The notes: a model not told the origin generated them from the sequence alone. Shown: positions 1-64,000, counted from the first letter of the stretch. The stretch is 64,000 nt of DNA from an uncultured Spirochaetota bacterium (GCA_963768055.1 CAVYGN010000001.1:480001-544000); one strand, 5' to 3'. A program made the numbers and translations.

Positions 1-2
1 CG

Positions 3-326
3 CATGCCACATCCACCTTAATAGGAGATATTAAAGAAGCCGAGGCTATACATAACGTGTTCGGACAGGATATGCCCTGGATATCATCAATTAAATCGAT
101 AGCCGGGCATGAGATGTGGATGGCCGGCGCTTCGCAGGTAATATATTGCCTTCTCATGTCTATCGGGGGTTTCATAGCGGCGAATATAAACTTCAGGGAA
201 CAGGAAGGGGGAACTCCTCAATTAAAAATAGCGGCTGAAACAATTGATCTGAAGCCTGAGATTATGTTGTTGAATTCGGCAGGATTTGGGGGAACGAATT
301 GCTGTTTGATGATCAAAGCTTTTTAA
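3..326 (+). CDS. beta-ketoacyl-ACP synthase, C-terminal part (gene begins before the window)
   Basis: Frame is open from base 3: HATSTLIGD..., IKSIAGHEMWMAGA, NSAGFGGTN, typical KS C-terminal His motifs. Confidence 0.9.
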   Translation, partial: HATSTLIGDIKEAEAIHNVFGQDMPWISSIKSIAGHEMWMAGASQVIYCLLMSIGGFIAANINFREQEGGTPQLKIAAETIDLKPEIMLLNSAGFGGTNCCLMIKAF

Positions 327-1747
327 ATAAATACGATGTTATAGTGATCGGAGCGGGCATCGGAGGCTTAACTTCAGCATTAATCTTAGCGAAAGAAGGT
401 AAAAAAGTCGCCGTATTCGAGAGAGACTCCGATATCGCTCCCTTAATAAGGCCTTATAAAAAAAAGGGTTGTGAATTCAGTCCCGGCCTGCATATCAGCG
501 GCTGGATGGGAGACGGAGAAGCGATATCTTCTTTCCTGAAATTCTTGAATGTTTCGGACGGCGTTGAAAAACAATTAAATGAAAACGGCTATGGCGACAT
601 TGTCGTCGGCCGGAACAAATATCATTTTCCGAGAGGATTTGAAAAAGTCGAGAATGCGTTTTTATCCTATTTTCCCGATTGCGCCGAAGCCGTTCATAAT
701 TATATACGGTTGGTTAAAGAAGTGAACGAGCAGTCATTCTATTTCAATCATTCGCTGATCCCGGGGAAAAACGATAATTACAGCGGTTTTGCCGAGACGG
801 CTAATTATACCCTTAAAGATTGCCTTATACATTATAACGCTTCCCCGGAATTGATCGATATGCTCGGTTTGTTGAGTTATATTCTCATCGGAAGTAAAGC
901 GGATGAAGTACCTTTTGTTATGCATGCATTTGTGCTGGGCGGATTATACAAGTCGCCGGGTTTCTTTACTATCAATGGAATAAATAAATTATTATCGAAT
1001 TATAAGAGGGAATTTGAAAGGCTGGGCGTCGATCTCTTCACCAAAACGGAAATAGCCGAGATAAAAGTAGGAAGTGATAGAAATGTCACGGGTGTAATAA
1101 CGGATTCGGGAGCGGAGTATTTTTCTTCTACAGTAGTCGCTTCTTTTAATCCCAAGCTGTTAAAAGATAAAATCGACACAAGCGCTTTCCGCCAGATCTT
1201 TATCCGGCGGCTGGAAGAGGCGGAAAATACCATAGGCTTGTATGTCGCATTTTTTAAGATTGAAAATAATAAAGACTTTGAGAATTTTGTCTGTTACGAT
1301 AAAGACCTGGATGTCGTAGTCGGCACGACTAAAAATCATTCGGGTGAAAAAAATGAGCAGACGATTTTCAGCGTCTTTATGGCATCCGACGACAGGATCG
1401 CTCCTGCCGGAGCCGATGAGAAAAAGGTCCTGGCCGAAGAGAAATTCTCCTTGATGGAAAAGGTATTATTCAATATGATTCCCGGTTTGAAAGGCAAAGC
1501 CGTGCTATTGGATTATTTAAAACCCTGGTCGTTCGAACGTTATACCAAAACAGTCAACGGATCGGCATACGGTTTAAAGCAAACACTGAACTCGATAGGG
1601 TTCCAGCATAAAGTTCCTATCAGGGGATTGTATTTAGCAGGCCAGGCGATCTATCCGGGTTTCCTTGGATCCATGATTTCAGCGTTCAGCCTGGCTTTCG
1701 TGTTATGCGAAACCGGTGAATTCTGGTCAAAGGTAAAGAATCAATGA
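299..1747 (+). CDS. FAD-dependent oxidoreductase, phytoene desaturase-like
   Basis: N-terminal DVIVIGAGIGG Rossmann motif, GSAYG and GLYLAGQ near the C-terminus; overlaps neighbours in an operon. Confidence 0.85.
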   Translation: MLFDDQSFLNKYDVIVIGAGIGGLTSALILAKEGKKVAVFERDSDIAPLIRPYKKKGCEFSPGLHISGWMGDGEAISSFLKFLNVSDGVEKQLNENGYGDIVVGRNKYHFPRGFEKVENAFLSYFPDCAEAVHNYIRLVKEVNEQSFYFNHSLIPGKNDNYSGFAETANYTLKDCLIHYNASPELIDMLGLLSYILIGSKADEVPFVMHAFVLGGLYKSPGFFTINGINKLLSNYKREFERLGVDLFTKTEIAEIKVGSDRNVTGVITDSGAEYFSSTVVASFNPKLLKDKIDTSAFRQIFIRRLEEAENTIGLYVAFFKIENNKDFENFVCYDKDLDVVVGTTKNHSGEKNEQTIFSVFMASDDRIAPAGADEKKVLAEEKFSLMEKVLFNMIPGLKGKAVLLDYLKPWSFERYTKTVNGSAYGLKQTLNSIGFQHKVPIRGLYLAGQAIYPGFLGSMISAFSLAFVLCETGEFWSKVKNQ

Positions 1748-3003
1748 AGGAAAATAGGGTTGTAATAACAGGGATCGGCGCCGTTTCTCCCTTCGGAAAC
1801 GGGGTTTCCGTCCTCTCTGAAGGGATTTTTTCAAACCGTTCGGGTATTGTCAATATAGGCGCCGAGTGGAAAGAAAGTATATCCGATATGCTATGCGAAG
1901 TCGGCGGCGTCATTAAAGAAGATTTAAAAGAAAAGCGAATTCCCCGCGATTTACGCAGGAATATGGGGAGAACCTCAATCCTTGCCTGTTTATCCTCGGA
2001 AGAAGCTGCCGGAATGGCAGGACTGACTGAAGAACATTTCATGTCGGGCGATTACGGGGTAGCTTTTTCCTCGACAACAGGGAGCAGCAAATCGATTTAT
2101 GATTTTGCCTATAGATTAAAACAGGAAAAGAGCCTTTCCTCCATTAAATCAGGGCAATTTTTCCAGATCATGTCCCACACCACCGCCGCAAATATCGCTT
2201 GTTATTTTAATGTTAAAGGAAGGGTTATTTCGCCCTGCAGCGCATGTTCATCGGCTGCGCAGTCGATCGGGCTGGCATATGAAGCTGTAAAGTACGGCCT
2301 GCAGAAAGGCATGGTTTGCGGCGGAGCGGAAGAACTTCACGTAACTACAAGCGCGACCTTTGATTTGCTCCAGGCGGCTTCTTTTCATTATAACGATAAA
2401 CCCGACGAGACTCCGAAACCCTTCGATAGGGACAGGGACGGCACTGTTTGCGGAGAGGGCGGCGGCGCACTCATTCTTGAAAGCGAAGAGAGCGCAAAAA
2501 AGAGAGGGGCAAAAATTCTCGGGGAGATCGCGGGTTTCTGCACTTTTTCAAGCGGGGAACATATGACCCGCGTGATAGAAAAAGATCTTATTGCAGGAAT
2601 CGAGAGGCTTATAGCCGAATCGGGGATCAAACTTTCTGAAGTCGACTATATAAACGCCCATGGCACGGGAACTATTCTTGGCGACAGCGAGGAATCGAAA
2701 GCCCTGGAAACTGTTTTTAATTCAAAGGGATATAATCCATATGTGAGCAGTCTAAAGGGGCATATTGGACATACTTTGGGGGCAAGCGGCGCTCTTGAAT
2801 TAATTGTCTGTCTCCTGATGATTGAAAAAGGGCGTCTTGTACCCACTAAAAATTTGAAAAACCCCGATGAGAATTGCGGGAAAATAAATTATTTAAGAGA
2901 GTTCATAGACTTCAAACCTAATTTGATAATGAAAGACAGTTTCGCTTTCGGGGGAATAAATTCCATAATAATGTTGAGGAGTTATGATAATGGAAACAAA
3001 TGA
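1744..3003 (+). CDS. beta-ketoacyl-ACP synthase (FabF/FabB family)
   Basis: RVVITGIG, SACSSA (Cys), NAHGTGT, GHTLGA, SFAFGGIN; intact Cys-His-His triad. Confidence 0.95.
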   Translation: MKENRVVITGIGAVSPFGNGVSVLSEGIFSNRSGIVNIGAEWKESISDMLCEVGGVIKEDLKEKRIPRDLRRNMGRTSILACLSSEEAAGMAGLTEEHFMSGDYGVAFSSTTGSSKSIYDFAYRLKQEKSLSSIKSGQFFQIMSHTTAANIACYFNVKGRVISPCSACSSAAQSIGLAYEAVKYGLQKGMVCGGAEELHVTTSATFDLLQAASFHYNDKPDETPKPFDRDRDGTVCGEGGGALILESEESAKKRGAKILGEIAGFCTFSSGEHMTRVIEKDLIAGIERLIAESGIKLSEVDYINAHGTGTILGDSEESKALETVFNSKGYNPYVSSLKGHIGHTLGASGALELIVCLLMIEKGRLVPTKNLKNPDENCGKINYLREFIDFKPNLIMKDSFAFGGINSIIMLRSYDNGNK

Positions 3004-3244
3004 GATTTTTGAGAAAGTAAAAAATGTTTTTGTTGATGAATTTGAAATTGACGGGAAATTGATAACCAGGGAATCTTTGATTTTTGACGAACTGGGATTG
3101 GACAGCCTGGATAGCGTGGATTTGATAGTAGCACTTGAAAAGGCGTTTAATTTTAAAATAGACAGGGCTAACGACGGTCCGGTCATCAATCAGATCAGAA
3201 GTATTCAGGACATTCTGAATTATATAGAAACCAAAAGATCATAA
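2990..3244 (+). CDS. acyl carrier protein
   Basis: LGLDSLD phosphopantetheine motif, ~85 aa acidic protein; start chosen at METNE after GAGGAG. Confidence 0.93.
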   Translation: METNEIFEKVKNVFVDEFEIDGKLITRESLIFDELGLDSLDSVDLIVALEKAFNFKIDRANDGPVINQIRSIQDILNYIETKRS

Positions 3245-3276
3245 TTAAGGCGGCAAACCAGGTTCCGAGGCGATCT

Positions 3277-4584
3277 ATGAATAAAATGCTATGGCAATCC
3301 GATTTTGATTTTCAATATGAAAGCAGGGAGAAATCCGACCTGCTGCAGGAGAATCATTTGATCGAGCATGTGAATTACTGCTTGAAGGAAAGCCCATTCT
3401 ATAATAAACGATTCATGAATTCTATCGGAGAAATTTCGTCTATAAAGGATTTTTCAAAAATCGGCTTCACTTATAAAGGTGATTTATTGAAATATAATTA
3501 TGAATTCTTAGCGGTTAAAGAAGCCGATATTGTCGATACCTGTTTTACTTCGGCGACGGAAGGCACCACTCCCGTTAATTTTCTTTTGACTAAAAATGAT
3601 CTTGACCGTTTGGCATATAATGAGCAAATAGCTTTTCAGATAGCCGGGGTCGGAAGAGAGGATAAAATGGCTGTCTGCGTAGCCCTTGAACGGGGATTCA
3701 TGGCGGGCCTGGCTTATTTTCTGGGCGGGGTCAGGTTAGGCACCCATATGATCAGGGTCGGTTCGTCGGGTTCTCAGCATATCTGGAACATCATTAAAAC
3801 GCAATACCCGACAGTGCTGATAGGAGTACCTTCCGTTCTGGCTAACGTCGCGATTTACGCCATCGATGAGGGCGAGGATCCGGCAGCCTTAAAAGTGAAA
3901 AGGATCCTTGCTATCGGAGAACCTGTAAGGGATAAAGATTTAAAACTCCTTCCCTCGGGAAGGCGCATCGAACAATTATGGAACACGCCACTGTATTCAA
4001 CCTATGCCTCAACGGAAATGTCGACCTCTTTCTGTGAATGCAGCGAGAGACAGGGCGGACATTTTCGGCCGGAACTAATTTATATCGAGCTTGTCGATGA
4101 CGATGGAAACAGGACGGCCGACGGGGAAATCGGGGAAGTGGTCGTTACTCCTTTAGGCGTTCAGGGGATGCCCTTAATGAGATTCAAAACCGGGGATATA
4201 TCATATATCATCAGTGAAAACTGCTCCTGCGGCAGGACTACACGGAGAATTGCCCCGGTTCTGGGCAGAAAATCGCAGATGCTGAAATACAAAGGCACGG
4301 TCGTTTTTCCTAATTCTATTGTTTCTATTGTCGAAGCGAACCCGGATTTTTCGGGGTGTTATGTAGAGGCTTATTCGGCGGAATTCGGGGAAGACCGTGT
4401 AGTAGCTGTTATTTCGCCCGCCGATAATAATTACGACCTTGAAAAACTTAAAGAACAATTCAGGGCCGGGCTTAGGGTAGTACCGGAGCTGAAAATTACA
4501 GGCAAAGACGAACTATTAAAAAAAACACAGCCATCCGGGAAAAGGAAAAGACAAATATATTTTGATATGAGAAAGGAAGAATAA
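3277..4584 (+). CDS. phenylacetate-CoA ligase (PaaK)-like adenylate-forming enzyme
   Basis: YSTYASTE, GEVVVTPL, PLMRFKTGD, CSCGR, GRKSQMLK motifs; P-loop variant TSATEGTTP. Confidence 0.88.
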   Translation: MNKMLWQSDFDFQYESREKSDLLQENHLIEHVNYCLKESPFYNKRFMNSIGEISSIKDFSKIGFTYKGDLLKYNYEFLAVKEADIVDTCFTSATEGTTPVNFLLTKNDLDRLAYNEQIAFQIAGVGREDKMAVCVALERGFMAGLAYFLGGVRLGTHMIRVGSSGSQHIWNIIKTQYPTVLIGVPSVLANVAIYAIDEGEDPAALKVKRILAIGEPVRDKDLKLLPSGRRIEQLWNTPLYSTYASTEMSTSFCECSERQGGHFRPELIYIELVDDDGNRTADGEIGEVVVTPLGVQGMPLMRFKTGDISYIISENCSCGRTTRRIAPVLGRKSQMLKYKGTVVFPNSIVSIVEANPDFSGCYVEAYSAEFGEDRVVAVISPADNNYDLEKLKEQFRAGLRVVPELKITGKDELLKKTQPSGKRKRQIYFDMRKEE

Positions 4585-4585
4585 T

Positions 4586-6178
4586 ATGGACGAGCGGTAT
4601 CAAACTGTTGTTCTTGACGGCAGCAATCTTACGATAGACGATATTGTAGCTATCGGATCGGGCGAAAAACTTGTCGCTTTGAATAAAAGCTCGCTGGAGA
4701 AATGCAGGGCAAGCTGGGAATTTCTGCTTAAAAAAATTAAAGAGGGAAACATTATTTACGGTGTAAATACTTCATTCGGTTCAATGTGCAATAAAATTAT
4801 ACATGAAGATTCTATCGAGCTTCTTCAGGAAAATCTTATCAAAAGCCATGCAGCAGGGTTGGGGGAACCTATAGATCATACCATCGCCATGGCCGCTGTT
4901 GCCGTAAGGCTTAACTCTTTAATCAAGGGTTATTCAGGCGTCCGCGTGGAATTATTGGATTTTATGACCGAGTTGATAAATCATCGAATTGCCCCATATA
5001 TTCCTTCGAGGGGAAGCGTCGGCGCTTCCGGAGATTTAATCCATCTTGCCCACCTGGCTTTAATGATAATCGGGGAGGGGCGGGTTTTCTATAAAGGTCA
5101 ATTAATGGAGGCGGAAGAAGCTTACAGGCTGGCAAATTTAAAGCCTTTTAAACTTGGTTTAAAAGAGGGTATAGCCCTTATAAACGGGACGTCTGTAATG
5201 ACGGCAATTGCCGCATTCGCTGTTTATCAGGCAAAGCAGGCTTTGGCGGTTGAATGCATCGCCGCCGCTTTTTCAATTGAAATATTCAACAGTATCAGCG
5301 ATTTCCTGGATGAAACTCTTCATAATCTTAAGCCTCATCGCGGACAGATAAAGATAGCCCGGATCTTAAGGGAACTGGTCGCAGGATCGAAGAATGTCGT
5401 CAACAGATCCGATCTTCATGAGATTATCAGGGAAGAGTCCAAAGACGGTTCCTGTGTTTTTGAAACCAGCATATTTATCCAGAATGTTTATTCCATAAGA
5501 TGCACTCCGCAGGTCCTGGCCCCGGTTTATGAGGCGGTGGAAACAGCTGAAAATATTGTCGTTCTGGAAGCCAATTCAACAAATGACAATCCGATACTGA
5601 TTCCCGAAGAAAATAAGATCCTCCATGGGGGGAATTTTCATGGCCAGAGCATCGGGTTTTATATGGACAGCCTGGCCATCGCCCTCTCTACAATGTCGAA
5701 TATCTCTGAAAGAAGGCTGAATACATTATTGGACAGCAAGTTAAACGGAGAGCTGCCCGAGTACCTGATCAGCGGAATAAGGGGGCTCGATATGGGATTT
5801 ATGGGAGCGCAGTATCTTGCAACTTCCACTACCGCTGAAAACCGGCAGTTGTCCAATCCGGTCAGCACAAATAACATTTCATGCAATTCATCCAACCAGG
5901 ACGTGGTAAGCATGGGAACGGTAGCTGCGCGTAAAGTGTATACCCAGGTCTGCAATCTGAAGTATATCCTTACCCTTGAAATATTAGCCGATCTGCAGGC
6001 ATTGTCCTTTAAAGATCCTTCTAAAATGGGTAAAGGGATAACCGAATATTATAAAAAACTATCCCCTCATTTTACAGTTTACGACGGCAAGATTGTTTTT
6101 CATAATTTGCTGACGGAATTCCTGGAACTGATATTCGAGAAAGACATACTCAGCCATAGGGATATCTTTAAAATATAA
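4586..6178 (+). CDS. aromatic amino acid ammonia-lyase (HAL/PAL/TAL family)
   Basis: YGVNTSFG, MIO motif GSVGASGDL, KEGIALING, YSIRCTPQ, HGGNFHG, NQDVVSMG. Confidence 0.95.
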   Translation: MDERYQTVVLDGSNLTIDDIVAIGSGEKLVALNKSSLEKCRASWEFLLKKIKEGNIIYGVNTSFGSMCNKIIHEDSIELLQENLIKSHAAGLGEPIDHTIAMAAVAVRLNSLIKGYSGVRVELLDFMTELINHRIAPYIPSRGSVGASGDLIHLAHLALMIIGEGRVFYKGQLMEAEEAYRLANLKPFKLGLKEGIALINGTSVMTAIAAFAVYQAKQALAVECIAAAFSIEIFNSISDFLDETLHNLKPHRGQIKIARILRELVAGSKNVVNRSDLHEIIREESKDGSCVFETSIFIQNVYSIRCTPQVLAPVYEAVETAENIVVLEANSTNDNPILIPEENKILHGGNFHGQSIGFYMDSLAIALSTMSNISERRLNTLLDSKLNGELPEYLISGIRGLDMGFMGAQYLATSTTAENRQLSNPVSTNNISCNSSNQDVVSMGTVAARKVYTQVCNLKYILTLEILADLQALSFKDPSKMGKGITEYYKKLSPHFTVYDGKIVFHNLLTEFLELIFEKDILSHRDIFKI

Positions 6179-6188
6179 GGGGAATTTT

Positions 6189-7082
6189 ATGATGAGCCTG
6201 CCATGCCCGATCCGTGATTTGATACCCCAGAAAGGAAAAATGGGTTTCGATGAAAACCTTATAAAAGTGGAATCGAAAAACGGCGAGGGATCGGCCCTTA
6301 TCAAAGAGGATAATATTTTTTTAAATTTTAATAAAGAATTATCAAATATTGCCCTCATAGAGTTTGTCAATCAGCTTGCCGCGGCTGTCCAGGGATACAA
6401 TGAAAAATCAAATAATAAAAAGCCCGTAAAAGGTTTATTCGTAGGCGTTCAGGAGGCTGAATTTTTCCAAACTGTTAAATCAGGCGATTTACTTACTTTA
6501 ACAGGGTCTGTAACTGAAGAAGTCGCCCAGGTAACCTTTTTAGAGGGTATTATAGAGAGGGACGGGGAAAGAATCACCCGTCTTATAACAAAATTATATG
6601 AAGTCAGCGGCTTATCCGAGTTTGAATCATTGATGAGCCGGGAGCGTCACGAACTGGAAAAGAAGGTTGTTTTATTAAATAAAAATGAGCCGCCTGCCTG
6701 TCTTTCCTCGGACATGCGCAGAAAACTTTATTCCTATATGCAGGGAACGGAAATTGGAAACGATTATATTTCTTTTAAGATTTCCTGCCCGGAGGATTTT
6801 GAGGCGTTTGACGGGCATTTTCCGGGAAACCCCCTATTGCCCGGAATTATGCTCCTGGAGATCGGCAATTTAGCGCTGGAAATCTTTATAAACAGCCCTT
6901 TTGTTATAAATTATATTAAAAAAATGAAAATTGCCGGTATTGTCTTTCCCGGCCAGGCGGTTTCCTGCAATATTAAGATCGACTCGAGAGATGAGTCTAA
7001 ACTTGCATTTTCCGCCTTATTAAAGGGGGAGGACGGCAGGGAGATCTCCCATTATTCCGGATTCGGTAAGGTTTATGGCTAA
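6189..7082 (+). CDS. tandem hotdog-fold 3-hydroxyacyl-ACP dehydratase-like protein
   Basis: N-terminal LIPQ...IEFVNQ hotdog domain and C-terminal FDGHFPGNPLLPG..LLE (FabA/FabZ-like). Confidence 0.8.
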   Translation: MMSLPCPIRDLIPQKGKMGFDENLIKVESKNGEGSALIKEDNIFLNFNKELSNIALIEFVNQLAAAVQGYNEKSNNKKPVKGLFVGVQEAEFFQTVKSGDLLTLTGSVTEEVAQVTFLEGIIERDGERITRLITKLYEVSGLSEFESLMSRERHELEKKVVLLNKNEPPACLSSDMRRKLYSYMQGTEIGNDYISFKISCPEDFEAFDGHFPGNPLLPGIMLLEIGNLALEIFINSPFVINYIKKMKIAGIVFPGQAVSCNIKIDSRDESKLAFSALLKGEDGREISHYSGFGKVYG

Positions 7083-7542
7083 TAGAAGAAATGATAATTA
7101 TTTTTCAGCCGATGAAAAACCCCCCCTTGTTGCAGAATGCCTTCGAAGAGTTCAATTTGACGAAGTGGACTCGCTAAGGATTGTCTGGCATGGAAGATAT
7201 ATCAGTTATTTCGAGCAGGGTCGGAACGAATGGGGCCGGAAATTCGGATTCACCTATAACGATATGGCGGAGAACGGTTTTGCTATGCCTGTTGTAAAGA
7301 TTTATGTCGATTATTTCTATCCCCTTTTATACGACGAATTGTTCAGGATCAGGACAAGCTGCCACTGGACGGAAGCTTCAAAAATGAATATGAGTTACGA
7401 GATTTTTTCGGAAAAAGGCATTCTTGCCGTTAAGGGATATACCGTTCAGCTTTACACGGATTTTACCGGTAAACCCTTGATTTTGAAACCGGATTTTGCT
7501 GAAAGATTTATTCAGAAATGGGATGATTGGCGTTTGAAATGA
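7075..7542 (+). CDS. acyl-CoA/ACP thioesterase (4HBT/YbgC family)
   Basis: RVQFDEVDSLRIVWHGRYISYFEQGR motif. Confidence 0.9.
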   Translation: MANRRNDNYFSADEKPPLVAECLRRVQFDEVDSLRIVWHGRYISYFEQGRNEWGRKFGFTYNDMAENGFAMPVVKIYVDYFYPLLYDELFRIRTSCHWTEASKMNMSYEIFSEKGILAVKGYTVQLYTDFTGKPLILKPDFAERFIQKWDDWRLK

Positions 7543-8633
7543 AGAGAGATGTATTTTTAAATCATTCTGCAGTAATAACCGGCCTGGGGACTCTGGATAG
7601 CACCTGGAAATCGATTCTTGATAATCGATCCGGTATTGTAAAAAAAGATCATTTTAATAATTCTTTGCTGGGAAAAACAGGCTTATCTTTATTTAATAGA
7701 GATTTATCCGGATTTACTCAAAATTTTACCCGGTTTTTGATGGATGAATGCCTGGCGGGCTTTCCCGATTTACCCGAAGATACTTTTATTATATGGACGG
7801 GAATTAAAAATAATGCCGAAAGCATTGAAAATCAATATAATAAGGCCGAAATGCCGCTATATTCTTCCGAGTACGATTTGCGCTGCTGGCTAAGCGGCAA
7901 ATTAGGTTTAAAAAAGGGCGGCATGGAAATAAATGCCGCATGCGCCTCTTCCACGGTTGGAGCGGGCCTCGCAGTTCAATTTATTAAAGACGGTAAGTAC
8001 GATCATATTCTGGTAGCGGGAGCAGATATCGTCAGCCGGTTTGTTTTCTTCGGTTTCGCCGCTTTAAAAGCAATGAGCGAAGACGTCTGTAAGCCATTTG
8101 ATGTGAATAGAAAAGGATTAACGCTGGGTGACGGTGCGGCCGCATTATTTTTTTCGGCGGAAAGGCAATCGGATATATGTTTATCCGGATACTGCATTAC
8201 AAACGACGCCAATCATATTACCGGCCCTTCAAGGGACGGCGCCGGATTGGAAAAAGCCTTGCGCGGCGCTCTGGAAATGTCATGCATGGAGCCTGAAGAT
8301 GTTCAGGCGTTTTGCGCTCATGGGACCGGGACTCAATATAACGATGCAATGGAATTATCAGCCGCAAAGTCATTATTCGGGGATGACATTCCTCCGGTTT
8401 TCGGCGTAAAGGGAGCGATAGGCCACACTCTTGGAGCGGCGGGGGGGATCGAGATCGCTCTATGCGGGAGATGCCTGTCGGAAGGGATATTGCCTCCTAC
8501 CGTAGGGTGTGCAAAGCCCGAGATTTCCAATGTTGTAATGGAAAAAACCGGTTTTCAGGGAAAGAACATACTGACCAGCAACTCGGGTTTCGGCGGGATC
8601 AACGCAGCCGTTATAATGGAAAATATGTCATGA
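7539..8633 (+). CDS. beta-ketoacyl synthase
   Basis: NAACASS, AHGTGT, GHTLGAAG, NSGFGGIN; ATG at 7539 overlaps the upstream TGA (ATGA coupling). Confidence 0.9.
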   Translation: MKRDVFLNHSAVITGLGTLDSTWKSILDNRSGIVKKDHFNNSLLGKTGLSLFNRDLSGFTQNFTRFLMDECLAGFPDLPEDTFIIWTGIKNNAESIENQYNKAEMPLYSSEYDLRCWLSGKLGLKKGGMEINAACASSTVGAGLAVQFIKDGKYDHILVAGADIVSRFVFFGFAALKAMSEDVCKPFDVNRKGLTLGDGAAALFFSAERQSDICLSGYCITNDANHITGPSRDGAGLEKALRGALEMSCMEPEDVQAFCAHGTGTQYNDAMELSAAKSLFGDDIPPVFGVKGAIGHTLGAAGGIEIALCGRCLSEGILPPTVGCAKPEISNVVMEKTGFQGKNILTSNSGFGGINAAVIMENMS

Positions 8634-9298
8634 ATAACGGTAAAAAAATTTATGTGCTGGGCAGCGGCTGGATTTCTTCCTCCGGATACGGTTTGTTCGG
8701 TTCTAAGCCTGTTTTTTCCTACGATTCAGCGGATTTAAAATATCCCGAATTACAGGATTACCTGGCTGAATTGCCGTCCAGATACGGCCGTTTCGATGTT
8801 TATACGAGAACTTGTTTTTCCGCAGCTGTCCTCGCCTTAAATGACGCGGGCCTGCTTCATACAGGAAAGAAGGAGAATACCGGTATTATTGTGGGAAGCC
8901 GGTCAGGGGTTTATGATAACGATATATCTTTTTTTGAGTCTACACTGGAAGAAAAAGGATCATTTTCAAGCCCCAATCTCTTTTCATATACGCTTCCTAA
9001 TGTCGCTCTGGGGGAAATTGCAGTATTTTTTAACTTTACCGGTCCCTCTTTCTGCGTCGGGAATGATCCGGCCCATCCGGGCAGGGATGTTCTTCAATCA
9101 TCGCTTTGTTTACTTGGAACAGGCAGAAACAGAAAAATATTAATCGGATGGGCTGAAACGGCAAAGAGAATTAAAAACGAAGAAAGATTTTATAAAGGGG
9201 CGGCTTTTGCCGTTTTATCTACAGAAAAAACCGATCGCTTAAAAGAAGAACTTGAATTTGAAAATAACATAAACTTTTTAGAATTATTCGGGTGTTAA
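8630..9298 (+). CDS. ketosynthase N-terminal-like / chain-length-factor-like protein without catalytic Cys
   Basis: RYGRFD, SPNLFSYTLPN..LGEIA..F..TGP; start 8630 by ATGA coupling, whereas the ORF track starts at 8462 inside the upstream gene. Confidence 0.8.
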   Translation: MNNGKKIYVLGSGWISSSGYGLFGSKPVFSYDSADLKYPELQDYLAELPSRYGRFDVYTRTCFSAAVLALNDAGLLHTGKKENTGIIVGSRSGVYDNDISFFESTLEEKGSFSSPNLFSYTLPNVALGEIAVFFNFTGPSFCVGNDPAHPGRDVLQSSLCLLGTGRNRKILIGWAETAKRIKNEERFYKGAAFAVLSTEKTDRLKEELEFENNINFLELFGC

Positions 9299-9301
9299 AT
9301 T

Positions 9302-10645
9302 ATGGCTAAATTACTGGTGATATCCGCTAACCTGATGGATGATCCTTATCCTGTATATCCCCTCGGGGCTAACCTGGTCGCAAATTCCGTTAAGAAATCA
9401 GGCCATGAAGTTAAAATTCTGGACTTATTAGTGGACGGCGATAACTGCATGGATGGCGTTATATCGGAATTCAAACCCGACTATATCGCTTTAGCTATGC
9501 GAAATGTCGATAATGTTAATTTTAAAGAAACACATACATTTATACTCCAGTATAAATCGGTTATTTCCAGGATAAAAAACAGTACCGGCGTTCCAATAAT
9601 ATTGGGAGGGACCGCTTTTACTATTTTTCCGGATAAATTTATTGAATATCTGGGAGCCGATTACGGCATCACCGGACCCGGAGAGATCAGCCTTCCGAAG
9701 CTTATCGAGGACCTGGAGCATAAAAATCAGCCTGATAGCCGGGTTATCCGGGGCAAGACCGACTATTCGGGGGAAAACTGCTATTATCTTGGCCGGGAGA
9801 ACAGGCTGGCTGAATTCTACCTGAATCAGGGAGGGATGCTTAATATTAGTTCGAAAAGAGGCTGTCCCCATAAATGTTTATACTGTTCCTATCCTAACCT
9901 GGAGGGTAATAAATATATTTTTCGCCAGCCGGAAAGCGTTGTCGATGAAATCGATTATTTAATGGCCGAGCATGCGGCGGATTATATATTTTTTACAGAT
10001 TCGGTGTTCAACGACAAAGACAATCAGTATTTATTAATCATGGAAGAAATGGCCCGGCGCGGGATATCTATTTTATGGACTTGCTACATGAGGCCTGCAA
10101 AATTTCAAAATGAAGAAGTGGAACTAATGAAGAGGACCGGCCTGCATTCCGTAGAATGGGGGACTGACTGTTCAAGCGACCGCACTCTCGCCGGAATGAA
10201 GAAGAATTTTCGCTGGGATGAAGTACAATCGGCAAATAATCTTTTTGCAAAACATAATATTCCAGGCTCGCATTTTATTATTTTCGGCGGTCCGGGCGAA
10301 AATCAGGAAACCGTTCGCGAAGGGATAAAGAATTTATCGGAGCTTGATTTCTGCGTTGTTTTTGGAGGGACAGGGGTCCGGGTTTTTCCGGATACGGGCA
10401 TAAGCAAACTGGCGAAAAGCGAGGGGCTGATCGTTAGTGATAATGAATTGTTTGAAAAAGAGGTGTTTTATCATTCCCCTGAAATCGATATCGAATGGCT
10501 TAACAATTTTCTTTTAGAAGCTTTCTCCGGGAAGAGGCATTGGATTTATCCCTGGACGGATCAGGCGATCAGAAATCAATATATGCATAACTCGGGCATC
10601 AGAGGCCCTTTATGGGAAAACCTTCTGAAAAAGAAGACAAGATGA
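9302..10645 (+). CDS. B12-binding radical SAM enzyme, lipid-biosynthesis-associated (TIGR04072-like)
   Basis: N-terminal B12-binding domain (PYPVYPLG, RNVDN), KRGCPHKCLYC, FTDSVFN; embedded in a KS cluster. Confidence 0.85.
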   Translation: MAKLLVISANLMDDPYPVYPLGANLVANSVKKSGHEVKILDLLVDGDNCMDGVISEFKPDYIALAMRNVDNVNFKETHTFILQYKSVISRIKNSTGVPIILGGTAFTIFPDKFIEYLGADYGITGPGEISLPKLIEDLEHKNQPDSRVIRGKTDYSGENCYYLGRENRLAEFYLNQGGMLNISSKRGCPHKCLYCSYPNLEGNKYIFRQPESVVDEIDYLMAEHAADYIFFTDSVFNDKDNQYLLIMEEMARRGISILWTCYMRPAKFQNEEVELMKRTGLHSVEWGTDCSSDRTLAGMKKNFRWDEVQSANNLFAKHNIPGSHFIIFGGPGENQETVREGIKNLSELDFCVVFGGTGVRVFPDTGISKLAKSEGLIVSDNELFEKEVFYHSPEIDIEWLNNFLLEAFSGKRHWIYPWTDQAIRNQYMHNSGIRGPLWENLLKKKTR

Positions 10646-11553
10646 ACCCTGAAAAAAATGCAAAAAAAAACATAACAGGGAGTTACGGCAGCAAACTTGG
10701 TTATTCGATTTTCGAATTTATTTTAAAGTACCTGGGCCTGAACCTGGCTTACGGGATTCTTATTTTTCTGATTCCCTATTATGTGATCCTGAGGCCCGGC
10801 GTTTACATGCGGTCTAAGCCGTATCTCCTGCGGCGTTTTCCGCATGATTCGTTTTTAAGGCGGTATCTCCGCCTGTTCAAGTATATTTTTATCTTCGGGC
10901 AGACACTCATCGACCAGTTTTATTTCGGTATAGTCGGCGAGTCGAAAATAAGGCTGGATTTTGACCGTCAGGATGAACTGCTGGATATTATGGAAAAAAG
11001 GCCCATGATTTTTATCATGTCCCATCTCGGGTTCTGGGAAGTGTCCATGGCCGGATCTTCACGATTTAATAAGATAATGAATGTTATGGCCGACAAAGAT
11101 ATCGATAAGGACAAAAGGAAGAGCTATTACGATATCCATCATAAAAAGGGTTTATTCCGTTTTATTAATGTGACCGGGAATTACGGGGGTATGATAGAAG
11201 CTACAAACGCATTGCTGAGGGGAGAGGTCGTTGGAGTTATGGGCGACAGGGCCTTTCAATGGCGTTCAAAGAAGGTTAACTTTCTCGGTTCTCCGGCTAA
11301 ATTTCCCATTATCGCGGAGCAGCTGGCTATAGCCACGGGAGCTTCACTGATCGTGATCTTAACTTCAAAAAAAAGGAAAAATCATATCGTTTATAAATGG
11401 AAGGATATTTCGACTGATATATTATCAAATGAAAAACTTGATAAAGAAGAAAAAATACAAAGGATGCTGGAACTTTACGTTAAGGAATTGGAAAAACATG
11501 TCCATGACAATCCCTATCTATGGTTTAATTTCTTTGATTTTTGGGGGCAGTAA
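10642..11553 (+). CDS. lipid A lauroyltransferase (LpxL)-like acyltransferase
   Basis: SHLGFWE, ALLRGEVVGVMGDR, FLGSPAKFP, WFNFFDFW; start by ATGA coupling. Confidence 0.85.
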   Translation: MNPEKNAKKNITGSYGSKLGYSIFEFILKYLGLNLAYGILIFLIPYYVILRPGVYMRSKPYLLRRFPHDSFLRRYLRLFKYIFIFGQTLIDQFYFGIVGESKIRLDFDRQDELLDIMEKRPMIFIMSHLGFWEVSMAGSSRFNKIMNVMADKDIDKDKRKSYYDIHHKKGLFRFINVTGNYGGMIEATNALLRGEVVGVMGDRAFQWRSKKVNFLGSPAKFPIIAEQLAIATGASLIVILTSKKRKNHIVYKWKDISTDILSNEKLDKEEKIQRMLELYVKELEKHVHDNPYLWFNFFDFWGQ

Positions 11554-11604
11554 TCTTATTATATAAGGCATCATAAACTATAACTTATTACGGGAGAATT
11601 ATAA

Positions 11605-11859
11605 ATGAACACAGCTGATAAACTCAAAGAACTTCTATGCAAAGAATTAAATCTGAAAATGAAACCTGAGGACATAACTGACGATATGCCCTTATTCGGT
11701 GAAGGATTGGGTCTGGATTCTTTAGATGCCGTGGAAATTGTGGTGATCCTTAAAAAACACATGGGAGTGGTTATTACCGATACCGAACAGGCCCAGAAGG
11801 TTTTTGTTTCCATTAAGACTTTAACCGATTTTATCGACCAAGAATTAGGCAAAAAATAA
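11605..11859 (+). CDS. acyl carrier protein
   Basis: LFGEGLGLDSLDAVE, the ACP type seen in aryl-polyene-like clusters. Confidence 0.93.
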   Translation: MNTADKLKELLCKELNLKMKPEDITDDMPLFGEGLGLDSLDAVEIVVILKKHMGVVITDTEQAQKVFVSIKTLTDFIDQELGKK

Positions 11860-13035
11860 GTGCGGAACCGAAGCGTTGTTACCGGCATAGGGTGTATCGG
11901 CAGCTCCGGCAGGAATTTGCATGAATTTATGAAGCTCCTTTATTCCGGCAAACGAAACCCGAAACCCCCACGGCGGTTTTCTTATAAATTGGACAAACAA
12001 TATCCGATCTTTGAAGTATTGGATTTTGAAAACCAGCCGAATGGGATAAGTTATTATTTTGCTGAAACTGCAATTCATGAAGCGATTTCAGAAGCCGGAT
12101 TAGATGAAAAATCATTGCAAAAATACAGGGTCGGAGTGGTTTTAGGTTCGACCGCCGGATGTTTTTTATTTAAAGAGGGTTACTACAGGGATTTTCGCAA
12201 TCAAATAAATTTCGACAAATCGTTTTTAGCCGGGTTATTATTAAACGGGAGTATCGCCCATCAAATAAGCAGAAAATTCAACCTGAGCGGCCCTTCCATT
12301 ACATTGTCGAACGCCTGTTCATCCGGTACCGACGCCATAGGGCTCGCCTCTAAAATGATCGAAAGCGGTGTTTGCGATATTGCCCTGGCCGGCGGAGCCG
12401 ATGAAATAGTCAGAATGGTTTATCTCGGTTTTATTTCCCTGATGAATACATCCGACGAGCCCTGCACCCCGTTTTCAATAAAAAGAAAGGGGCTGAATCT
12501 TGGCGAGGGCGCAGGCATATGCGTTCTGGAAAGTCAAGCCGCGGCAAAAGAAAGAGGGGCAAAACCGCTGGGTTCCATCGAGGGTTATTCTACAGTATCG
12601 GATTCATATCATATTACCGCTCCTGAACCGTCCGGAAGGGGGCTCCGAAAGGCGTTTGAAAACGCGTTGGGCCAGGCCGGCGTCAAACCTGAAGATATAG
12701 CTTTTATAAATACTCATGGGACCGGAACGGTAGATAACGACAGGGTCGAAGGGCAGGTAATTTCAGATATTTTCGGCCCGGATATTCCTATTACAGCTAC
12801 AAAGGCTTATACAGGGCACGCCTTGGGGGCGGCCGGAGCCCTTGAAACCGTTTTTTCAATAAGGTCCCTTATAGATAAAAAAATACCGGGAGCTCCTGAT
12901 TATAACGATTTTGATCCGGACTGCAGGGTAAAACCCCATACGGATAATAAAGAAATTTCCGGTAATTACGCATGCTCCTCTTCTCTGGCTTTCGGGGGGG
13001 TGAACTCGGTGATTGTTATTAAGGGTAATGTATGA
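11860..13035 (+). CDS. beta-ketoacyl-ACP synthase
   Basis: SNACSSG, GLNLGEGAG, NTHGTGT, GHALGAAG, AFGGVN. Confidence 0.93.
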   Translation: MRNRSVVTGIGCIGSSGRNLHEFMKLLYSGKRNPKPPRRFSYKLDKQYPIFEVLDFENQPNGISYYFAETAIHEAISEAGLDEKSLQKYRVGVVLGSTAGCFLFKEGYYRDFRNQINFDKSFLAGLLLNGSIAHQISRKFNLSGPSITLSNACSSGTDAIGLASKMIESGVCDIALAGGADEIVRMVYLGFISLMNTSDEPCTPFSIKRKGLNLGEGAGICVLESQAAAKERGAKPLGSIEGYSTVSDSYHITAPEPSGRGLRKAFENALGQAGVKPEDIAFINTHGTGTVDNDRVEGQVISDIFGPDIPITATKAYTGHALGAAGALETVFSIRSLIDKKIPGAPDYNDFDPDCRVKPHTDNKEISGNYACSSSLAFGGVNSVIVIKGNV

Positions 13036-14003
13036 ATATTTCCATAGCGGGATTGGGAATTGTCTCAAAAATAGGCGGGACCCGGGAAATAGAGCAATAT
13101 CTCGCTCTTGAAGAAATCAATACTGTTTTATTACATAACGGCAGGCTTTTACCTGTCGTTTTTCCCGACGATTACGGAGTACCCGAGAAACTGACAAGGA
13201 GAATGAGCCATTTTGCCAAACTTGCACTGCTTTCCGCTTATCATGCTATAAGAGATTCAGGGCTTAATGTCGCAGGAAAGTCAATCGGCATTATTCAGGG
13301 TTCGGTTTACGGGCCTGTTATTTCAGGAATAAAGGCTTTTGACGATTTGATAGATTTCGGCGATAACCAGCTTTCCCCGGTTAATTTTTCAGGATCGGTA
13401 TTCAATACCTCGACATCCTATATTTCTCTCGCGTTAGGCATCCGCGGCTGCACTTTATCGCATACCGGAGGCCAGGATACCCTTTATAATTCCCTTCTTA
13501 CCGCCGGACTGTGGCTTGAAGGCGGAGCTGCGGATTATGTTATTATGGGAATCGGGGACGAGTACTTATCCTTTATTGAGAATCCCGATCCCTGCGGTGA
13601 TAAACCGGGACTTCTGCCTACATCGGAGGGCTGGACGACATTTATCTTAAGCAAGAATGAAAAGGATAAGTACGGTAAAATCGAATACGGTTTATTGAGA
13701 GAGTTGCCCCCGGGAACTGAAAATCAAAAGAATATCTTTTCAGTCTGGAATGATCAAATAAAAACGGATGTTATTCCGTATGATAACAGGTTTTGTTTTC
13801 TTAATTTTTTACGGGGTTCATACCCTAGCGCTTCAGCGTTCGATTTAGCTCTCGCCTTAATCTGCAGTAAAAACAAAAGATTCCCTGTTAATAATTCTTC
13901 AAATTATAATATCATATCATTAGATAAAAATGAGAAGATAAGCTGTTATAATCCGGCTGAAACCGGCGGAATATTTTATTATGACGTTTATTCGGGATGT
14001 TAA
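13032..14003 (+). CDS. ketosynthase chain-length-factor-like protein
   Basis: RRMSHFAK, SPVNFSGSVFN; no catalytic Cys/His motifs; coupled to the upstream KS. Confidence 0.78.
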   Translation: MNISIAGLGIVSKIGGTREIEQYLALEEINTVLLHNGRLLPVVFPDDYGVPEKLTRRMSHFAKLALLSAYHAIRDSGLNVAGKSIGIIQGSVYGPVISGIKAFDDLIDFGDNQLSPVNFSGSVFNTSTSYISLALGIRGCTLSHTGGQDTLYNSLLTAGLWLEGGAADYVIMGIGDEYLSFIENPDPCGDKPGLLPTSEGWTTFILSKNEKDKYGKIEYGLLRELPPGTENQKNIFSVWNDQIKTDVIPYDNRFCFLNFLRGSYPSASAFDLALALICSKNKRFPVNNSSNYNIISLDKNEKISCYNPAETGGIFYYDVYSGC

Positions 14004-15760
14004 AAGCGCGGGCATATCCTGCAGGCATCTGGCGGGTTTCCGCTCAGCATAAGAGCCCGGTATTTTTTCATAATATTACCGTTCCAGATCCCGGTGAAAG
14101 GATCCCTGAATAAATTGCCGATTACCGGATCCGGCTGGCAGTCACATATGGTAATATTGCCGTCGACATCGACCGGAATTGTCTGCCAGGGCGAAAGGCA
14201 CCATGTATGCTCAACAGAACGCCGGTACAATTGCCCCGGAGGAATAAGTAAAAATTCCTGGTATCTCTTTTCAAGGCCGAATTCTTCAAGGCCGTGGACA
14301 GATAAAACGGGAAATTTCTTTGAAAAAGCGCGGGAGACAGCGCTCCTGACAGTCATTTCAATATTATCATCGATATTTTTCCAGACAGAATGATCGAGAT
14401 TCGACTTAAAGTTAATGTCCGATAGCATTATCACATCCATTCCAAGCCCGGAAACCAGATCGATAAGATTTTTCAGAAAAGGGACATTCTTTACCGATAC
14501 TGCGGAAAAAACGGATTTGGAAATATTTTTAATGGATTTTGAAATATTAACGAATTCCTTTATATTATTGATCACCCGGTTGAAATCAGTACCCTTCCTT
14601 ACTAAAGATGCCGAACGCCTGTCGAACCAATCGATGCTGAATGTTATCGAATCAAGTCCTGCATCTAAAAGTTTACGGGAAATTTCAGTATCTAAAAGCA
14701 TCGCATTGGTTACGACCGCCGTTTTCTTTTTTAATGACTTGGCGTACCGGATGAAATCGGCAATTTGAGGATGCATCAGCGGTTCGCCGAGGCCGACAAG
14801 TGTTATCCGGTAGATATCCGGCATTAATGCAAGGATATTGCGAAAAAAACCGAAAGGCATATGCTTGTTCTTTCTTTTGAATTGCGAACGCGCGCAGTAT
14901 TTACATTTTAGATTGCAATAAGTCGTAATTTCTATATTCGCGATGACAGGATCGTTTATTACGGCAGGCGACAGTTCAGGCTTTTCACCTATCGCCCTCC
15001 CCGCTCCGGGGCATAATGCCAGATGACTTTCACCGGAAGGGGTTTCAGTAACAAAATCTTTAATTTCAGGTTCTATTTCAATCAAAGAATTAACAATTCG
15101 TTTGTCTTTATTGCTTTTATTTAAAATATCGGTAATAGCCCTTGTAATAATATCTGCAAGTAAAATACCTCTTTTACTGCAAATATCGTCATGGCCGGCA
15201 TCGGGAATAATAACAATACGGGCGGATTTTGTGAAATTTTCTTTTTTCCATGAGCAGGAATCTTTGACCGGAACAAGTTTGTCATTATCGCCATGAATAA
15301 TTAATACCGGAAATCCCGCGCTGAATTTAATCAATCCCGTTGAATTGATAAATTTTATCATCATTGCTATATCGATAAACGGGACTTCATGCTTACCGGA
15401 CCTGTGAGAATTCCATCTTGATAAATATCCGGAATCGATTTTTTTGGGGACTGATATTAGAATAAGAAGGTCGGGAATAATTGAAAATTTGTATAGTGCC
15501 CGGATCGCAAAATTTCCCCCGGTCGAGTGCCCTATAATAATAATTTTACGGTTTTCAATTTTGAATATATTTATTGAATTAGTAATAGTTTCAACAAATA
15601 AATCATCATTAAAGACCGGTATATCGGGTCCATGACCCGGAAGGGAAATGTTTTTTACAGAATCGTTGCCAAAATTCAAAGAAAGTTCGGAGGCCAGGGG
15701 TTTTAAATCCTGGTCAGAACCGGTATAGCCATGAATTAGAATAATGCCTATAGACTTCAA
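14000..15760 (-). CDS. alpha/beta-hydrolase (esterase) fused to a radical SAM/SPASM-twitch domain
   Basis: LIHGYTGS, GHSTGG, HGDNDKLV, DAGH (N-terminal ~210 aa); CNLKCKYC, GLGEP, CLSPW...ICDC...CRICPRF. Confidence 0.88.
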   Translation of the reverse strand: MKSIGIILIHGYTGSDQDLKPLASELSLNFGNDSVKNISLPGHGPDIPVFNDDLFVETITNSINIFKIENRKIIIIGHSTGGNFAIRALYKFSIIPDLLILISVPKKIDSGYLSRWNSHRSGKHEVPFIDIAMMIKFINSTGLIKFSAGFPVLIIHGDNDKLVPVKDSCSWKKENFTKSARIVIIPDAGHDDICSKRGILLADIITRAITDILNKSNKDKRIVNSLIEIEPEIKDFVTETPSGESHLALCPGAGRAIGEKPELSPAVINDPVIANIEITTYCNLKCKYCARSQFKRKNKHMPFGFFRNILALMPDIYRITLVGLGEPLMHPQIADFIRYAKSLKKKTAVVTNAMLLDTEISRKLLDAGLDSITFSIDWFDRRSASLVRKGTDFNRVINNIKEFVNISKSIKNISKSVFSAVSVKNVPFLKNLIDLVSGLGMDVIMLSDINFKSNLDHSVWKNIDDNIEMTVRSAVSRAFSKKFPVLSVHGLEEFGLEKRYQEFLLIPPGQLYRRSVEHTWCLSPWQTIPVDVDGNITICDCQPDPVIGNLFRDPFTGIWNGNIMKKYRALMLSGNPPDACRICPRF

Positions 15761-15762
15761 TA

Positions 15763-16971
15763 TTAAACCTCGAGATACCTTGCTAAAGAGTTTGCTCCGT
15801 CATAACGGGAGATCGCTCCCTTTATCGCAGTTAAATTATCCCTTGTTTTACTGTTATTGACAAGGCTGTCGATTTTAAATTTAATTTCATCGTCCGTCAT
15901 TCTATTAAAAACATTCGTATAATCCTCCGGGATCCCGGTAAATTGAGTTGAGGGAATAAGCCGTTTTCCGCAGCCTATCCTTTCAAGACAAACTCCGTTA
16001 TGCGATTGTTCAGGTTGTAAAGGCATGACAATAACAGGGATTTCGTTTTTAAGCGCTTCGAATATGGTCATCTGGCCGCCATGCGTTACCAGCAGGGACG
16101 CATAGGGAAATATTTTAATAAGCGGGGCAAAATTTAAAACTATTACGCGTGAATCAGAATGCCTGATATCAAGCATTTCTTTTTGCCCTCCGGCCGCAAC
16201 TATGACTTTATAACCCAATTCGAATAAAATATCCACTATTTTTTGTACAATTAATTTATCCGAAATACAGGTTCCGAACGACACTATGGCAATAGGATAT
16301 TTTGAATCGATTATATCTTCTAAATTGAAGGGATCGTAAGGCCAATGATTTAATGAAAAAGGCCCGACATGGATGATATTCGAATTTTTATTTATAGGCA
16401 TAAATTCCGGGAAATCCCATAAAAATGTGCGTTCGCCTTTTAAGGCATACCTGATATCCTCTATTTTCCTTAAACCGAATTTCGAGAGAGCCAGACTTGT
16501 TTTATTTCCCGCGAAGCGGAAAAAATTATCAAGGAATTTTTCCTGCAAACCGATCCCTTCGTCATTATGATCAAAACCCAGGACATCATTTGAATCGGGG
16601 ATAATACAGCCGCATATAAGAGAGTCATACGGAACATTTGTTATTTGAGATGAAGCAAAAACCGTAAAACGAAAAACACCGAGAACTCTATCCGGTTTAA
16701 TTTTGTTTAATAAAGCGACTTCTTCATCAATACAATTTGTTATAGTTTCAATATTTGTAAACCATTTGAAAGAAGGGAAGCCCCCGTTATCCGTTTCCTG
16801 AATATCTGATAATACATGGTATTTTATTCCCAATCTATTTAGAAAATCGGAATGCTTTATCCCTATTGCTATATGAACTTCATGCCTGTTATTTATAAGG
16901 ATTTCTCTTATAGATAGGCATTTTGATATATGTGATAAAGAATTATTCTCGGGCATTAGAAGAAATTTCAT
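15763..16971 (-). CDS. GT-B glycosyltransferase (GT1/MGT-like)
   Basis: SLSHISK, VSFGT, LVTHGGQMTIFEAL, PLQPEQ motifs. Confidence 0.82.
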   Translation of the reverse strand: MKFLLMPENNSLSHISKCLSIREILINNRHEVHIAIGIKHSDFLNRLGIKYHVLSDIQETDNGGFPSFKWFTNIETITNCIDEEVALLNKIKPDRVLGVFRFTVFASSQITNVPYDSLICGCIIPDSNDVLGFDHNDEGIGLQEKFLDNFFRFAGNKTSLALSKFGLRKIEDIRYALKGERTFLWDFPEFMPINKNSNIIHVGPFSLNHWPYDPFNLEDIIDSKYPIAIVSFGTCISDKLIVQKIVDILFELGYKVIVAAGGQKEMLDIRHSDSRVIVLNFAPLIKIFPYASLLVTHGGQMTIFEALKNEIPVIVMPLQPEQSHNGVCLERIGCGKRLIPSTQFTGIPEDYTNVFNRMTDDEIKFKIDSLVNNSKTRDNLTAIKGAISRYDGANSLARYLEV

Positions 16972-17184
16972 TTTAAGCTTTGAACATCCTCATCAATTTC
17001 AAAATAATACAGGTAAATAATTATTGATTGCCCTTTTCATTCCCGGAATGACTGGTTTTAATCAGTCATAACAGATACTAAAATAATTTGATTGGAAGGA
17101 AAATTAATGCTTTAATTTAAAAAATTATATCAGCCGGCCGGAAATATAGCAAGCAAATTGTAAGTTTATAATCGCCGGCTTTCC

Positions 17185-17213
17185 TTGATTTGATAATAAG
17201 TTCACAGTATAAT
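17185..17213 (+). promoter_or_regulatory. putative sigma70-type promoter
   Basis: TTGATT (17185)-17 nt-TATAAT (17208) upstream of the ATG at 17236. Confidence 0.5.
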
Positions 17214-17235
17214 TTTAATAAAAGGCTGACTCTGA

Positions 17236-18018
17236 ATGGTAAAAAACAATAAAGATTACAAATTAAACTTCTGTGTTATCATACCTACATATAATAATGA
17301 AAAGACCCTGGAAAAAGTTATTCTATCGACACTGGAATACTGCACGGATATAATCGTGGTAAACGATGGAAGTACCGATAAAACGGGGATCATCCTGAAT
17401 AACCTTCAAAATAAAATCGATATAGTTTCTTTGCCAAAAAATCGTGGGAAAGGGGCTGCTTTAAGAAAGGGATTGAAAAGGGCGGAAGAATCGGGATTCG
17501 AATTCGCCATCACTCTTGATGCGGACGGACAGCATTATCCCTCGGACATTCCGAAATTTCTGGAGAAAGCGGCTCCCGGACTGGATATCCTGGTCATCGG
17601 AAACCGCGATATGACCGGCCGGGAAATACCAAAAAAAAGTATTTTCGGAAGAAAATTTTCAAACTTCTGGGTACGTCTGGAAACTAACAGGGATATTCAA
17701 GACTCTCAATCAGGATACAGATTATACACGGTTTCAAAAATTAATAAATTCCATTTTTTTACAGTTAAATATGATTTTGAACTTGAATCGCTGGTCAGAT
17801 GGCTATGGCGCGATTACACTGTGGAAATTGTTTCAATCGGGGTCTATTACGCCCCTGCTGAAGAGAGAATAAGTCATTTTAAAGGTTTTAAAGATAATCT
17901 CTACATAAGCTTGCTGAATACGGTGCTGGTAACGATAACATTCGCGTATATTATCCCGGGAAGATTCTTTAGAATAATTTGCCGCAGGATAAAAAAGTTA
18001 TTATTATTTGAGAGTTAA
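17236..18018 (+). CDS. GT2 glycosyltransferase (DPM1-like)
   Basis: IIPTYNN, VNDGSTD, TLDADGQH, DSQSGYRLY, SHF. Confidence 0.9.
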   Translation: MVKNNKDYKLNFCVIIPTYNNEKTLEKVILSTLEYCTDIIVVNDGSTDKTGIILNNLQNKIDIVSLPKNRGKGAALRKGLKRAEESGFEFAITLDADGQHYPSDIPKFLEKAAPGLDILVIGNRDMTGREIPKKSIFGRKFSNFWVRLETNRDIQDSQSGYRLYTVSKINKFHFFTVKYDFELESLVRWLWRDYTVEIVSIGVYYAPAEERISHFKGFKDNLYISLLNTVLVTITFAYIIPGRFFRIICRRIKKLLLFES

Positions 18019-18051
18019 GTTTTTGTTATTAAAAACAGGAGGATTCTTATT

Positions 18052-18498
18052 ATGAGTATTTCAGGGAAATATGGAATGATTTTCCGGGCCATGATACTCA
18101 GTTCATGTTTTTTGGTTTTTGTATTATCAAGCTGCTCCGCCGGGCCTGTGAAGCTTACAAAGGCTGAACTTACTACTCTCAAACCTTCAGGCGTGATCAC
18201 CAACGGGGTGCGTGTTATCGATGTAACGGCTAAACAATATGAATATAATCCCGACCCGATCGTGGTAATAAGCGGGGAGCAGGTACAGTTGAATGTTTCA
18301 ACGCTGGATGTATCGCATGGGTTCAGCATTCCGGAATTTAAAATCAACAGCTCTTTGCTGCCCGGGAAGCCAGAGACAATTACCTTCAAGCCCGATGCGG
18401 AAGGCAAATACGCTATCCACTGCACGATATTCTGCGGGATGGGCCACTTCGTTATGGGGGGGCACCTCGTTGTGCTGCCTGCTGAAAAAACGAATTAA
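18052..18498 (+). CDS. CuA-type cupredoxin lipoprotein (resembles the COX II soluble domain)
   Basis: Hydrophobic signal with LSSC lipobox; DVSHGF and HCTIFCGMGHFVM copper ligands. Confidence 0.8.
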   Translation: MSISGKYGMIFRAMILSSCFLVFVLSSCSAGPVKLTKAELTTLKPSGVITNGVRVIDVTAKQYEYNPDPIVVISGEQVQLNVSTLDVSHGFSIPEFKINSSLLPGKPETITFKPDAEGKYAIHCTIFCGMGHFVMGGHLVVLPAEKTN

Positions 18499-18534
18499 GG
18501 GCGGGCTGTCCGCTGTTTTTGAAGAGAAATATCT

Positions 18535-19104
18535 GTGCGACCTCCGGAGGATAAACAAATGCCGTTTACCGGAAAATTGATCGAATTGATCAACAGGGTC
18601 GCCACAGGCAATATAAAATATAAATTAATTTTTGCTCCGATTGTCGGATTGTTATATTTCAGTTCCATCGTTTTTTTTATATTTTTATCTGTTGAAATCG
18701 ATACTATTTTAAATCTGCCGAAAATATTCAACCGGCAGTTCAATTACTATATCGGCATACCGGTAATTGCAGCGGGTTTTTTCCTTATGGCTTATTGTAT
18801 GTTTCTTTTTATAAAAGTAAGGGGTACGCCTGTGCCCTTAAGCCCGCCTCCCAAGCTTGTTTTTTCAGGCCCGTATAAATATGTGCGCAATCCCATGCAG
18901 ACAGGGATATTTATTCTATTATTCGGCATAGCCGTATTACTAAAATCAATATCGCTGTTTTTTATTTTTACGCCTCTTTTTATTATTATTAATCTCTGGG
19001 AATTAAAAACGGTAGAAGAACCCGAATTAATAAAACGCCTGGGCAACGGCTATATCGAGTATAAAAAAAGAGTACCGATGTTTTTCCCCCGGCTAAAGAA
19101 ATGA
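18535..19104 (+). CDS. isoprenylcysteine carboxyl methyltransferase/PEMT family membrane protein
   Basis: GTPVP, LVFSGPYKYVRNPM, EEPEL..RLG..Y..Y...VP. Confidence 0.85.
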   Translation: MRPPEDKQMPFTGKLIELINRVATGNIKYKLIFAPIVGLLYFSSIVFFIFLSVEIDTILNLPKIFNRQFNYYIGIPVIAAGFFLMAYCMFLFIKVRGTPVPLSPPPKLVFSGPYKYVRNPMQTGIFILLFGIAVLLKSISLFFIFTPLFIIINLWELKTVEEPELIKRLGNGYIEYKKRVPMFFPRLKK

Positions 19105-19850
19105 ACCTCTTCTTCAACACAATACTGCTTATCTGGACCTGCATTGCCGCTTTAATTTTTGTTGCGCTTTTTTTTGTGACGGCGCCTTACGGAAGGCACA
19201 AAAAGCAGGGATGGGGCATTATGTTAAGTTCCAGGCTGGCCTGGCTTATTATGGAAACGCCCTCTCCAGTAATAATGCTTATGCTGTTCCTGACTAGTGC
19301 ATGGAATATTACCGCCTTGATTTTTCTTTTGATGTGGGAAACGCATTATGTTCACAGGGCGTTTATTTTTCCGTTCCGGAGGCGCAGTTCGGTCGCAAAC
19401 TTCCCTTTATCGATCCTTGCATTCGGAATAATTTTTAATTTTGTGAATGCCTATTTCAACGGCGGATATCTATTTCATCTCGCCCCGGAATATTCTCCCG
19501 CCTGGCTTCTCGATCCCCGCTTTATAGCCGGCTTTATCATATTTGCGGCCGGCATGGCTGTGAATATTTCTTCCGATTCCATACTCATCGATTTAAAAAA
19601 ACAAAACGGCGACGTTTATAAAATCCCTCAAAAGGGTTTGTTCAAAATGGTGTCGTGCCCGAATTATCTGGGCGAGATAATAGAGTGGTCGGGGTGGGCG
19701 ATAGCGACATGGTCTCTGCCAGGCCTGGCTTTCGCCGTATGGACTGCGGCGAACCTGGTGCCCAGGGCAAGGGCTAACCATTTGTGGTATAAACAGGAAT
19801 TCAGGGAATATCCGGCAGGCAGGAAAGCGCTTATTCCTTTCCTGTTTTAA
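19101..19850 (+). CDS. 3-oxo-5-alpha-steroid 4-dehydrogenase (steroid 5-alpha-reductase-like)
   Basis: APYGRH, AWLIME, HYVHR, YKIPQKGLF..VSCPNYLGEIIEW, NLVPRA..NH.WY. Confidence 0.9.
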   Translation: MNLFFNTILLIWTCIAALIFVALFFVTAPYGRHKKQGWGIMLSSRLAWLIMETPSPVIMLMLFLTSAWNITALIFLLMWETHYVHRAFIFPFRRRSSVANFPLSILAFGIIFNFVNAYFNGGYLFHLAPEYSPAWLLDPRFIAGFIIFAAGMAVNISSDSILIDLKKQNGDVYKIPQKGLFKMVSCPNYLGEIIEWSGWAIATWSLPGLAFAVWTAANLVPRARANHLWYKQEFREYPAGRKALIPFLF

Positions 19851-19878
19851 AAAAACCGGCATAGGCCCTTGATTTTTC

Positions 19879-19907
19879 TTGAACTCTGAGTATTTTTATA
19901 ATATAAT
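19879..19907 (+). promoter_or_regulatory. putative sigma70-type promoter
   Basis: TTGAAC-17 nt-TATAAT upstream of the PilZ gene. Confidence 0.45.
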
Positions 19908-19936
19908 AACCAAGTCATGCAACAGCGAGGTTTATT

Positions 19937-20230
19937 ATGGCCAGCGATTATTTTGAAGCGCGAAAAGCTGAAAGAAGGCCGGTCTGCATAGACGCTAATT
20001 ACGAGCTGAAGGGAATAAAAGCGGCTTGCGAAATTTTAGATATTTCATCGACAGGACTAAAAATGAGGGTAAAGGGGCTTCTTTATAAGGACGACCAGGT
20101 TAATATTAAAATGGATAATCAGATCTTTCCATCGGTGGTGATGAATGTCGATGGAAATATTATAGGCGTCAAATTCTCTCAATTATCCGACACTCACCTT
20201 GACTATCTTCTGAAGCTGAAAGATTTTTGA
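19937..20230 (+). CDS. PilZ-domain protein
   Basis: RKAER (RxxxR) and DISSTG (DxSxxG) c-di-GMP motifs. Confidence 0.85.
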   Translation: MASDYFEARKAERRPVCIDANYELKGIKAACEILDISSTGLKMRVKGLLYKDDQVNIKMDNQIFPSVVMNVDGNIIGVKFSQLSDTHLDYLLKLKDF

Positions 20231-20389
20231 TAAAAGCGCATTTTTTAATCGGATCCCTCATAATACTTCCCATAAAATCTTCCAGGAGAAAATGTGGAAC
20301 ATATTTTATGGTGTTTAGGGCATGAATTAGTTCTCGACGATCATAACCATCCTGTTGTTAAATACCGGAAATGGAGGTAGATTGAAAGT

Positions 20390-21655
20390 ATGGAAAACAA
20401 ATATTCGATCGAGACAATCATGGTTCATGGGGATTATGACCCTTATGAAAACAATCATTCGAGAATGGTCCCTATATATCAGACATCCGCTTTTTGCTAT
20501 GATAATTCCGAACATGCGGCGGAATTATTTGCGCTGAATCAGTCCGGGTTTATATATTCAAGATTGAATAATCCTACAGTCGATGAAGCCGAAAAGAGGA
20601 TTGCGCTTCTGGAAGGCGGGATCGGCGCCGTTGCCTTCAGCTCCGGAATGGCCGCAATTTCCGGTTTAATATTTAATTTTTTAAAATCGGGTGATGAAAT
20701 TATTGCCGCCAATTGCCTGTACGGAGCTTCCATAGGATTATTGAAAGACACCCTGAATAATTTCGGTATTCTGATGAATTTTTTCGATCCCGGGACGCCC
20801 GAAGACCTGGAAAAAAAAATCACAGCAAAAACAAGGATGGTTTTTATTGAAAATCTGGCCAATCCGGTATTATCCGTCCCGGATTTCAAAATGCTCTCTC
20901 AAATTGCGGGGAAAAACAATATTCCCCTTATCGTCGATAATACAATAGCTACCCCGTATTTATGCAGGCCGATCGAATACGGGGCCGATCTGGTAATCCA
21001 TTCATGCACAAAATATATGGAAGGCCATGGCAGTATTATCGGGGGCATGGTTGTAGATTCGGGCAAATTCGAGTGGGACCGGGAAAGGTATCCTTTATTA
21101 TTCGATCCTGCGCCGGACGGACAATCCTTTGTGAAAAAATACGGAAAATCGGCTTTTCTCATGCGGCTCAGGGGAAAGGTTTTGATGAATTTAGGCGGCT
21201 GCATGGCGCCTTTTAACGCATTTCTATTGATTCATGGCTTAGAATCCCTTCATGTCAGAATGGAAAGGCATTGCTCTAACGCTTACCATTTAGCGCAGTA
21301 TTTAAATAAGAATAAATCCGTTTCCTGGGTTTGTTATCCGGGGCTGGAGAGCCATTCTTCCCACAGGAATGCTAAAAAATACCTGAAAAACGGCTTCGGG
21401 GCTATGATCGGTTTCGGGTTAAAGGGCGGGTACGACGCATGCAGGAAGTTCATCGATAATATCAAACTTATATCGCATTCTACAAATATCGGCGATACCA
21501 AGACCCTGATAATCCATCCTGCAAGTTCAACCCACCGGGGCCTTTCGCCTGAAGACAGGAAATCCGCCGGAATATCGGACGATTTTATCAGAATTTCTGT
21601 CGGAATTGAAAATGTGAACGATTTGATAAATGCGATTGAAAATGCTCTGCCCTGA
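20390..21655 (+). CDS. metY: O-acetylhomoserine aminocarboxypropyltransferase/sulfhydrylase
   Basis: PIYQTS, YSRLNNPT, SSGMAA, VDNT, HSCTKY (PLP Lys), NIGDTKTLIIHPASSTH. Confidence 0.85.
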   Translation: MENKYSIETIMVHGDYDPYENNHSRMVPIYQTSAFCYDNSEHAAELFALNQSGFIYSRLNNPTVDEAEKRIALLEGGIGAVAFSSGMAAISGLIFNFLKSGDEIIAANCLYGASIGLLKDTLNNFGILMNFFDPGTPEDLEKKITAKTRMVFIENLANPVLSVPDFKMLSQIAGKNNIPLIVDNTIATPYLCRPIEYGADLVIHSCTKYMEGHGSIIGGMVVDSGKFEWDRERYPLLFDPAPDGQSFVKKYGKSAFLMRLRGKVLMNLGGCMAPFNAFLLIHGLESLHVRMERHCSNAYHLAQYLNKNKSVSWVCYPGLESHSSHRNAKKYLKNGFGAMIGFGLKGGYDACRKFIDNIKLISHSTNIGDTKTLIIHPASSTHRGLSPEDRKSAGISDDFIRISVGIENVNDLINAIENALP

Positions 21656-21842
21656 AGCCTGACGGGAGAACGTCCCTTCGGTCCCTGCTTGCTGCTTGCC
21701 GGCAGGCCCCCCAGGTATGCCGACGGACAGGCCGCTGTCGATAACGGACAGCCAGGCTGGCTTTCGATCTTGCAGGATCAACCGGCGACATATGGGTAGC
21801 CGATGTGGTAGAGGATTTATCCGATTAACGACTATTTTCCGA

Positions 21843-23543
21843 TCACGATTTTCCCGATTCATATTCCCTTTCGAGGTCCCTGAATGAAACCTTGCCGATC
21901 ATTGTCTGCGGGAGGGACGTCCTGAACTCGATCCCGGCGGGGACGCTCCATTTATTGAGATTCTTCCTGCAGTACTCGATAATTTCCTCTTCCTTGCCCT
22001 TTGAAGCCTTTGACGGGTCCCTTAAAACGACATATGCCTTAAGGACCTGCATTTTATATTCATCGGGAATTCCTATGACGCAGGACAACGATATATCGGG
22101 GTGGCTGTCGAGGACTTCTTCGACCTGTACCGGGGAGACGCTTATCCCGGAAACCTTTACAATCCTTTTCATTCTCAGCTTGAAATAAACATAACCGTCG
22201 CCGTCCATCGAACATAAGTCCCCGGTATGAAGCCAGAGCCTGCCGTCGTCATGTTTTTTAAGAGTCAGGGCCGTATCGTCCGCGCTGTTCAGGTAGCCGA
22301 GCATAACGGTCGGGCCGCTGATGCACAATTCCCCATCGGTACCTGTTTCGGCTTCGATGCAGGTTCCCGGTACCGTGATTTTTGCGAGCATGTCGGGCAG
22401 CGGGATCCCCATGCTTCCCGCCCTGTATCTTTTACTTGGGGTTACGATGCAGGCTGTCACTGATTCAGTAAGCCCGTAACCCTCCAGCAATTCGGCTTTC
22501 CCCCCCTGTTTTTTTATCAAAGCGTCGAACCTTTCCTTGATGCTTGAGGGCAGCTTGTCTCCGCCCGCGTAAGCGGTTTTCAGGCATTCAAGGCTAATGC
22601 GGTTCATGATTTTATTGCGCAGCAGGGCTTCGAAAAGGGTAGGCACTCCGGCTATATATTGAGGTTTGTTCTTTTTTATGAGCACGGCGACGGATTCCGG
22701 AGTAAAACGGGGGATAAGTACGCACCTGCCGCCGCCTATTAAAAAGGTATGGATGCAAACGCCCAGGCCGAAACCGTGGAACATAGGGAGAATCGACAGG
22801 ATAGTGTCTCCGGGAAGTATAGGCCCCTGTGTCGCCGTCTGCAGGCCAAGGGCGTTAAAATTCCGATTTGACAGCATTATGCCCTTAGGAACTCCGGTAG
22901 TGCCGCCGCTGTAAAGTATCACTGCGCATTCATCCGGACCGGGCGTCTGTCCGTTTTTACCCCTTAAGCCCGTATTTTTCAGGAACACTCTCCAGCTGAG
23001 AATGCGGCTGTCATCTTTAGGCGGTTTCCTGATTTTACGGCCGCTGACAAAGTAAAACGCTAAACCTTTCAAAGGGTCCAGATAATCCGTTATCTTTGCG
23101 ATGATGATTTTTTTTACTTCCGTCTTATCGATAACCTGTTCAAATTTGTGATAAAACGCATCGAGGACGGCGGCCCATACACTGCTGCTGTTCTTCAAAT
23201 AAAACTCTATTTCAGCCGGTGTGCTGAGGGGATGGATCATGCTGGCGACCGCACCTATTTTATTCAGAGCGTAAAAAAGGATGAGGGCTTGAGGGCAGTT
23301 AGGCAGGCACAAAGTCACGACGTCACCCCTGCAAAGACCCCGGCTGATTAAAGCGCCGGCTGCGGTATCGATATCCGCTAAAAGTTCCCTGTATGAAGAC
23401 CTTCTTCCCATGAATTCATACGCAATTTTACCGCCGAAATTGTTTGCGGCGTCGCTGACCATTTGATACATGTTTTTATCAGGATAGTTTATGGAATGGG
23501 GAATATCACCGTAGAATTTTAGCCAGGGTTTTTTTTCATACAT
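21843..23543 (-). CDS. long-chain fatty acid-CoA ligase
   Basis: YSGGTTGVPKG, EGYGLTE, WLHTGD, LPQTMIGKV. Confidence 0.92.
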   Translation of the reverse strand: MYEKKPWLKFYGDIPHSINYPDKNMYQMVSDAANNFGGKIAYEFMGRRSSYRELLADIDTAAGALISRGLCRGDVVTLCLPNCPQALILFYALNKIGAVASMIHPLSTPAEIEFYLKNSSSVWAAVLDAFYHKFEQVIDKTEVKKIIIAKITDYLDPLKGLAFYFVSGRKIRKPPKDDSRILSWRVFLKNTGLRGKNGQTPGPDECAVILYSGGTTGVPKGIMLSNRNFNALGLQTATQGPILPGDTILSILPMFHGFGLGVCIHTFLIGGGRCVLIPRFTPESVAVLIKKNKPQYIAGVPTLFEALLRNKIMNRISLECLKTAYAGGDKLPSSIKERFDALIKKQGGKAELLEGYGLTESVTACIVTPSKRYRAGSMGIPLPDMLAKITVPGTCIEAETGTDGELCISGPTVMLGYLNSADDTALTLKKHDDGRLWLHTGDLCSMDGDGYVYFKLRMKRIVKVSGISVSPVQVEEVLDSHPDISLSCVIGIPDEYKMQVLKAYVVLRDPSKASKGKEEEIIEYCRKNLNKWSVPAGIEFRTSLPQTMIGKVSFRDLEREYESGKS

Positions 23544-23564
23544 GGCGCTGCTCCTGGATGAATT

Positions 23565-24446
23565 TTACCGGGAGCTTTTAAATGATAAAATCTCCTCGGC
23601 GGATATTTCGGTTTTTTCCAGCAATTCGGGATTTTCGATCAAATTCCGGAAAAGAACAAGAGATCTGGCGTTATAAAAACCTTCGGTTATTCTTTCATCA
23701 AAAGTAAAGGAAACGTCTATGCATTCCAGGGCGGCAATACGGTCATTTTCATCGACCACAGCTTCTTTATGAAGTTTACCTATTACCATGAAGATGCTCG
23801 CGCTTCCATATTCGAAAAGATGATGAAAAGGCGCTTCAAGCCCTATGCTGCCTAAGTTTGCAAGATAGACTGTCGTGTAAAGAGGTATGGCGTTCATAAG
23901 AAAACCCGGCAGGATGTTATGATAATCGAGAAAGCGGATCAGCCAGGCTATGAAATTTATCACCGGCCTCGGTAATGAAGCCACGATATCGACAAGCTTA
24001 TCGTCGTCGCCCTTCGAATCGCTCCTGGCGATGTTTAAATGCCGGTTGACAAGCTCCCTGGCTTCCGCAAGAGTTTCCTTGCCCGTGAATACGATCCTCG
24101 AGTTTGTCTCGGCCGATTCCTCGGTAAAATCTTTTTTCACTATAAACGTTATGCTGATATCCGTATGTTCGTAAATTCTGCGGCCGGCCACAAAACGGTT
24201 AAGCTCCGGCCTTAGCTTGATAGTCCGAGTAATGGCGGCCAGGAAGACATGGAAAATTGTGATCCTGTCTTCACGGTTTTTGCCCTTGTTAATCTTCTCA
24301 AGATGTGCAAGCATCCTGTCCGCATAAATTTTCTGATTGAAATAAATCACAGATTCCATGCGTGTTTTCATAAGGTAGGGGAATATTCTCCGGAACGAAG
24401 GGAGTTTTTTCAGGTAAATGCCGTCTTTCCTTCCTGTAAAAGCCAT
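23565..24446 (-). CDS. stand-alone 2-oxoacid dehydrogenase E2 catalytic-domain-like protein
   Basis: RPELNRFV, ANLGSIG, TFDERITEG; no lipoyl domain. Confidence 0.75.
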   Translation of the reverse strand: MAFTGRKDGIYLKKLPSFRRIFPYLMKTRMESVIYFNQKIYADRMLAHLEKINKGKNREDRITIFHVFLAAITRTIKLRPELNRFVAGRRIYEHTDISITFIVKKDFTEESAETNSRIVFTGKETLAEARELVNRHLNIARSDSKGDDDKLVDIVASLPRPVINFIAWLIRFLDYHNILPGFLMNAIPLYTTVYLANLGSIGLEAPFHHLFEYGSASIFMVIGKLHKEAVVDENDRIAALECIDVSFTFDERITEGFYNARSLVLFRNLIENPELLEKTEISAEEILSFKSSR

Positions 24447-24541
24447 AAAAAACCCTCTCTATAACCCCGGATATTAATTATAATTCTATTATTGCTTAAT
24501 TGCAACAGGAAAATTCTGACAGAGAAAGAAATCAGATCATT

Positions 24542-25264
24542 TTACCATGGAACTTTTCCGGTATCATCGAAAAATCCGCCTGTCGGACCATTTTCATCTA
24601 AAGTAGCTAATCTGAGAATAACCGCGGCCGCCTGCTGAACAGTCCGGGTGCCTCTGAAGGCGTTTAAATCCGTAGCGGTATAACCCGGAGCCGCCGCATT
24701 GAACTTGAGGGGGGTGTTTTTAAATTCCCTTGCAAATTGCACTGTCAAAGCGTTGACGGCTGTTTTAGAACTGTTATAAGCAAGGGCAAGTAAACTTGAG
24801 GATTCCGGCCTGCTGTTCAATTCGAGCGAACCAAGGCTGCTGGAGATATTCACAATCCTTCCTGCCGGCGATTTTTTCAGCAGCGGAATCATTGCCCTGG
24901 TTACTGCAAACAAGCCGAAAAAGTTGGTTTCAAAAGTTTCTTTTAAAACAGCCGGTTCCAGCCGGCTCGGCAAAGCGCCCTTTTCCAGGGAAATGCCCGC
25001 ATTATTAATAAGCACGTCAAGCGATCCGTATTCTTTTTCAATAAGTCCCTTTGCGGCGTCAATGGTATCCTGCTTCGTAACATCAAGTAATATAAAGCGT
25101 GCGGCAATGCCTTCAATTTTTAAAACCGATTCCGCTTTCCTGCCCCTCTGGTCATTCCTTGAGCCAAGAAGCACTTCAAAACCCCTCTGGCCCAGCTGCC
25201 TTGCCGTTTCAAAGCCGATCCCCTTATTAGCCCCCGTTATCAGGACGGTCTTTGCTTTATTCAT
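24542..25264 (-). CDS. SDR oxidoreductase (carbonyl reductase-like)
   Basis: TGANKGIG, NNAG, YNSSK, PGYTATD. Confidence 0.92.
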   Translation of the reverse strand: MNKAKTVLITGANKGIGFETARQLGQRGFEVLLGSRNDQRGRKAESVLKIEGIAARFILLDVTKQDTIDAAKGLIEKEYGSLDVLINNAGISLEKGALPSRLEPAVLKETFETNFFGLFAVTRAMIPLLKKSPAGRIVNISSSLGSLELNSRPESSSLLALAYNSSKTAVNALTVQFAREFKNTPLKFNAAAPGYTATDLNAFRGTRTVQQAAAVILRLATLDENGPTGGFFDDTGKVPW

Positions 25265-25315
25265 AATAATTACCTCAATATTTAATCTGTACTATGTTCG
25301 AAAAATAAAGATTTA

Positions 25316-25540
25316 TCAGGCCGCCTTCTTATCAGTATTCTTGAAGAACAGGGGCTTCAGAATAGCTCGAACCTTTTGATGTAATTCAATCTTCTCCATG
25401 AGTTCATCAAGTATCTCAATTTTGAAAAGGAGAAGTAATAATTCTTTTGTCCTCTGCTTATCTTTAGAAATGAGGCAGGCATGCTTTGTCATCATTTTCC
25501 TTGTTTTGATCAATTGGTTTAATCTCGCATTATCCGGCAT
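25316..25540 (-). CDS. hypothetical protein
   Basis: 74 aa ORF preceded by GGAGG, no overlap with longer genes. Confidence 0.5.
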   Translation of the reverse strand: MPDNARLNQLIKTRKMMTKHACLISKDKQRTKELLLLLFKIEILDELMEKIELHQKVRAILKPLFFKNTDKKAA

Positions 25541-25691
25541 AAATAACCTCCCGCTTATTATTTTTTAAAGTTAAACAATATTGCATCTAAAGTCAAAACT
25601 TCTCCTTGCCGGCTATGAATATTCTGAAAGCCGGGCCTCATAACGGAATTTTGATAAAAACGCCTGTCAGGGTTAGAATAATAGAGGAGTA

Positions 25692-26078
25692 TTGGTGCTG
25701 CTTTTCCTTAGGGAGGATATTTTGCTGGAATCGAGACTTACCCGGGTTCAGGTCAATATTAAGGCAAATTATGAGTTGAAAGGAAATCAGGGAGAATGCA
25801 ATATTATTGATATATCGTCAGGCGGTGTCGGTATATCGGCCAGGCAGACTTTTGTTCCCGGCGATTTGATACATGTCATTTTCCGGATTCCATCAGGCAA
25901 AAAAGAGGAAATTGATTTTTGGGGCATCGTTAAAAATGTTAAAAACAATATCATTGGTTTGAAATATGAAGAAATTTCCCATGAGGATGTTGAAAGGATT
26001 GACAATTATATGGCAATTTTGCTTGGACAGGGGGGTAAAAGGTCAAACGAATATTTTGATACCATCCTGGACAAGTAA
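25692..26078 (+). CDS. PilZ-domain protein (start uncertain)
   Basis: RLTRV and DISSGG; resembles the PilZ at 19937 (ANYELKG shared). Confidence 0.8.
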   Translation: MVLLFLREDILLESRLTRVQVNIKANYELKGNQGECNIIDISSGGVGISARQTFVPGDLIHVIFRIPSGKKEEIDFWGIVKNVKNNIIGLKYEEISHEDVERIDNYMAILLGQGGKRSNEYFDTILDK

Positions 26079-26096
26079 ACCGAATAGATAACAGCG

Positions 26097-26471
26097 ATGG
26101 AGAGGGATATTATGATTAATTATTCCAGAAAGGGCCTGGCAAGGGAATTGGGCGTCGGGATTGAGACATTAAGATACTATGAAAAGATGGAATTAATTAA
26201 GCCTCCTGTGAGAACGGGCAATGGCTACAGGGTTTATACCGAAGAAGACGCTTTTAAAGTCAAGCATATTTTAGGAGCAAAAAAATTCGGATTTTCTTTA
26301 AAAGAAATCAAGGCTGTGATAGATAAATCGGAAAAAACGGAAATTAATGACGGGGAAATCGAGTTTTTATTGAGAAATAAAATTAAAGATATTGATAATC
26401 AAATCGATGATTTAAAAAAACTTAAGGATCTTATCCTGGAATATATCGATCCAGCACGGACTGATCGATGA
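26097..26471 (+). CDS. MerR-family transcriptional regulator
   Basis: LARELGVGIETLRYYEK, RTGNGYRVY, GFSLKEI. Confidence 0.9.
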   Translation: MERDIMINYSRKGLARELGVGIETLRYYEKMELIKPPVRTGNGYRVYTEEDAFKVKHILGAKKFGFSLKEIKAVIDKSEKTEINDGEIEFLLRNKIKDIDNQIDDLKKLKDLILEYIDPARTDR

Positions 26472-26520
26472 ATACCGTCTGTATATACACCCGGCCGTTC
26501 TCGGAGGAGGAAAGCCGATG
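26449..26520 (+). pseudogene. remnant of a RibD C-terminal/dihydrofolate-reductase-family gene
   Basis: Manual translation IQHGLIDEYRLYIHPAVLGGGKPM matches the GLIDEY...P..LG.G.P signature; no start, stop follows shortly. Confidence 0.7.
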
Positions 26521-26548
26521 GGGATAAACTGTTGAATAACGAGGATAT

Positions 26549-27124
26549 GTGAATTTAATAAACAGAATATGTGTAAATTGCGGTTCAAACTTCGGCTCGA
26601 AAGAATTATACAAAACGGAAGCCGGGAAACTTGGAAAATATCTTGCGAAAAATAAAATCGGTCTGGTTTACGGCGGAGCCGATGCCGGCCTGATGGGCGA
26701 GATGGCAAATGCGGCCCTTTCGGAAAACGGCGAAGTTATCGGGGTTATTCCTGAATCGATATCTGAAAAAGTCGGCCATAAAGGCTTGTCAAAATTATAT
26801 ATCGTAAGTACCATGCATGAAAGAAAAAAACTGATGTTTGATCTATCGGACGGTTTTATTGCATTTCCGGGCGGAATTGGAACACTGGAAGAGATTTTTG
26901 AATTATTGACCTGGGCGCAATTAGGATTTCATAATAAACCATGCGGTTTTCTGAATCCCGGAAATTATTATGATAAATTGTTTGAATTCCTAGACAAAGC
27001 GGAAGAAGACCAATTTATAAAAAAACAGCACAGAGAAATGATAATGAAAGAAAAGGATATTGAAACTTTGATTGAATTATTTAAAAATTATAAAGCGCCG
27101 GCCATTGAAAAATGGATAAAATGA
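26549..27124 (+). CDS. LOG family (TIGR00730-like) nucleotide phosphoribohydrolase
   Basis: LVYGG, GLMG, MHERK, PGGIGTLEE, KPCG. Confidence 0.92.
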   Translation: MNLINRICVNCGSNFGSKELYKTEAGKLGKYLAKNKIGLVYGGADAGLMGEMANAALSENGEVIGVIPESISEKVGHKGLSKLYIVSTMHERKKLMFDLSDGFIAFPGGIGTLEEIFELLTWAQLGFHNKPCGFLNPGNYYDKLFEFLDKAEEDQFIKKQHREMIMKEKDIETLIELFKNYKAPAIEKWIK

Positions 27125-27160
27125 AACCCCTGCGTTATTTTTATCGCGGAGGAAAAATTT

Positions 27161-27406
27161 ATGAAAATCGGGAAAAGATTGGAAACCTGGGTGATAATTA
27201 TAAGCCTTATAATTATCACATTGGTATCCTTCCATTCAGTATGGGAGATCCATTATTTGAAAACATTTTATCCGAAAAGCTTTACCGTAGCCGAATCTTT
27301 CTATGCGTCCATTGTTGAGCTGATCAAAGTCGCCCTGATCTCCCTTCCTCTTGTATTGATCTCTCTCGTCTGCATTTATTTTGCAGGAAGACAGGATAAA
27401 AAATAG
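27161..27406 (+). CDS. small membrane protein with two hydrophobic segments
   Basis: GGAGG RBS, two TM-like stretches. Confidence 0.55.
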   Translation: MKIGKRLETWVIIISLIIITLVSFHSVWEIHYLKTFYPKSFTVAESFYASIVELIKVALISLPLVLISLVCIYFAGRQDKK

Positions 27407-27566
27407 CCGAGGATTTTTCAATGAAAGATAAAATTTCTTCAACAATCTCCTGTATATATGGATTTTGAAACCGAGGGCAACGTTGAAGTATTTGACGCAA
27501 ACGACAATATGACTCTACAGGCCGAGTTTGAATGGTTCGTTCAGAAATTAAAAGGTGGAAACTAAA

Positions 27567-28166
27567 ATGAGAGAAATAGTTACAATATTATTCAATAACT
27601 TTGAAACCCTGGATGTTTTTGGACCAATAGAGGTATTTGGAAGATTAAAGGATAAATTTAATCCGCAATTCTATTCCCTGAATGGCGGGATTATTGTGAG
27701 CAGTCAAAAGGTTCCAACAATGACCAAACCGATAGCGGAAATAAATTCGAATAATTACATATTGTTTATTCCCGGTGGAATCGGAACAAGGGAATTGTTT
27801 AAGGATGAGGTATTTATTGATAAGCTTAAGTCATTATCGAAAAATGCTGAGTTTATATTTGCCGTCTGTACAGGGGCAATTCTATTCTCAAAAACGGGTT
27901 TATTAAATGGCAAAAGAGCGACTTCAAACAAACGGTTTTTTGAAATAACAAATGAATCTCCCGATGTCGTTTGGATAAAAAAAGCTCGATGGATTAAAGA
28001 TGGGAATATTTACACCAGCTCAGGCATTAGCGCCGGAATTGATATGACATTAGGATTTATTTCCGATTTATTGGGATATCCTATAGCAAAACAGCAGAGC
28101 AATGAAATGGAATATAATTGGAATGAAGACCCTGAACATGACCCATTTTCCGAATTATATAAATAA
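27567..28166 (+). CDS. DJ-1/PfpI family protein
   Basis: FETLDVFGP, IPGGIG, AVCTGA, TSSGISAGID. Confidence 0.9.
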   Translation: MREIVTILFNNFETLDVFGPIEVFGRLKDKFNPQFYSLNGGIIVSSQKVPTMTKPIAEINSNNYILFIPGGIGTRELFKDEVFIDKLKSLSKNAEFIFAVCTGAILFSKTGLLNGKRATSNKRFFEITNESPDVVWIKKARWIKDGNIYTSSGISAGIDMTLGFISDLLGYPIAKQQSNEMEYNWNEDPEHDPFSELYK

Positions 28167-28183
28167 ATATGGAGGCTGCTTGA

Positions 28184-29011
28184 ATGAAAGATAAAATTAT
28201 CGTAATAACCGGCGCAAGTGACGGCATAGGAGAAGCGGCAGCAAGGCTTCTGAAAGCTCTAGGTGCAAATGTCATTATAGTCGGAAGATCCACGGTTAAG
28301 ACTAAAAAAGTCGCCGATGATCTTAAATCTCCCTATTATATTGCAGATTTTACAAAGTTGGACGATGTAAGAAAATTAGCCGGACAATTAAAAAAGGATT
28401 TTCCAAGAATTGATGTTCTGGCTAATAATGCAGGCGGAATAATGAGCAGCAAACGAATCCTGACGGTCGACGGTTACGAAATGACGATCCAGGTCAATCA
28501 TCTTGCACCGTTCCTTTTGACAAATCTATTGCTCGATACGCTGATCGCTTCAAAAGCAGCCGTTATCGCGACATCAAGTCTCGGCCATTATACGGCAGGG
28601 AAACTTGATCTGGGAGATATCAATCTTGAACATAATTATTCACAGCAAAGCGCCTATGGTAAAGGCAAGCTTATGAATATTCTGTTCACACGGGAGCTGC
28701 ACAGGCGGTACAATCTCCAGGGTATTTCGGCGGCCTCCTTCCACCCCGGGGCTGTCAGAACCAGTTTTTCCGCCGAATTCGGCGGGATCTGGAAATTTGT
28801 ATATTCTTCATTTATAAATCGTTTGCTGCTTTCCCCGGCACAGGGAGCCGATACCCTGGTTTGGCTGGCTACCTCTGAACCGGGTAAAGACTGGCGATCC
28901 GGGGAATATTTCGAAAAAAGGAAAATTATCAAATCCAGCAAACAAGCCCGGGATTCAAAGCTTGCATTTGACCTCTGGGAACTTTCATCTAAACTGACTA
29001 ATATTAAATAA
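28184..29011 (+). CDS. SDR oxidoreductase (retinol dehydrogenase-like)
   Basis: TGASDGIG, NNAG, VNHLAPFLLT, YGKGK, HPGAV. Confidence 0.92.
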   Translation: MKDKIIVITGASDGIGEAAARLLKALGANVIIVGRSTVKTKKVADDLKSPYYIADFTKLDDVRKLAGQLKKDFPRIDVLANNAGGIMSSKRILTVDGYEMTIQVNHLAPFLLTNLLLDTLIASKAAVIATSSLGHYTAGKLDLGDINLEHNYSQQSAYGKGKLMNILFTRELHRRYNLQGISAASFHPGAVRTSFSAEFGGIWKFVYSSFINRLLLSPAQGADTLVWLATSEPGKDWRSGEYFEKRKIIKSSKQARDSKLAFDLWELSSKLTNIK

Positions 29012-29022
29012 GGGAGGGAATT

Positions 29023-29211
29023 ATGGAAGAAGGTATATCAATCCGGATCCTGTTCGGTCCAGAAGAAACACAATTTTATAATAATATAGAAAAACATTGC
29101 CTGGATAGGGGGATCAGCACATCAATTTATATCAAGGAATTGATAAAAAGGGACCTGGGTTGGGGCCAGTTCATGAAACCGAGAAAATCCACCGGTGTCA
29201 ATCGGGGATAG
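29023..29211 (+). CDS. small hypothetical protein, possibly ribbon-helix-helix
   Basis: GGAGG RBS; GISTSIYIKELIKRDL resembles an RHH helix B. Confidence 0.45.
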   Translation: MEEGISIRILFGPEETQFYNNIEKHCLDRGISTSIYIKELIKRDLGWGQFMKPRKSTGVNRG

Positions 29212-29244
29212 AATAATTGACGCTTATTTTAGGGGATAATGTGA

Positions 29245-29571
29245 ATGTATAAAGAATTAAAATATCATCATATAGGAATACCCACCAGCAAGCCTATTAA
29301 GGGTGAGGTTTATTTAAAAGATTATAAATGTTACCATTATGGATATGATAAAAGTGAATTCGGTATCGAACGGATGAGATATGAAAAAGATTGCCCGCTG
29401 CCTGAGATTGTAAAAACTCTCCCGCATGTTGCCTTTGAAGTAGATGATGTTTATGAAGCAATCAAAGGTAAAAAGGTTATAATCGAACCGAATAGCCCTT
29501 CAGAGGGAAATATAGTCGCTTTTGTCGAAGAGGACGGCGTTCCAATTGAATTAATACAGATAAAAAAGTAG
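29245..29571 (+). CDS. VOC/glyoxalase-fold protein
   Basis: YHHIGIPT, PHVAFEVDD, GVPIELIQ. Confidence 0.8.
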   Translation: MYKELKYHHIGIPTSKPIKGEVYLKDYKCYHYGYDKSEFGIERMRYEKDCPLPEIVKTLPHVAFEVDDVYEAIKGKKVIIEPNSPSEGNIVAFVEEDGVPIELIQIKK

Positions 29572-29691
29572 ATGCTCCCTTTGTTTTGCCTGCCCTCCTA
29601 TGTCAGGCCGGACAAAGAATGAAACCTTGATAAAAGAATAAGGAGAAGATAGAATAATGAATAATGCTTATTTTCAAAGATCGAGCATATA

Positions 29692-29877
29692 ATGGATAAA
29701 AATCTATACTTGCAATCATCAGAAATAATTGATTGGGAAACTCCCTCTGTTTTTAATAAAGCCAAAGAATTAGCATCGAATTCAGCGGATGAATTAGAGA
29801 TAGCCAAAAGGTGCTTTGAGTTGGTCCGTGATGAAATATTTCATTGCATGGCGATTAAATTGAAATTGTATCATTAA
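29692..29877 (+). pseudogene. truncated transglutaminase-like protein (N-terminus only)
   Basis: YLQSSEIIDW..P.V...A..L......IAKRCFELVRDEI.H, then stop before any catalytic Cys. Confidence 0.6.
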
Positions 29878-29961
29878 TGGGAACCGGGGGAAACATCTTT
29901 CATTTCCCCTCAGGCCGGGCGGAATGCCCGGACTGTTTGAAATATTGGGAGGAGGATTATT

Positions 29962-30321
29962 ATGATTACAGGCGCTCATACAATCATTTATAGTACCGAC
30001 CCTGAAAAAGACCGTGAATTTTTCCGTGACATATTAAAATTTTACTCAATCGATATAGGTGACGGGTGGCTTATCTTTGGATTACCTCAGTCGGAAATGG
30101 CAATTCACCCTTCGGAAAAAAACAACATAGAAGAATTCTATCTGCTGTGCGATAACATTGATGAATTTGTAACCCAAATGAAGGATTTAAAAGTTCAGTG
30201 CAGCGAAGTGCAAAAACACTCCTGGGGCTTATTGGTAAAAGTGAAACTTCCAGGGGGAGGGGACTTGAAGATTTATCAGCCGCTGCACGAGAGCCCCCTG
30301 CCATCGGGAAGCAGGGATTGA
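29962..30321 (+). CDS. VOC/glyoxalase family protein
   Basis: GAHTIIYS.D...DR.FFRD, GWLIF, WG...LPGGG...IYQP.H. Confidence 0.85.
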   Translation: MITGAHTIIYSTDPEKDREFFRDILKFYSIDIGDGWLIFGLPQSEMAIHPSEKNNIEEFYLLCDNIDEFVTQMKDLKVQCSEVQKHSWGLLVKVKLPGGGDLKIYQPLHESPLPSGSRD

Positions 30322-30439
30322 TTATTCGTAATTTTATTTTACTTCCATTTTCCAAAATTATCTTACTTATTTCTAACAATCAAGCTTATTATCTTATAAT
30401 AAATTAGTGAACCATTTTCTTACTTAATTATGCGATGAC

Positions 30440-30470
30440 AAAAACCCCCGTCCCTTTAAAGAACGGGGTT
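30440..30470 (-). terminator. intrinsic terminator after the GH8 gene
   Basis: Minus strand AACCCCGTTCTTTAAAGGGACGGGGG hairpin followed by TTTTT, ~20 nt after the stop at 30489. Confidence 0.65.
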
Positions 30471-30488
30471 GAAAATATGGCAGGATTA

Positions 30489-32996
30489 TTATTTCTTTTT
30501 TGCCAGTCCTTTAGAGATAGCGGAGTTCCAGTCGAATGGAACTTGATATACCTTGTCTCCCTGGTGAATCACAACAAATTTGCCCCACACGCACCCGTAA
30601 ACTTCACCGGTCGGAATGCCCCCCACTTGCGCTAATATGTCCACGTCCACGTAGCCCGAATTAGGAGCGATCAATGTTCCGCGCCAGGAAACGCCGGGGG
30701 CTATATATACCTGATTGGGAGAACCGGTAACCACCAGAATTTTTTTCGGGTCGGCGCCCGTGTTATCGGCGTGTTTGAGCATTTTTGTAAAACTCTTCAT
30801 GTTGAAATCACCCTTGACAAAAATTATTATCGGTCCGCCGGTCGTATCCATATAATTTGTGACATTGGGTTCTGCGTCATATGAATTGAAATAGTATATT
30901 CCGTTTGTGAATGTGATATTATTCCTGCCTTTCAGCGTTATATCCCCATAACTGCCGGGGGTTAGAACCGCCATTGACTGGCCAGGCTCGAGGTTAATAT
31001 TTGAGGTACCTGCTGTAATATTGCCGATGCTGAAATCCATGCAGCCCACGTCGTAATTGATATTTGATAAGAAATATGCATCGCCGTTTAAACAAGAGTA
31101 CTGATTTCCTAAAGCATCTACATTATATTCAGCAAGAATCGTCCCATAAACATGCGCGTCTCTCATTTTCAGTAAGCTCAAACCGCAATTGATGTTGAAT
31201 ACATAGCAGCCGACACCCACGTCAAGTTCATCCCCGGCCTTACTATTCAATGTGCCGGCTCCTATATTTCCCCAGGAAGTGCCGTCGGTGTTAAACAGGT
31301 ACGCCCTGTCATGGAATTCGCAGTGTTGCAATCCGTATACTCCGTAATTGATATATGAAAGGTCGATTGTAAGAGGTCCCAGGGTTACATATTGAGAGGG
31401 GTTTCTTACTATTTTAACGGCTGTCCCGTCATAAAAATTAATGAAATTTCCGGACAGGTACAGCAGCGACATCAGTCTCAAAGTATTCCCGTAATAATTG
31501 TTAGTATTTGCGTAAGATTCCTTATTATTTACCGTCTCCTGATAGAATGTTTGAGCATACCCCTGATCTCCGTATGTCAATACAGGCGTCGCGTTCATGG
31601 CTACGAAGGTCGCGGAATGCCATAATCCTCCCGTGCTATAATTAAATCCGTCTCTATCTAACGGGTTCCAGACCCCTCCGGCAATTGAGTATCCGTCTAC
31701 CAGGGTTGTTACTTTGTCAATAAAGAAGCTGCCTACGCGCGTGACAATGGGCTTGGCGTTAGCATCGTTGTACCAACTGTAATCCATGGACAATCTCCAT
31801 GGAACCCTTACAGCGTCATAATAGTAGTTAAAGCTCAACAAATCATAAGCATCCTTTGCCGTTAAAATTCCATCACCATCCCTGTCATCTACTCCATCTT
31901 CCACAGGCAGGTTCGTATTATAGCGCAGATAGTATAACCTGTCGCTAAGTCCCGTTCCCGAGCAGGTCTGAACTTTGCCGCTTGATGTCAGGCACCAATC
32001 CGGGAACAGAGGACCGGACAAGCCGATAATATCCATCTGGCTGTACATATTAGCGATTAATTTAGATATCATGGCGACGCCGGGAACCAGGTCTGGAAAA
32101 TTGACAGAATTATTATTAATAAATCTTGCGAATAATTTCATAAAAGCCGGGTTAAAATAACTCGCATTAAAGCCCAAATGGCCTCCCCATAAAGCGCCTG
32201 CCTTAATATAATTGTAACTATCTATATCATTAACCAGAATGGCAGTGATATTACTATAAGCGTTGAGAGTGTAATTGACATATCCGTTACGCCACCTTGC
32301 GCTGGCAAGGATCAAAGCCGCGGCTATATCCTGGTTGGCGTCCGAAGCATCGCTGAGGCCTCTTCCATATTTGCACAGCTGAATATAATTCGGATCTTTT
32401 GTAACGCCAGGCTGCTTGTCCGCGGTTACGATAGCTCCGGTAGATAAATTGCTGTAAACCGCCCCATGAGGTATGGGAAGTCCAAATTCGCTGATATTAA
32501 CGCCGTTGCTGCTGACCATCCAATGCATTAAACCATTGCCACATTGATGAAGCCTGACATATCCATAAAGCCTGTCGAACGTTGCCTGGTCGTCAAAATA
32601 AACCGCCAGAAGCATTCCGTAGCCCATCCCTTCCGATACCGTATCATACGCTGTAGCCAGGTCCCTTTGAACCCTCAGGTATCCGCCGGCCCCGCTTGCC
32701 GTAACATAGTGCTGCTTCCAATCGGCGTACTCCCCGTTCAGGAACTGTGTTTGATCCGATGACGCGGCGTTAGTCAGACCGTTAGGATACAGAAGGACCG
32801 TGTTATTTGCCGGATTATTTATCTGCGCACCCGCGGTCAGATCGCCGGACCGAGTTTTCATCGGCTGATTTCCCGGCATGCCTTTGTTTCCGGTGTTTCC
32901 GGACGACGGTTGAAACTGGCAGCTCAGCAAGGCAAGACACAAGACAATGATCCCAGTCAGAGGGATCGGACGGTGTTTTTTGAAATTCTTGTCCAT
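30489..32996 (-). CDS. glycoside hydrolase family 8 lipoprotein with a C-terminal accessory domain
   Basis: LLSC lipobox; TVSEGMGYGML, DASDANQDIA, YYYDAVRVPWR, YYGNTL; start MDKNF chosen after AAGGAG. Confidence 0.85.
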   Translation of the reverse strand: MDKNFKKHRPIPLTGIIVLCLALLSCQFQPSSGNTGNKGMPGNQPMKTRSGDLTAGAQINNPANNTVLLYPNGLTNAASSDQTQFLNGEYADWKQHYVTASGAGGYLRVQRDLATAYDTVSEGMGYGMLLAVYFDDQATFDRLYGYVRLHQCGNGLMHWMVSSNGVNISEFGLPIPHGAVYSNLSTGAIVTADKQPGVTKDPNYIQLCKYGRGLSDASDANQDIAAALILASARWRNGYVNYTLNAYSNITAILVNDIDSYNYIKAGALWGGHLGFNASYFNPAFMKLFARFINNNSVNFPDLVPGVAMISKLIANMYSQMDIIGLSGPLFPDWCLTSSGKVQTCSGTGLSDRLYYLRYNTNLPVEDGVDDRDGDGILTAKDAYDLLSFNYYYDAVRVPWRLSMDYSWYNDANAKPIVTRVGSFFIDKVTTLVDGYSIAGGVWNPLDRDGFNYSTGGLWHSATFVAMNATPVLTYGDQGYAQTFYQETVNNKESYANTNNYYGNTLRLMSLLYLSGNFINFYDGTAVKIVRNPSQYVTLGPLTIDLSYINYGVYGLQHCEFHDRAYLFNTDGTSWGNIGAGTLNSKAGDELDVGVGCYVFNINCGLSLLKMRDAHVYGTILAEYNVDALGNQYSCLNGDAYFLSNINYDVGCMDFSIGNITAGTSNINLEPGQSMAVLTPGSYGDITLKGRNNITFTNGIYYFNSYDAEPNVTNYMDTTGGPIIIFVKGDFNMKSFTKMLKHADNTGADPKKILVVTGSPNQVYIAPGVSWRGTLIAPNSGYVDVDILAQVGGIPTGEVYGCVWGKFVVIHQGDKVYQVPFDWNSAISKGLAKKK

Positions 32997-33070
32997 ATCG
33001 AACTCCTTAAAAAAATTAAATAATATTTTATTTTTATTGAGCACTAATTTAACATTTTATTAATCCGGCT

Positions 33071-33220
33071 GTCGACCGAGCCGACAGGACTATACTGTTT
33101 GTCGGGAATAAAAATATGGATAGGAAGTCCGCACCTATCGGCGCGGACTTTTTAATATTTTCCTCAAAAAACACAAAGCATTGATCGATCGGTATTAACG
33201 TATAGGCTCGGTCGACAGGA
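33071..33220. promoter_or_regulatory. bipartite palindromic element, copy A, in the divergent GH8/epimerase intergenic region
   Basis: Palindrome AAGTCCGCACCTATCGGCGCGGACTT (33125-33150); minus-strand GTATAGTCCTGTCGGCTCGGTCGAC (33095-33071); plus-strand GGCTCGGTCGAC (33205-33216). Confidence 0.75.
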
Positions 33221-33294
33221 TTATCTTCTTTGTTTTATTATGAAGGGTTGAAAATTTTAAGGATGGTAATTTTAAAATGAATGTTTTCTGATTA

Positions 33295-34344
33295 ATGGAG
33301 TCAATTATGAAGACTAAAATATATTTTGTCTCAGGAGCTAAAGGATTTGTAGGTTCAAGATTCATTATTGACAGCCTGAAAAAGGGGTTAAAAATAAAAG
33401 CGCTGGTAAGCAGCATGGACAATATCGGGCAGATATTCGAAGGCTTTGATAAAAACATTGAATTTATCAGAGGAGATCTGCACATACCGGCCAGTTATAT
33501 GTCATCACTGGAAAATTGCGACGCTGTGGTTCATACCGGCGAAAAAGCGGGTTATTGGGGGCGGCGGGAGGAATTTATCACCACGAATGTCATATCCACT
33601 ATGAGATTAGCTCAAATATCAAAGAATATCGGCATTAAGCGATTTATTTATCTCAGCAGTGAGGCCGCTGTCCGTCCGATTAAGTTTAAAATTGTAAATG
33701 ATATAAAGACATTGAGCCCCGGTACTCCTTATCCGGATAAAAAAAATTTCGGGAGATTCTATTACGGGCTTTCAAAAATGCTTGCCGAGAATTCACTGCT
33801 TGCATTGAATGATCATAATTTCGGTGTTACGATTTTAAGACCGCATATGATCTGGGGGAAAGGGAATACTGATTTAAATATCATTCTGACCGGACTTACC
33901 CGAAAAATGCCGTTCATGCTGATCAACGGGAAAAATATGATATATCCGTCCAGTCATATCGACACGGTTGTACATTATATACACCAGGCATTAATGGCTG
34001 ATGCATCTATCGGTAAAGTCTTTCACATTCTGGATGAAGACAATATGACAATGCAGGATTATATTGAAAAAATGATCAGGGCGTTAAACTTCGGCAGACC
34101 GCACTTATTAATTCCTTATCACTTGGGGTATTTTGCCGCAGTAATTTTAGAGTCCGCGGCGAGAATTGTCAGGCTGTTCGATCCGGATTTTATTCCTGCT
34201 TTTGATAGATTTATTATCGACGGATTGGGCAGGAATATGCTCGGAGACATAAAGCAAACAGTCGATATCCTCGGTATACCGCCAAAATTGGAGTTCGATA
34301 AAGCAATAGAAGAATCGGCGGCCTGGTATTGGGAAAATTTATGA
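33295..34344 (+). CDS. NAD-dependent epimerase/dehydratase (3-beta-HSD-like extended SDR)
   Basis: SGAKGFVG, YLSS, YGLSK, ILRPHMIWG. Confidence 0.85.
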   Translation: MESIMKTKIYFVSGAKGFVGSRFIIDSLKKGLKIKALVSSMDNIGQIFEGFDKNIEFIRGDLHIPASYMSSLENCDAVVHTGEKAGYWGRREEFITTNVISTMRLAQISKNIGIKRFIYLSSEAAVRPIKFKIVNDIKTLSPGTPYPDKKNFGRFYYGLSKMLAENSLLALNDHNFGVTILRPHMIWGKGNTDLNIILTGLTRKMPFMLINGKNMIYPSSHIDTVVHYIHQALMADASIGKVFHILDEDNMTMQDYIEKMIRALNFGRPHLLIPYHLGYFAAVILESAARIVRLFDPDFIPAFDRFIIDGLGRNMLGDIKQTVDILGIPPKLEFDKAIEESAAWYWENL

Positions 34345-34424
34345 GCGGTCTGAAAATTTATTATTATTTGTATTTTGAATTGGATGTAATATATAATATT
34401 TTATCATAAGTACAAGGGAGTGAT

Positions 34425-36767
34425 ATGAGAAATTTCATATCCGGAAAAAAAAGGTATACAATAGCCCTCCAGGTGATCCAGATGGATTACGGCTACGGTT
34501 CCATGCTATGGCAGGGCGCCGCCGACGCCGCCGAGAAGCGCGATGTCAATCTTATACTTTTTCCCGGTCATGCATTGAATACACCGAGAAAATTTGAACG
34601 GCAGAATAATATAATTTACCAGTTTATCAACAATAATAATGTAGATGCTTTCATAATGATTTCCACGCTTCTCGCCAATTTTATTCAGAAAGATGATTTT
34701 AAAAAGTTTTATAAGATTTTCGGATCCCTGCCGGTGATTAATATCGGCGAGCGCATTCAAGGTATTCCCAGCATAATAATCGATAATAAAACAGGAATCA
34801 GGGATTTGGTGGGGCATTTGAGCAATGTTCACCGGTTCAGGAGAATCGCTTTTGTAAAAGGGCTTGAAGGAAATTTTGATTCCAGTGAGCGGTTCCAGGC
34901 TTACAGAGAGGCCCTGGATGAAAATCATTTACCCTTTGATCCGAGTCTTGTCGCCTCTGGAAATTTTACAAGGGCATGCGCTCAAGATTCAATTCAGGAG
35001 CTTTTCGGGAAAAAACATGGAAAGATAGATGCGATCATGTTTTCCAATGATGAAATGGCCATATCATCCATGAGATATTTAAAGGATCAGGGTTATTATA
35101 TCCCCGGAGATTTTGCCATAACCGGATTTGATAATATTGAGGAGATTGAGTTTGAAACGCCTCCGCTTACGACAATCAGGCAGCCCCTCTATGAACTGAC
35201 TAAAAAAGCTGTGGAATTGGCAATTGAAATAATTGAGGGCAAGACAGTTCCGGAATTAATAATTTTTCCTACAAGCACTATAATCAGAGCTTCATGCGGA
35301 TGCCTTTCAAAAACTGTTAATCAGATCAGGCTCATCAATGATCAGACGCCTAATAAAGAAGAAATATCCGCCGGAAATTCCGGATGGCCGTCTAACGATT
35401 CTGTTGTTATGGAGATAAAAAGCCTGCCTGATATTGGTCCCGACATGCCCGAATCGTTTTTTCAGAATATCAGGAAGGCTTATTCCGGATTTTTAGATTA
35501 CGCCGATAAATGCCTGGCAAATGGGGATAATAGTGAATGTTCCATACAATATCTTAAAATTCTCAGCCAGATCCTGTTCAATGAAATTCAAAACGGCAGG
35601 GATGTTTCAATCTGGTACTTAATTGTTATGCGTATTTCAGTGATTTTGACGGCAAATAAGCCTGAATTAAAGCCTTCAGCCCTTATGCTACAGATATCCG
35701 TGATGATCGGTGAAATGCACAAATTAAACCAGGGGTATATCAGGATAAGATATTTCTGGCAGTTTATGACGCTCAGGGATATAACATATGGGATGCTTTC
35801 TAACCAGGACATGGAGGAACTGCTGAATTATCTGGTATCCCAGCTTCCCCGGCTGGGTATTAACACTTGCATCCTGACAATATATGAAAGGGAATGGCAG
35901 CATGGCAGCGGCGATGTATGGGAAATGCCCTGCTGGCATTATGTCAGGCTTTATTTTGATAAAAAAGGAAAAAGAGAGATACGCGGCCTTATTTCCAGGC
36001 CTTTTTCAACCTCAAGGCTTTTACCTGACAGAATATTTGATGATAAAAAACGTTATTCATTTATCGTAATGCCCCTTATTTCAAGGCAAACTCATTTTGG
36101 AAATATCTTTTTTGAAATCGGCCCCAGGGAGGGGTTCATCTATGAATCCCTTGTCTCGCAAATTTCCGTAATATATAAAAGCATTCTGTTGTTCAAGAAA
36201 CGTGAAATTGATGAAAATAACCTGAAAATAGCCCTGTCGGACCTTGAACAATACAATATTCAGCTCAAAGAACTCTCTATAACCGACGAACTTACCGGTC
36301 TGTATAACCGCAGGGGGTTTCTAAGTCTGGCCGGGAATAATCTTGCGCTTGCGAGGCGGATCGGCAAGCAGGGAATCATCGTATTTGCAGATCTGAACGG
36401 GCTTAAAACCATAAATGACACATATGGATATGAAGCCGGCGACTGGGCTATTAAGCAAATCAGTATGATTCTTATTAAAACATTCCGGGAGACCGATATA
36501 ATCGCGCGATTGGGAGGCGATGAGTTTTCGGTATTTATGGTCGGTTCTACCATGGCCCAGATTGGCATTTATCAGAAAAGAATCGAAAAACTTCTTGTAG
36601 AAAGTAACAGTAATTCAAGAAAGCCGTTTAATCTATCTATCAGCATTGGTTCAATTCCATTCCAGGCTGATGAAAACACCGCTATCGAAGACTTGTTGAA
36701 AGAAGCGGACAAAATCCTATGCAATCAAAAAAGGAAAAGAAAAGAGCGGCTGAAATCCAAACAATAA
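34425..36767 (+). CDS. diguanylate cyclase with an N-terminal LacI-type sugar-binding domain
   Basis: IDNKTG, NDEMA, GFDNI, PPLTTIRQP, RASCGC; TDELTGLYNRRG, DLNGLKTINDTYG, RLGGDEF. Confidence 0.92.
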   Translation: MRNFISGKKRYTIALQVIQMDYGYGSMLWQGAADAAEKRDVNLILFPGHALNTPRKFERQNNIIYQFINNNNVDAFIMISTLLANFIQKDDFKKFYKIFGSLPVINIGERIQGIPSIIIDNKTGIRDLVGHLSNVHRFRRIAFVKGLEGNFDSSERFQAYREALDENHLPFDPSLVASGNFTRACAQDSIQELFGKKHGKIDAIMFSNDEMAISSMRYLKDQGYYIPGDFAITGFDNIEEIEFETPPLTTIRQPLYELTKKAVELAIEIIEGKTVPELIIFPTSTIIRASCGCLSKTVNQIRLINDQTPNKEEISAGNSGWPSNDSVVMEIKSLPDIGPDMPESFFQNIRKAYSGFLDYADKCLANGDNSECSIQYLKILSQILFNEIQNGRDVSIWYLIVMRISVILTANKPELKPSALMLQISVMIGEMHKLNQGYIRIRYFWQFMTLRDITYGMLSNQDMEELLNYLVSQLPRLGINTCILTIYEREWQHGSGDVWEMPCWHYVRLYFDKKGKREIRGLISRPFSTSRLLPDRIFDDKKRYSFIVMPLISRQTHFGNIFFEIGPREGFIYESLVSQISVIYKSILLFKKREIDENNLKIALSDLEQYNIQLKELSITDELTGLYNRRGFLSLAGNNLALARRIGKQGIIVFADLNGLKTINDTYGYEAGDWAIKQISMILIKTFRETDIIARLGGDEFSVFMVGSTMAQIGIYQKRIEKLLVESNSNSRKPFNLSISIGSIPFQADENTAIEDLLKEADKILCNQKRKRKERLKSKQ

Positions 36768-36794
36768 CAATATTGGCGTTAATTTATCCATCCG

Positions 36795-38645
36795 TCATTC
36801 GCTCTGCAGTTCTTTCTTCCTGAATTCGGATGGTGTCAGATGCGTGTATTTTTTAAATACTTTGTTGAAAGTCGATTTTGAATTGAATCCGGATTCAAAA
36901 GCGATTTTAAGAATATTAATATTATCCTTCGCGGCCTCCAATAAAAGCTTTTTCGCTTCCTCAACCCTGTAAGTATTAATGAAATCATAAAAATTCAGTC
37001 CCGCGTATTCATTAATAACATATGAAAGATGATTACGGGGAATATTCAATTCATCGGATAATTCGGGCAGCGTCAGGTTTGGCTCCTTAAACACTTCATT
37101 TTTTTCAATATGCTCGAGCAACTTTTTAAAATACAATTCCGACAAATCTTTAGGAAGTTTCGATTTCTGGTATTTATCGGTCTTGCCCTTACTTTTGGAA
37201 TCGGTATTAATCGTCTCGGCTTGTTTTTTTATACGTTCATACTCAAGCACACTTTTTATTGCGTTGCTGATCTGGATGGTCAGCATTTCGAATACTTCCC
37301 TGTCAGAGTTGCTGATTTCAAAAAGCACAAATCCCAGAATATCCTTTTTAAATTCCAGGCTCATGATGATGAAAGGGTTTTCATAAGTAAGATTTTTAAT
37401 GCCTCCCGGTACTATTTGAGAGGTTAAGAACACCGCCTCATCAGCTTTATAGCTGATTTTGGCATAATTCTTATAGGCTATGACCGCTTTTGAATACCGG
37501 GTCGCTTTGTTCTGTTCATTATCCTGGAACAGGCATATATAACAGCTCTTGATGCCCAGTTTGGGAAAATTCTGCAGGATGATATTAGATAGTTTTTCAA
37601 TTTCAAAATATGCGGTAAGGGATTGGGTGATGACGTAAAATTCAAATTCCTTATCTTTATTTCTCATCATTGGATAGCCGTCAAGCATCTGGCCCACATT
37701 GTCTATAATGTTTTTTGCTTTTATTTTAAGTTCGCGGACAAAACGTATTCTTTTCTCATCTTTAAGAACAGAAAGGATATTGTTAAAAATATATAATATA
37801 ACTTCATTCCAGATATCGGAATCCCTTCTGTTCGTAATAACCTCAAAAACAATGTTCTCAAGGGCAATTATAAAATTATTGTCTTTTAATTTTACAATAT
37901 CCTCTACTAATGAATCAATAAGCTTTGAAGCCCATTCCGACCGTAATTTCTCATCGATAATGTTGGAAAACTGCTTATAGAGCAGGTTTTCAACCTCCGG
38001 AATTAGAAACTCTTTATATGAATCCAGATCATCGCTTAATCCGGCGGAATTTCTGATAATATTAACAAAAAGCCCCTCGCTGTGTAAGGAATCAGGGCAT
38101 CCGCAGGAGCGGCGGACAATAAGCCTTGAAGGCAGTTCCGTTTTTTCCTCGGATTTCCGGTCGGACAAAACCGCCAGCAGGGTCTTTAATGACTGATAGC
38201 CCAGGTCAAATAAAGGCTGGTTGACAGTTGTCAGGGGTCTGGCGAGGTATTGGCCTTCCCGGATATTGTCGAATCCTACGACAGCGATATCCTCAGGAAC
38301 CTTGATCCCCTTATAATCCAGTTCCTGAATAATCTGCATCGCGACAAAATCGTTCGAAGCTACCACAGCTTCAAATTCGACTTTTCTTTCCTCAATTAGT
38401 GTAATGACGGCCTTTTTACCCACTTCACCGAAAAACTCGCCGGGAACGATCAGATTATCATCGAGAGGTATTTGAAATTTGTCGAGGGTATCCCTGTAGG
38501 CATTAAATCTGATTCCCGCCTCAGTATTATTTTCCGGTCCCCGTATGAAGGCTATTTTTTTATACTTGTGGATTTCGATAAGGTGCGTAATAAGATCCTG
38601 CATCCCGCAATAATTATCGACAATAACGCTGGGATATCCTTTCAC
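36795..38645 (-). CDS. C-terminal part of a frameshifted regulator: LacI-type ligand domain plus AraC HTH
   Basis: Starts mid-domain (KGYPSVIVDN); NDFVA, GFDNI, LTTVNQP; NFYDFINTYRV, SGFNSKSTFNKVFKK.T..TPSEFR. Confidence 0.85.
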   Translation of the reverse strand: MKGYPSVIVDNYCGMQDLITHLIEIHKYKKIAFIRGPENNTEAGIRFNAYRDTLDKFQIPLDDNLIVPGEFFGEVGKKAVITLIEERKVEFEAVVASNDFVAMQIIQELDYKGIKVPEDIAVVGFDNIREGQYLARPLTTVNQPLFDLGYQSLKTLLAVLSDRKSEEKTELPSRLIVRRSCGCPDSLHSEGLFVNIIRNSAGLSDDLDSYKEFLIPEVENLLYKQFSNIIDEKLRSEWASKLIDSLVEDIVKLKDNNFIIALENIVFEVITNRRDSDIWNEVILYIFNNILSVLKDEKRIRFVRELKIKAKNIIDNVGQMLDGYPMMRNKDKEFEFYVITQSLTAYFEIEKLSNIILQNFPKLGIKSCYICLFQDNEQNKATRYSKAVIAYKNYAKISYKADEAVFLTSQIVPGGIKNLTYENPFIIMSLEFKKDILGFVLFEISNSDREVFEMLTIQISNAIKSVLEYERIKKQAETINTDSKSKGKTDKYQKSKLPKDLSELYFKKLLEHIEKNEVFKEPNLTLPELSDELNIPRNHLSYVINEYAGLNFYDFINTYRVEEAKKLLLEAAKDNINILKIAFESGFNSKSTFNKVFKKYTHLTPSEFRKKELQSE

Positions 38646-40134
38646 CTTTGGTACCGATGCTTACTATCGGGATATCATGATATGAATCATAGAAACGCGT
38701 TAATTCTTCATTAGTAATATAACTTCCCAGAGTTGATGATATTATAATCATCCCGTCAATTGATTCCGGATCCGCCAGATCAAATACTGCATTTTTTTTG
38801 GTCTGAGAATATTGCGGTGCGTTAATCGCCCCCCCGCTGAAAATAATCAACCTGATGCCATTTTCGACGGCTAATTTCTGAATTCCCGTGAAAATAACTG
38901 ATTCATAGCCGGAGTAAAAACTATCTATGAAGATCCCGATAGTAAAACGGGAGCCTTGATTTCTCCGGGACAAATATTTTAATCTGTACTGCTGGGGAGA
39001 CATATTCGTATAATTCTTGAATGTTTTAATGAATGCGGACTTGGATTCAAAACCCACTTTCGAGTAAATCGAGAGACTGCTTCCGAATTCGTCACTGATT
39101 GATTCGAAAAGCATTTTTTTTGCCGCATCAATTCTGTACCCGTTTATAAAATCATAAAAATTTTTATTGATATATTTATTGAGGACATTTGTCAGTTCCA
39201 TAAGAGGAATATTCAATTGTTTTGAAAGATCAAGGAATGAGAGATTCGGATCAAGGAAAGGTTTTTTCCTGGCCAGGTAACCAAGCAGTTTGACAAGCGT
39301 TCCCTCGTCATTAACTTCCTTATCATTGTTTTTTTTCATTATTTTCGGATTAATTGTATTTGCCACAAAAAATATTTCCGGCTGGGCCCATGCGTTAAAT
39401 CCGATAAGAAATATAGCGAAATAAACGGATAGGGGAAGAAGGTTGCCAATTATATGAAAATTTAAACCGGTAGGGATCAGGATAAAGACAGGGAACATTG
39501 TGAAACAGATTAATCCGAAAACAATAACAAAATGCTTGATCCAGGATAAACTGATCTTATCAATTGAAGAAAATGTCTCTTTAATCTTTTTTTCATGATG
39601 TTTTATTAATATGAGGACTTTGATTAAATAGAAAGTAACCTGCACCATAACAATTGGTAAAAAATAACTAGTAAACGACTGCTTTGTGTTGTAATTGAGG
39701 TAACCATAAACATCCTGTATTTTCGCTTTCCCGCTTTGAAGAAATAGAGGAAGAAGATAGAAACACATGAAAACAAATGGAACCAGATGGATTAACTCTT
39801 TTGGTTTTAATTTAATGCTGGAAGGCTGTGTTAATACTTTTACATAGAAATAGACCAGAGGCCCTAAAAGGAAAATAAAAACCCTGTCTAAATAAATAAG
39901 ATGCGGTAAGTAAAAATATAAATTCGTATTAAACAAAACTACAAACTGAGAGCCCAGTATACAATCGAAAATAAATAACGATAAAATAAAGTTGGCTTTC
40001 CGGTTCCCGCTGCTTTTTATGATAAGTATTACCGCCAGGATCAAGCTGTTAAATATTCCATCCAGATTTATTATGGAAATTAAATCAAATTTAAGCGTCA
40101 TTTTATTACCTATAAGCCGGGATAAAGTCAACAA
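38614..40134 (-). CDS. N-terminal part of a frameshifted regulator: multi-TM sensor, AraC HTH and first third of a LacI-type domain
   Basis: ~7 hydrophobic segments (GPLVYFYV, LIHLVPF), NFYDFINGYRI..VGFESKSAF..SPQQYR, then TIGIFID...IPIVSIGTK before the frame change. Confidence 0.85.
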   Translation of the reverse strand: MLTLSRLIGNKMTLKFDLISIINLDGIFNSLILAVILIIKSSGNRKANFILSLFIFDCILGSQFVVLFNTNLYFYLPHLIYLDRVFIFLLGPLVYFYVKVLTQPSSIKLKPKELIHLVPFVFMCFYLLPLFLQSGKAKIQDVYGYLNYNTKQSFTSYFLPIVMVQVTFYLIKVLILIKHHEKKIKETFSSIDKISLSWIKHFVIVFGLICFTMFPVFILIPTGLNFHIIGNLLPLSVYFAIFLIGFNAWAQPEIFFVANTINPKIMKKNNDKEVNDEGTLVKLLGYLARKKPFLDPNLSFLDLSKQLNIPLMELTNVLNKYINKNFYDFINGYRIDAAKKMLFESISDEFGSSLSIYSKVGFESKSAFIKTFKNYTNMSPQQYRLKYLSRRNQGSRFTIGIFIDSFYSGYESVIFTGIQKLAVENGIRLIIFSGGAINAPQYSQTKKNAVFDLADPESIDGMIIISSTLGSYITNEELTRFYDSYHDIPIVSIGTKGERISQRYCR

Positions 40135-40226
40135 GCATATGCGAATCGAACCTTGTGAGGAATCGATATTATTATATTATAAATTAAGAGGAAAAACAAT
40201 ATTTCAAAATCAAAATGAAAACAACC

Positions 40227-40311
40227 GGAAGTCTTTGCCTATAGGCGCGCACTTTCTTTTTTTATCAAATATCCGGGATAGTATAATCCTGTCGGTGCGG
40301 TCGACGGAAAT
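40227..40311 (+). promoter_or_regulatory. bipartite palindromic element, copy B, with TATAAT
   Basis: GGAAGTCTTTGCCTATAGGCGCGCACTTTC...GTATAATCCTGTCGGTGCGGTCGACGGAAAT; near-identical to 43127-43212. Confidence 0.8.
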
Positions 40312-40377
40312 CCCGGGAAAAGATAAGATGATGGGATCAAAATAATATCATTCCATAATAAACTCGGAGGTAAGAAA

Positions 40378-41646
40378 ACGGTTAACTTTATAAAGATTAA
40401 AGATACTTTTTGCGTCCTGCCATGGGTGCATTTATTTATCCACAATACCGGAGAACTGAAAGCCTGCCTGGTTTCACAACTATCTTTAGTTAAGGATGAT
40501 AATTCAAGGGAATTTAATGTATCCGATATCGATGACCTGAACGCTATTATGAATTCGAAAATCCTTAAAAAAATCAGGCTCAATATGCTCAAAGGAATAT
40601 GGAATAATACATGCAACAGATGCATGGAACCCGAAAAAGCCGGCGGGTGCATGGAAAGGATCTGGTTTAATAATTTTTTTAAAAATGATATTCTTCGTCT
40701 TTTAAACAATACAAGGGAAGATGGATCGATCGACCCTAAGATATTATTTCTGGATATCAGATTGGGAAACACTTGTAATTTAAGCTGCAAGATGTGTTTT
40801 CCCTATACCAGTAAGAATGTTTTAAAGGATATTGAGAAGATATACCCTGAAAAAAAAGGATATATAAGCCGTTTTAAAGAAATAAAGTGGTTAAAAGACC
40901 CTGTTATCTGGAAGAAGATTTATGGATTAATACCGCATTTAAAGTATGTTTCCCTTGCCGGAGGGGAACCCATGATTATTCCTGAAGCGGCAAATTTTCT
41001 TGAAAAATGTATTACAATGGGCTATTCCCATAATATTGTTGTAAGATATTCCACCAATGTTACAGTGATACGTGAGGGCATAGAAAAGTTGTGGCGGGAA
41101 TTTTCAAAGATAAGGCTGGTATGCAGTATAGATGGATATAATGAAATGAATAATTATGTCCGTTATCCGTCTAATTGGGAGGCGATAAATTCCAACTTGA
41201 AGAAATATGAACGTTATCATAAAGAATATAACCTGGAACTTGTGCAAATAAATACATGCGTTCATGTTATTAATGTTTTTTATCTTAGTGAACTTTATGA
41301 ATATTTAACTTCATGCGAATTTGATTTTATCAGTCCGGCTCCGATGCTTTCCGCGGTGGATAATCCCGAATATCTTAGCTGTAAAATTTTACCCCTGAAA
41401 ATGAAAGAAGAAGTAAAAAATTACCTGATTCAGACAAGGGAAAAATATCGAAATAAAATACCCGGACAATATCTGCAAAATTTAAATTATTTCGATTACA
41501 TTATTGATAATATGTATCTGGAACAAAGAGAAGATTTATTGCCGGTTTTCATTGATTTGAATGATAGATTTGATAAATTGAGGAACCAGGATATTCTTAA
41601 AATAGCCCCGAGATTAAAAGAACTTATGGATAAAAAAAATGGATAA
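40378..41646 (+). CDS. radical SAM enzyme with an N-terminal twitch-like Cys domain
   Basis: FCVLPWVH (upstream of the track start at 40426), CNRC, GNTCNLSCKMC, AGGEP, SIDG; SD GGAGGT followed by an in-frame ACG at 40378. Confidence 0.88.
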   Translation, partial: TVNFIKIKDTFCVLPWVHLFIHNTGELKACLVSQLSLVKDDNSREFNVSDIDDLNAIMNSKILKKIRLNMLKGIWNNTCNRCMEPEKAGGCMERIWFNNFFKNDILRLLNNTREDGSIDPKILFLDIRLGNTCNLSCKMCFPYTSKNVLKDIEKIYPEKKGYISRFKEIKWLKDPVIWKKIYGLIPHLKYVSLAGGEPMIIPEAANFLEKCITMGYSHNIVVRYSTNVTVIREGIEKLWREFSKIRLVCSIDGYNEMNNYVRYPSNWEAINSNLKKYERYHKEYNLELVQINTCVHVINVFYLSELYEYLTSCEFDFISPAPMLSAVDNPEYLSCKILPLKMKEEVKNYLIQTREKYRNKIPGQYLQNLNYFDYIIDNMYLEQREDLLPVFIDLNDRFDKLRNQDILKIAPRLKELMDKKNG

Positions 41647-43084
41647 GAATTTAATTCGATTAGAACATAGCGGGTCTTTTCATAACAAAATATTTATGGT
41701 TAATTGGAATATGACAAATATCTGCAACTTTTCATGCCCCTATTGCAATATTCATGATGGCTCAAGAAAATGGCCGGATTATAAAACGGTTATCAGTTTT
41801 ATTGATAAGATTTGCGCCTATTATATGCGTGAAAAGAAAACGATCTATTTCCAATTAACCGGCGGTGAAATCACTCTTAACCGGGACTTGTTTAAAATAG
41901 CCGATTATTTACATCAAAAGGGATGCTGGGTCGGTTTAATTTCAAATGGCAGCCAGAGTAAAGAATACTGGGAAAAGTTAAAAGACGGGCTCGATTTTAT
42001 TTATCTTTCCTTCCATCCGCAATTTATGAAGAAAGAACATTTTATTAATGTCGTCGAGCTGCTTCATAATGAAGTAACGACGCATGTGAATATAATGATG
42101 GAGTCGAATTCATTTGAAATATGTAAAGATGTCGGCAGGGAAATCAGCGAAAGAATAAATAATATTTCAATGTCTTATCAGCCTCTGGTTAAAGCCCTTG
42201 GAAGTGATTATACATTATTTGACTACACAAGGGAACAACTGGATGAAATTATGAGATTGGAAAAACAAAAGCATATTGCATGTTCCAGGAAAATGAAGAC
42301 TATTCGTGGAACAATGAAAGAAATTTATAATGATGGATTTGAAAATGAAATCAACCAGCCGGAATTACTGGCTGCCGGGAAAAACAATTGGATTGGATGG
42401 AATTGCTGGGCCGGTTTAGAAAGCATTGGAATTAAACAAGAAATAATTTACAGGTCTGTCTGCTGCAGGCAGGATGAAATCGGGAACATAAGAGATGAAA
42501 ATATATCATTCCCATGCGGTCCCGTCGTTTGCAGGACTAATAATTGTACAGACTTTACAACGACAAAAAGAATAAATTTAAAAAACATCTATTATTTCGA
42601 GAATGAAGAAATGAGAAAATTCAAATTGAATTTCCTGGAATTGGATTGGACGGCCGCTTCCGATAGTGTTGAAGGCGGGAAAAGCATTGCAAAAATAACA
42701 GAAGTATCTGGAAAAGGATTGAAAGGGAAATTGATAGTCCGGTTAAGTCAGCTAGGATATTATTATTCTATCATATCCTTCCCATGGAATTTCCAAATTG
42801 ATTTTATCGTTAAAGGGCTGCTGATAAAAATGAATCTGACCAAAGCTAAAATTTTAACTATTCAATGTCCGATTTATTCGGTTAATGATTACGATCATTA
42901 TCAGACACAGATAATCGGTGAGGGTGAACAGGAATATGTAATCGATTTTAATAACCTCCGCCAGCAAGGCTTTGGTGTCAGGACCGAATGGAATGCAACC
43001 GGAATAAAAGAGATCCAATTTATTAATGAGTATTATAAAAATGAAATTGATATTGAGATAAAGGAGATCTATCTATTGTATTAA
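41639..43084 (+). CDS. radical SAM enzyme with a C-terminal CIA30/CBM-like domain
   Basis: NICNFSCPYC, TGGEIT, ISNG, SFHP, GWNCWAG; C-terminal WTAASD..GGKS...DYD.Y...F..LRQQGFG. Confidence 0.85.
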   Translation: MDKNLIRLEHSGSFHNKIFMVNWNMTNICNFSCPYCNIHDGSRKWPDYKTVISFIDKICAYYMREKKTIYFQLTGGEITLNRDLFKIADYLHQKGCWVGLISNGSQSKEYWEKLKDGLDFIYLSFHPQFMKKEHFINVVELLHNEVTTHVNIMMESNSFEICKDVGREISERINNISMSYQPLVKALGSDYTLFDYTREQLDEIMRLEKQKHIACSRKMKTIRGTMKEIYNDGFENEINQPELLAAGKNNWIGWNCWAGLESIGIKQEIIYRSVCCRQDEIGNIRDENISFPCGPVVCRTNNCTDFTTTKRINLKNIYYFENEEMRKFKLNFLELDWTAASDSVEGGKSIAKITEVSGKGLKGKLIVRLSQLGYYYSIISFPWNFQIDFIVKGLLIKMNLTKAKILTIQCPIYSVNDYDHYQTQIIGEGEQEYVIDFNNLRQQGFGVRTEWNATGIKEIQFINEYYKNEIDIEIKEIYLLY

Positions 43085-43126
43085 TGAAACCGAACTTTCA
43101 TTTCGGGAATAATAATAAAAACGACA

Positions 43127-43212
43127 GGAAGTCTTTGCCGATAGGCGCGGACTTCCTTTTTTTATTCAAATATCAGGAAAGGTGTAATCCTGTCGGTGCG
43201 GTCGACGGAAAT
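43127..43212 (+). promoter_or_regulatory. bipartite palindromic element, copy C
   Basis: GGAAGTCTTTGCCGATAGGCGCGGACTTCC(T)7...GTGTAATCCTGTCGGTGCGGTCGACGGAAAT. Confidence 0.8.
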
Positions 43213-43297
43213 ATTTGGAAAAGATAAACTTAGGTATAAAAAATCATTGTGTGTAAAAAAGTTTATTTATTCAAATTTTACTTTATGGAGGAATGTT

Positions 43298-43564
43298 ATG
43301 GAAAGAAGTTTTGCGATCATGGAAAAAGTTAAAAAGTTATTAGGTGAAGTCGTCGGTAAACCCTCACTTCCCGCTACATTAACCGGCTTGACGGATATTA
43401 TAGCGGATATAGGGCTGAATTCAGTTCAAATGATAAACTTTGTCCTTGTACTGGAAGATGAATTCGCGTTTGAAATAAATTTTGAAAAACTGGATTACTC
43501 AATATTTGAAAGCATCGACACTTTATGCGAATTCATAGGTAACAGTACCGCCAAGGAACAATAA
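43298..43564 (+). CDS. acyl/aminoacyl carrier protein (BtrI-like)
   Basis: 88 aa after GGAGG; IGLNSVQMINFVLVLEDEF (Ser attachment site in an NS variant). Confidence 0.85.
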   Translation: MERSFAIMEKVKKLLGEVVGKPSLPATLTGLTDIIADIGLNSVQMINFVLVLEDEFAFEINFEKLDYSIFESIDTLCEFIGNSTAKEQ

Positions 43565-43604
43565 TCATATCTCACCGGTGTTGATCGGTGTTAAGGAATG
43601 AATA

Positions 43605-44588
43605 ATGAATAAAGGCAAGTTACCATTACATTATGCTCATGAGAATATCAAGCATGCGAATATGCTGGTGGTGGGCTGGCAATACGGCGACAATTGCAAC
43701 CTTAAATGCTCCTATTGTCCGTTATGTTTGCACAGCGGATCAACCAAATGGCTGGAGCTGTCGGTTTCAAAGAAATTTATCGATAAAATTATATCCTATT
43801 ATAAAGACCGCCTGGGTAAAGACATCTATTTTGATTTTTCAGGCGGTGAAATCACCCTGTATCAGGAATTGATCGAATTGGTAAATTATATAAAAGCGAG
43901 GGGATGTTATTCGGGTATTTGCACAAATGGTAAAAGAAGCATCGACTATTGGGAAAAAACAGCCCCTTACCTGGATCACATAAATCTCAGCTATCATCCC
44001 GGATTCAAGTATAAAGATTTATTTTTCCGGGTTGTTCAATATCTTCAAGATAAGGTTTCCTGCCACATTAATATTATGATGCACCCTGATTATTTCGATG
44101 AATGTGAAGAATTGGGGCTGAAAATATCGAATTCAATCCGCAACGCGTCGATCAGCTTTCAGGCTCTGTATATATTGCTCGGCGTCCCGTCTTTAATGAG
44201 TTACTCAAATGATCAATTATCGAGTCTCAAAAAACTGAACAAAGAAACCAGAATATTTTGGGATAAGGAGCCCTTTACATACAGGGGAAGAATGAAAAAG
44301 ACATATATCGATCATACGTCTGACACAATAACGCAGCCCGACATAATAATTAATGAAGAAAACCACTGGAAGTCATGGAAATGCTGGGGCGGGCTGGAAC
44401 AGATTGTAATAAACAAGAAGGAAGAGGTTTTCAGAGCATGGTGCGAGCAGGATAAAATCGGTAAAATCAGGGATGCCGACCTGATATTCCCGGGAAACCC
44501 CGTAATCTGCAAAAAAGACACATGTTCATGCGGTTTTGACGTACTCTGCACTAAAAGTAATATGTCTTCTGGATCAGGTATTTTATGA
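43605..44588 (+). CDS. radical SAM enzyme, paralogue of 41639..43084
   Basis: CNLKCSYC, SGGEIT, CTNG, SYHP, WKCWGG, C-terminal CKKDTCSCGFD. Confidence 0.9.
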   Translation: MNKGKLPLHYAHENIKHANMLVVGWQYGDNCNLKCSYCPLCLHSGSTKWLELSVSKKFIDKIISYYKDRLGKDIYFDFSGGEITLYQELIELVNYIKARGCYSGICTNGKRSIDYWEKTAPYLDHINLSYHPGFKYKDLFFRVVQYLQDKVSCHINIMMHPDYFDECEELGLKISNSIRNASISFQALYILLGVPSLMSYSNDQLSSLKKLNKETRIFWDKEPFTYRGRMKKTYIDHTSDTITQPDIIINEENHWKSWKCWGGLEQIVINKKEEVFRAWCEQDKIGKIRDADLIFPGNPVICKKDTCSCGFDVLCTKSNMSSGSGIL

Positions 44589-45937
44589 ATGGAAAAACAG
44601 TTGTCATGGGTATGTTTGACTCTGAAAAATTCTGGAGAGATGAGAAATCAACCAAGCTGCCTGAAATCATTGACAACTCATCAAATAATATCGTATCAAC
44701 AATGGATGAATTGTTATTTCCACTATGCGGAAAAGAGGACCTTCTCTTAACCAGGTACAGGTTTCAACCTGAATTAAAAAGTTATCTGGACAGTATTGGT
44801 ATTTCATTTAACAGCAATGAAAAGGATCTTCTGGATGTGAATAAAGAGGCGGCCGATTCTAAAGATAAATGCGTTTTTGAGCTTTTAAACAGTCAGAGGC
44901 AAAATTGTTATTTCAAGAATTTACTTAAAGGTTTTTCCACAATAAACACCTATGCCATTCTCCCAAATACCGCGTCAGCATACAAAAATTGGGGTTTGGG
45001 TGAAATTAAGCCGGCGTATGAAATTGTTAAAAAAGTAAACTCAAAAATTTACTCGCATGAGGTTTGTGAACGTATCGGTATAAAAAATTATGGAATGATC
45101 ATAAATAAAAGCAATGAACTCGAAAAGGCAGCTGTAAGATATGGAAACGGACGGGGATTTTTGATAAAAGACCCATATGGTGTCTCCGGAAAAGGAAACT
45201 TATTAATAAGCTCGCGAAAGATGCTCGGAATTATAGAAAAATATTTGGCCTTCCAGGAAGGAAAAGGGTTATCAACCCGGTTCCTGGTTGAACCGTATCA
45301 TGATAAGGTTCATGACTTTTCCTGCCAGATAATAATCGGCCAAAATGGGAAACATGAGGTTTTATCGGTACAGGACATTTATAATCAGTATTTTTCCTAT
45401 TCCGGTTCAATGAGCGCTGATCGGGAATTTATAGATTTCCTGGATGATAATAATTATTTCAATATTATAAGAAAGACAGCCGGAGAATTAGCCGGAGAAG
45501 GCTATATAGGAAATGTTTGTATTGATTCCATGATTTTACAGAACGGCGAGATTGTGCCAATAGTTGAAATTAATGCCAGGAAATCAATGGGATTGATTAA
45601 TTATTACCTTGACAAGTTCCTCGCCCCTTTTTCAGCAAAAAGTTATTTATCATTCTTCTCTGCCGGTTATAAAAACGATATTAAATTTGATGAAATCCTG
45701 AGTAAGTTCAGGGTAAGCGGTTTATTATTTTGCCCTGAAAAAGGATCCGGCCTTATACCATTATCCTGTAATACTTTGTTTATTAACCGGAATAGAGGGC
45801 AAACATCAGGCAGAGGTTCGTTGTATATGGGAAAATTTTATTTTTCAGCTGCGGCGAACCTGCCCGCAGAAAGACAAAACATAACCGGCGATGCTGATAA
45901 GATTTTAAAATCGCTGAATCTTTCAATATATAATTGA
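44585..45937 (+). CDS. ATP-grasp ligase (BtrJ-like, pre-ATP-grasp plus ATP-grasp)
   Basis: VNSKIYS, IKDPYGVSGKG, LVEPY, CIDSM, PIVEINAR. Confidence 0.85.
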   Translation: MNGKTVVMGMFDSEKFWRDEKSTKLPEIIDNSSNNIVSTMDELLFPLCGKEDLLLTRYRFQPELKSYLDSIGISFNSNEKDLLDVNKEAADSKDKCVFELLNSQRQNCYFKNLLKGFSTINTYAILPNTASAYKNWGLGEIKPAYEIVKKVNSKIYSHEVCERIGIKNYGMIINKSNELEKAAVRYGNGRGFLIKDPYGVSGKGNLLISSRKMLGIIEKYLAFQEGKGLSTRFLVEPYHDKVHDFSCQIIIGQNGKHEVLSVQDIYNQYFSYSGSMSADREFIDFLDDNNYFNIIRKTAGELAGEGYIGNVCIDSMILQNGEIVPIVEINARKSMGLINYYLDKFLAPFSAKSYLSFFSAGYKNDIKFDEILSKFRVSGLLFCPEKGSGLIPLSCNTLFINRNRGQTSGRGSLYMGKFYFSAAANLPAERQNITGDADKILKSLNLSIYN

Positions 45938-45948
45938 TGAGGAAACCG

Positions 45949-47589
45949 ATGGAAAACAGATGTGATTTCGATCCGCGCAGGATTAATTTCTGGAATGATA
46001 CTTATAATCTTATTAAGCATTTAAATTATAAAGTATATGTCAATTTCGATTGGTCGACATTCAAGGATAGAAAATTCCCCTTCATAGGCGCCGTGCATAT
46101 AGACAATCTGGCTATGCTGAAAAAGAGCCTTTTGGATAACCAAATCATTATAACGAATATCCAGACACCTCATTATAGGGGGATTTATTTTGAACCCTCC
46201 CCGGAATGTCCCGGGTTGATTATCGCCCCTATGAAGGAGACGGACACATTTAAACAGGATCTCCGAGAACTCAGGTTTTTTGGAAAAGAGCATAATATTG
46301 TAAATTTGAATTTTATGGATGATTTATCAGGCGGGCTTCTATTGAAAAATATCGAGTACATAGTAATCAGTATGGCCGGATTTTACCATAAGGATTTTAT
46401 TGAATTGCAGACAGCAAATACCTCTTTCAAACCTTTTAAAACCGCTTTCTGGTGCGACATCTATTCTTTGATGAAGCAAAAATCACTTGCAGCATATATA
46501 GATTTTGACTGGAAGACATTTGAAAACAGGAAGTTTATAATTATTGGAGCAGTAAAAAATGAAAATTTCGAACATGTAAAAAATAGTTTGACTGATCAAA
46601 AATTTAAAACTGAGCGTATCGAGACTTTTCATTATATTATCCTTTATTTCGAGTTTACCGCGGATTTATTCGGAATATTTATTACCCCCAAGAATGAAAT
46701 GATGGCTATGGATCAGAGTATTATCAATTCAGACCTTGAATTTATCACACTCTCGGAATTAAAAGAAGCCGGCAGAAAAAACGGTATTGAAAATCTGGCA
46801 TCTGTCGATTTGCTATCATGTACACTGATAAAAGGATTATATGAATTGATGATGCGGGAAATTCATGAAATCACTGCCAATAAAATGAGGCTCATTTCAT
46901 ATAAAAACAGCCATATGGAATACATAAAAAATTATCTGGATTATAAAAATAGAAATATTCTCGATCATGAAATACAGGATTACCATATTAAGAAGTTCAG
47001 CGGTCTGTATTACCTCGAAATAAAAATAATTTCGGAATTACTGGAAGACCCTGACATTTCCATACATGATGCCGGTACCAATGTCGCTCACTTTCCACTG
47101 TTATTAAGCGCCTTGTCCGGGGAAGAATTGTTCGGGCTGAATATATCTCAAATTATAGCATCGGATAACATATGGACGGGTGAAATGCCTATTTATGATA
47201 TTTTAAAGGACAATCCGGGGTATAAACAGATACATTTTATAAAACTTGATTTAATCAAAGAAATTCAAAACTCTCCCGGAACAGATGTAATAATTGCCAA
47301 TGATGTTTTAGAACACCTCCCTGACGATGAAACATCTTTTAAGGTATTAAAGGGGCTCTGGAATAAAACCGGAAAGCTTCTGATTGTCCATGTGCCTTTT
47401 GAAAACATACCCAACCCTCAATGGGGGCATTGCATCACTTTTAATGAAGAAAAAATAAAAAATTGGGCAAACCGGCTGCCGGGCGGCAAGTCCCTTCCGC
47501 AACACTTATATGAGGATGAAATGCGGTATTTTATCGGAGGAGGCTTTTTAGTCGTTTCCAGAGAGGATGAACAAACCACCCTTGAATAA
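45949..47589 (+). CDS. protein with 2 copies of a ~155-aa unit and a C-terminal class I SAM-methyltransferase-like domain
   Basis: FW..Y.L.K...DW.TF..RKF unit x2; IHDAGTN, IIASD, DVIIANDVLEHL. Confidence 0.7.
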   Translation: MENRCDFDPRRINFWNDTYNLIKHLNYKVYVNFDWSTFKDRKFPFIGAVHIDNLAMLKKSLLDNQIIITNIQTPHYRGIYFEPSPECPGLIIAPMKETDTFKQDLRELRFFGKEHNIVNLNFMDDLSGGLLLKNIEYIVISMAGFYHKDFIELQTANTSFKPFKTAFWCDIYSLMKQKSLAAYIDFDWKTFENRKFIIIGAVKNENFEHVKNSLTDQKFKTERIETFHYIILYFEFTADLFGIFITPKNEMMAMDQSIINSDLEFITLSELKEAGRKNGIENLASVDLLSCTLIKGLYELMMREIHEITANKMRLISYKNSHMEYIKNYLDYKNRNILDHEIQDYHIKKFSGLYYLEIKIISELLEDPDISIHDAGTNVAHFPLLLSALSGEELFGLNISQIIASDNIWTGEMPIYDILKDNPGYKQIHFIKLDLIKEIQNSPGTDVIIANDVLEHLPDDETSFKVLKGLWNKTGKLLIVHVPFENIPNPQWGHCITFNEEKIKNWANRLPGGKSLPQHLYEDEMRYFIGGGFLVVSREDEQTTLE

Positions 47590-47605
47590 AAAGGAAGTAT
47601 GAGAG

Positions 47606-49711
47606 ATGGAAAACAGATGCGATTTCGATTCGCAGAGGATTAATTTCTGGAATAATACTTATAATCTTATTAAGCATTTAAGTTACAAAGTATATGTCAA
47701 TTTCGATTGGGCAACATTCAAGGATAGAAAATTCCCCGTCATAGGCGCCGTGCATATAGACAATCTGGCCATGCTAAAAAAGAGCCTTTTGGATAACCAA
47801 ATCTTTATAACGAATATCCTGACACCTCATTACAGGGGGGTTTATTTTGAATCCTCCCCGGAATGCGCCGGGTTGTTTATAGCCCTGACAAAAGAGACGG
47901 ACACATTTAAACAAGATTTCGGTGAACTCAGGGATTTTGGAAGGGAGCATAATATCGATGGACTGGCTTTAATCGATGAATTATCCAAATCACTTCTTCT
48001 GACTAATATCGGCTTTCTATTATATGATATGGCCGGTATCTATAATCAGGACTTCCGGGAGATACAATCTGTTAACGATATAGATCCTTCGAAGATATTT
48101 TTCTGGTACAAAATCTGCGGCGTTATAAAAACAGCGGAAACTTCTGTAAATAATTTCAAGGTCATAATTGACCCCTATTGGAAAACTTTTCAAGATAGAA
48201 AATTCCCGGTCATAGGTACTGTACATATAGATGATTTGAAAGTTTTAAAAAAAAGCCTGTCTGACAATCACCTGCTTGTAAGCGACCTCCGGACCCGTCA
48301 TTATAGGGGAATCTATTTTGAATCCTCCCCGGAATGCGCCGGGTTGTTTATAGCACCTATAAAGGAGACAGATACATTTAAACAAAATCTCGGTGAACTC
48401 AGGGCTTTTGGAATGGAGAATAATATAGAGAGTTTGTATCTGATGGATGAGTTATCTGAAGAAATTTTATTGAATAATATTGAGTATATGTTAAATAGTA
48501 TGGCCGGGATCAGTCATAAGGATTTTATTGAAATACAATCGGGAAATGCCTGTTTCAATCCCTTAAAAACGGCTTTCTGGTGTGACATCTATTCTTTGAT
48601 TAAGCGGAACAAATATTCGGTTTATTTGGATTTTGACTGGCAGACTTTTAAAAAGCGAAAATTACCCGTCGTCGGATCGATAAAAACAAGCGATATTGAA
48701 CTTTTAAGAAATCGACTGGAGGAATTTAAATTTGAAACAAACGTTATTAAGACCTTAAATTATTCGATCCTCTATTTTGAATCTGACAGTGATTTATCCG
48801 GTCTATTTTTATCCTTTAAAGATGAAGCGGCGGATATGGACCTGCGTATTATCGATTCAGACCTTGAGTTTACAATCCTGTCAGAACTAAGAAATGCAGG
48901 CAGGAAGCATCGCCTTGAAAATCTGTTTAACCTGGATTTTTTATCGAGCTCCCTGATTAAGCGGTGCCTGGAACAGAATATTGCGGAAATCCTGGGAATC
49001 CCTCTGGATGAAATCAGGGTCATCACGTATAAAAACAGCCATCTTGAATACATAAGAAATTATCTGGATTACAAAAACAAAAGAAAAGATCCCCGTCATG
49101 ATATTAGCCATAAAAGCAATAAGACACTGGAGGAGAATATCAATTTCTTCAGTGCCGTTTATTACCTGGAAATCGAACTAATATCGGAAATCCTGAAAGG
49201 ACAATCTGTTTCCATGCATGATGTCGGTACGAATGTCGCCCAGTTCCCTCTTTTATTGAGCGCCCTTTCCTGTGAAGAGTTATTCGGGCTGGAAATTTCT
49301 CGAATTATCGCTTCAGATATCGCCTGGACAGGAGAAGGGTATATTAAAAATATCTTAAAGGATAATGAACGGTATAGACCGATCAGTTTTATCAAACTTG
49401 ATTTGATGAACGAAATTCAAAATTCTCCCGTAGCTGATGTAGTCATAGCGAATGATGTTTTGGAACACCTGCCTGATGAAGAGGCCTCTTTTTCGGTATT
49501 ATCAGGGCTCTGGGAAAAAACAGGAAAGCTTATGATAGCCCATGTCCCGATTGAAGACACACCCAATCCGCTATGGGATCATCATGTAACTTTTAATGAA
49601 AAAAAAATACGGAATTGGGTAAACCGGCTGCCGGGGACATCTAAACGATATTACAGCGGTAAAAAGCAGACCCTTACACGTTATGGATTTTTTATTGTTT
49701 CAAAAATATAA
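47606..49711 (+). CDS. paralogue with 3 copies of the ~155-aa unit and a methyltransferase-like domain
   Basis: Near-identical MENRCDFD start; unit x3; MHDVGTN, IIASD, DVVIANDVLEHL. Confidence 0.7.
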   Translation: MENRCDFDSQRINFWNNTYNLIKHLSYKVYVNFDWATFKDRKFPVIGAVHIDNLAMLKKSLLDNQIFITNILTPHYRGVYFESSPECAGLFIALTKETDTFKQDFGELRDFGREHNIDGLALIDELSKSLLLTNIGFLLYDMAGIYNQDFREIQSVNDIDPSKIFFWYKICGVIKTAETSVNNFKVIIDPYWKTFQDRKFPVIGTVHIDDLKVLKKSLSDNHLLVSDLRTRHYRGIYFESSPECAGLFIAPIKETDTFKQNLGELRAFGMENNIESLYLMDELSEEILLNNIEYMLNSMAGISHKDFIEIQSGNACFNPLKTAFWCDIYSLIKRNKYSVYLDFDWQTFKKRKLPVVGSIKTSDIELLRNRLEEFKFETNVIKTLNYSILYFESDSDLSGLFLSFKDEAADMDLRIIDSDLEFTILSELRNAGRKHRLENLFNLDFLSSSLIKRCLEQNIAEILGIPLDEIRVITYKNSHLEYIRNYLDYKNKRKDPRHDISHKSNKTLEENINFFSAVYYLEIELISEILKGQSVSMHDVGTNVAQFPLLLSALSCEELFGLEISRIIASDIAWTGEGYIKNILKDNERYRPISFIKLDLMNEIQNSPVADVVIANDVLEHLPDEEASFSVLSGLWEKTGKLMIAHVPIEDTPNPLWDHHVTFNEKKIRNWVNRLPGTSKRYYSGKKQTLTRYGFFIVSKI

Positions 49712-49726
49712 ACAAAGGAACATGAC

Positions 49727-50860
49727 ATGAAATACAGCTTTGTGATATCAACCCGCAATAATAACGAGTTTCTAAAAAACACCCTTGAGGCTTTAAATTA
49801 TCAGCATGGTTTCGGACATTATAATGTCATATTGGTTGATGAAGGTTCTTCTGACTATGCTAACGTCAGGGGAACAAACCGCAACTATGAATTGAAATAT
49901 TTTCACATTGAACGCTGCAGAGATTCATTCGGGGCACGGGCCAGGAACTACGGCTGGAAGCAGGCAGACGGGGATATAATTGTCTTTATCGATTCGGACA
50001 TAATAGTCAGGCCGGATTACCTCGATGAACTGGACAGGTGTTTCGGTATGAGCGGCGATATCGCCGTGATAGGGAACATGCTTCTTCCTAAAACCAGGAT
50101 TAAATACAGTGATGTTACAAGCTGCCGCATTTTTAAAAAAAATCATTTTGACAGTAAAAAGACTAATAATCTTGAGTTCAGACATTATTTATTTGAGAAA
50201 ACTTCATATAACATCAACGCCATTATCGATCCATGGATGAAGTTTAACAGCTGCAATGCCGCAATCCCCAAAAAATGGCTCGAAATAATCGGCGGTTTTG
50301 ATGAATCTTTTATCGGACGCGGATTTGAGGATATTGATCTGGGTTATGTTTTATCAGATATGAAACTGCAAATCGTCATCGATCCGAAATTGGAAGTGAT
50401 CCGCCAATATCATGGCAAAAGCAATAATTTTGTAATAAATAATGAGAACATGGAGGAATATGACAGAAACATGGGACTTTTTTTAGCCAAGCATCCTGAT
50501 GCTCTCAAGCTGCTCAGTGAAGCGGCATATATTTTATCGAAGGGGAAAATCTCCTATAAAGAAACGCTATCGGATGATGGCGTGAGGAATATTGTATTGG
50601 ATTTCAAGGAAAAAAAACTATTGGGCGATTTTAAAACCATGATTCTGAAGTCATTGACAAAAAAAAATACACTATTAATTATCCAGGATTATGTTGAAAA
50701 GACTGATCTGGATATCTGGTTACAGTTGCCCAAAGATAATGGAATTATAAAAGCAAGATACTACCCTATGTCGAAAAGGATTGACCAAAAAGAGGCTGAT
50801 AGTTTTCTGAGAAAAAATATTAATACTATGCGTTTTTTGATTCAAGGGAGAGTGGATTGA
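49727..50860 (+). CDS. GT2 glycosyltransferase (degenerate paralogue)
   Basis: ARARN, FIDSD, GGFDE, ED; altered VISTRN/VDEGS motifs. Confidence 0.82.
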   Translation: MKYSFVISTRNNNEFLKNTLEALNYQHGFGHYNVILVDEGSSDYANVRGTNRNYELKYFHIERCRDSFGARARNYGWKQADGDIIVFIDSDIIVRPDYLDELDRCFGMSGDIAVIGNMLLPKTRIKYSDVTSCRIFKKNHFDSKKTNNLEFRHYLFEKTSYNINAIIDPWMKFNSCNAAIPKKWLEIIGGFDESFIGRGFEDIDLGYVLSDMKLQIVIDPKLEVIRQYHGKSNNFVINNENMEEYDRNMGLFLAKHPDALKLLSEAAYILSKGKISYKETLSDDGVRNIVLDFKEKKLLGDFKTMILKSLTKKNTLLIIQDYVEKTDLDIWLQLPKDNGIIKARYYPMSKRIDQKEADSFLRKNINTMRFLIQGRVD

Positions 50861-50861
50861 A

Positions 50862-51959
50862 ATGACGGATAATACAGTATCGATACTATGCTCCGGAGTC
50901 GCGCTCGGTGTGTATATACCCGCGCTTCTGACTGATTATCAATTGCGGGAGCTCGGCGTGAAAACCGAACTCCTGGTATTGGAGAACTTATTAAAAGAGG
51001 ATAAAAGGAAAATAATAAGGGAAAGCAAAAAGGCTTTCCACGGCAGTTTCAGGGTAGCTCTGGCGGGGCAGAAGATGGCCAGGGACTTAAAACCTAATTT
51101 TGATTCCAGGGCCGTTTATGATTTATTCAAGCTCTGGGATAAAGAAAACCGGAGGCGCTTCATTGTCTTTTCGGGTTTCTGGCTTTCAGTGTTAAAGGAG
51201 TACTGTGGAACGGCCGGTCAGGAAGGCTTATGTATCGAGATAGTCCATATGGACGCCGCCGTTTCGGCATCATGGAAACTCTTCATGGAAGAGAGCAAAG
51301 CCTTTAATAATATATGGATATTCGGCCGGAAGGGTAACAATCTGGCCTATGAAATACCGGTCGGGGGAAAAAAGCCCGAGGCATACGGGGAGAGGCCTGA
51401 CCGGTATGTTATACATGGCGGGGGCTGGGGGATGGGCACTTACCAGGGCAGGATCCCCGAACTTACAGACATGGGATTTAATCTTGATATTGTCGCATAT
51501 TACATAGAAGAGGCGCTGGAAAGGGTAAAGGGCAGAAGGTATTATATGGTGGACCCGGAATGGCAGCCATGGACGGAAAACAGTGAGGGCCGCTATGAAT
51601 TCCCGCCGTTCGGGGAGATCGGGGTAAATATAAATATATCATATAAAAACAAGACGGAATACCATGAACTCTTTGATGTGATAAGGAAGAGCAGGGCGGT
51701 AATTAGCAAGCCCGGGGGGGCGACCCTGATGGATTCTCTGGCTTCGGCCACGCCCTTGGTCATGCTTGAGCCGTTCGGTGATTATGAGAGGAAAAACTCC
51801 GAGTTGTGGGAAGGCCTGGGATACGGGATCCCGTACGAAAAATGGAAGAGTTCGGGATTTTCATCCGTGGTGCTGGAGAAACTGCATAAAAATCTTATGA
51901 AAGCCGGGGGGAAGCTGGTTAATTATCCCCGGGATTATTTCGAGAGGAATTTTAAATGA
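50862..51959 (+). CDS. GT-B fold glycosyltransferase-like protein (UDP-glucuronosyltransferase/MGDG-synthase-like)
   Basis: SGVALGVYIP, HGGGWGMG, ISKPGGATLMDSL, PFGDYE..N. Confidence 0.72.
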   Translation: MTDNTVSILCSGVALGVYIPALLTDYQLRELGVKTELLVLENLLKEDKRKIIRESKKAFHGSFRVALAGQKMARDLKPNFDSRAVYDLFKLWDKENRRRFIVFSGFWLSVLKEYCGTAGQEGLCIEIVHMDAAVSASWKLFMEESKAFNNIWIFGRKGNNLAYEIPVGGKKPEAYGERPDRYVIHGGGWGMGTYQGRIPELTDMGFNLDIVAYYIEEALERVKGRRYYMVDPEWQPWTENSEGRYEFPPFGEIGVNINISYKNKTEYHELFDVIRKSRAVISKPGGATLMDSLASATPLVMLEPFGDYERKNSELWEGLGYGIPYEKWKSSGFSSVVLEKLHKNLMKAGGKLVNYPRDYFERNFK

Positions 51960-51974
51960 AGACAGGAGAACCCG

Positions 51975-53147
51975 ATGCAGCCTGAAACAGAAGTAAAGTT
52001 CGACCGCGCGACATTTATGAGGATCAAAAGGACGATCCGGAATATGTCCATAGGAAAAAACAATCTAAAGAGGGACCCCGAGTTTGCTTTGCGCCTTCCC
52101 GATGAAGTAGGGATACAGCTGACAAACCGCTGCAATCTCAGGTGCAAACACTGCTTCCAGTGGAATGACACAGGCTTCCATAACCTCTTTGATGAAAGCG
52201 CCAGGAGCGGTGAACTGGATATAGATATCTTTAAAAAGATACTGGCCGAAACATCGGAAGTAAAATCGAACCTTTACCTCTGGGGGGGCGAGCCGTTGTG
52301 CTACAGCGAATGGGACAGGCTTTCTAACACCCTTGAAAAGGACCCGCGCTGGACGGTTTTATGCACCAACGGGATAGATATTGAAAAGAGGCTTGATCCA
52401 ATCATAAAAATATCCCCGGACCTGGCGATGCTTATCAGCCTGGACGGTTTCAGCGAGGAAAACGACTCTGTCAGGGGAAAGGGGACATACAGGAAAGTCA
52501 TTGACAATATCAGTCTGCTGATCGGGCTTAAAAAGAAAAATGTCTATAAGGGTGAACTTTCCGTTAATTGCGTGATAAGCGTCGCCATGGCCGGAAAGCT
52601 CTATGATTTCGCCGTGATGCTCGAGGAAATAGGGATCAACTCATTGTATTTCTGTTTTCCATGGTATATTTCCGGCAGCACATCGCTCAGGATGAACAGG
52701 TTCTTCAGGGAAAATTTCAGCTGGCTCCGCAGCCTGGATAAAACTCATCCCCCGAGCTGGCATTCCTACAGGTACAATCTTGACGCCGGGGTTCTTGATG
52801 AGCTGACGCAAGATCTTGATAGGATCGGTGGGCGGGTATGGAAGATGAGGCTCCGATACCAGCCGGCACTGGAAACCTGCGAGATAAAAGGGTTTATCAA
52901 CGGCAAAGAAAAACCGGCCCAGGGAAGGTCGCGATGCGTCGGCATTACAAACCGGATGAATGTAATGCCGGACGGAAGGGTTACGGTATGCAAGCTCTTT
53001 CCGGAATTCGAGATAGGAAACCTGAATAAAAACAGCGTAACCGGAATCTGGAACAGTCCCGATTTTAAAAAAGCAAGAGGTATCATCAGCCGGGGTCTGA
53101 TGCCGGTCTGCTCGAAATGCGTCCTTTTATACCTGCATGGAGTCTAA
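51975..53147 (+). CDS. radical SAM/SPASM-twitch enzyme
   Basis: NRCNLRCKHC, WGGEP, CTNG, SLDG; C...DG.VTVC...IGN...W...CSKC. Confidence 0.92.
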   Translation: MQPETEVKFDRATFMRIKRTIRNMSIGKNNLKRDPEFALRLPDEVGIQLTNRCNLRCKHCFQWNDTGFHNLFDESARSGELDIDIFKKILAETSEVKSNLYLWGGEPLCYSEWDRLSNTLEKDPRWTVLCTNGIDIEKRLDPIIKISPDLAMLISLDGFSEENDSVRGKGTYRKVIDNISLLIGLKKKNVYKGELSVNCVISVAMAGKLYDFAVMLEEIGINSLYFCFPWYISGSTSLRMNRFFRENFSWLRSLDKTHPPSWHSYRYNLDAGVLDELTQDLDRIGGRVWKMRLRYQPALETCEIKGFINGKEKPAQGRSRCVGITNRMNVMPDGRVTVCKLFPEFEIGNLNKNSVTGIWNSPDFKKARGIISRGLMPVCSKCVLLYLHGV

Positions 53148-53160
53148 GAGGAGATATGAT

Positions 53161-54309
53161 ATGAAGTTCAGTTTCGTAATTCCGACTTACAATAATAAGT
53201 ATCTTCTGAACAATACTCTTGAAGCCCTGAATAGCCAGATCTATCCTGGGTCGGGCGAGTATGAGGCTGTCGTAGTGGATGACGGCTCGACAGATGACAC
53301 GCATGATTATATAGAAGGGGTTAATAAAAATTACAGCCTGAAATATTATTACCTTGAGAGGGACAAAAATTCATGCCGTGCGAAGACAAGAAATAAAGGG
53401 TGGAAAAACGCGTCCGGGGAAATCATCGCATTTATAGATTCGGATATTTTAGTCAAACCCGACTATCTATATGAACTGAACAGGTGCTTTTCAATAAACC
53501 GGGATATTCTGGTGCTGGGTAACAGGCTGATGCTGGATAAGCCTGTAACCCCGTCGGAAGTCTCGTCGGGGGAAGTGTTCAAAAAATTCAATTTCGACAA
53601 AAACAAACTGAGCCTGCTTGAATACAGGTATTTTTTATATGAAACGACATCCTACAACGCCAATATGATCATGCTGCCATGGACGCAGGTGTACAGCTGC
53701 AACATGGCTGTCTCAAAGAAATGGCTGGAATCAGCCGGGGGATTCGATGAGAATTTTAAAAGCTGGGGAGTGGAGGATATCGAGCTGGGGTACGCGTTAT
53801 ACGAGAAAAAAGTCGGGATCGTGATCAACTCGAAACTGGAAGTCCTTCACCAGAATCATGGCGACCGCAACGACCTGATCATCAGCGAGGATAAAATCGC
53901 GGGTTACGACAGGAACCTTGAATACTTCTTTGACAAGCATCCGGACGCTGTAAAGATGAGGAAGAAATTCGCGTTCAAGTTCCTGAAGGGGGAAATCTCG
54001 GACGACAAAATGTTCATGGATAAGTCTGTAAATTATATCAAGGTGGATTTCAAAAATAAATACGAGCTCGAATTCATAAAAGACATTGTAATTAAAATGT
54101 CAACCGGGAAGAAGTACATACCGGTCATAAACGACTACAATGAAAAGACAGACCTTGATATCTGGCTTCAACATCAGTCCGGCGATGATTTACGGCGGGC
54201 AAAATATTACCCGATGTCAAAGCGCCTTGACAGGGACAAGATGATGCGATTCCTTAAAATCGAAAAGGAAAGGCAGAAACAGGCAGTCTCAAAGACAATT
54301 GAAAGATAG
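53161..54309 (+). CDS. GT2 glycosyltransferase
   Basis: VIPTYN, VDDGSTD, FIDSD, GGFDE, WGVEDIE, VLHQNH. Confidence 0.92.
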   Translation: MKFSFVIPTYNNKYLLNNTLEALNSQIYPGSGEYEAVVVDDGSTDDTHDYIEGVNKNYSLKYYYLERDKNSCRAKTRNKGWKNASGEIIAFIDSDILVKPDYLYELNRCFSINRDILVLGNRLMLDKPVTPSEVSSGEVFKKFNFDKNKLSLLEYRYFLYETTSYNANMIMLPWTQVYSCNMAVSKKWLESAGGFDENFKSWGVEDIELGYALYEKKVGIVINSKLEVLHQNHGDRNDLIISEDKIAGYDRNLEYFFDKHPDAVKMRKKFAFKFLKGEISDDKMFMDKSVNYIKVDFKNKYELEFIKDIVIKMSTGKKYIPVINDYNEKTDLDIWLQHQSGDDLRRAKYYPMSKRLDRDKMMRFLKIEKERQKQAVSKTIER

Positions 54310-54320
54310 GAAAGGTTTAT

Positions 54321-56099
54321 ATGAAGAATTCTGATTATTCCGAAGAAGCTGTTAAGGGAAAAAAATATTCGATAAAAGAAATGTTCGGAATATTCCTTCC
54401 CCAGTTCAGGAAATATATTAAACCTCACATTGGTCTTTTATTGCAGGCCGTATTTTGTCTTTTTATTTTAAACATGCTCTGGCTGATGCTTCCTTTTTTC
54501 CAAAAGCATTTTATAGATGACGGTCTGATAGGTAAGAATTTTGATCTTCTGCTTAAAATCGTTATCGCTATGATGTTAACTCAGCTTTTAACCGCAACAA
54601 TATTTACCATGTGGGAATATCTCTACAACTTTCTTTCGGGCAGGCTTTGTTATAATGTCGAAAAAGATCTGTATTTTCATATCCTCAAACTGCCCATGTC
54701 GTATTTTGACAGTCACAGGGCGGGAGAGCTTCTGAAAAGGGTGCTGGATTCTTTATCGCTCCTGAATATAATCAATATTTTTCTCTTTGATATACTCAAT
54801 AATTTTTTTGTCATTATCATAGGTATATCAGCCGGATTATTGATAAGCCCTATTCTCGTTTTAATCAGCTTGATCTTTATCCCTATTTCTCTGACAAACA
54901 ATCATTTCCAGGGAAAGGTTTCAAGGAAAAATGAAGAGGAAAGGTGGGATGTCGACAGGGCTTTAAACTCGGAGCAAACGGAAGCCCTGGTAGGCATCAG
55001 GACTATCAAGGCATTCGGAATAGAGTTAAAAGTTTACAGGAAGTATATGCTTTTAAGGCTTAAATACAGGCAGATAGAGTTTAAATTCAAAAGAAAATAT
55101 GTCGGCCTGAATATTGTGAATAATTTTTTTGGAAGCCTTGAAAATTTCCTCATTATGATAACCGCGGGTTTTTTAGTCATCGGAGGGAAATTGACAATAG
55201 GCGACTGGATGGCTTACCAGATAATCATTTCAAGGGTCACTACGCCCCTGAAACAGCTCATAGACGTCAATGTCAAACTGCAGACAAATATAGTTACCTT
55301 AAAACGTCTGGACGACCTGATCCAGGAGCAGGAAGAAAAGCATCTGATGAATAAAGACCTCAGATTGACAAAGGGGACTATTGTATTTAAAGATGTAAGT
55401 TTCAGCTACGCTAATAACAGCAATATATTAAGCGGAATAAACTTTAAAATTGATAAAGGGAAGTCCCTGGCGCTGGTGGGCAGAAGCGGTGTGGGAAAAT
55501 CCACACTGGCAAATCTTATCCTTAACTTTTACCTGCCGACTTCAGGGGAAATCCTGATAGATGATGTGAATATTAGGGAATATAATGTAAGAAACCTCCG
55601 GGATGATATTTCCATGGTCCTGCAGGACACCTACCTGTTTTCAGGGACAATAATGGATAATCTCAAACTCTGCTCGGCGTCAAAAGATTACAGCGAGATT
55701 GAAGAAGCCTGCAGGATAGCATACGCTCATGAATTTATAATCGATCTTCCGAAGGGGTATAATACCGAGGTAGGCGAGCGCGGGACGAAACTCTCGGGAG
55801 GCCAGAAACAGAGAGTGGCGCTGGCCCAGGCGATATTAAAAAAGCCGAAAATCCTTATTTTAGACGAGGCGACCAGTCATCTCGACATCGAGACCGAACA
55901 GAAAGTCCAGGAGGCGTTTCATTATTTAATTCAAAAAAGTACATCCATTATTATTGCCCATCGATTATCCACGATTAAAAATGCTAATATTATAGCGGTG
56001 CTTGAAGAAGGAAGAATAGTTGAAACGGGTACGCATGATGATTTAATAGAAAAAGATTCATATTATAAAAAAATGTATACCAGTTATCTCTCAATTTAA
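54321..56099 (+). CDS. ABC exporter, fused TMD-NBD (HlyB/MsbA type, no C39 peptidase domain)
   Basis: 6-TM region; GRSGVGKS, LSGGQKQR, ILDEATS, IAHRLST. Confidence 0.95.
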   Translation: MKNSDYSEEAVKGKKYSIKEMFGIFLPQFRKYIKPHIGLLLQAVFCLFILNMLWLMLPFFQKHFIDDGLIGKNFDLLLKIVIAMMLTQLLTATIFTMWEYLYNFLSGRLCYNVEKDLYFHILKLPMSYFDSHRAGELLKRVLDSLSLLNIINIFLFDILNNFFVIIIGISAGLLISPILVLISLIFIPISLTNNHFQGKVSRKNEEERWDVDRALNSEQTEALVGIRTIKAFGIELKVYRKYMLLRLKYRQIEFKFKRKYVGLNIVNNFFGSLENFLIMITAGFLVIGGKLTIGDWMAYQIIISRVTTPLKQLIDVNVKLQTNIVTLKRLDDLIQEQEEKHLMNKDLRLTKGTIVFKDVSFSYANNSNILSGINFKIDKGKSLALVGRSGVGKSTLANLILNFYLPTSGEILIDDVNIREYNVRNLRDDISMVLQDTYLFSGTIMDNLKLCSASKDYSEIEEACRIAYAHEFIIDLPKGYNTEVGERGTKLSGGQKQRVALAQAILKKPKILILDEATSHLDIETEQKVQEAFHYLIQKSTSIIIAHRLSTIKNANIIAVLEEGRIVETGTHDDLIEKDSYYKKMYTSYLSI

Positions 56100-56112
56100 G
56101 AGGGAAATTATT

Positions 56113-57105
56113 ATGAAGAGAGAACCATTAAAATACCTTAAAGTGATTTTCATAACCGTTATTCTGCTTTTCATCACGGTTTTAACAACTTTTATTCTGA
56201 TCAACAGTATTGATTATGTTGAAGTACGGGGAGAGATCAAACCCCTGGAATTCCAGGACATCACGCCTAAAATATCGGGTATTATTAAGAAATGTTATTT
56301 TAAGGACGGCGATCCTGTCAATGCCGGAAACTTAGTCCTGGAAATGGATTCTAAAGAATACAAGCTTTCGCTGGCTTCTCTCAGCAGCAAAAGAGAATTA
56401 CTGCTTTCCAGGAACAATTTTCTGAAATCCGACATGGAATTATTTTTGATGGAGAGGTCGCTTTTTTTAAATAAATTAAAAAAGGATCTGAATGATCTGA
56501 ATATTAAAAAAAACAATGAGATGATCTCACAAAAAGAATATGACAATGAAATTTACAAACTCGAGGTAGAGGAACTTTCGGGACGTGAAAGATTATTGAC
56601 GTTTGAAAATGATCTGAAGCAATCGGCCAGGGAGATGGATTCTATTTCAGCGGATATTGACACTATTAAAGACAAAATTGACAAATGCAGGGTCGAATCT
56701 CAAATTGACGGCATCATTGTAGACGAAGACAGCAGGATCAAGGAGGGGATATACTATAATTCCGGTGAAATAATTCAAAAGATATTTGGCAACAACTCAG
56801 TCTACGCGGAAGTCTATATTCCGGACAGGAAGGTGATTAAGGTCGAGATCAACCAGAAGGTGAAATTATTTGTAGATGCTATACCTTACAGTAAATATAG
56901 AACATTTGAAGGGAGGCTTGTGAGCCTGAAAGAAACAAAAACAAGGAACCGGACTGAAGGTTATATTGGTAAAGTTTTAATTGATGACCCGTTTTTTAAA
57001 ATAAGAAATATTAACGATGTGCAGACTAAAAAATTGTTTTTCGGGTTAAAACTTAACGCACGCATATATACCGGGAAATGCGGCTTCCTTGATTTTTTAT
57101 ATTAA
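56113..57105 (+). CDS. HlyD-family membrane fusion protein
   Basis: Single N-terminal TM, ITPKISG..DGDPV..G lipoyl-like halves around a coiled coil, DAIPY..Y..FEG. Confidence 0.85.
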   Translation: MKREPLKYLKVIFITVILLFITVLTTFILINSIDYVEVRGEIKPLEFQDITPKISGIIKKCYFKDGDPVNAGNLVLEMDSKEYKLSLASLSSKRELLLSRNNFLKSDMELFLMERSLFLNKLKKDLNDLNIKKNNEMISQKEYDNEIYKLEVEELSGRERLLTFENDLKQSAREMDSISADIDTIKDKIDKCRVESQIDGIIVDEDSRIKEGIYYNSGEIIQKIFGNNSVYAEVYIPDRKVIKVEINQKVKLFVDAIPYSKYRTFEGRLVSLKETKTRNRTEGYIGKVLIDDPFFKIRNINDVQTKKLFFGLKLNARIYTGKCGFLDFLY

Positions 57106-57114
57106 AAGGATTTT

Positions 57115-58464
57115 ATGAGAAGGTTGAAATTAAGTATTATCATCATGATCATTTTCTTTCCCTGTGCTTTCTTCGCATTAGATCTAGAATCAGCTGTTTT
57201 AATGGCCTTAACGAACAGGGAGGATCTGTCTATTATTTCCAATCAAATAATTCTGCAGAAAAAAACAATAGAAAGCAAATTTCATGCCTTATCGCCAGCC
57301 TTTTCACTCGATCTCGGCTACAGCCAGGCGTATTATTCGAATAGTCAAATTTACTCTAACGATCTGAACTCCGGAGTTTCAATGAACTACCCCATTTATG
57401 ACGGCGGATTAAAAAATATTGAAGTGGAGGAGGAAAATGACCGTCTGAAGCTCATGGAACTGGAATACAGGATGAGAAATTCTGATGTTATATGCAGGGT
57501 GAAAAGTTATTTTTACGATATTATTCTCTATCAAACCTTGCTTGAATTGCGTAAAAAAAACCTGGAGCAGTCTCTCCTTGAAAAAAAAAATGCAGAGATT
57601 TTATTTAAGCAAAAGCTTATTGATCCGCTTGCATATAAGTCAGCCGGATATTATTCCGCAGTTTCTGAATTCCAGCTTAAACAGGCACTTAACGAGCTTG
57701 AAGAAAAAAAGGATTTCCTTAAGAATTACATCCTTTATTCCAATTTTGATAAGCTGGAGGGCAATTTACAGCAGGATGAAAGTTTTGACCTTTCTAACAA
57801 GCTGCTAGTGGACTACCGGATCGCCTATCTTCAGATTCAAAAAGAAATGATCAATCTATATTATAAAAAAACAATTGCCTCGCGGGGCTGGAAAATCGAT
57901 CTCTATTCGAGCCTTTACTGGGATTCTCTCCAATCTGATTCGCTGGGCAACTATCCGTATAATTCGGGATTTCAGAATCAGCTTATGCTTGAATTAGGAA
58001 TAAAGGCATATTTCCCGATTTCTGATGACATGTCTCTATCGGTCAAGCCGGGATCGGCTTATTCTCCCGAATTATTCTATAACGGTTTTTCGGCGAAAGG
58101 GTCCCTTCATCTTATGGATGAAAACAACTCCTTCCTTGACAGTCGGAAAGGTTATTGGAATTCAAAAAAGCAAGAGGTGGACTTGGATTACGAAATCAGG
58201 GATCTGGAATCCAAAAGAAATCAGACTCAGGATAAGCTCCAGGAATTAAAACTGGACATTTTCGCTTCTTCAAATAACATGGAATTATCATTAATGAATT
58301 ATGAAAACGTTGAGATACAATATTCGAATAACGGTAAGACCGCCAAAGAGCTGCTGGATGCAAAAATACAGAAAATAGAATCCGAGGTCAGCAATCTTCG
58401 CGCGATTTATAATTATAACTGCCTGGTCTGGAAGGCCCAGTCATTTTATTGGGCGGGGGATTGA
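57115..58464 (+). CDS. TolC-family outer membrane efflux protein
   Basis: Signal peptide, A...N start, YPIYDGG, VKSYFY, Y..G...ELLDA; follows ABC and HlyD genes. Confidence 0.75.
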   Translation: MRRLKLSIIIMIIFFPCAFFALDLESAVLMALTNREDLSIISNQIILQKKTIESKFHALSPAFSLDLGYSQAYYSNSQIYSNDLNSGVSMNYPIYDGGLKNIEVEEENDRLKLMELEYRMRNSDVICRVKSYFYDIILYQTLLELRKKNLEQSLLEKKNAEILFKQKLIDPLAYKSAGYYSAVSEFQLKQALNELEEKKDFLKNYILYSNFDKLEGNLQQDESFDLSNKLLVDYRIAYLQIQKEMINLYYKKTIASRGWKIDLYSSLYWDSLQSDSLGNYPYNSGFQNQLMLELGIKAYFPISDDMSLSVKPGSAYSPELFYNGFSAKGSLHLMDENNSFLDSRKGYWNSKKQEVDLDYEIRDLESKRNQTQDKLQELKLDIFASSNNMELSLMNYENVEIQYSNNGKTAKELLDAKIQKIESEVSNLRAIYNYNCLVWKAQSFYWAGD

Positions 58465-58482
58465 AAATATATGGAGGTAAGC

Positions 58483-60144
58483 ATGGCTGAGATATCAGGC
58501 GGAATGATCACATATTTTGGTAAAGAAAATGATGTAAAGGCATATGTTTCAAGACGGGCCGGGGAAACTTTCAAACCTGCCCTTGTAATCGCCCATGAAA
58601 TATGGGGGCTTAACGGGCATGTCAAGGACCTGGCCGATCAATTCGCTAGACAGGGCTTCACAGTAATCGCTCCCGATCTTTACTCTTCTTCAGCCTTCGA
58701 CGGGATACTGACCGGGCAGGAAATACAATGCTTGCTGGATTTCTCATCGTCGCTGGTCCGTGACAGATTGGCCGTCCCGTCTTACTTGAGTAATGAAATA
58801 TCAAAACTTCCCGGGGAAAAGAGGGGTATGATTCGGAGAATAATCCGGATTTTCAGCGGCGGCATACCCAAATATAAATTACTTTGCGAGCTGTCAAAAG
58901 CGGCGGCTCATCTCGGATCATGGAAATACGCTGCCGCCGGTAAAATCAGGCTGATAAACGTTACACCCGCCGGTTCATACCCGGCATTGATATCATTTGA
59001 GGATTTGGAATTGTTTTATAATATCCGTTATGAAGAAAAAAACGCACAGGTGGATTATTTAAACGCGCGAAATCCGATAACACCCGAGCTTCTTGGGCTT
59101 GTAAGAAAGGGAGGAGAAAGGCTCTACTGCACTATCCCCTTCAAGAATCTGGACCTAAATGCTGACGGAATAAATTGCTGCTGCTGGATATTAGATCTGG
59201 AAGAATTCAACAATGTTTCACTGGAAGAGGGGAATGATCTCGCAAAAGCATGGAAGAGCGAGGCCTTTCAAAGGGTCCGCGAATCGATCCGGGACGGTTC
59301 ATATAAGCATTGCCGGCTGGACTGCTGCCCCCTTGCAAGGGGGGAGAGGACAAACCTATTGACCCTTAATGAAATGCGGAACTCTCATCCTGAAATCGCT
59401 GATTTTATTGAAGGCAAAGATCTTGAGTATTCCGGTATGCCGAGTTTTGTCCATATTGCCGTAGATACTACATGCAACCTCAAGTGCCCCTCGTGCAACT
59501 GGTTTCTTCTTCCGAAAATTCCAGGCGGGATTAGATCCGGTATTATTAATTCACTCAAGACTGTCAATAAAGATTTAGAAATAATTTATCTTGCCGGCAT
59601 GGGCGAGCCTTTTTTCAGTCCCGTATATCTTGACTGGATGATGAATTTCCGCAAGGAAGATTTTCCGGCCCTCAAAAAAATAGAAATCAACACAAACGGC
59701 CTGAAGCTGACCCCGGCCCTATGGGAGAAATTACCCGCCGATTTGAAAAGCCTTATCAACACTTTTACCGTATCGATTGACGGGGCAACGGCGGCGACAT
59801 ACGAGAAAAACAGGCCGGGGGGATCTTTCAAAACGCTTCTGGAAAATCTGGCCTTTTTCAAGGAATTGCGCGACGGCGGAAATATCGGGTATCTCAGGGC
59901 GTACTTTGCCTATCAGGAGAATAATTACGGGGAGATGCCGGAAATGATAGAATTGGCGCGCTCTTTCTCATTCGATCTGGTCTTCTTTGAAAGACTGAGG
60001 AATTGGGGGACCTATAAACCCGCGTCATACCGGCGGCGCGATATAGGCAATCCGGAGCACCCCGGCTATAAGTCTTTTCAAACAGTTAAAGATATGATAA
60101 ATAAAATGACCGGTCAGGGCCCGAGGGTCATTTTCACAATTTGA
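58483..60144 (+). CDS. dienelactone-hydrolase-like N-domain / radical SAM fusion, copy 1
   Basis: HEIWGLN, APDLY; YC..PF, CCCW, HCRLDCCP; CNLKCPSC, GMGEPF, NTNG, SIDG; ATG after GGAGGT. Confidence 0.88.
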   Translation: MAEISGGMITYFGKENDVKAYVSRRAGETFKPALVIAHEIWGLNGHVKDLADQFARQGFTVIAPDLYSSSAFDGILTGQEIQCLLDFSSSLVRDRLAVPSYLSNEISKLPGEKRGMIRRIIRIFSGGIPKYKLLCELSKAAAHLGSWKYAAAGKIRLINVTPAGSYPALISFEDLELFYNIRYEEKNAQVDYLNARNPITPELLGLVRKGGERLYCTIPFKNLDLNADGINCCCWILDLEEFNNVSLEEGNDLAKAWKSEAFQRVRESIRDGSYKHCRLDCCPLARGERTNLLTLNEMRNSHPEIADFIEGKDLEYSGMPSFVHIAVDTTCNLKCPSCNWFLLPKIPGGIRSGIINSLKTVNKDLEIIYLAGMGEPFFSPVYLDWMMNFRKEDFPALKKIEINTNGLKLTPALWEKLPADLKSLINTFTVSIDGATAATYEKNRPGGSFKTLLENLAFFKELRDGGNIGYLRAYFAYQENNYGEMPEMIELARSFSFDLVFFERLRNWGTYKPASYRRRDIGNPEHPGYKSFQTVKDMINKMTGQGPRVIFTI

Positions 60145-60166
60145 GTTGTTTATATAGGCGGTAATT

Positions 60167-61843
60167 ATGGCAAAGATATCCCGTGCAATGATAACATATT
60201 CCGGTAAAGAAAATGATGTAAAGGCATATGTTTCAAGACAGGCCGGGGAAACTTTCAAACCTGCCCTTGTAATCGCCCATGAAATATGGGGGCTTAACGG
60301 GCATGTCAAGGACCTGGCCGATCAATTCGCGAGGCAGGGCTTCACAGCAATAGTTCCCGATCTTTACTCTTCTTCAGCCTTCGACGGGATACTGACCGGG
60401 CAGGAAATACAATGCTTGCTGGATTTCTCATCGTCGCTGGTCCGTGACAGATTGGCCGTCCCGTCTTACTTGAGTAATGAAATATCAAAACTTCCCGGGG
60501 AAAAGAGGGATATAATTCGGAGAATAATCCGGATTTTCAGCAGCGGCGGCATACCCAAACATAAATTACTTTGCGAGCTGTCAAAAGCGGCAACTCATCT
60601 CAGTGCACTGAAATACGCTGCCGCCGGTAAAATCAGGCTGATAAATGTTACACCCGCCGGTTCATACCCGGCCTTGATATCGCCCGGGGATATTGAAATG
60701 TTTTATAGTATCCGCTATGAAGACAGGCATAAAAATGATCAGGAGGAATTATTGAAAGATTTAAACCCGATAACGGCGGAACTGCTCAGTCTTGTAAGAA
60801 AAGGGGAAGAAAAGCTCTACTGCGCTTTTCCCTTTACAAATCTTCACCTCACATCGATTGGAATAAATTGCTGCTGCTGGATTTGGGATATCGAAGGATA
60901 TAACAATATTTCACCGGAAGAGGGGAATGATCTCGCAAAAGCATGGAAGAGCGAGGCCTTTCAGAGGGTCCGTGAATCGATCCGGGACGGTTCATATAAG
61001 CATTGCCGGCTGGACTGCTGCCCCTTTGTCAGGGGGGAGAGGACAAACCTATCGACCCTTAATGAAATGCGGAACTCTCATCCTGAAATCGCTGATTTTA
61101 TTGAAGGCAAAGTTCTTGAGTATTCCGGTATGCCGAGTTTCATCAATATCTCCTTAGACACCGCGTGCAACCTCAAGTGCCCCTCGTGCAACCGGCTTCT
61201 TCTTCCGAAAATACCTTGCGGAACCAAGACTGTAATTATCAATTCACTTAAAACCGTCAATATAAATTTAAAAAAAATATTTCTTGCCGGTATGGGCGAG
61301 CCTTTTTTCAGCCCCGTATATATGGACTGGATGATGAATTTCCGCAGAGAGGATTTTCCAGCCCTCAAAGAAATAGGCATCAATACAAACGGCCTGAAGC
61401 TGACCCCGGCCCTGTGGAAGAAATTACCCGCCGATTTGAAAAGCCTTATCAACTCTCTCACCGTATCGATTGACGGGGCGACAGCGGCGACATACGAGAA
61501 AAACAGGCCGGGGGGATCTTTCAAAACGCTTCTGGAAAACCTGGCCTTTTTCAAGGAATTGCGCGACGGCGGAAATATCGGGCATCTCGGGGCGTATTTT
61601 GCCTATCAGAAGAACAATTACAGGGAGACACTGGAAATGATAGAATTGGCGCGCTCTTTCTCATTCGATCTGGTCTTTTTTGAAAGACTTAAGAATTGGG
61701 GGGCGTACGAACCCGCGTCATACCGGCGGCGCGATATAGGCAATCCAGAGCACCCCGGACATCAAGATTTTCAAGCGGTCAAAAAAAGAATAAATGATTA
61801 TAATAAGATCCATTCAATCCCCCAGATCGTTTTTATGAGCTGA
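60167..61843 (+). CDS. dienelactone-hydrolase-like N-domain / radical SAM fusion, copy 2
   Basis: Same motifs as copy 1. Confidence 0.88.
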   Translation: MAKISRAMITYSGKENDVKAYVSRQAGETFKPALVIAHEIWGLNGHVKDLADQFARQGFTAIVPDLYSSSAFDGILTGQEIQCLLDFSSSLVRDRLAVPSYLSNEISKLPGEKRDIIRRIIRIFSSGGIPKHKLLCELSKAATHLSALKYAAAGKIRLINVTPAGSYPALISPGDIEMFYSIRYEDRHKNDQEELLKDLNPITAELLSLVRKGEEKLYCAFPFTNLHLTSIGINCCCWIWDIEGYNNISPEEGNDLAKAWKSEAFQRVRESIRDGSYKHCRLDCCPFVRGERTNLSTLNEMRNSHPEIADFIEGKVLEYSGMPSFINISLDTACNLKCPSCNRLLLPKIPCGTKTVIINSLKTVNINLKKIFLAGMGEPFFSPVYMDWMMNFRREDFPALKEIGINTNGLKLTPALWKKLPADLKSLINSLTVSIDGATAATYEKNRPGGSFKTLLENLAFFKELRDGGNIGHLGAYFAYQKNNYRETLEMIELARSFSFDLVFFERLKNWGAYEPASYRRRDIGNPEHPGHQDFQAVKKRINDYNKIHSIPQIVFMS

Positions 61844-61874
61844 TTTATTGTCTTTGCTGTTTATGGAGGTAAGC

Positions 61875-63545
61875 ATGGCTGAGATATCAGGCGGAATGAT
61901 CACATATTTTGGTAAAGAAAATGATGTAAAGGCATATGTTTCAAGACGGGCCGGGGAAACTTTCAAACCTGCCCTTGTAATCGCCCATGAAATATGGGGG
62001 CTTAACGGGCATGTCAAGGACCTGGCCGATCAATTCGCTAGACAGGGCTTCACAGTAATCGCTCCCGATCTTTACTCTTCTTCAGCCTTCGACGGGATAC
62101 TGACCGGGCAGGAAATACAATGCTTGCTGGATTTCTCATCGTCGCTGGTCCGTGACAGATTGGCCGTCCCGTCTTACTTGAGTAATGAAATATCAAAACT
62201 TCCCGGGGAAAAGAGGGGTATGATTCGGAGAATAATCCGGATTTTCAGCGGCGGCATACCCAAATATAAATTACTTTGCGAGCTGTCAAAAGCGGCGGCT
62301 CATCTCGGATCATGGAAATACGCTGCCGCCGGTAAAATCAGGCTGATAAACGTTACACCCGCCGGTTCATACCCGGCATTGATATCATTTGAGGATTTGG
62401 AATTGTTTTACATTATACGAAATGAAGAAAATAAAAATATTAAAGGCAGAGAAGCGTTTTTGAAAGATTTAAACCCGATAACGGCGGAACTGCTCAGTCT
62501 TGTAAGAAAAGGGGAAGAAAAGCTCTACTGCACTTTTCCCTTTACAAATCTTCACATCACCTCTAATGGAATTTATTGCTGCAGCTGGTTACTGGGAGTG
62601 GAAGGATTTAACAATGTTTCACTGGAAGAGGGGAATGATCTCGCAAAAGCATGGAAGAGCGAGGCATGTCAAAGGGTCCGTGAATCGATCAGGGACGGTT
62701 CATATAAGCATTGCCGGCTGGACTGCTGCCCCTTTGTCAGGGGGGAGAGGACAAACTTATTGACGCTTAATGAAATGCGTAACCATTATCCTGAAATCGC
62801 GGATTTCATTGAAGGCAAAGTTCTTCAGTATCTAAAAATGCCGAGTTTTGTCAATATCTCCTTAGACACCGCGTGCAACCTCAAGTGCCCTTCGTGCAAC
62901 CGGCTTCTTCTTCCGAAAATACCCTTCAGGGCCAAATCAGGTATTATTAATTCACTCAAAACCATTAATAAAGATTTGAAAATAATCTTTATAGCCGGAA
63001 TGGGCGAGCCTTTTTTCAGTCCCGTATATCTTGACTGGATGATGAATTTCCGCAGGGAGGATTTTCCAGCCCTTAAAGAAATAGAAATCAAAACAAACGG
63101 CCTGAAACTGATCCCGGCCCTATGGGAGAAATTACCCGCCGATTTGAGAAGCATTGTCAACTGGTTCACAGTATCGATTGACGGGGCGACAGCGGCGACA
63201 TACGAGAAAAACAGGCCGGGGGGATCTTTCAAAACGCTTCTGGAAAATCTGGCCTTTTTCAAGGAATTGCGCGACAGCGGAAGCATAGGGCGTCTCAAGG
63301 CGTACTATACGTATCAGCTGAACAATTACGGAGAGATGCCGGAAATGATAGAATTGGCAAAACGGTTCTCATTCGATCTTGTCTTCTTTGAAAGACTGAG
63401 GAATTGGGGGGCCTACAAACCCGCGTCATACCGGCGGCGCGATATAGGCAATCCGGAGCACCCCGGCTATAAGTCTTTTCAAACAGTTAAAGATATGATA
63501 AATAAAATGACCGGCCAGGGCCCGAAGATAATATTTACCAATTAA
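61875..63545 (+). CDS. dienelactone-hydrolase-like N-domain / radical SAM fusion, copy 3
   Basis: Same motifs as copy 1; ATG after GGAGGT. Confidence 0.88.
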   Translation: MAEISGGMITYFGKENDVKAYVSRRAGETFKPALVIAHEIWGLNGHVKDLADQFARQGFTVIAPDLYSSSAFDGILTGQEIQCLLDFSSSLVRDRLAVPSYLSNEISKLPGEKRGMIRRIIRIFSGGIPKYKLLCELSKAAAHLGSWKYAAAGKIRLINVTPAGSYPALISFEDLELFYIIRNEENKNIKGREAFLKDLNPITAELLSLVRKGEEKLYCTFPFTNLHITSNGIYCCSWLLGVEGFNNVSLEEGNDLAKAWKSEACQRVRESIRDGSYKHCRLDCCPFVRGERTNLLTLNEMRNHYPEIADFIEGKVLQYLKMPSFVNISLDTACNLKCPSCNRLLLPKIPFRAKSGIINSLKTINKDLKIIFIAGMGEPFFSPVYLDWMMNFRREDFPALKEIEIKTNGLKLIPALWEKLPADLRSIVNWFTVSIDGATAATYEKNRPGGSFKTLLENLAFFKELRDSGSIGRLKAYYTYQLNNYGEMPEMIELAKRFSFDLVFFERLRNWGAYKPASYRRRDIGNPEHPGYKSFQTVKDMINKMTGQGPKIIFTN

Positions 63546-63561
63546 ATTATAAGGAAAAGAT

Positions 63562-64000
63562 ATGAAATACAGTTTTGTGATTCCAACCTTCAATAATAAA
63601 ATATTGTTAAAGAACACGCTTGAAGCGCTGAATTATCAGCCGGGTTACGGCCATTATGAAGTGATAGTCGTTGACGACGGATCATCGGATGACACATATA
63701 AATACATCAAAGGAACGGCCCGGAATTATAATCTAAAATATTATTATCTTGAACGCTGCAGGGATTCCTGCAGGGCCAGGACAAGAAATCATGGATGGAA
63801 AAACGCCGAAGGCGAAATCATCGCTTTCATCGATTCCGATATCATTGTAAAACCGGATTATCTCTCTGAGCTGGACAGGTGTTTTTCAATGGGCAGGGAT
63901 ATTATCGTCATCGGCAACAGGCTTTTACTCAACGATCAGACAGCTTACCTGGATGTAGCTAGCGGTGATATTTTCAAAAAATACCGTTTCGATGGTAATC
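63562..64000 (+). CDS. GT2 glycosyltransferase, third paralogue, truncated by the window end (not in the ORF track)
   Basis: Manual translation MKYSFVIPTFNNKILLKNTLEALNYQ...VDDGSSD...RARTRN...FIDSD; open to the end of the window. Confidence 0.9.
   Translation, partial: MKYSFVIPTFNNKILLKNTLEALNYQPGYGHYEVIVVDDGSSDDTYKYIKGTARNYNLKYYYLERCRDSCRARTRNHGWKNAEGEIIAFIDSDIIVKPDYLSELDRCFSMGRDIIVIGNRLLLNDQTAYLDVASGDIFKKYRFDGN

Follow-up and report, generated by a model that had tools for sequence, protein, structure and literature searches.

In mycofactocin, a small aglycone receives a methylated glucan chain through the enzymes MftF and MftM, and the twitch/SPASM radical SAM enzymes known to act on sugars carry out oxidation or epimerisation. 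Another precedent is the BtrJ/BtrI/BtrK scheme of butirosin, which PMC11350588 describes alongside the parallel schemes of closthioamide (CtaD/E/F) and fluvirucin (FlvN/L/O). Here we describe a predicted spirochaete operon of about 26 kb, with 19 genes, that bears a likeness to each of these systems. Most of it lies within the 64,000-nucleotide stretch of DNA that was analysed (the window).

Results

Extent and Regulation of the Cluster

A sequence-only reading had proposed at least 18 co-oriented genes at 40378..64000, in a cluster continuing beyond the window. All 18 open reading frames (ORFs) were present, co-oriented between 40.4 kb and the window end, and the cluster did run on, either for about 2.8 kb (to orf94) or for 3.5 kb (to a nitroreductase gene). 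Junctions between cluster genes are mostly overlapping or of 22 nt or less. The longer gaps are 291 nt 5' of the first gene, 111-213 nt 5' of the ACP gene (the value varies with the start codon assumed), and 40 nt 3' of the ACP gene.

Two copies of a dedicated upstream element and a divergent regulator had been said to accompany the cluster, and both are present, the regulator being split into two ORFs:

36795..40134, minus strand: divergent hybrid regulator, here two ORFs (38614-40134 and 36795-38645); Pfam HTH_18 and Peripla_BP_3
40208..40326, plus strand: upstream element, copy 1, about 120 nt; direct repeat families D1/D2
43108..43227, plus strand: upstream element, copy 2, directly 5' of the ACP gene

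The two copies are about 85% identical to each other, and a genome search revealed no others. In order, the element comprises a hairpin, a T-run, a -10-like box and a second hairpin; its consensus fold has 29 pairs, 1 of them compensatory, and it matched nothing in Rfam at E<=1. It occurs only at the starts of two units, i.e., rS1-rS2 and ACP-to-orf94 (genes listed below), and the two copies probably place both units under one regulator. The latter consists of a membrane domain, an AraC HTH, a LacI-type periplasmic-binding-like domain and a second AraC HTH; six TM-like windows lie in its first ORF, and the binding domain is divided across the two ORFs. In a genome of the same genus (G003), the orthologue is one ORF of 1111 aa, 72-76% identical, and a partial copy of the element lies upstream of a regulator paralogue.

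A Conserved Four-Gene Core

Four genes form a conserved core:

43298..43564, plus strand: stand-alone ACP (core gene 1)
44585..45937, plus strand: divergent ATP-grasp ligase (core gene 2), the presumed ACP-loading enzyme
50862..51959, plus strand: predicted GT-B glycosyltransferase of GT1/GT28 type (core gene 3), from an AF2 model and Foldseek
51975..53147, plus strand: rS4, radical SAM/SPASM (core gene 4); PF04055 57 bits, SPASM 46.6 bits

The ACP, the ligase and the GT-B enzyme had all been named in the sequence-only reading. The PP-binding match of the ACP (27.8 bits) lies above the cut-off of 20.8, and its phosphopantetheine-attachment Ser, within a G-L-D/N-S motif, is invariant across 13 aligned loci. 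The ligase proved real but divergent: it matched no Pfam family at E<=0.001 (ATP-grasp_3 was reached at E 0.0019), and the only PDB match of its profile was 8ynd, an 'ATP-grasp peptide ligase' (7.6e-7). Its look-alikes in an ESM language-model comparison were clusters labelled 'butirosin ACP--L-glutamate ligase' (BtrJ), at 0.97, which we regard only as a lead.

Although the GT-B protein matched no Pfam family, its AF2 model (pLDDT 90.3, pTM 0.91) predicts a two-Rossmann GT-B fold, with 335 Foldseek matches in the PDB at E<=0.001 and TM values of 0.55-0.61 for the leaders. Fold matches include CalG3 (3.3e-9), MurG (5.0e-9), the elaiophylin glycosyltransferase, SnogD, LanGT2 and MGD1. By sequence profile, its sole PDB match was UgtP (9wde), a processive diacylglycerol glucosyltransferase (5.1e-6). 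No NCBIfam family was reached by rS4 (best 84 bits versus a cut-off of 380); its profile matched SkfB best in the PDB (9.5e-12) and the auxiliary-cluster region of BtrN (4M7T) at 1.9e-6. Apart from the Pfam domain matches of the ACP and rS4 given above, no core member reached a curated family cut-off.

Relatives of the ligase were encoded by 492 of 514 candidate stretches in public species genomes, and their partners were counted in the best 80 of these 492 loci. An ACP and a GT-B gene each lay within 8 kb of the ligase gene in 78 of the 80, an rS4-type radical SAM/SPASM gene (at least 40% identity) was nearby in 68, and all three accompanied the ligase in 67. The GT-B gene directly followed the ligase gene in 74 of 79 loci, and an ABC-type ATPase cluster was represented in 54 of the best 80. 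Hosts include Paenibacillus, Clostridium, Nostoc, methanotrophs and Spirochaetota. Because the core is so widespread, the candidate "new system" becomes this core together with a lineage-specific tailoring shell. Full-text literature searches found no characterised cluster of the same composition, in line with the earlier reading, and brought up no described product.

In other core loci the additions are a BtrH_N acyltransferase (42.3 bits, above cut-off) and, variously, an Orn/DAP-type PLP decarboxylase, a second ACP together with an AMP-ligase, a KASIII-like enzyme or a condensation domain; these would be different routes to make or hand over a carrier-bound acyl unit. One of them (L042) combines the same core with BtrH- and BtrK-type genes. 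Most related loci carry genes for ABC-2-type transporters and FkbM methyltransferases, some with NDP-sugar epimerase/dehydratase genes, and the Nostoc loci contain sulfotransferases, APS kinase, pyruvyl transferase and GT2 genes of polysaccharide look.

Co-conservation had been set as a test of the whole cluster. The congeneric genome G003 keeps the synteny from ACP to orf94 at 62-88% identity, in the order ACP, rS3, ATP-grasp, MT, GT2, GT-B, rS4, GT2, ABC, HlyD, TolC, three DLH-rSAMs, fusion and orf94; it lacks rS1, rS2 and the nitroreductase. Two Spirochaetota contigs, L008 and L010, retain part of this combination and order, and the distribution of the cluster is patchy (2 of 40 relatives).

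The Tailoring Shell

The genes around the core are:

40399..41646, plus strand: rS1, N-terminal-twitch radical SAM; NF033640 (N_Twi_rSAM) 311.8 bits versus a cut-off of 170
41639..43084, plus strand: rS2, radical SAM, PF04055 53.8 bits; Cys-rich C-terminal part and an extra tail of about 150 aa
43605..44588, plus strand: rS3, radical SAM adjoining the ACP, PF04055 39.7 bits
45934..47589, plus strand: MT1, two copies of an orphan domain of about 150 aa plus a class I SAM methyltransferase
47606..49711, plus strand: MT2, a methyltransferase with the orphan domain in three copies
49727..50860, plus strand: GT2a, PF00535 and PF10111; soluble, no TM-like windows; shared C-terminal extension of about 130 aa
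53137..54309, plus strand: GT2b, PF00535 87 bits
58471-60144, 60167-61843 and 61848-63545, plus strand: DLH-rSAM trio, tandem paralogues
63562..66477 (extended coordinates; window end 64000), plus strand: fusion of GT2, class I methyltransferase and MiaB/RimO-like radical SAM, 971 aa, by Pfam
66474-66758 (extended coordinates), plus strand: orf94, 94 aa, which ends the cluster and is kept in both genomes

Seven radical SAM enzymes had been counted, and seven ORFs in the window do match PF04055 in Pfam (at 40426, 41639, 43605, 51975, 58471, 60167 and 61848), each with exactly one CxxxCxxC motif; the total for the cluster, however, is eight, the eighth domain lying inside the 971-aa gene that crosses the window end. 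There are 59 PF04055 matches in the 3.69-Mb genome, and the eight within this 26 kb compare with about 0.4 expected from the mean density. The start codon of rS1 is uncertain, with a family match from position 40399 onwards (333 bits in a genome search) and no in-frame ATG, GTG or TTG ahead of the GTG at 40426. The best PDB match of rS2, tetraether lipid synthase (7tol), reached only 3.4e-5. In G003 rS3 is syntenic and 78% identical, and relatives of it also adjoin an ACP in L010. In rS2, rS3 and rS4 the CxxxCxxC motif falls at residues 29-53.

Both repeat/methyltransferase-like proteins and all three GT2 enzymes of the sequence-only reading were found, the third GT2 being the N terminus of the fusion. 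The methyltransferase fold of MT1 matches Hen1, RebM and ChlM (Z 15.4-15.7), and a search of 1.84 billion proteins (E<=0.001) gave only 16 representatives of the orphan repeat domain. The best PDB match of GT2b is the chondroitin synthase K4CP (9.2e-22).

Each DLH-rSAM has a dienelactone-hydrolase-like N-terminal segment, an N-terminal-twitch Cys-rich region and a radical SAM domain. Only about 45 residues of the first segment align to DLH structures, with the nucleophile region outside the alignment. The copy at 58471 scored 28.3 bits on PF04055, below the 29.5 cut-off, and 30.8 when the frame took in its neighbours. Because the trio reached only 60-70 bits on NF033640, against the cut-off of 170, we regard them as relatives rather than members of that family. 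The fused form was seen only here and on a 2.74-Mb contig holding a 66%-identical ATP-grasp (P0002). Among the matches listed, the tri-domain GT2-methyltransferase-radical SAM fusion was likewise seen once, on the same contig (the G000 copy apart). In its radical SAM part UPF0004 and Radical_SAM were found, with Cys 590, 626 and 655 in the UPF0004 part; it scored 175.8 bits on TIGR00089 (cut-off 251), and since the alignment covers model positions 9-354 of 429, no TRAM part is seen.

Carrier proteins aside, orf94 is the only small ORF conserved in the spirochaete clusters, and family searches placed it in no peptide-precursor family. A 39% identical homologue adjoins a second radical SAM cluster on C2, which also contains GT2, FkbM, ABC and DegT genes and lacks an ATP-grasp. 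Weak similarity to the SagB family (43.7 bits versus a cut-off of 78.4) was seen for the nitroreductase, which is absent from G003 and whose 5' part recurs together with orf94 at another place in the genome; this gene, at least, may be a passenger.

Local duplication of enzyme types, also proposed earlier, is borne out by identities of 40% (rS2/rS3), 55% (MT1/MT2), 49-59% (GT2s) and 82-87% (the three DLH-rSAMs). GC content forms a mosaic of 33-48% across the genes, being 48% in GT-B and rS4, 45-47% in the DLH-rSAMs and 33-40% in the others. Given this mosaic and the absence of rS1-rS2 and the nitroreductase from G003, some of the genes may lie outside the pathway. Pfam and NCBIfam searches that included the downstream extension found neither KS or NRPS genes nor genes for sugar nucleotides or a precursor peptide in the cluster, as had been stated. 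A hydropathy scan gave no membrane helices in the biosynthetic proteins, a single window in GT-B being read as its first Rossmann strand.

The Exporter

The ABC, HlyD and TolC components that had been recognised were all confirmed by Pfam and are encoded together:

54321..56099, plus strand: ABC exporter, 592 aa, fused TMD-NBD half-transporter (ABC_membrane from residue 43, ABC_tran)
56113..57105, plus strand: HlyD-type periplasmic adaptor, one N-terminal TM-like window
57115..58464, plus strand: TolC-type outer-membrane channel, PF02321 (OEP); TIGR01844 weak

The ABC exporter is 88% identical in G003 and had no peptidase (C39) domain in Pfam or NCBIfam. All NCBIfam subfamily scores were below cut-offs (HlyB 392 versus 725, HlyD 49 versus 209, TolC 30 versus 225); the exporter is tripartite and type I secretion-like by type, not a member of the named subfamilies. 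The ABC protein scored equally well on the MsbA and HlyB models, below their cut-offs, and reached 380 bits on the NHLP bacteriocin exporter model, also below cut-off.

Discussion

The reading that we prefer, tentatively and at slightly under even chances, is one biosynthetic operon whose product, made without NRPS or PKS, is a soluble, sugar-based small molecule that the cell exports; an acyl or amino unit carried on the ACP would be glycosylated, extended, methylated and radical-tailored. By analogy with BtrJ/BtrI in butirosin, the ATP-grasp enzyme would activate a carboxylate (by the same analogy, an amino acid) and load it onto the phosphopantetheine arm of the adjacent ACP. GT-B would attach the first sugar to the loaded unit or its released form; rS4 and the ACP-adjacent rS3, with rS2, may perform radical chemistry on the tethered unit or on this sugar, and the three soluble GT2 enzymes would lengthen a short oligosaccharide. 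Methylation of this chain would fall to MT1, MT2 and the methyltransferase part of the fusion, whose MiaB-like domain may add a methylthio group. The four N-terminal-twitch radical SAMs (rS1 and the DLH trio) could tailor single sugars, e.g., by oxidation or epimerisation, and the ABC/HlyD/TolC pump would move the product across both membranes.

That these genes form one unit is suggested by the G003 synteny, the tight junctions and the restriction of the element to the two unit starts; that the product is a small molecule is suggested by the GT-B fold matches to natural-product glycosyltransferases and by the solubility of the biosynthetic proteins. The aminoglycoside-type carrier-protein/ATP-grasp logic proposed earlier finds indirect support in the ACP-ligase pairing (78 of 80 loci) in the BtrH_N and decarboxylase genes of other loci and, as a lead only, in the language-model label of the ligase; the cluster itself has no BtrK- or BtrH-type gene. 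Against our preferred reading, the cluster contains no BtrK-, BtrH- or condensation-type hand-over enzyme (the two BtrH_N genes of the genome both lie outside it) and no sugar-nucleotide genes, the profile match of GT-B to a diacylglycerol glucosyltransferase fits a glycolipid equally well, and the Nostoc core loci sit among polysaccharide-like genes.

These last points lead to an explanation that we consider unlikely yet worth weighing, i.e., that the cluster builds or decorates an envelope glycolipid or glycopolymer. The ACP/ATP-grasp pair would then supply an aminoacyl or acyl group, as DltA/DltC do D-alanine for teichoic acids, GT-B would act on a lipid acceptor (MGDG/UgtP-type), and the pump would deliver the product to the outer membrane or surface. 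Consistent with this are 9wde as the sole PDB sequence match of GT-B, with MurG and MGD1 among its fold matches; the resemblance of the GT2s to chondroitin synthase and TarP-like enzymes; the ABC-2-type transporters, FkbM and occasional NDP-sugar epimerase/dehydratase genes of related loci; the sulfotransferases, APS kinase and pyruvyl transferase in Nostoc; and the equal scores of the ABC protein on MsbA and HlyB. However, family searches of the cluster gave no gene for an initiating phosphoglycosyl transferase, flippase, polymerase, chain-length determinant or lipid anchor, and a search of it for LPS, capsule or exopolysaccharide markers (Wzm/Wzt and nucleotide-sugar genes included) found none. 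In addition, all the enzymes are soluble, the best fold matches of GT-B are natural-product glycosyltransferases, and a patchy distribution is more in keeping with an accessory metabolite than with part of the envelope.

The 19 genes might instead be two or more unrelated modules lying side by side with separate products, i.e., the core, a spirochaete radical SAM/GT2/MT glycan-tailoring set and the exporter. The GC mosaic, the absence of rS1-rS2 from G003, the existence of the C2 cluster without an ATP-grasp, and the insertion of the MT1-MT2-GT2a block between the ligase and GT-B genes, which stand side by side in 74 of the other 79 loci, would all fit. Nevertheless, combination and order are kept in G003 at 62-88% identity and partly in L008 and L010, and junctions overlap across the supposed module borders; we rate this reading as quite improbable.

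Very improbable is a RiPP-type cluster, in which SPASM/twitch radical SAMs, typical peptide maturases, would act on a ribosomal peptide or small protein that was overlooked or whose gene lies outside the cluster, with GT2 glycosylation and export by the type I-like pump: the SkfB match of rS4, the NHLP score, orf94 at the cluster end in both genomes with its homologue by the C2 cluster, and the SagB-like nitroreductase speak for it, but the best 80 loci share no conserved small ORF besides carrier proteins, Pfam and NCBIfam gave no RRE/PqqD, leader peptidase or C39 domain, CxxxCxxC in rS2, rS3 and rS4 lies too close to the N terminus for a recognition domain to fit ahead of it, and the nitroreductase may not belong. 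More generally, a RiPP or LPS/capsule locus is unlikely, since the searches gave no gene for a precursor, an RRE, a peptidase or polymer assembly.

Among known systems, mycofactocin provides the only named glycosyltransferase/methyltransferase similarity of the GT2s and of the MT1/MT2 C termini (MftF and MftM, respectively), but the scores fall far short of the curated cut-offs (60-78 bits versus 280 for MftF, 22-29 bits versus 200 for MftM), and MftA, MftB, MftD and MftE are absent. BtrN (4M7T) resembles the present enzymes as a twitch/SPASM, auxiliary-cluster radical SAM in a glycoside context; however, rS4 matches the peptide maturase SkfB more closely, and four of the eight radical SAMs carry an N-terminal Cys-rich domain (NF033640 type) that BtrN does not. 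With the butirosin AHBA side-chain module (carrier protein BtrI, ATP-grasp ligase BtrJ, decarboxylase BtrK, transferase BtrH) the cluster shares a stand-alone ACP and an ATP-grasp ligase without an adenylation domain, the link of the ligase to BtrJ being drawn from adjacency to the ACP and the language-model label rather than from alignment, and related core loci carry BtrH_N-type and Orn/DAP-decarboxylase-type genes. The window cluster differs from that module in having no decarboxylase, BtrH/BtrG, monooxygenase or aminocyclitol genes. The fixed partners of the ACP-ligase pair here are instead a GT-B glycosyltransferase and a radical SAM/SPASM enzyme, neither of which is, to our knowledge, part of the AHBA module.

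Extent and Layout of the Cluster

The sequence-only reading had described at least 18 co-oriented genes running past the end of the window, and this held when ORFs were called and the downstream sequence was obtained. The source genome (3.69 Mb in two contigs) is placed in Spirochaetota by its nearest relatives, and the window is C1:480001-544000. Its plus strand carries 18 ORFs between 40.4 kb and the window end, and successive genes overlap by 4-11 nt or are separated by gaps of no more than 22 nt. Three intervals are longer, one of 291 nt upstream of the first gene, one of 111-213 nt upstream of the carrier protein (ACP) gene, and one of 40 nt downstream of the latter. The final large gene extends from the window into the downstream DNA and encodes a 971-aa protein that fuses a family-2 glycosyltransferase (GT2), a methyltransferase of class I, and a radical SAM (rSAM) domain resembling MiaB/RimO. 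Behind it lie orf94, which encodes 94 aa, and a gene of the nitroreductase family whose product starts with a signal-like segment. Convergent methyltransferase and PadR genes bound the region on this side, and we therefore place the end of the cluster ~2.8-3.5 kb past the window. The features located by coordinate are:

36795-40134 (-): divergent regulator
40426-66758: span of the GC mosaic
58471-63545 (+): three tandem rSAM paralogues (the DLH trio)
63562 onward (+): GT2-methyltransferase-MiaB-like fusion gene
66474-66758: orf94

All eight rSAM domains contain a single CxxxCxxC motif each, and eight of the 59 PF04055 matches genome-wide fall inside these 26 kb. Mycofactocin, sactipeptide, PQQ, anaerobic sulfatase, and other named rSAM families were rejected as assignments, with scores far under the curated cut-offs. 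The GC content forms a mosaic, being 33-40% from rS1 (the first rSAM gene) to the glycosyltransferase gene GT2a, 48% in the GT-B and rS4 genes, and 45-47% in the DLH trio, against a genome value of 41.5%.

The Core Proteins

The core consists of the ACP, an ATP-grasp ligase, a 365-aa protein, and the rSAM/SPASM protein rS4, none of which reached a curated NCBIfam cut-off. The ACP stands alone as a carrier protein and has an invariant Ser. The ligase fell below Pfam thresholds, being too divergent, and was recognised via PRK06524 (8e-7) in the NCBIfam search; its profile matched an "ATP-grasp peptide ligase" in the PDB (8ynd, 7.6e-7), and its homologues carry precomputed ATP-grasp family assignments. 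An ESM look-alike search, which provides a lead rather than a test, placed it beside BtrJ-labelled clusters at 0.97. The 365-aa protein had no Pfam match. Its AF2 model (pLDDT 90.3) gave 335 Foldseek matches at E<=0.001, including CalG3, MurG, the elaiophylin glycosyltransferase, SnogD, and LanGT2, and on this predicted fold it is a GT-B glycosyltransferase; its profile matched solved structures only remotely (UgtP, 5.1e-6). The matches of rS4 to solved structures were likewise remote (SkfB, 9.5e-12; BtrN, 1.9e-6), and its top curated-family score was 84 bits versus a cut-off of 380.

Distribution of the Core

The protein collection contained 432 ATP-grasp relatives at E<=0.001, and those with names were labelled only "hypothetical" or "ATP-grasp domain-containing". 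A search of species contigs (one genome per species) with the single ATP-grasp protein yielded no match; the search that succeeded used an alignment of 18 relatives as query, and 492 of its 514 candidate stretches encode a relative of the ligase. Partners were counted in the best 80 loci. An ACP gene lay within 8 kb of the ligase in 78 of these, as did a GT-B gene (78/80); an rS4-type rSAM/SPASM at 40% identity or more was present in 68/80, all three partners together in 67/80, and an ABC-type ATPase family in 54/80. The GT-B gene was immediately 3' of the ligase in 74 of 79 loci. Paenibacillus provided most of the hosts, which also included Clostridium, Lachnospiraceae, Nostoc and other cyanobacteria, Methylococcaceae, Thiothrix, Anaerolineales, and Spirochaetota. 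Paenibacillus polysaccharolyticus and Clostridium cavendishii are two cultivable hosts that have the core in its simple form. The neighbours of the core at these loci included:

Locus L042: BtrH_N acyltransferase (42.3 bits, above cut-off) and an Orn/DAP-type PLP decarboxylase
Locus L024: AMP-ligase, second ACP, and a weak BtrH_N match
Clostridium: KASIII-like enzyme
Spirochaetota MAG: condensation domain
Others: GFO/IDH/MocA oxidoreductase fused to a carrier domain
Others: FkbM and class I methyltransferases, GT2s, and an NDP-sugar epimerase/dehydratase

These neighbours are alternative routes to make, modify, or transfer a carrier-bound acyl unit in the context of a sugar. We tentatively favour, on the analysis as a whole, the view that the cluster encodes a carrier-protein-templated glycoside pathway, in which the ATP-grasp ligase would charge the ACP according to the BtrJ/BtrI scheme, a step to which the ESM placement beside BtrJ-labelled clusters adds a lead. 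Everything beyond gene content is what we infer. The cluster might instead serve an envelope glycolipid or envelope decoration, to which the likeness of the GT-B protein to UgtP and MurG and the polysaccharide-like neighbours of the core in cyanobacteria both point; we consider this unlikely, while giving it appreciable weight.

Conservation and Membership of the Cluster

Among 40 related genomes, the ligase was present in two, i.e., one of the same genus (G003, 66% identity) and one of the same family (G006, 39%). In a quick tree, the sequences from the window, the same-genus genome, two Spirochaetota contigs, and one Bacillota-labelled contig formed a fully supported set, with the G006-type sequence outside it. 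The same-genus genome has the order ACP, rS3, ligase, MT1-MT2, GT2a, GT-B, rS4, GT2b, ABC, HlyD, TolC, three DLH-rSAMs, fusion, and orf94, where MT1 and MT2 (repeat-domain methyltransferases) form one fused 1247-aa ORF. The proteins are 62 to 88% identical between the two genomes, and the synteny runs from ACP to orf94, a stretch of about 23.5 kb in the source genome. This synteny also weakens the idea that unrelated modules merely lie side by side, which we regard as improbable. The genes for rS1, rS2, and the nitroreductase are missing from the same-genus genome. The orthologue of GT2a there (L094, C1) is intact, but differs where the GT2a of the window and other GT2s have acidic motifs, and may be catalytically degenerate.

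The nitroreductase was rejected as a pathway member, being missing in the same-genus genome and having its 5' part within a 614-bp repeat found elsewhere on the same contig; it is likely to be a passenger. The two copies of the repeat (98.2% identity) lie 56 kb apart, at 66416-67029 of the extended window (C1:546416-547029) and at C1:602716-603329, and the former takes in orf94 together with ~260 bp from the 5' end of the nitroreductase gene. We retained orf94 as a cluster member because it occupies the same place in the same-genus genome and has a 39% identical homologue in a second rSAM-rich cluster on contig C2. We take it to resemble the N-terminal part of IS110-type transposases; family searches with orf94 gave no match backing this likeness.

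The Shell Enzymes

The protein rS1 is an N-terminal-twitch rSAM (NF033640, 311.8 bits versus a cut-off of 170). Its family match begins at 40399, and between 40327 and 40426 no in-frame ATG, GTG, or TTG precedes the GTG at 40426; a GGAGG lies upstream of rS1 at 40366-40370. This odd start could stem from an uncommon initiation codon or from a wrong base in the sequence. The paralogues rS2 and rS3 are 40% identical, with Cys-rich C-termini. A domain of ~150 aa precedes the methyltransferase in two copies in MT1 and three in MT2. A fold search with a model of repeat plus methyltransferase matched Hen1, RebM, and ChlM (Z 15.4-15.7), all by way of the methyltransferase domain. An ESM Atlas search with the repeat region of MT1 returned no usable match, and MT2 gave only a chance-level match against PDB sequences. 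The repeat domain had 16 representatives among 1.84 billion proteins (E<=0.001), its basic architecture being a single domain plus methyltransferase of ~390 aa.

The three GT2s (GT2a, GT2b, and that of the fusion) are soluble and 49-59% identical to one another, and chondroitin synthase K4CP is their closest match (9.2e-22). The ABC, HlyD, and TolC genes follow in succession, and the ABC protein has no peptidase domain. That the cluster makes a RiPP is very improbable, since precursor, RRE, and peptidase are all lacking.

The members of the DLH trio are 82-87% identical and share a layout. Each starts with ~45 residues that align to dienelactone hydrolases, the nucleophile region not included, and continues with a Cys-rich region of N-twitch-like type and then the rSAM core. 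In the set of candidates scored out of 5.8 billion proteins, this DLH-rSAM fusion occurred only as the three copies in the source genome and at least two on a 2.74-Mb contig that also carries a 66%-identical ATP-grasp; the nearest others in that set lack the N-terminal part. Of the GT2-methyltransferase-MiaB-like tri-domain form, there was one among the matches listed, on the same 2.74-Mb contig, the copy in the source genome not being among them; FkbM-MiaB-like and GT2-methyltransferase fusions were found elsewhere. Judged from sequence, the rare features of the shell are the DLH-rSAM fusion, the GT2-methyltransferase-MiaB-like fusion, and the methyltransferase repeat domain. Within the trio, the N-terminal alignment columns 1-200 are 89-99% identical between copies, and the middle (columns 200-330) shows the lowest identity among the genome's own copies (74-80%) but still pairs with particular copies in the same-genus genome (77% and 76%). 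This pattern in six sequences suggests that the ends have been homogenised and the middle kept distinct.

Putative Regulatory Elements

An element of ~120 nt occurs before rS1 and before ACP in two copies that are ~85% identical, with no other in the genome. Because an Rfam search of 40100-43350 found no match at E<=1, it does not belong to a described RNA family. In both copies, a T-run and then a -10-like box lie between two hairpins; of the 29 pairs in the consensus fold, one is compensatory, which, coming from two sequences, is weak evidence. In the same-genus genome, a partial copy lies upstream of a paralogous regulator gene. We read the element as a putative shared promoter/operator or a leader. 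In the divergent regulator, a membrane domain is followed by an AraC HTH, a sugar-binding-like domain, and another AraC HTH. The gene is split into ORFs of 506 and 616 aa overlapping by 32 nt, whereas the same-genus orthologue is one 1111-aa ORF; the split is either a real frameshift or an assembly error.

Other Biosynthetic and rSAM-Rich Regions

Four further regions of the genome were observed:

Window 299-14003 (+): separate, unrelated lipid-type gene cluster
Window 14000-16971 (-): 586-aa alpha/beta-hydrolase/radical SAM/SPASM fusion adjoining a 402-aa GT-B (UDPGT/GT28_C) gene
C2:1230500-1251700 (L103, L104): second radical-SAM-rich cluster, with about six rSAMs
C1:222106-230751: six more Radical_SAM matches within 9 kb, another rSAM-dense region

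The lipid-type cluster contains several ketosynthases, an AMP-ligase, an aromatic amino acid ammonia-lyase (537 bits), a FabA-like dehydratase, a 4HBT thioesterase, a B12-radical SAM, and an LpxL-like acyltransferase, and in composition resembles an aryl-polyene or flexirubin-type cluster. The hydrolase-radical SAM theme occurs again at 14000-16971. The C2 cluster has two ~570-aa FkbM methyltransferases, two ABC half-transporters, a DegT aminotransferase, an old-yellow-enzyme-type reductase, a GT2 split into ORFs of 219 and 195 aa, a sigma-54 activator with a sugar-binding-like domain, and the orf94 homologue; the ATP-grasp, ACP, and GT-B core is absent from it.

Significance and Relation to Known Systems

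Beyond the carrier-protein-templated glycoside pathway itself, a larger proposal, which we regard as possible but doubtful, is that the ACP/ATP-grasp/GT-B/rSAM-SPASM quartet represents an undescribed, widespread, NRPS/PKS-independent class for carrier-protein-templated aminoacyl glycosides, with the spirochaete its most elaborate known form. The eight rSAMs, including the hydrolase-fused N-twitch trio, and the GT2-methyltransferase-methylthiotransferase fusion would then yield a methylated, possibly thiomethylated, radical-tailored oligosaccharide, which would leave the cell through a tripartite pump of its own and serve as an antibiotic or a signal. If so, a four-gene cassette in hundreds of species, including many cultivable Paenibacillus and Clostridium strains, would make a class of glycoside isolated by nobody, and the charging of a stand-alone ACP by an ATP-grasp ligase would be a templating strategy of general use rather than a peculiarity of three pathways. 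The spirochaete form would add candidate new rSAM chemistries on sugars (N-terminal-twitch, hydrolase-fused, and MiaB-like fused to GT2 and methyltransferase), and also adds an orphan 150-aa repeat domain. These proposals are directly testable by heterologous expression, or in cultivable hosts of the simple core.

The sequence-only reading had recognised no characterised cluster of this composition, and neither did full-text literature searches for the gene combination, which had subscription journals and supplements outside their scope and returned nothing or a general review. Judged from the listing, literature on twitch domain-containing radical SAM proteins included no such cluster. Two published papers describe the BtrJ/BtrI/BtrK loading scheme, with parallels in closthioamide and fluvirucin (PMC11350588; PMC11405602). 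This is an orphan biosynthetic gene cluster, in which a core and shell without characterised counterpart are joined to a loading logic that has precedents.
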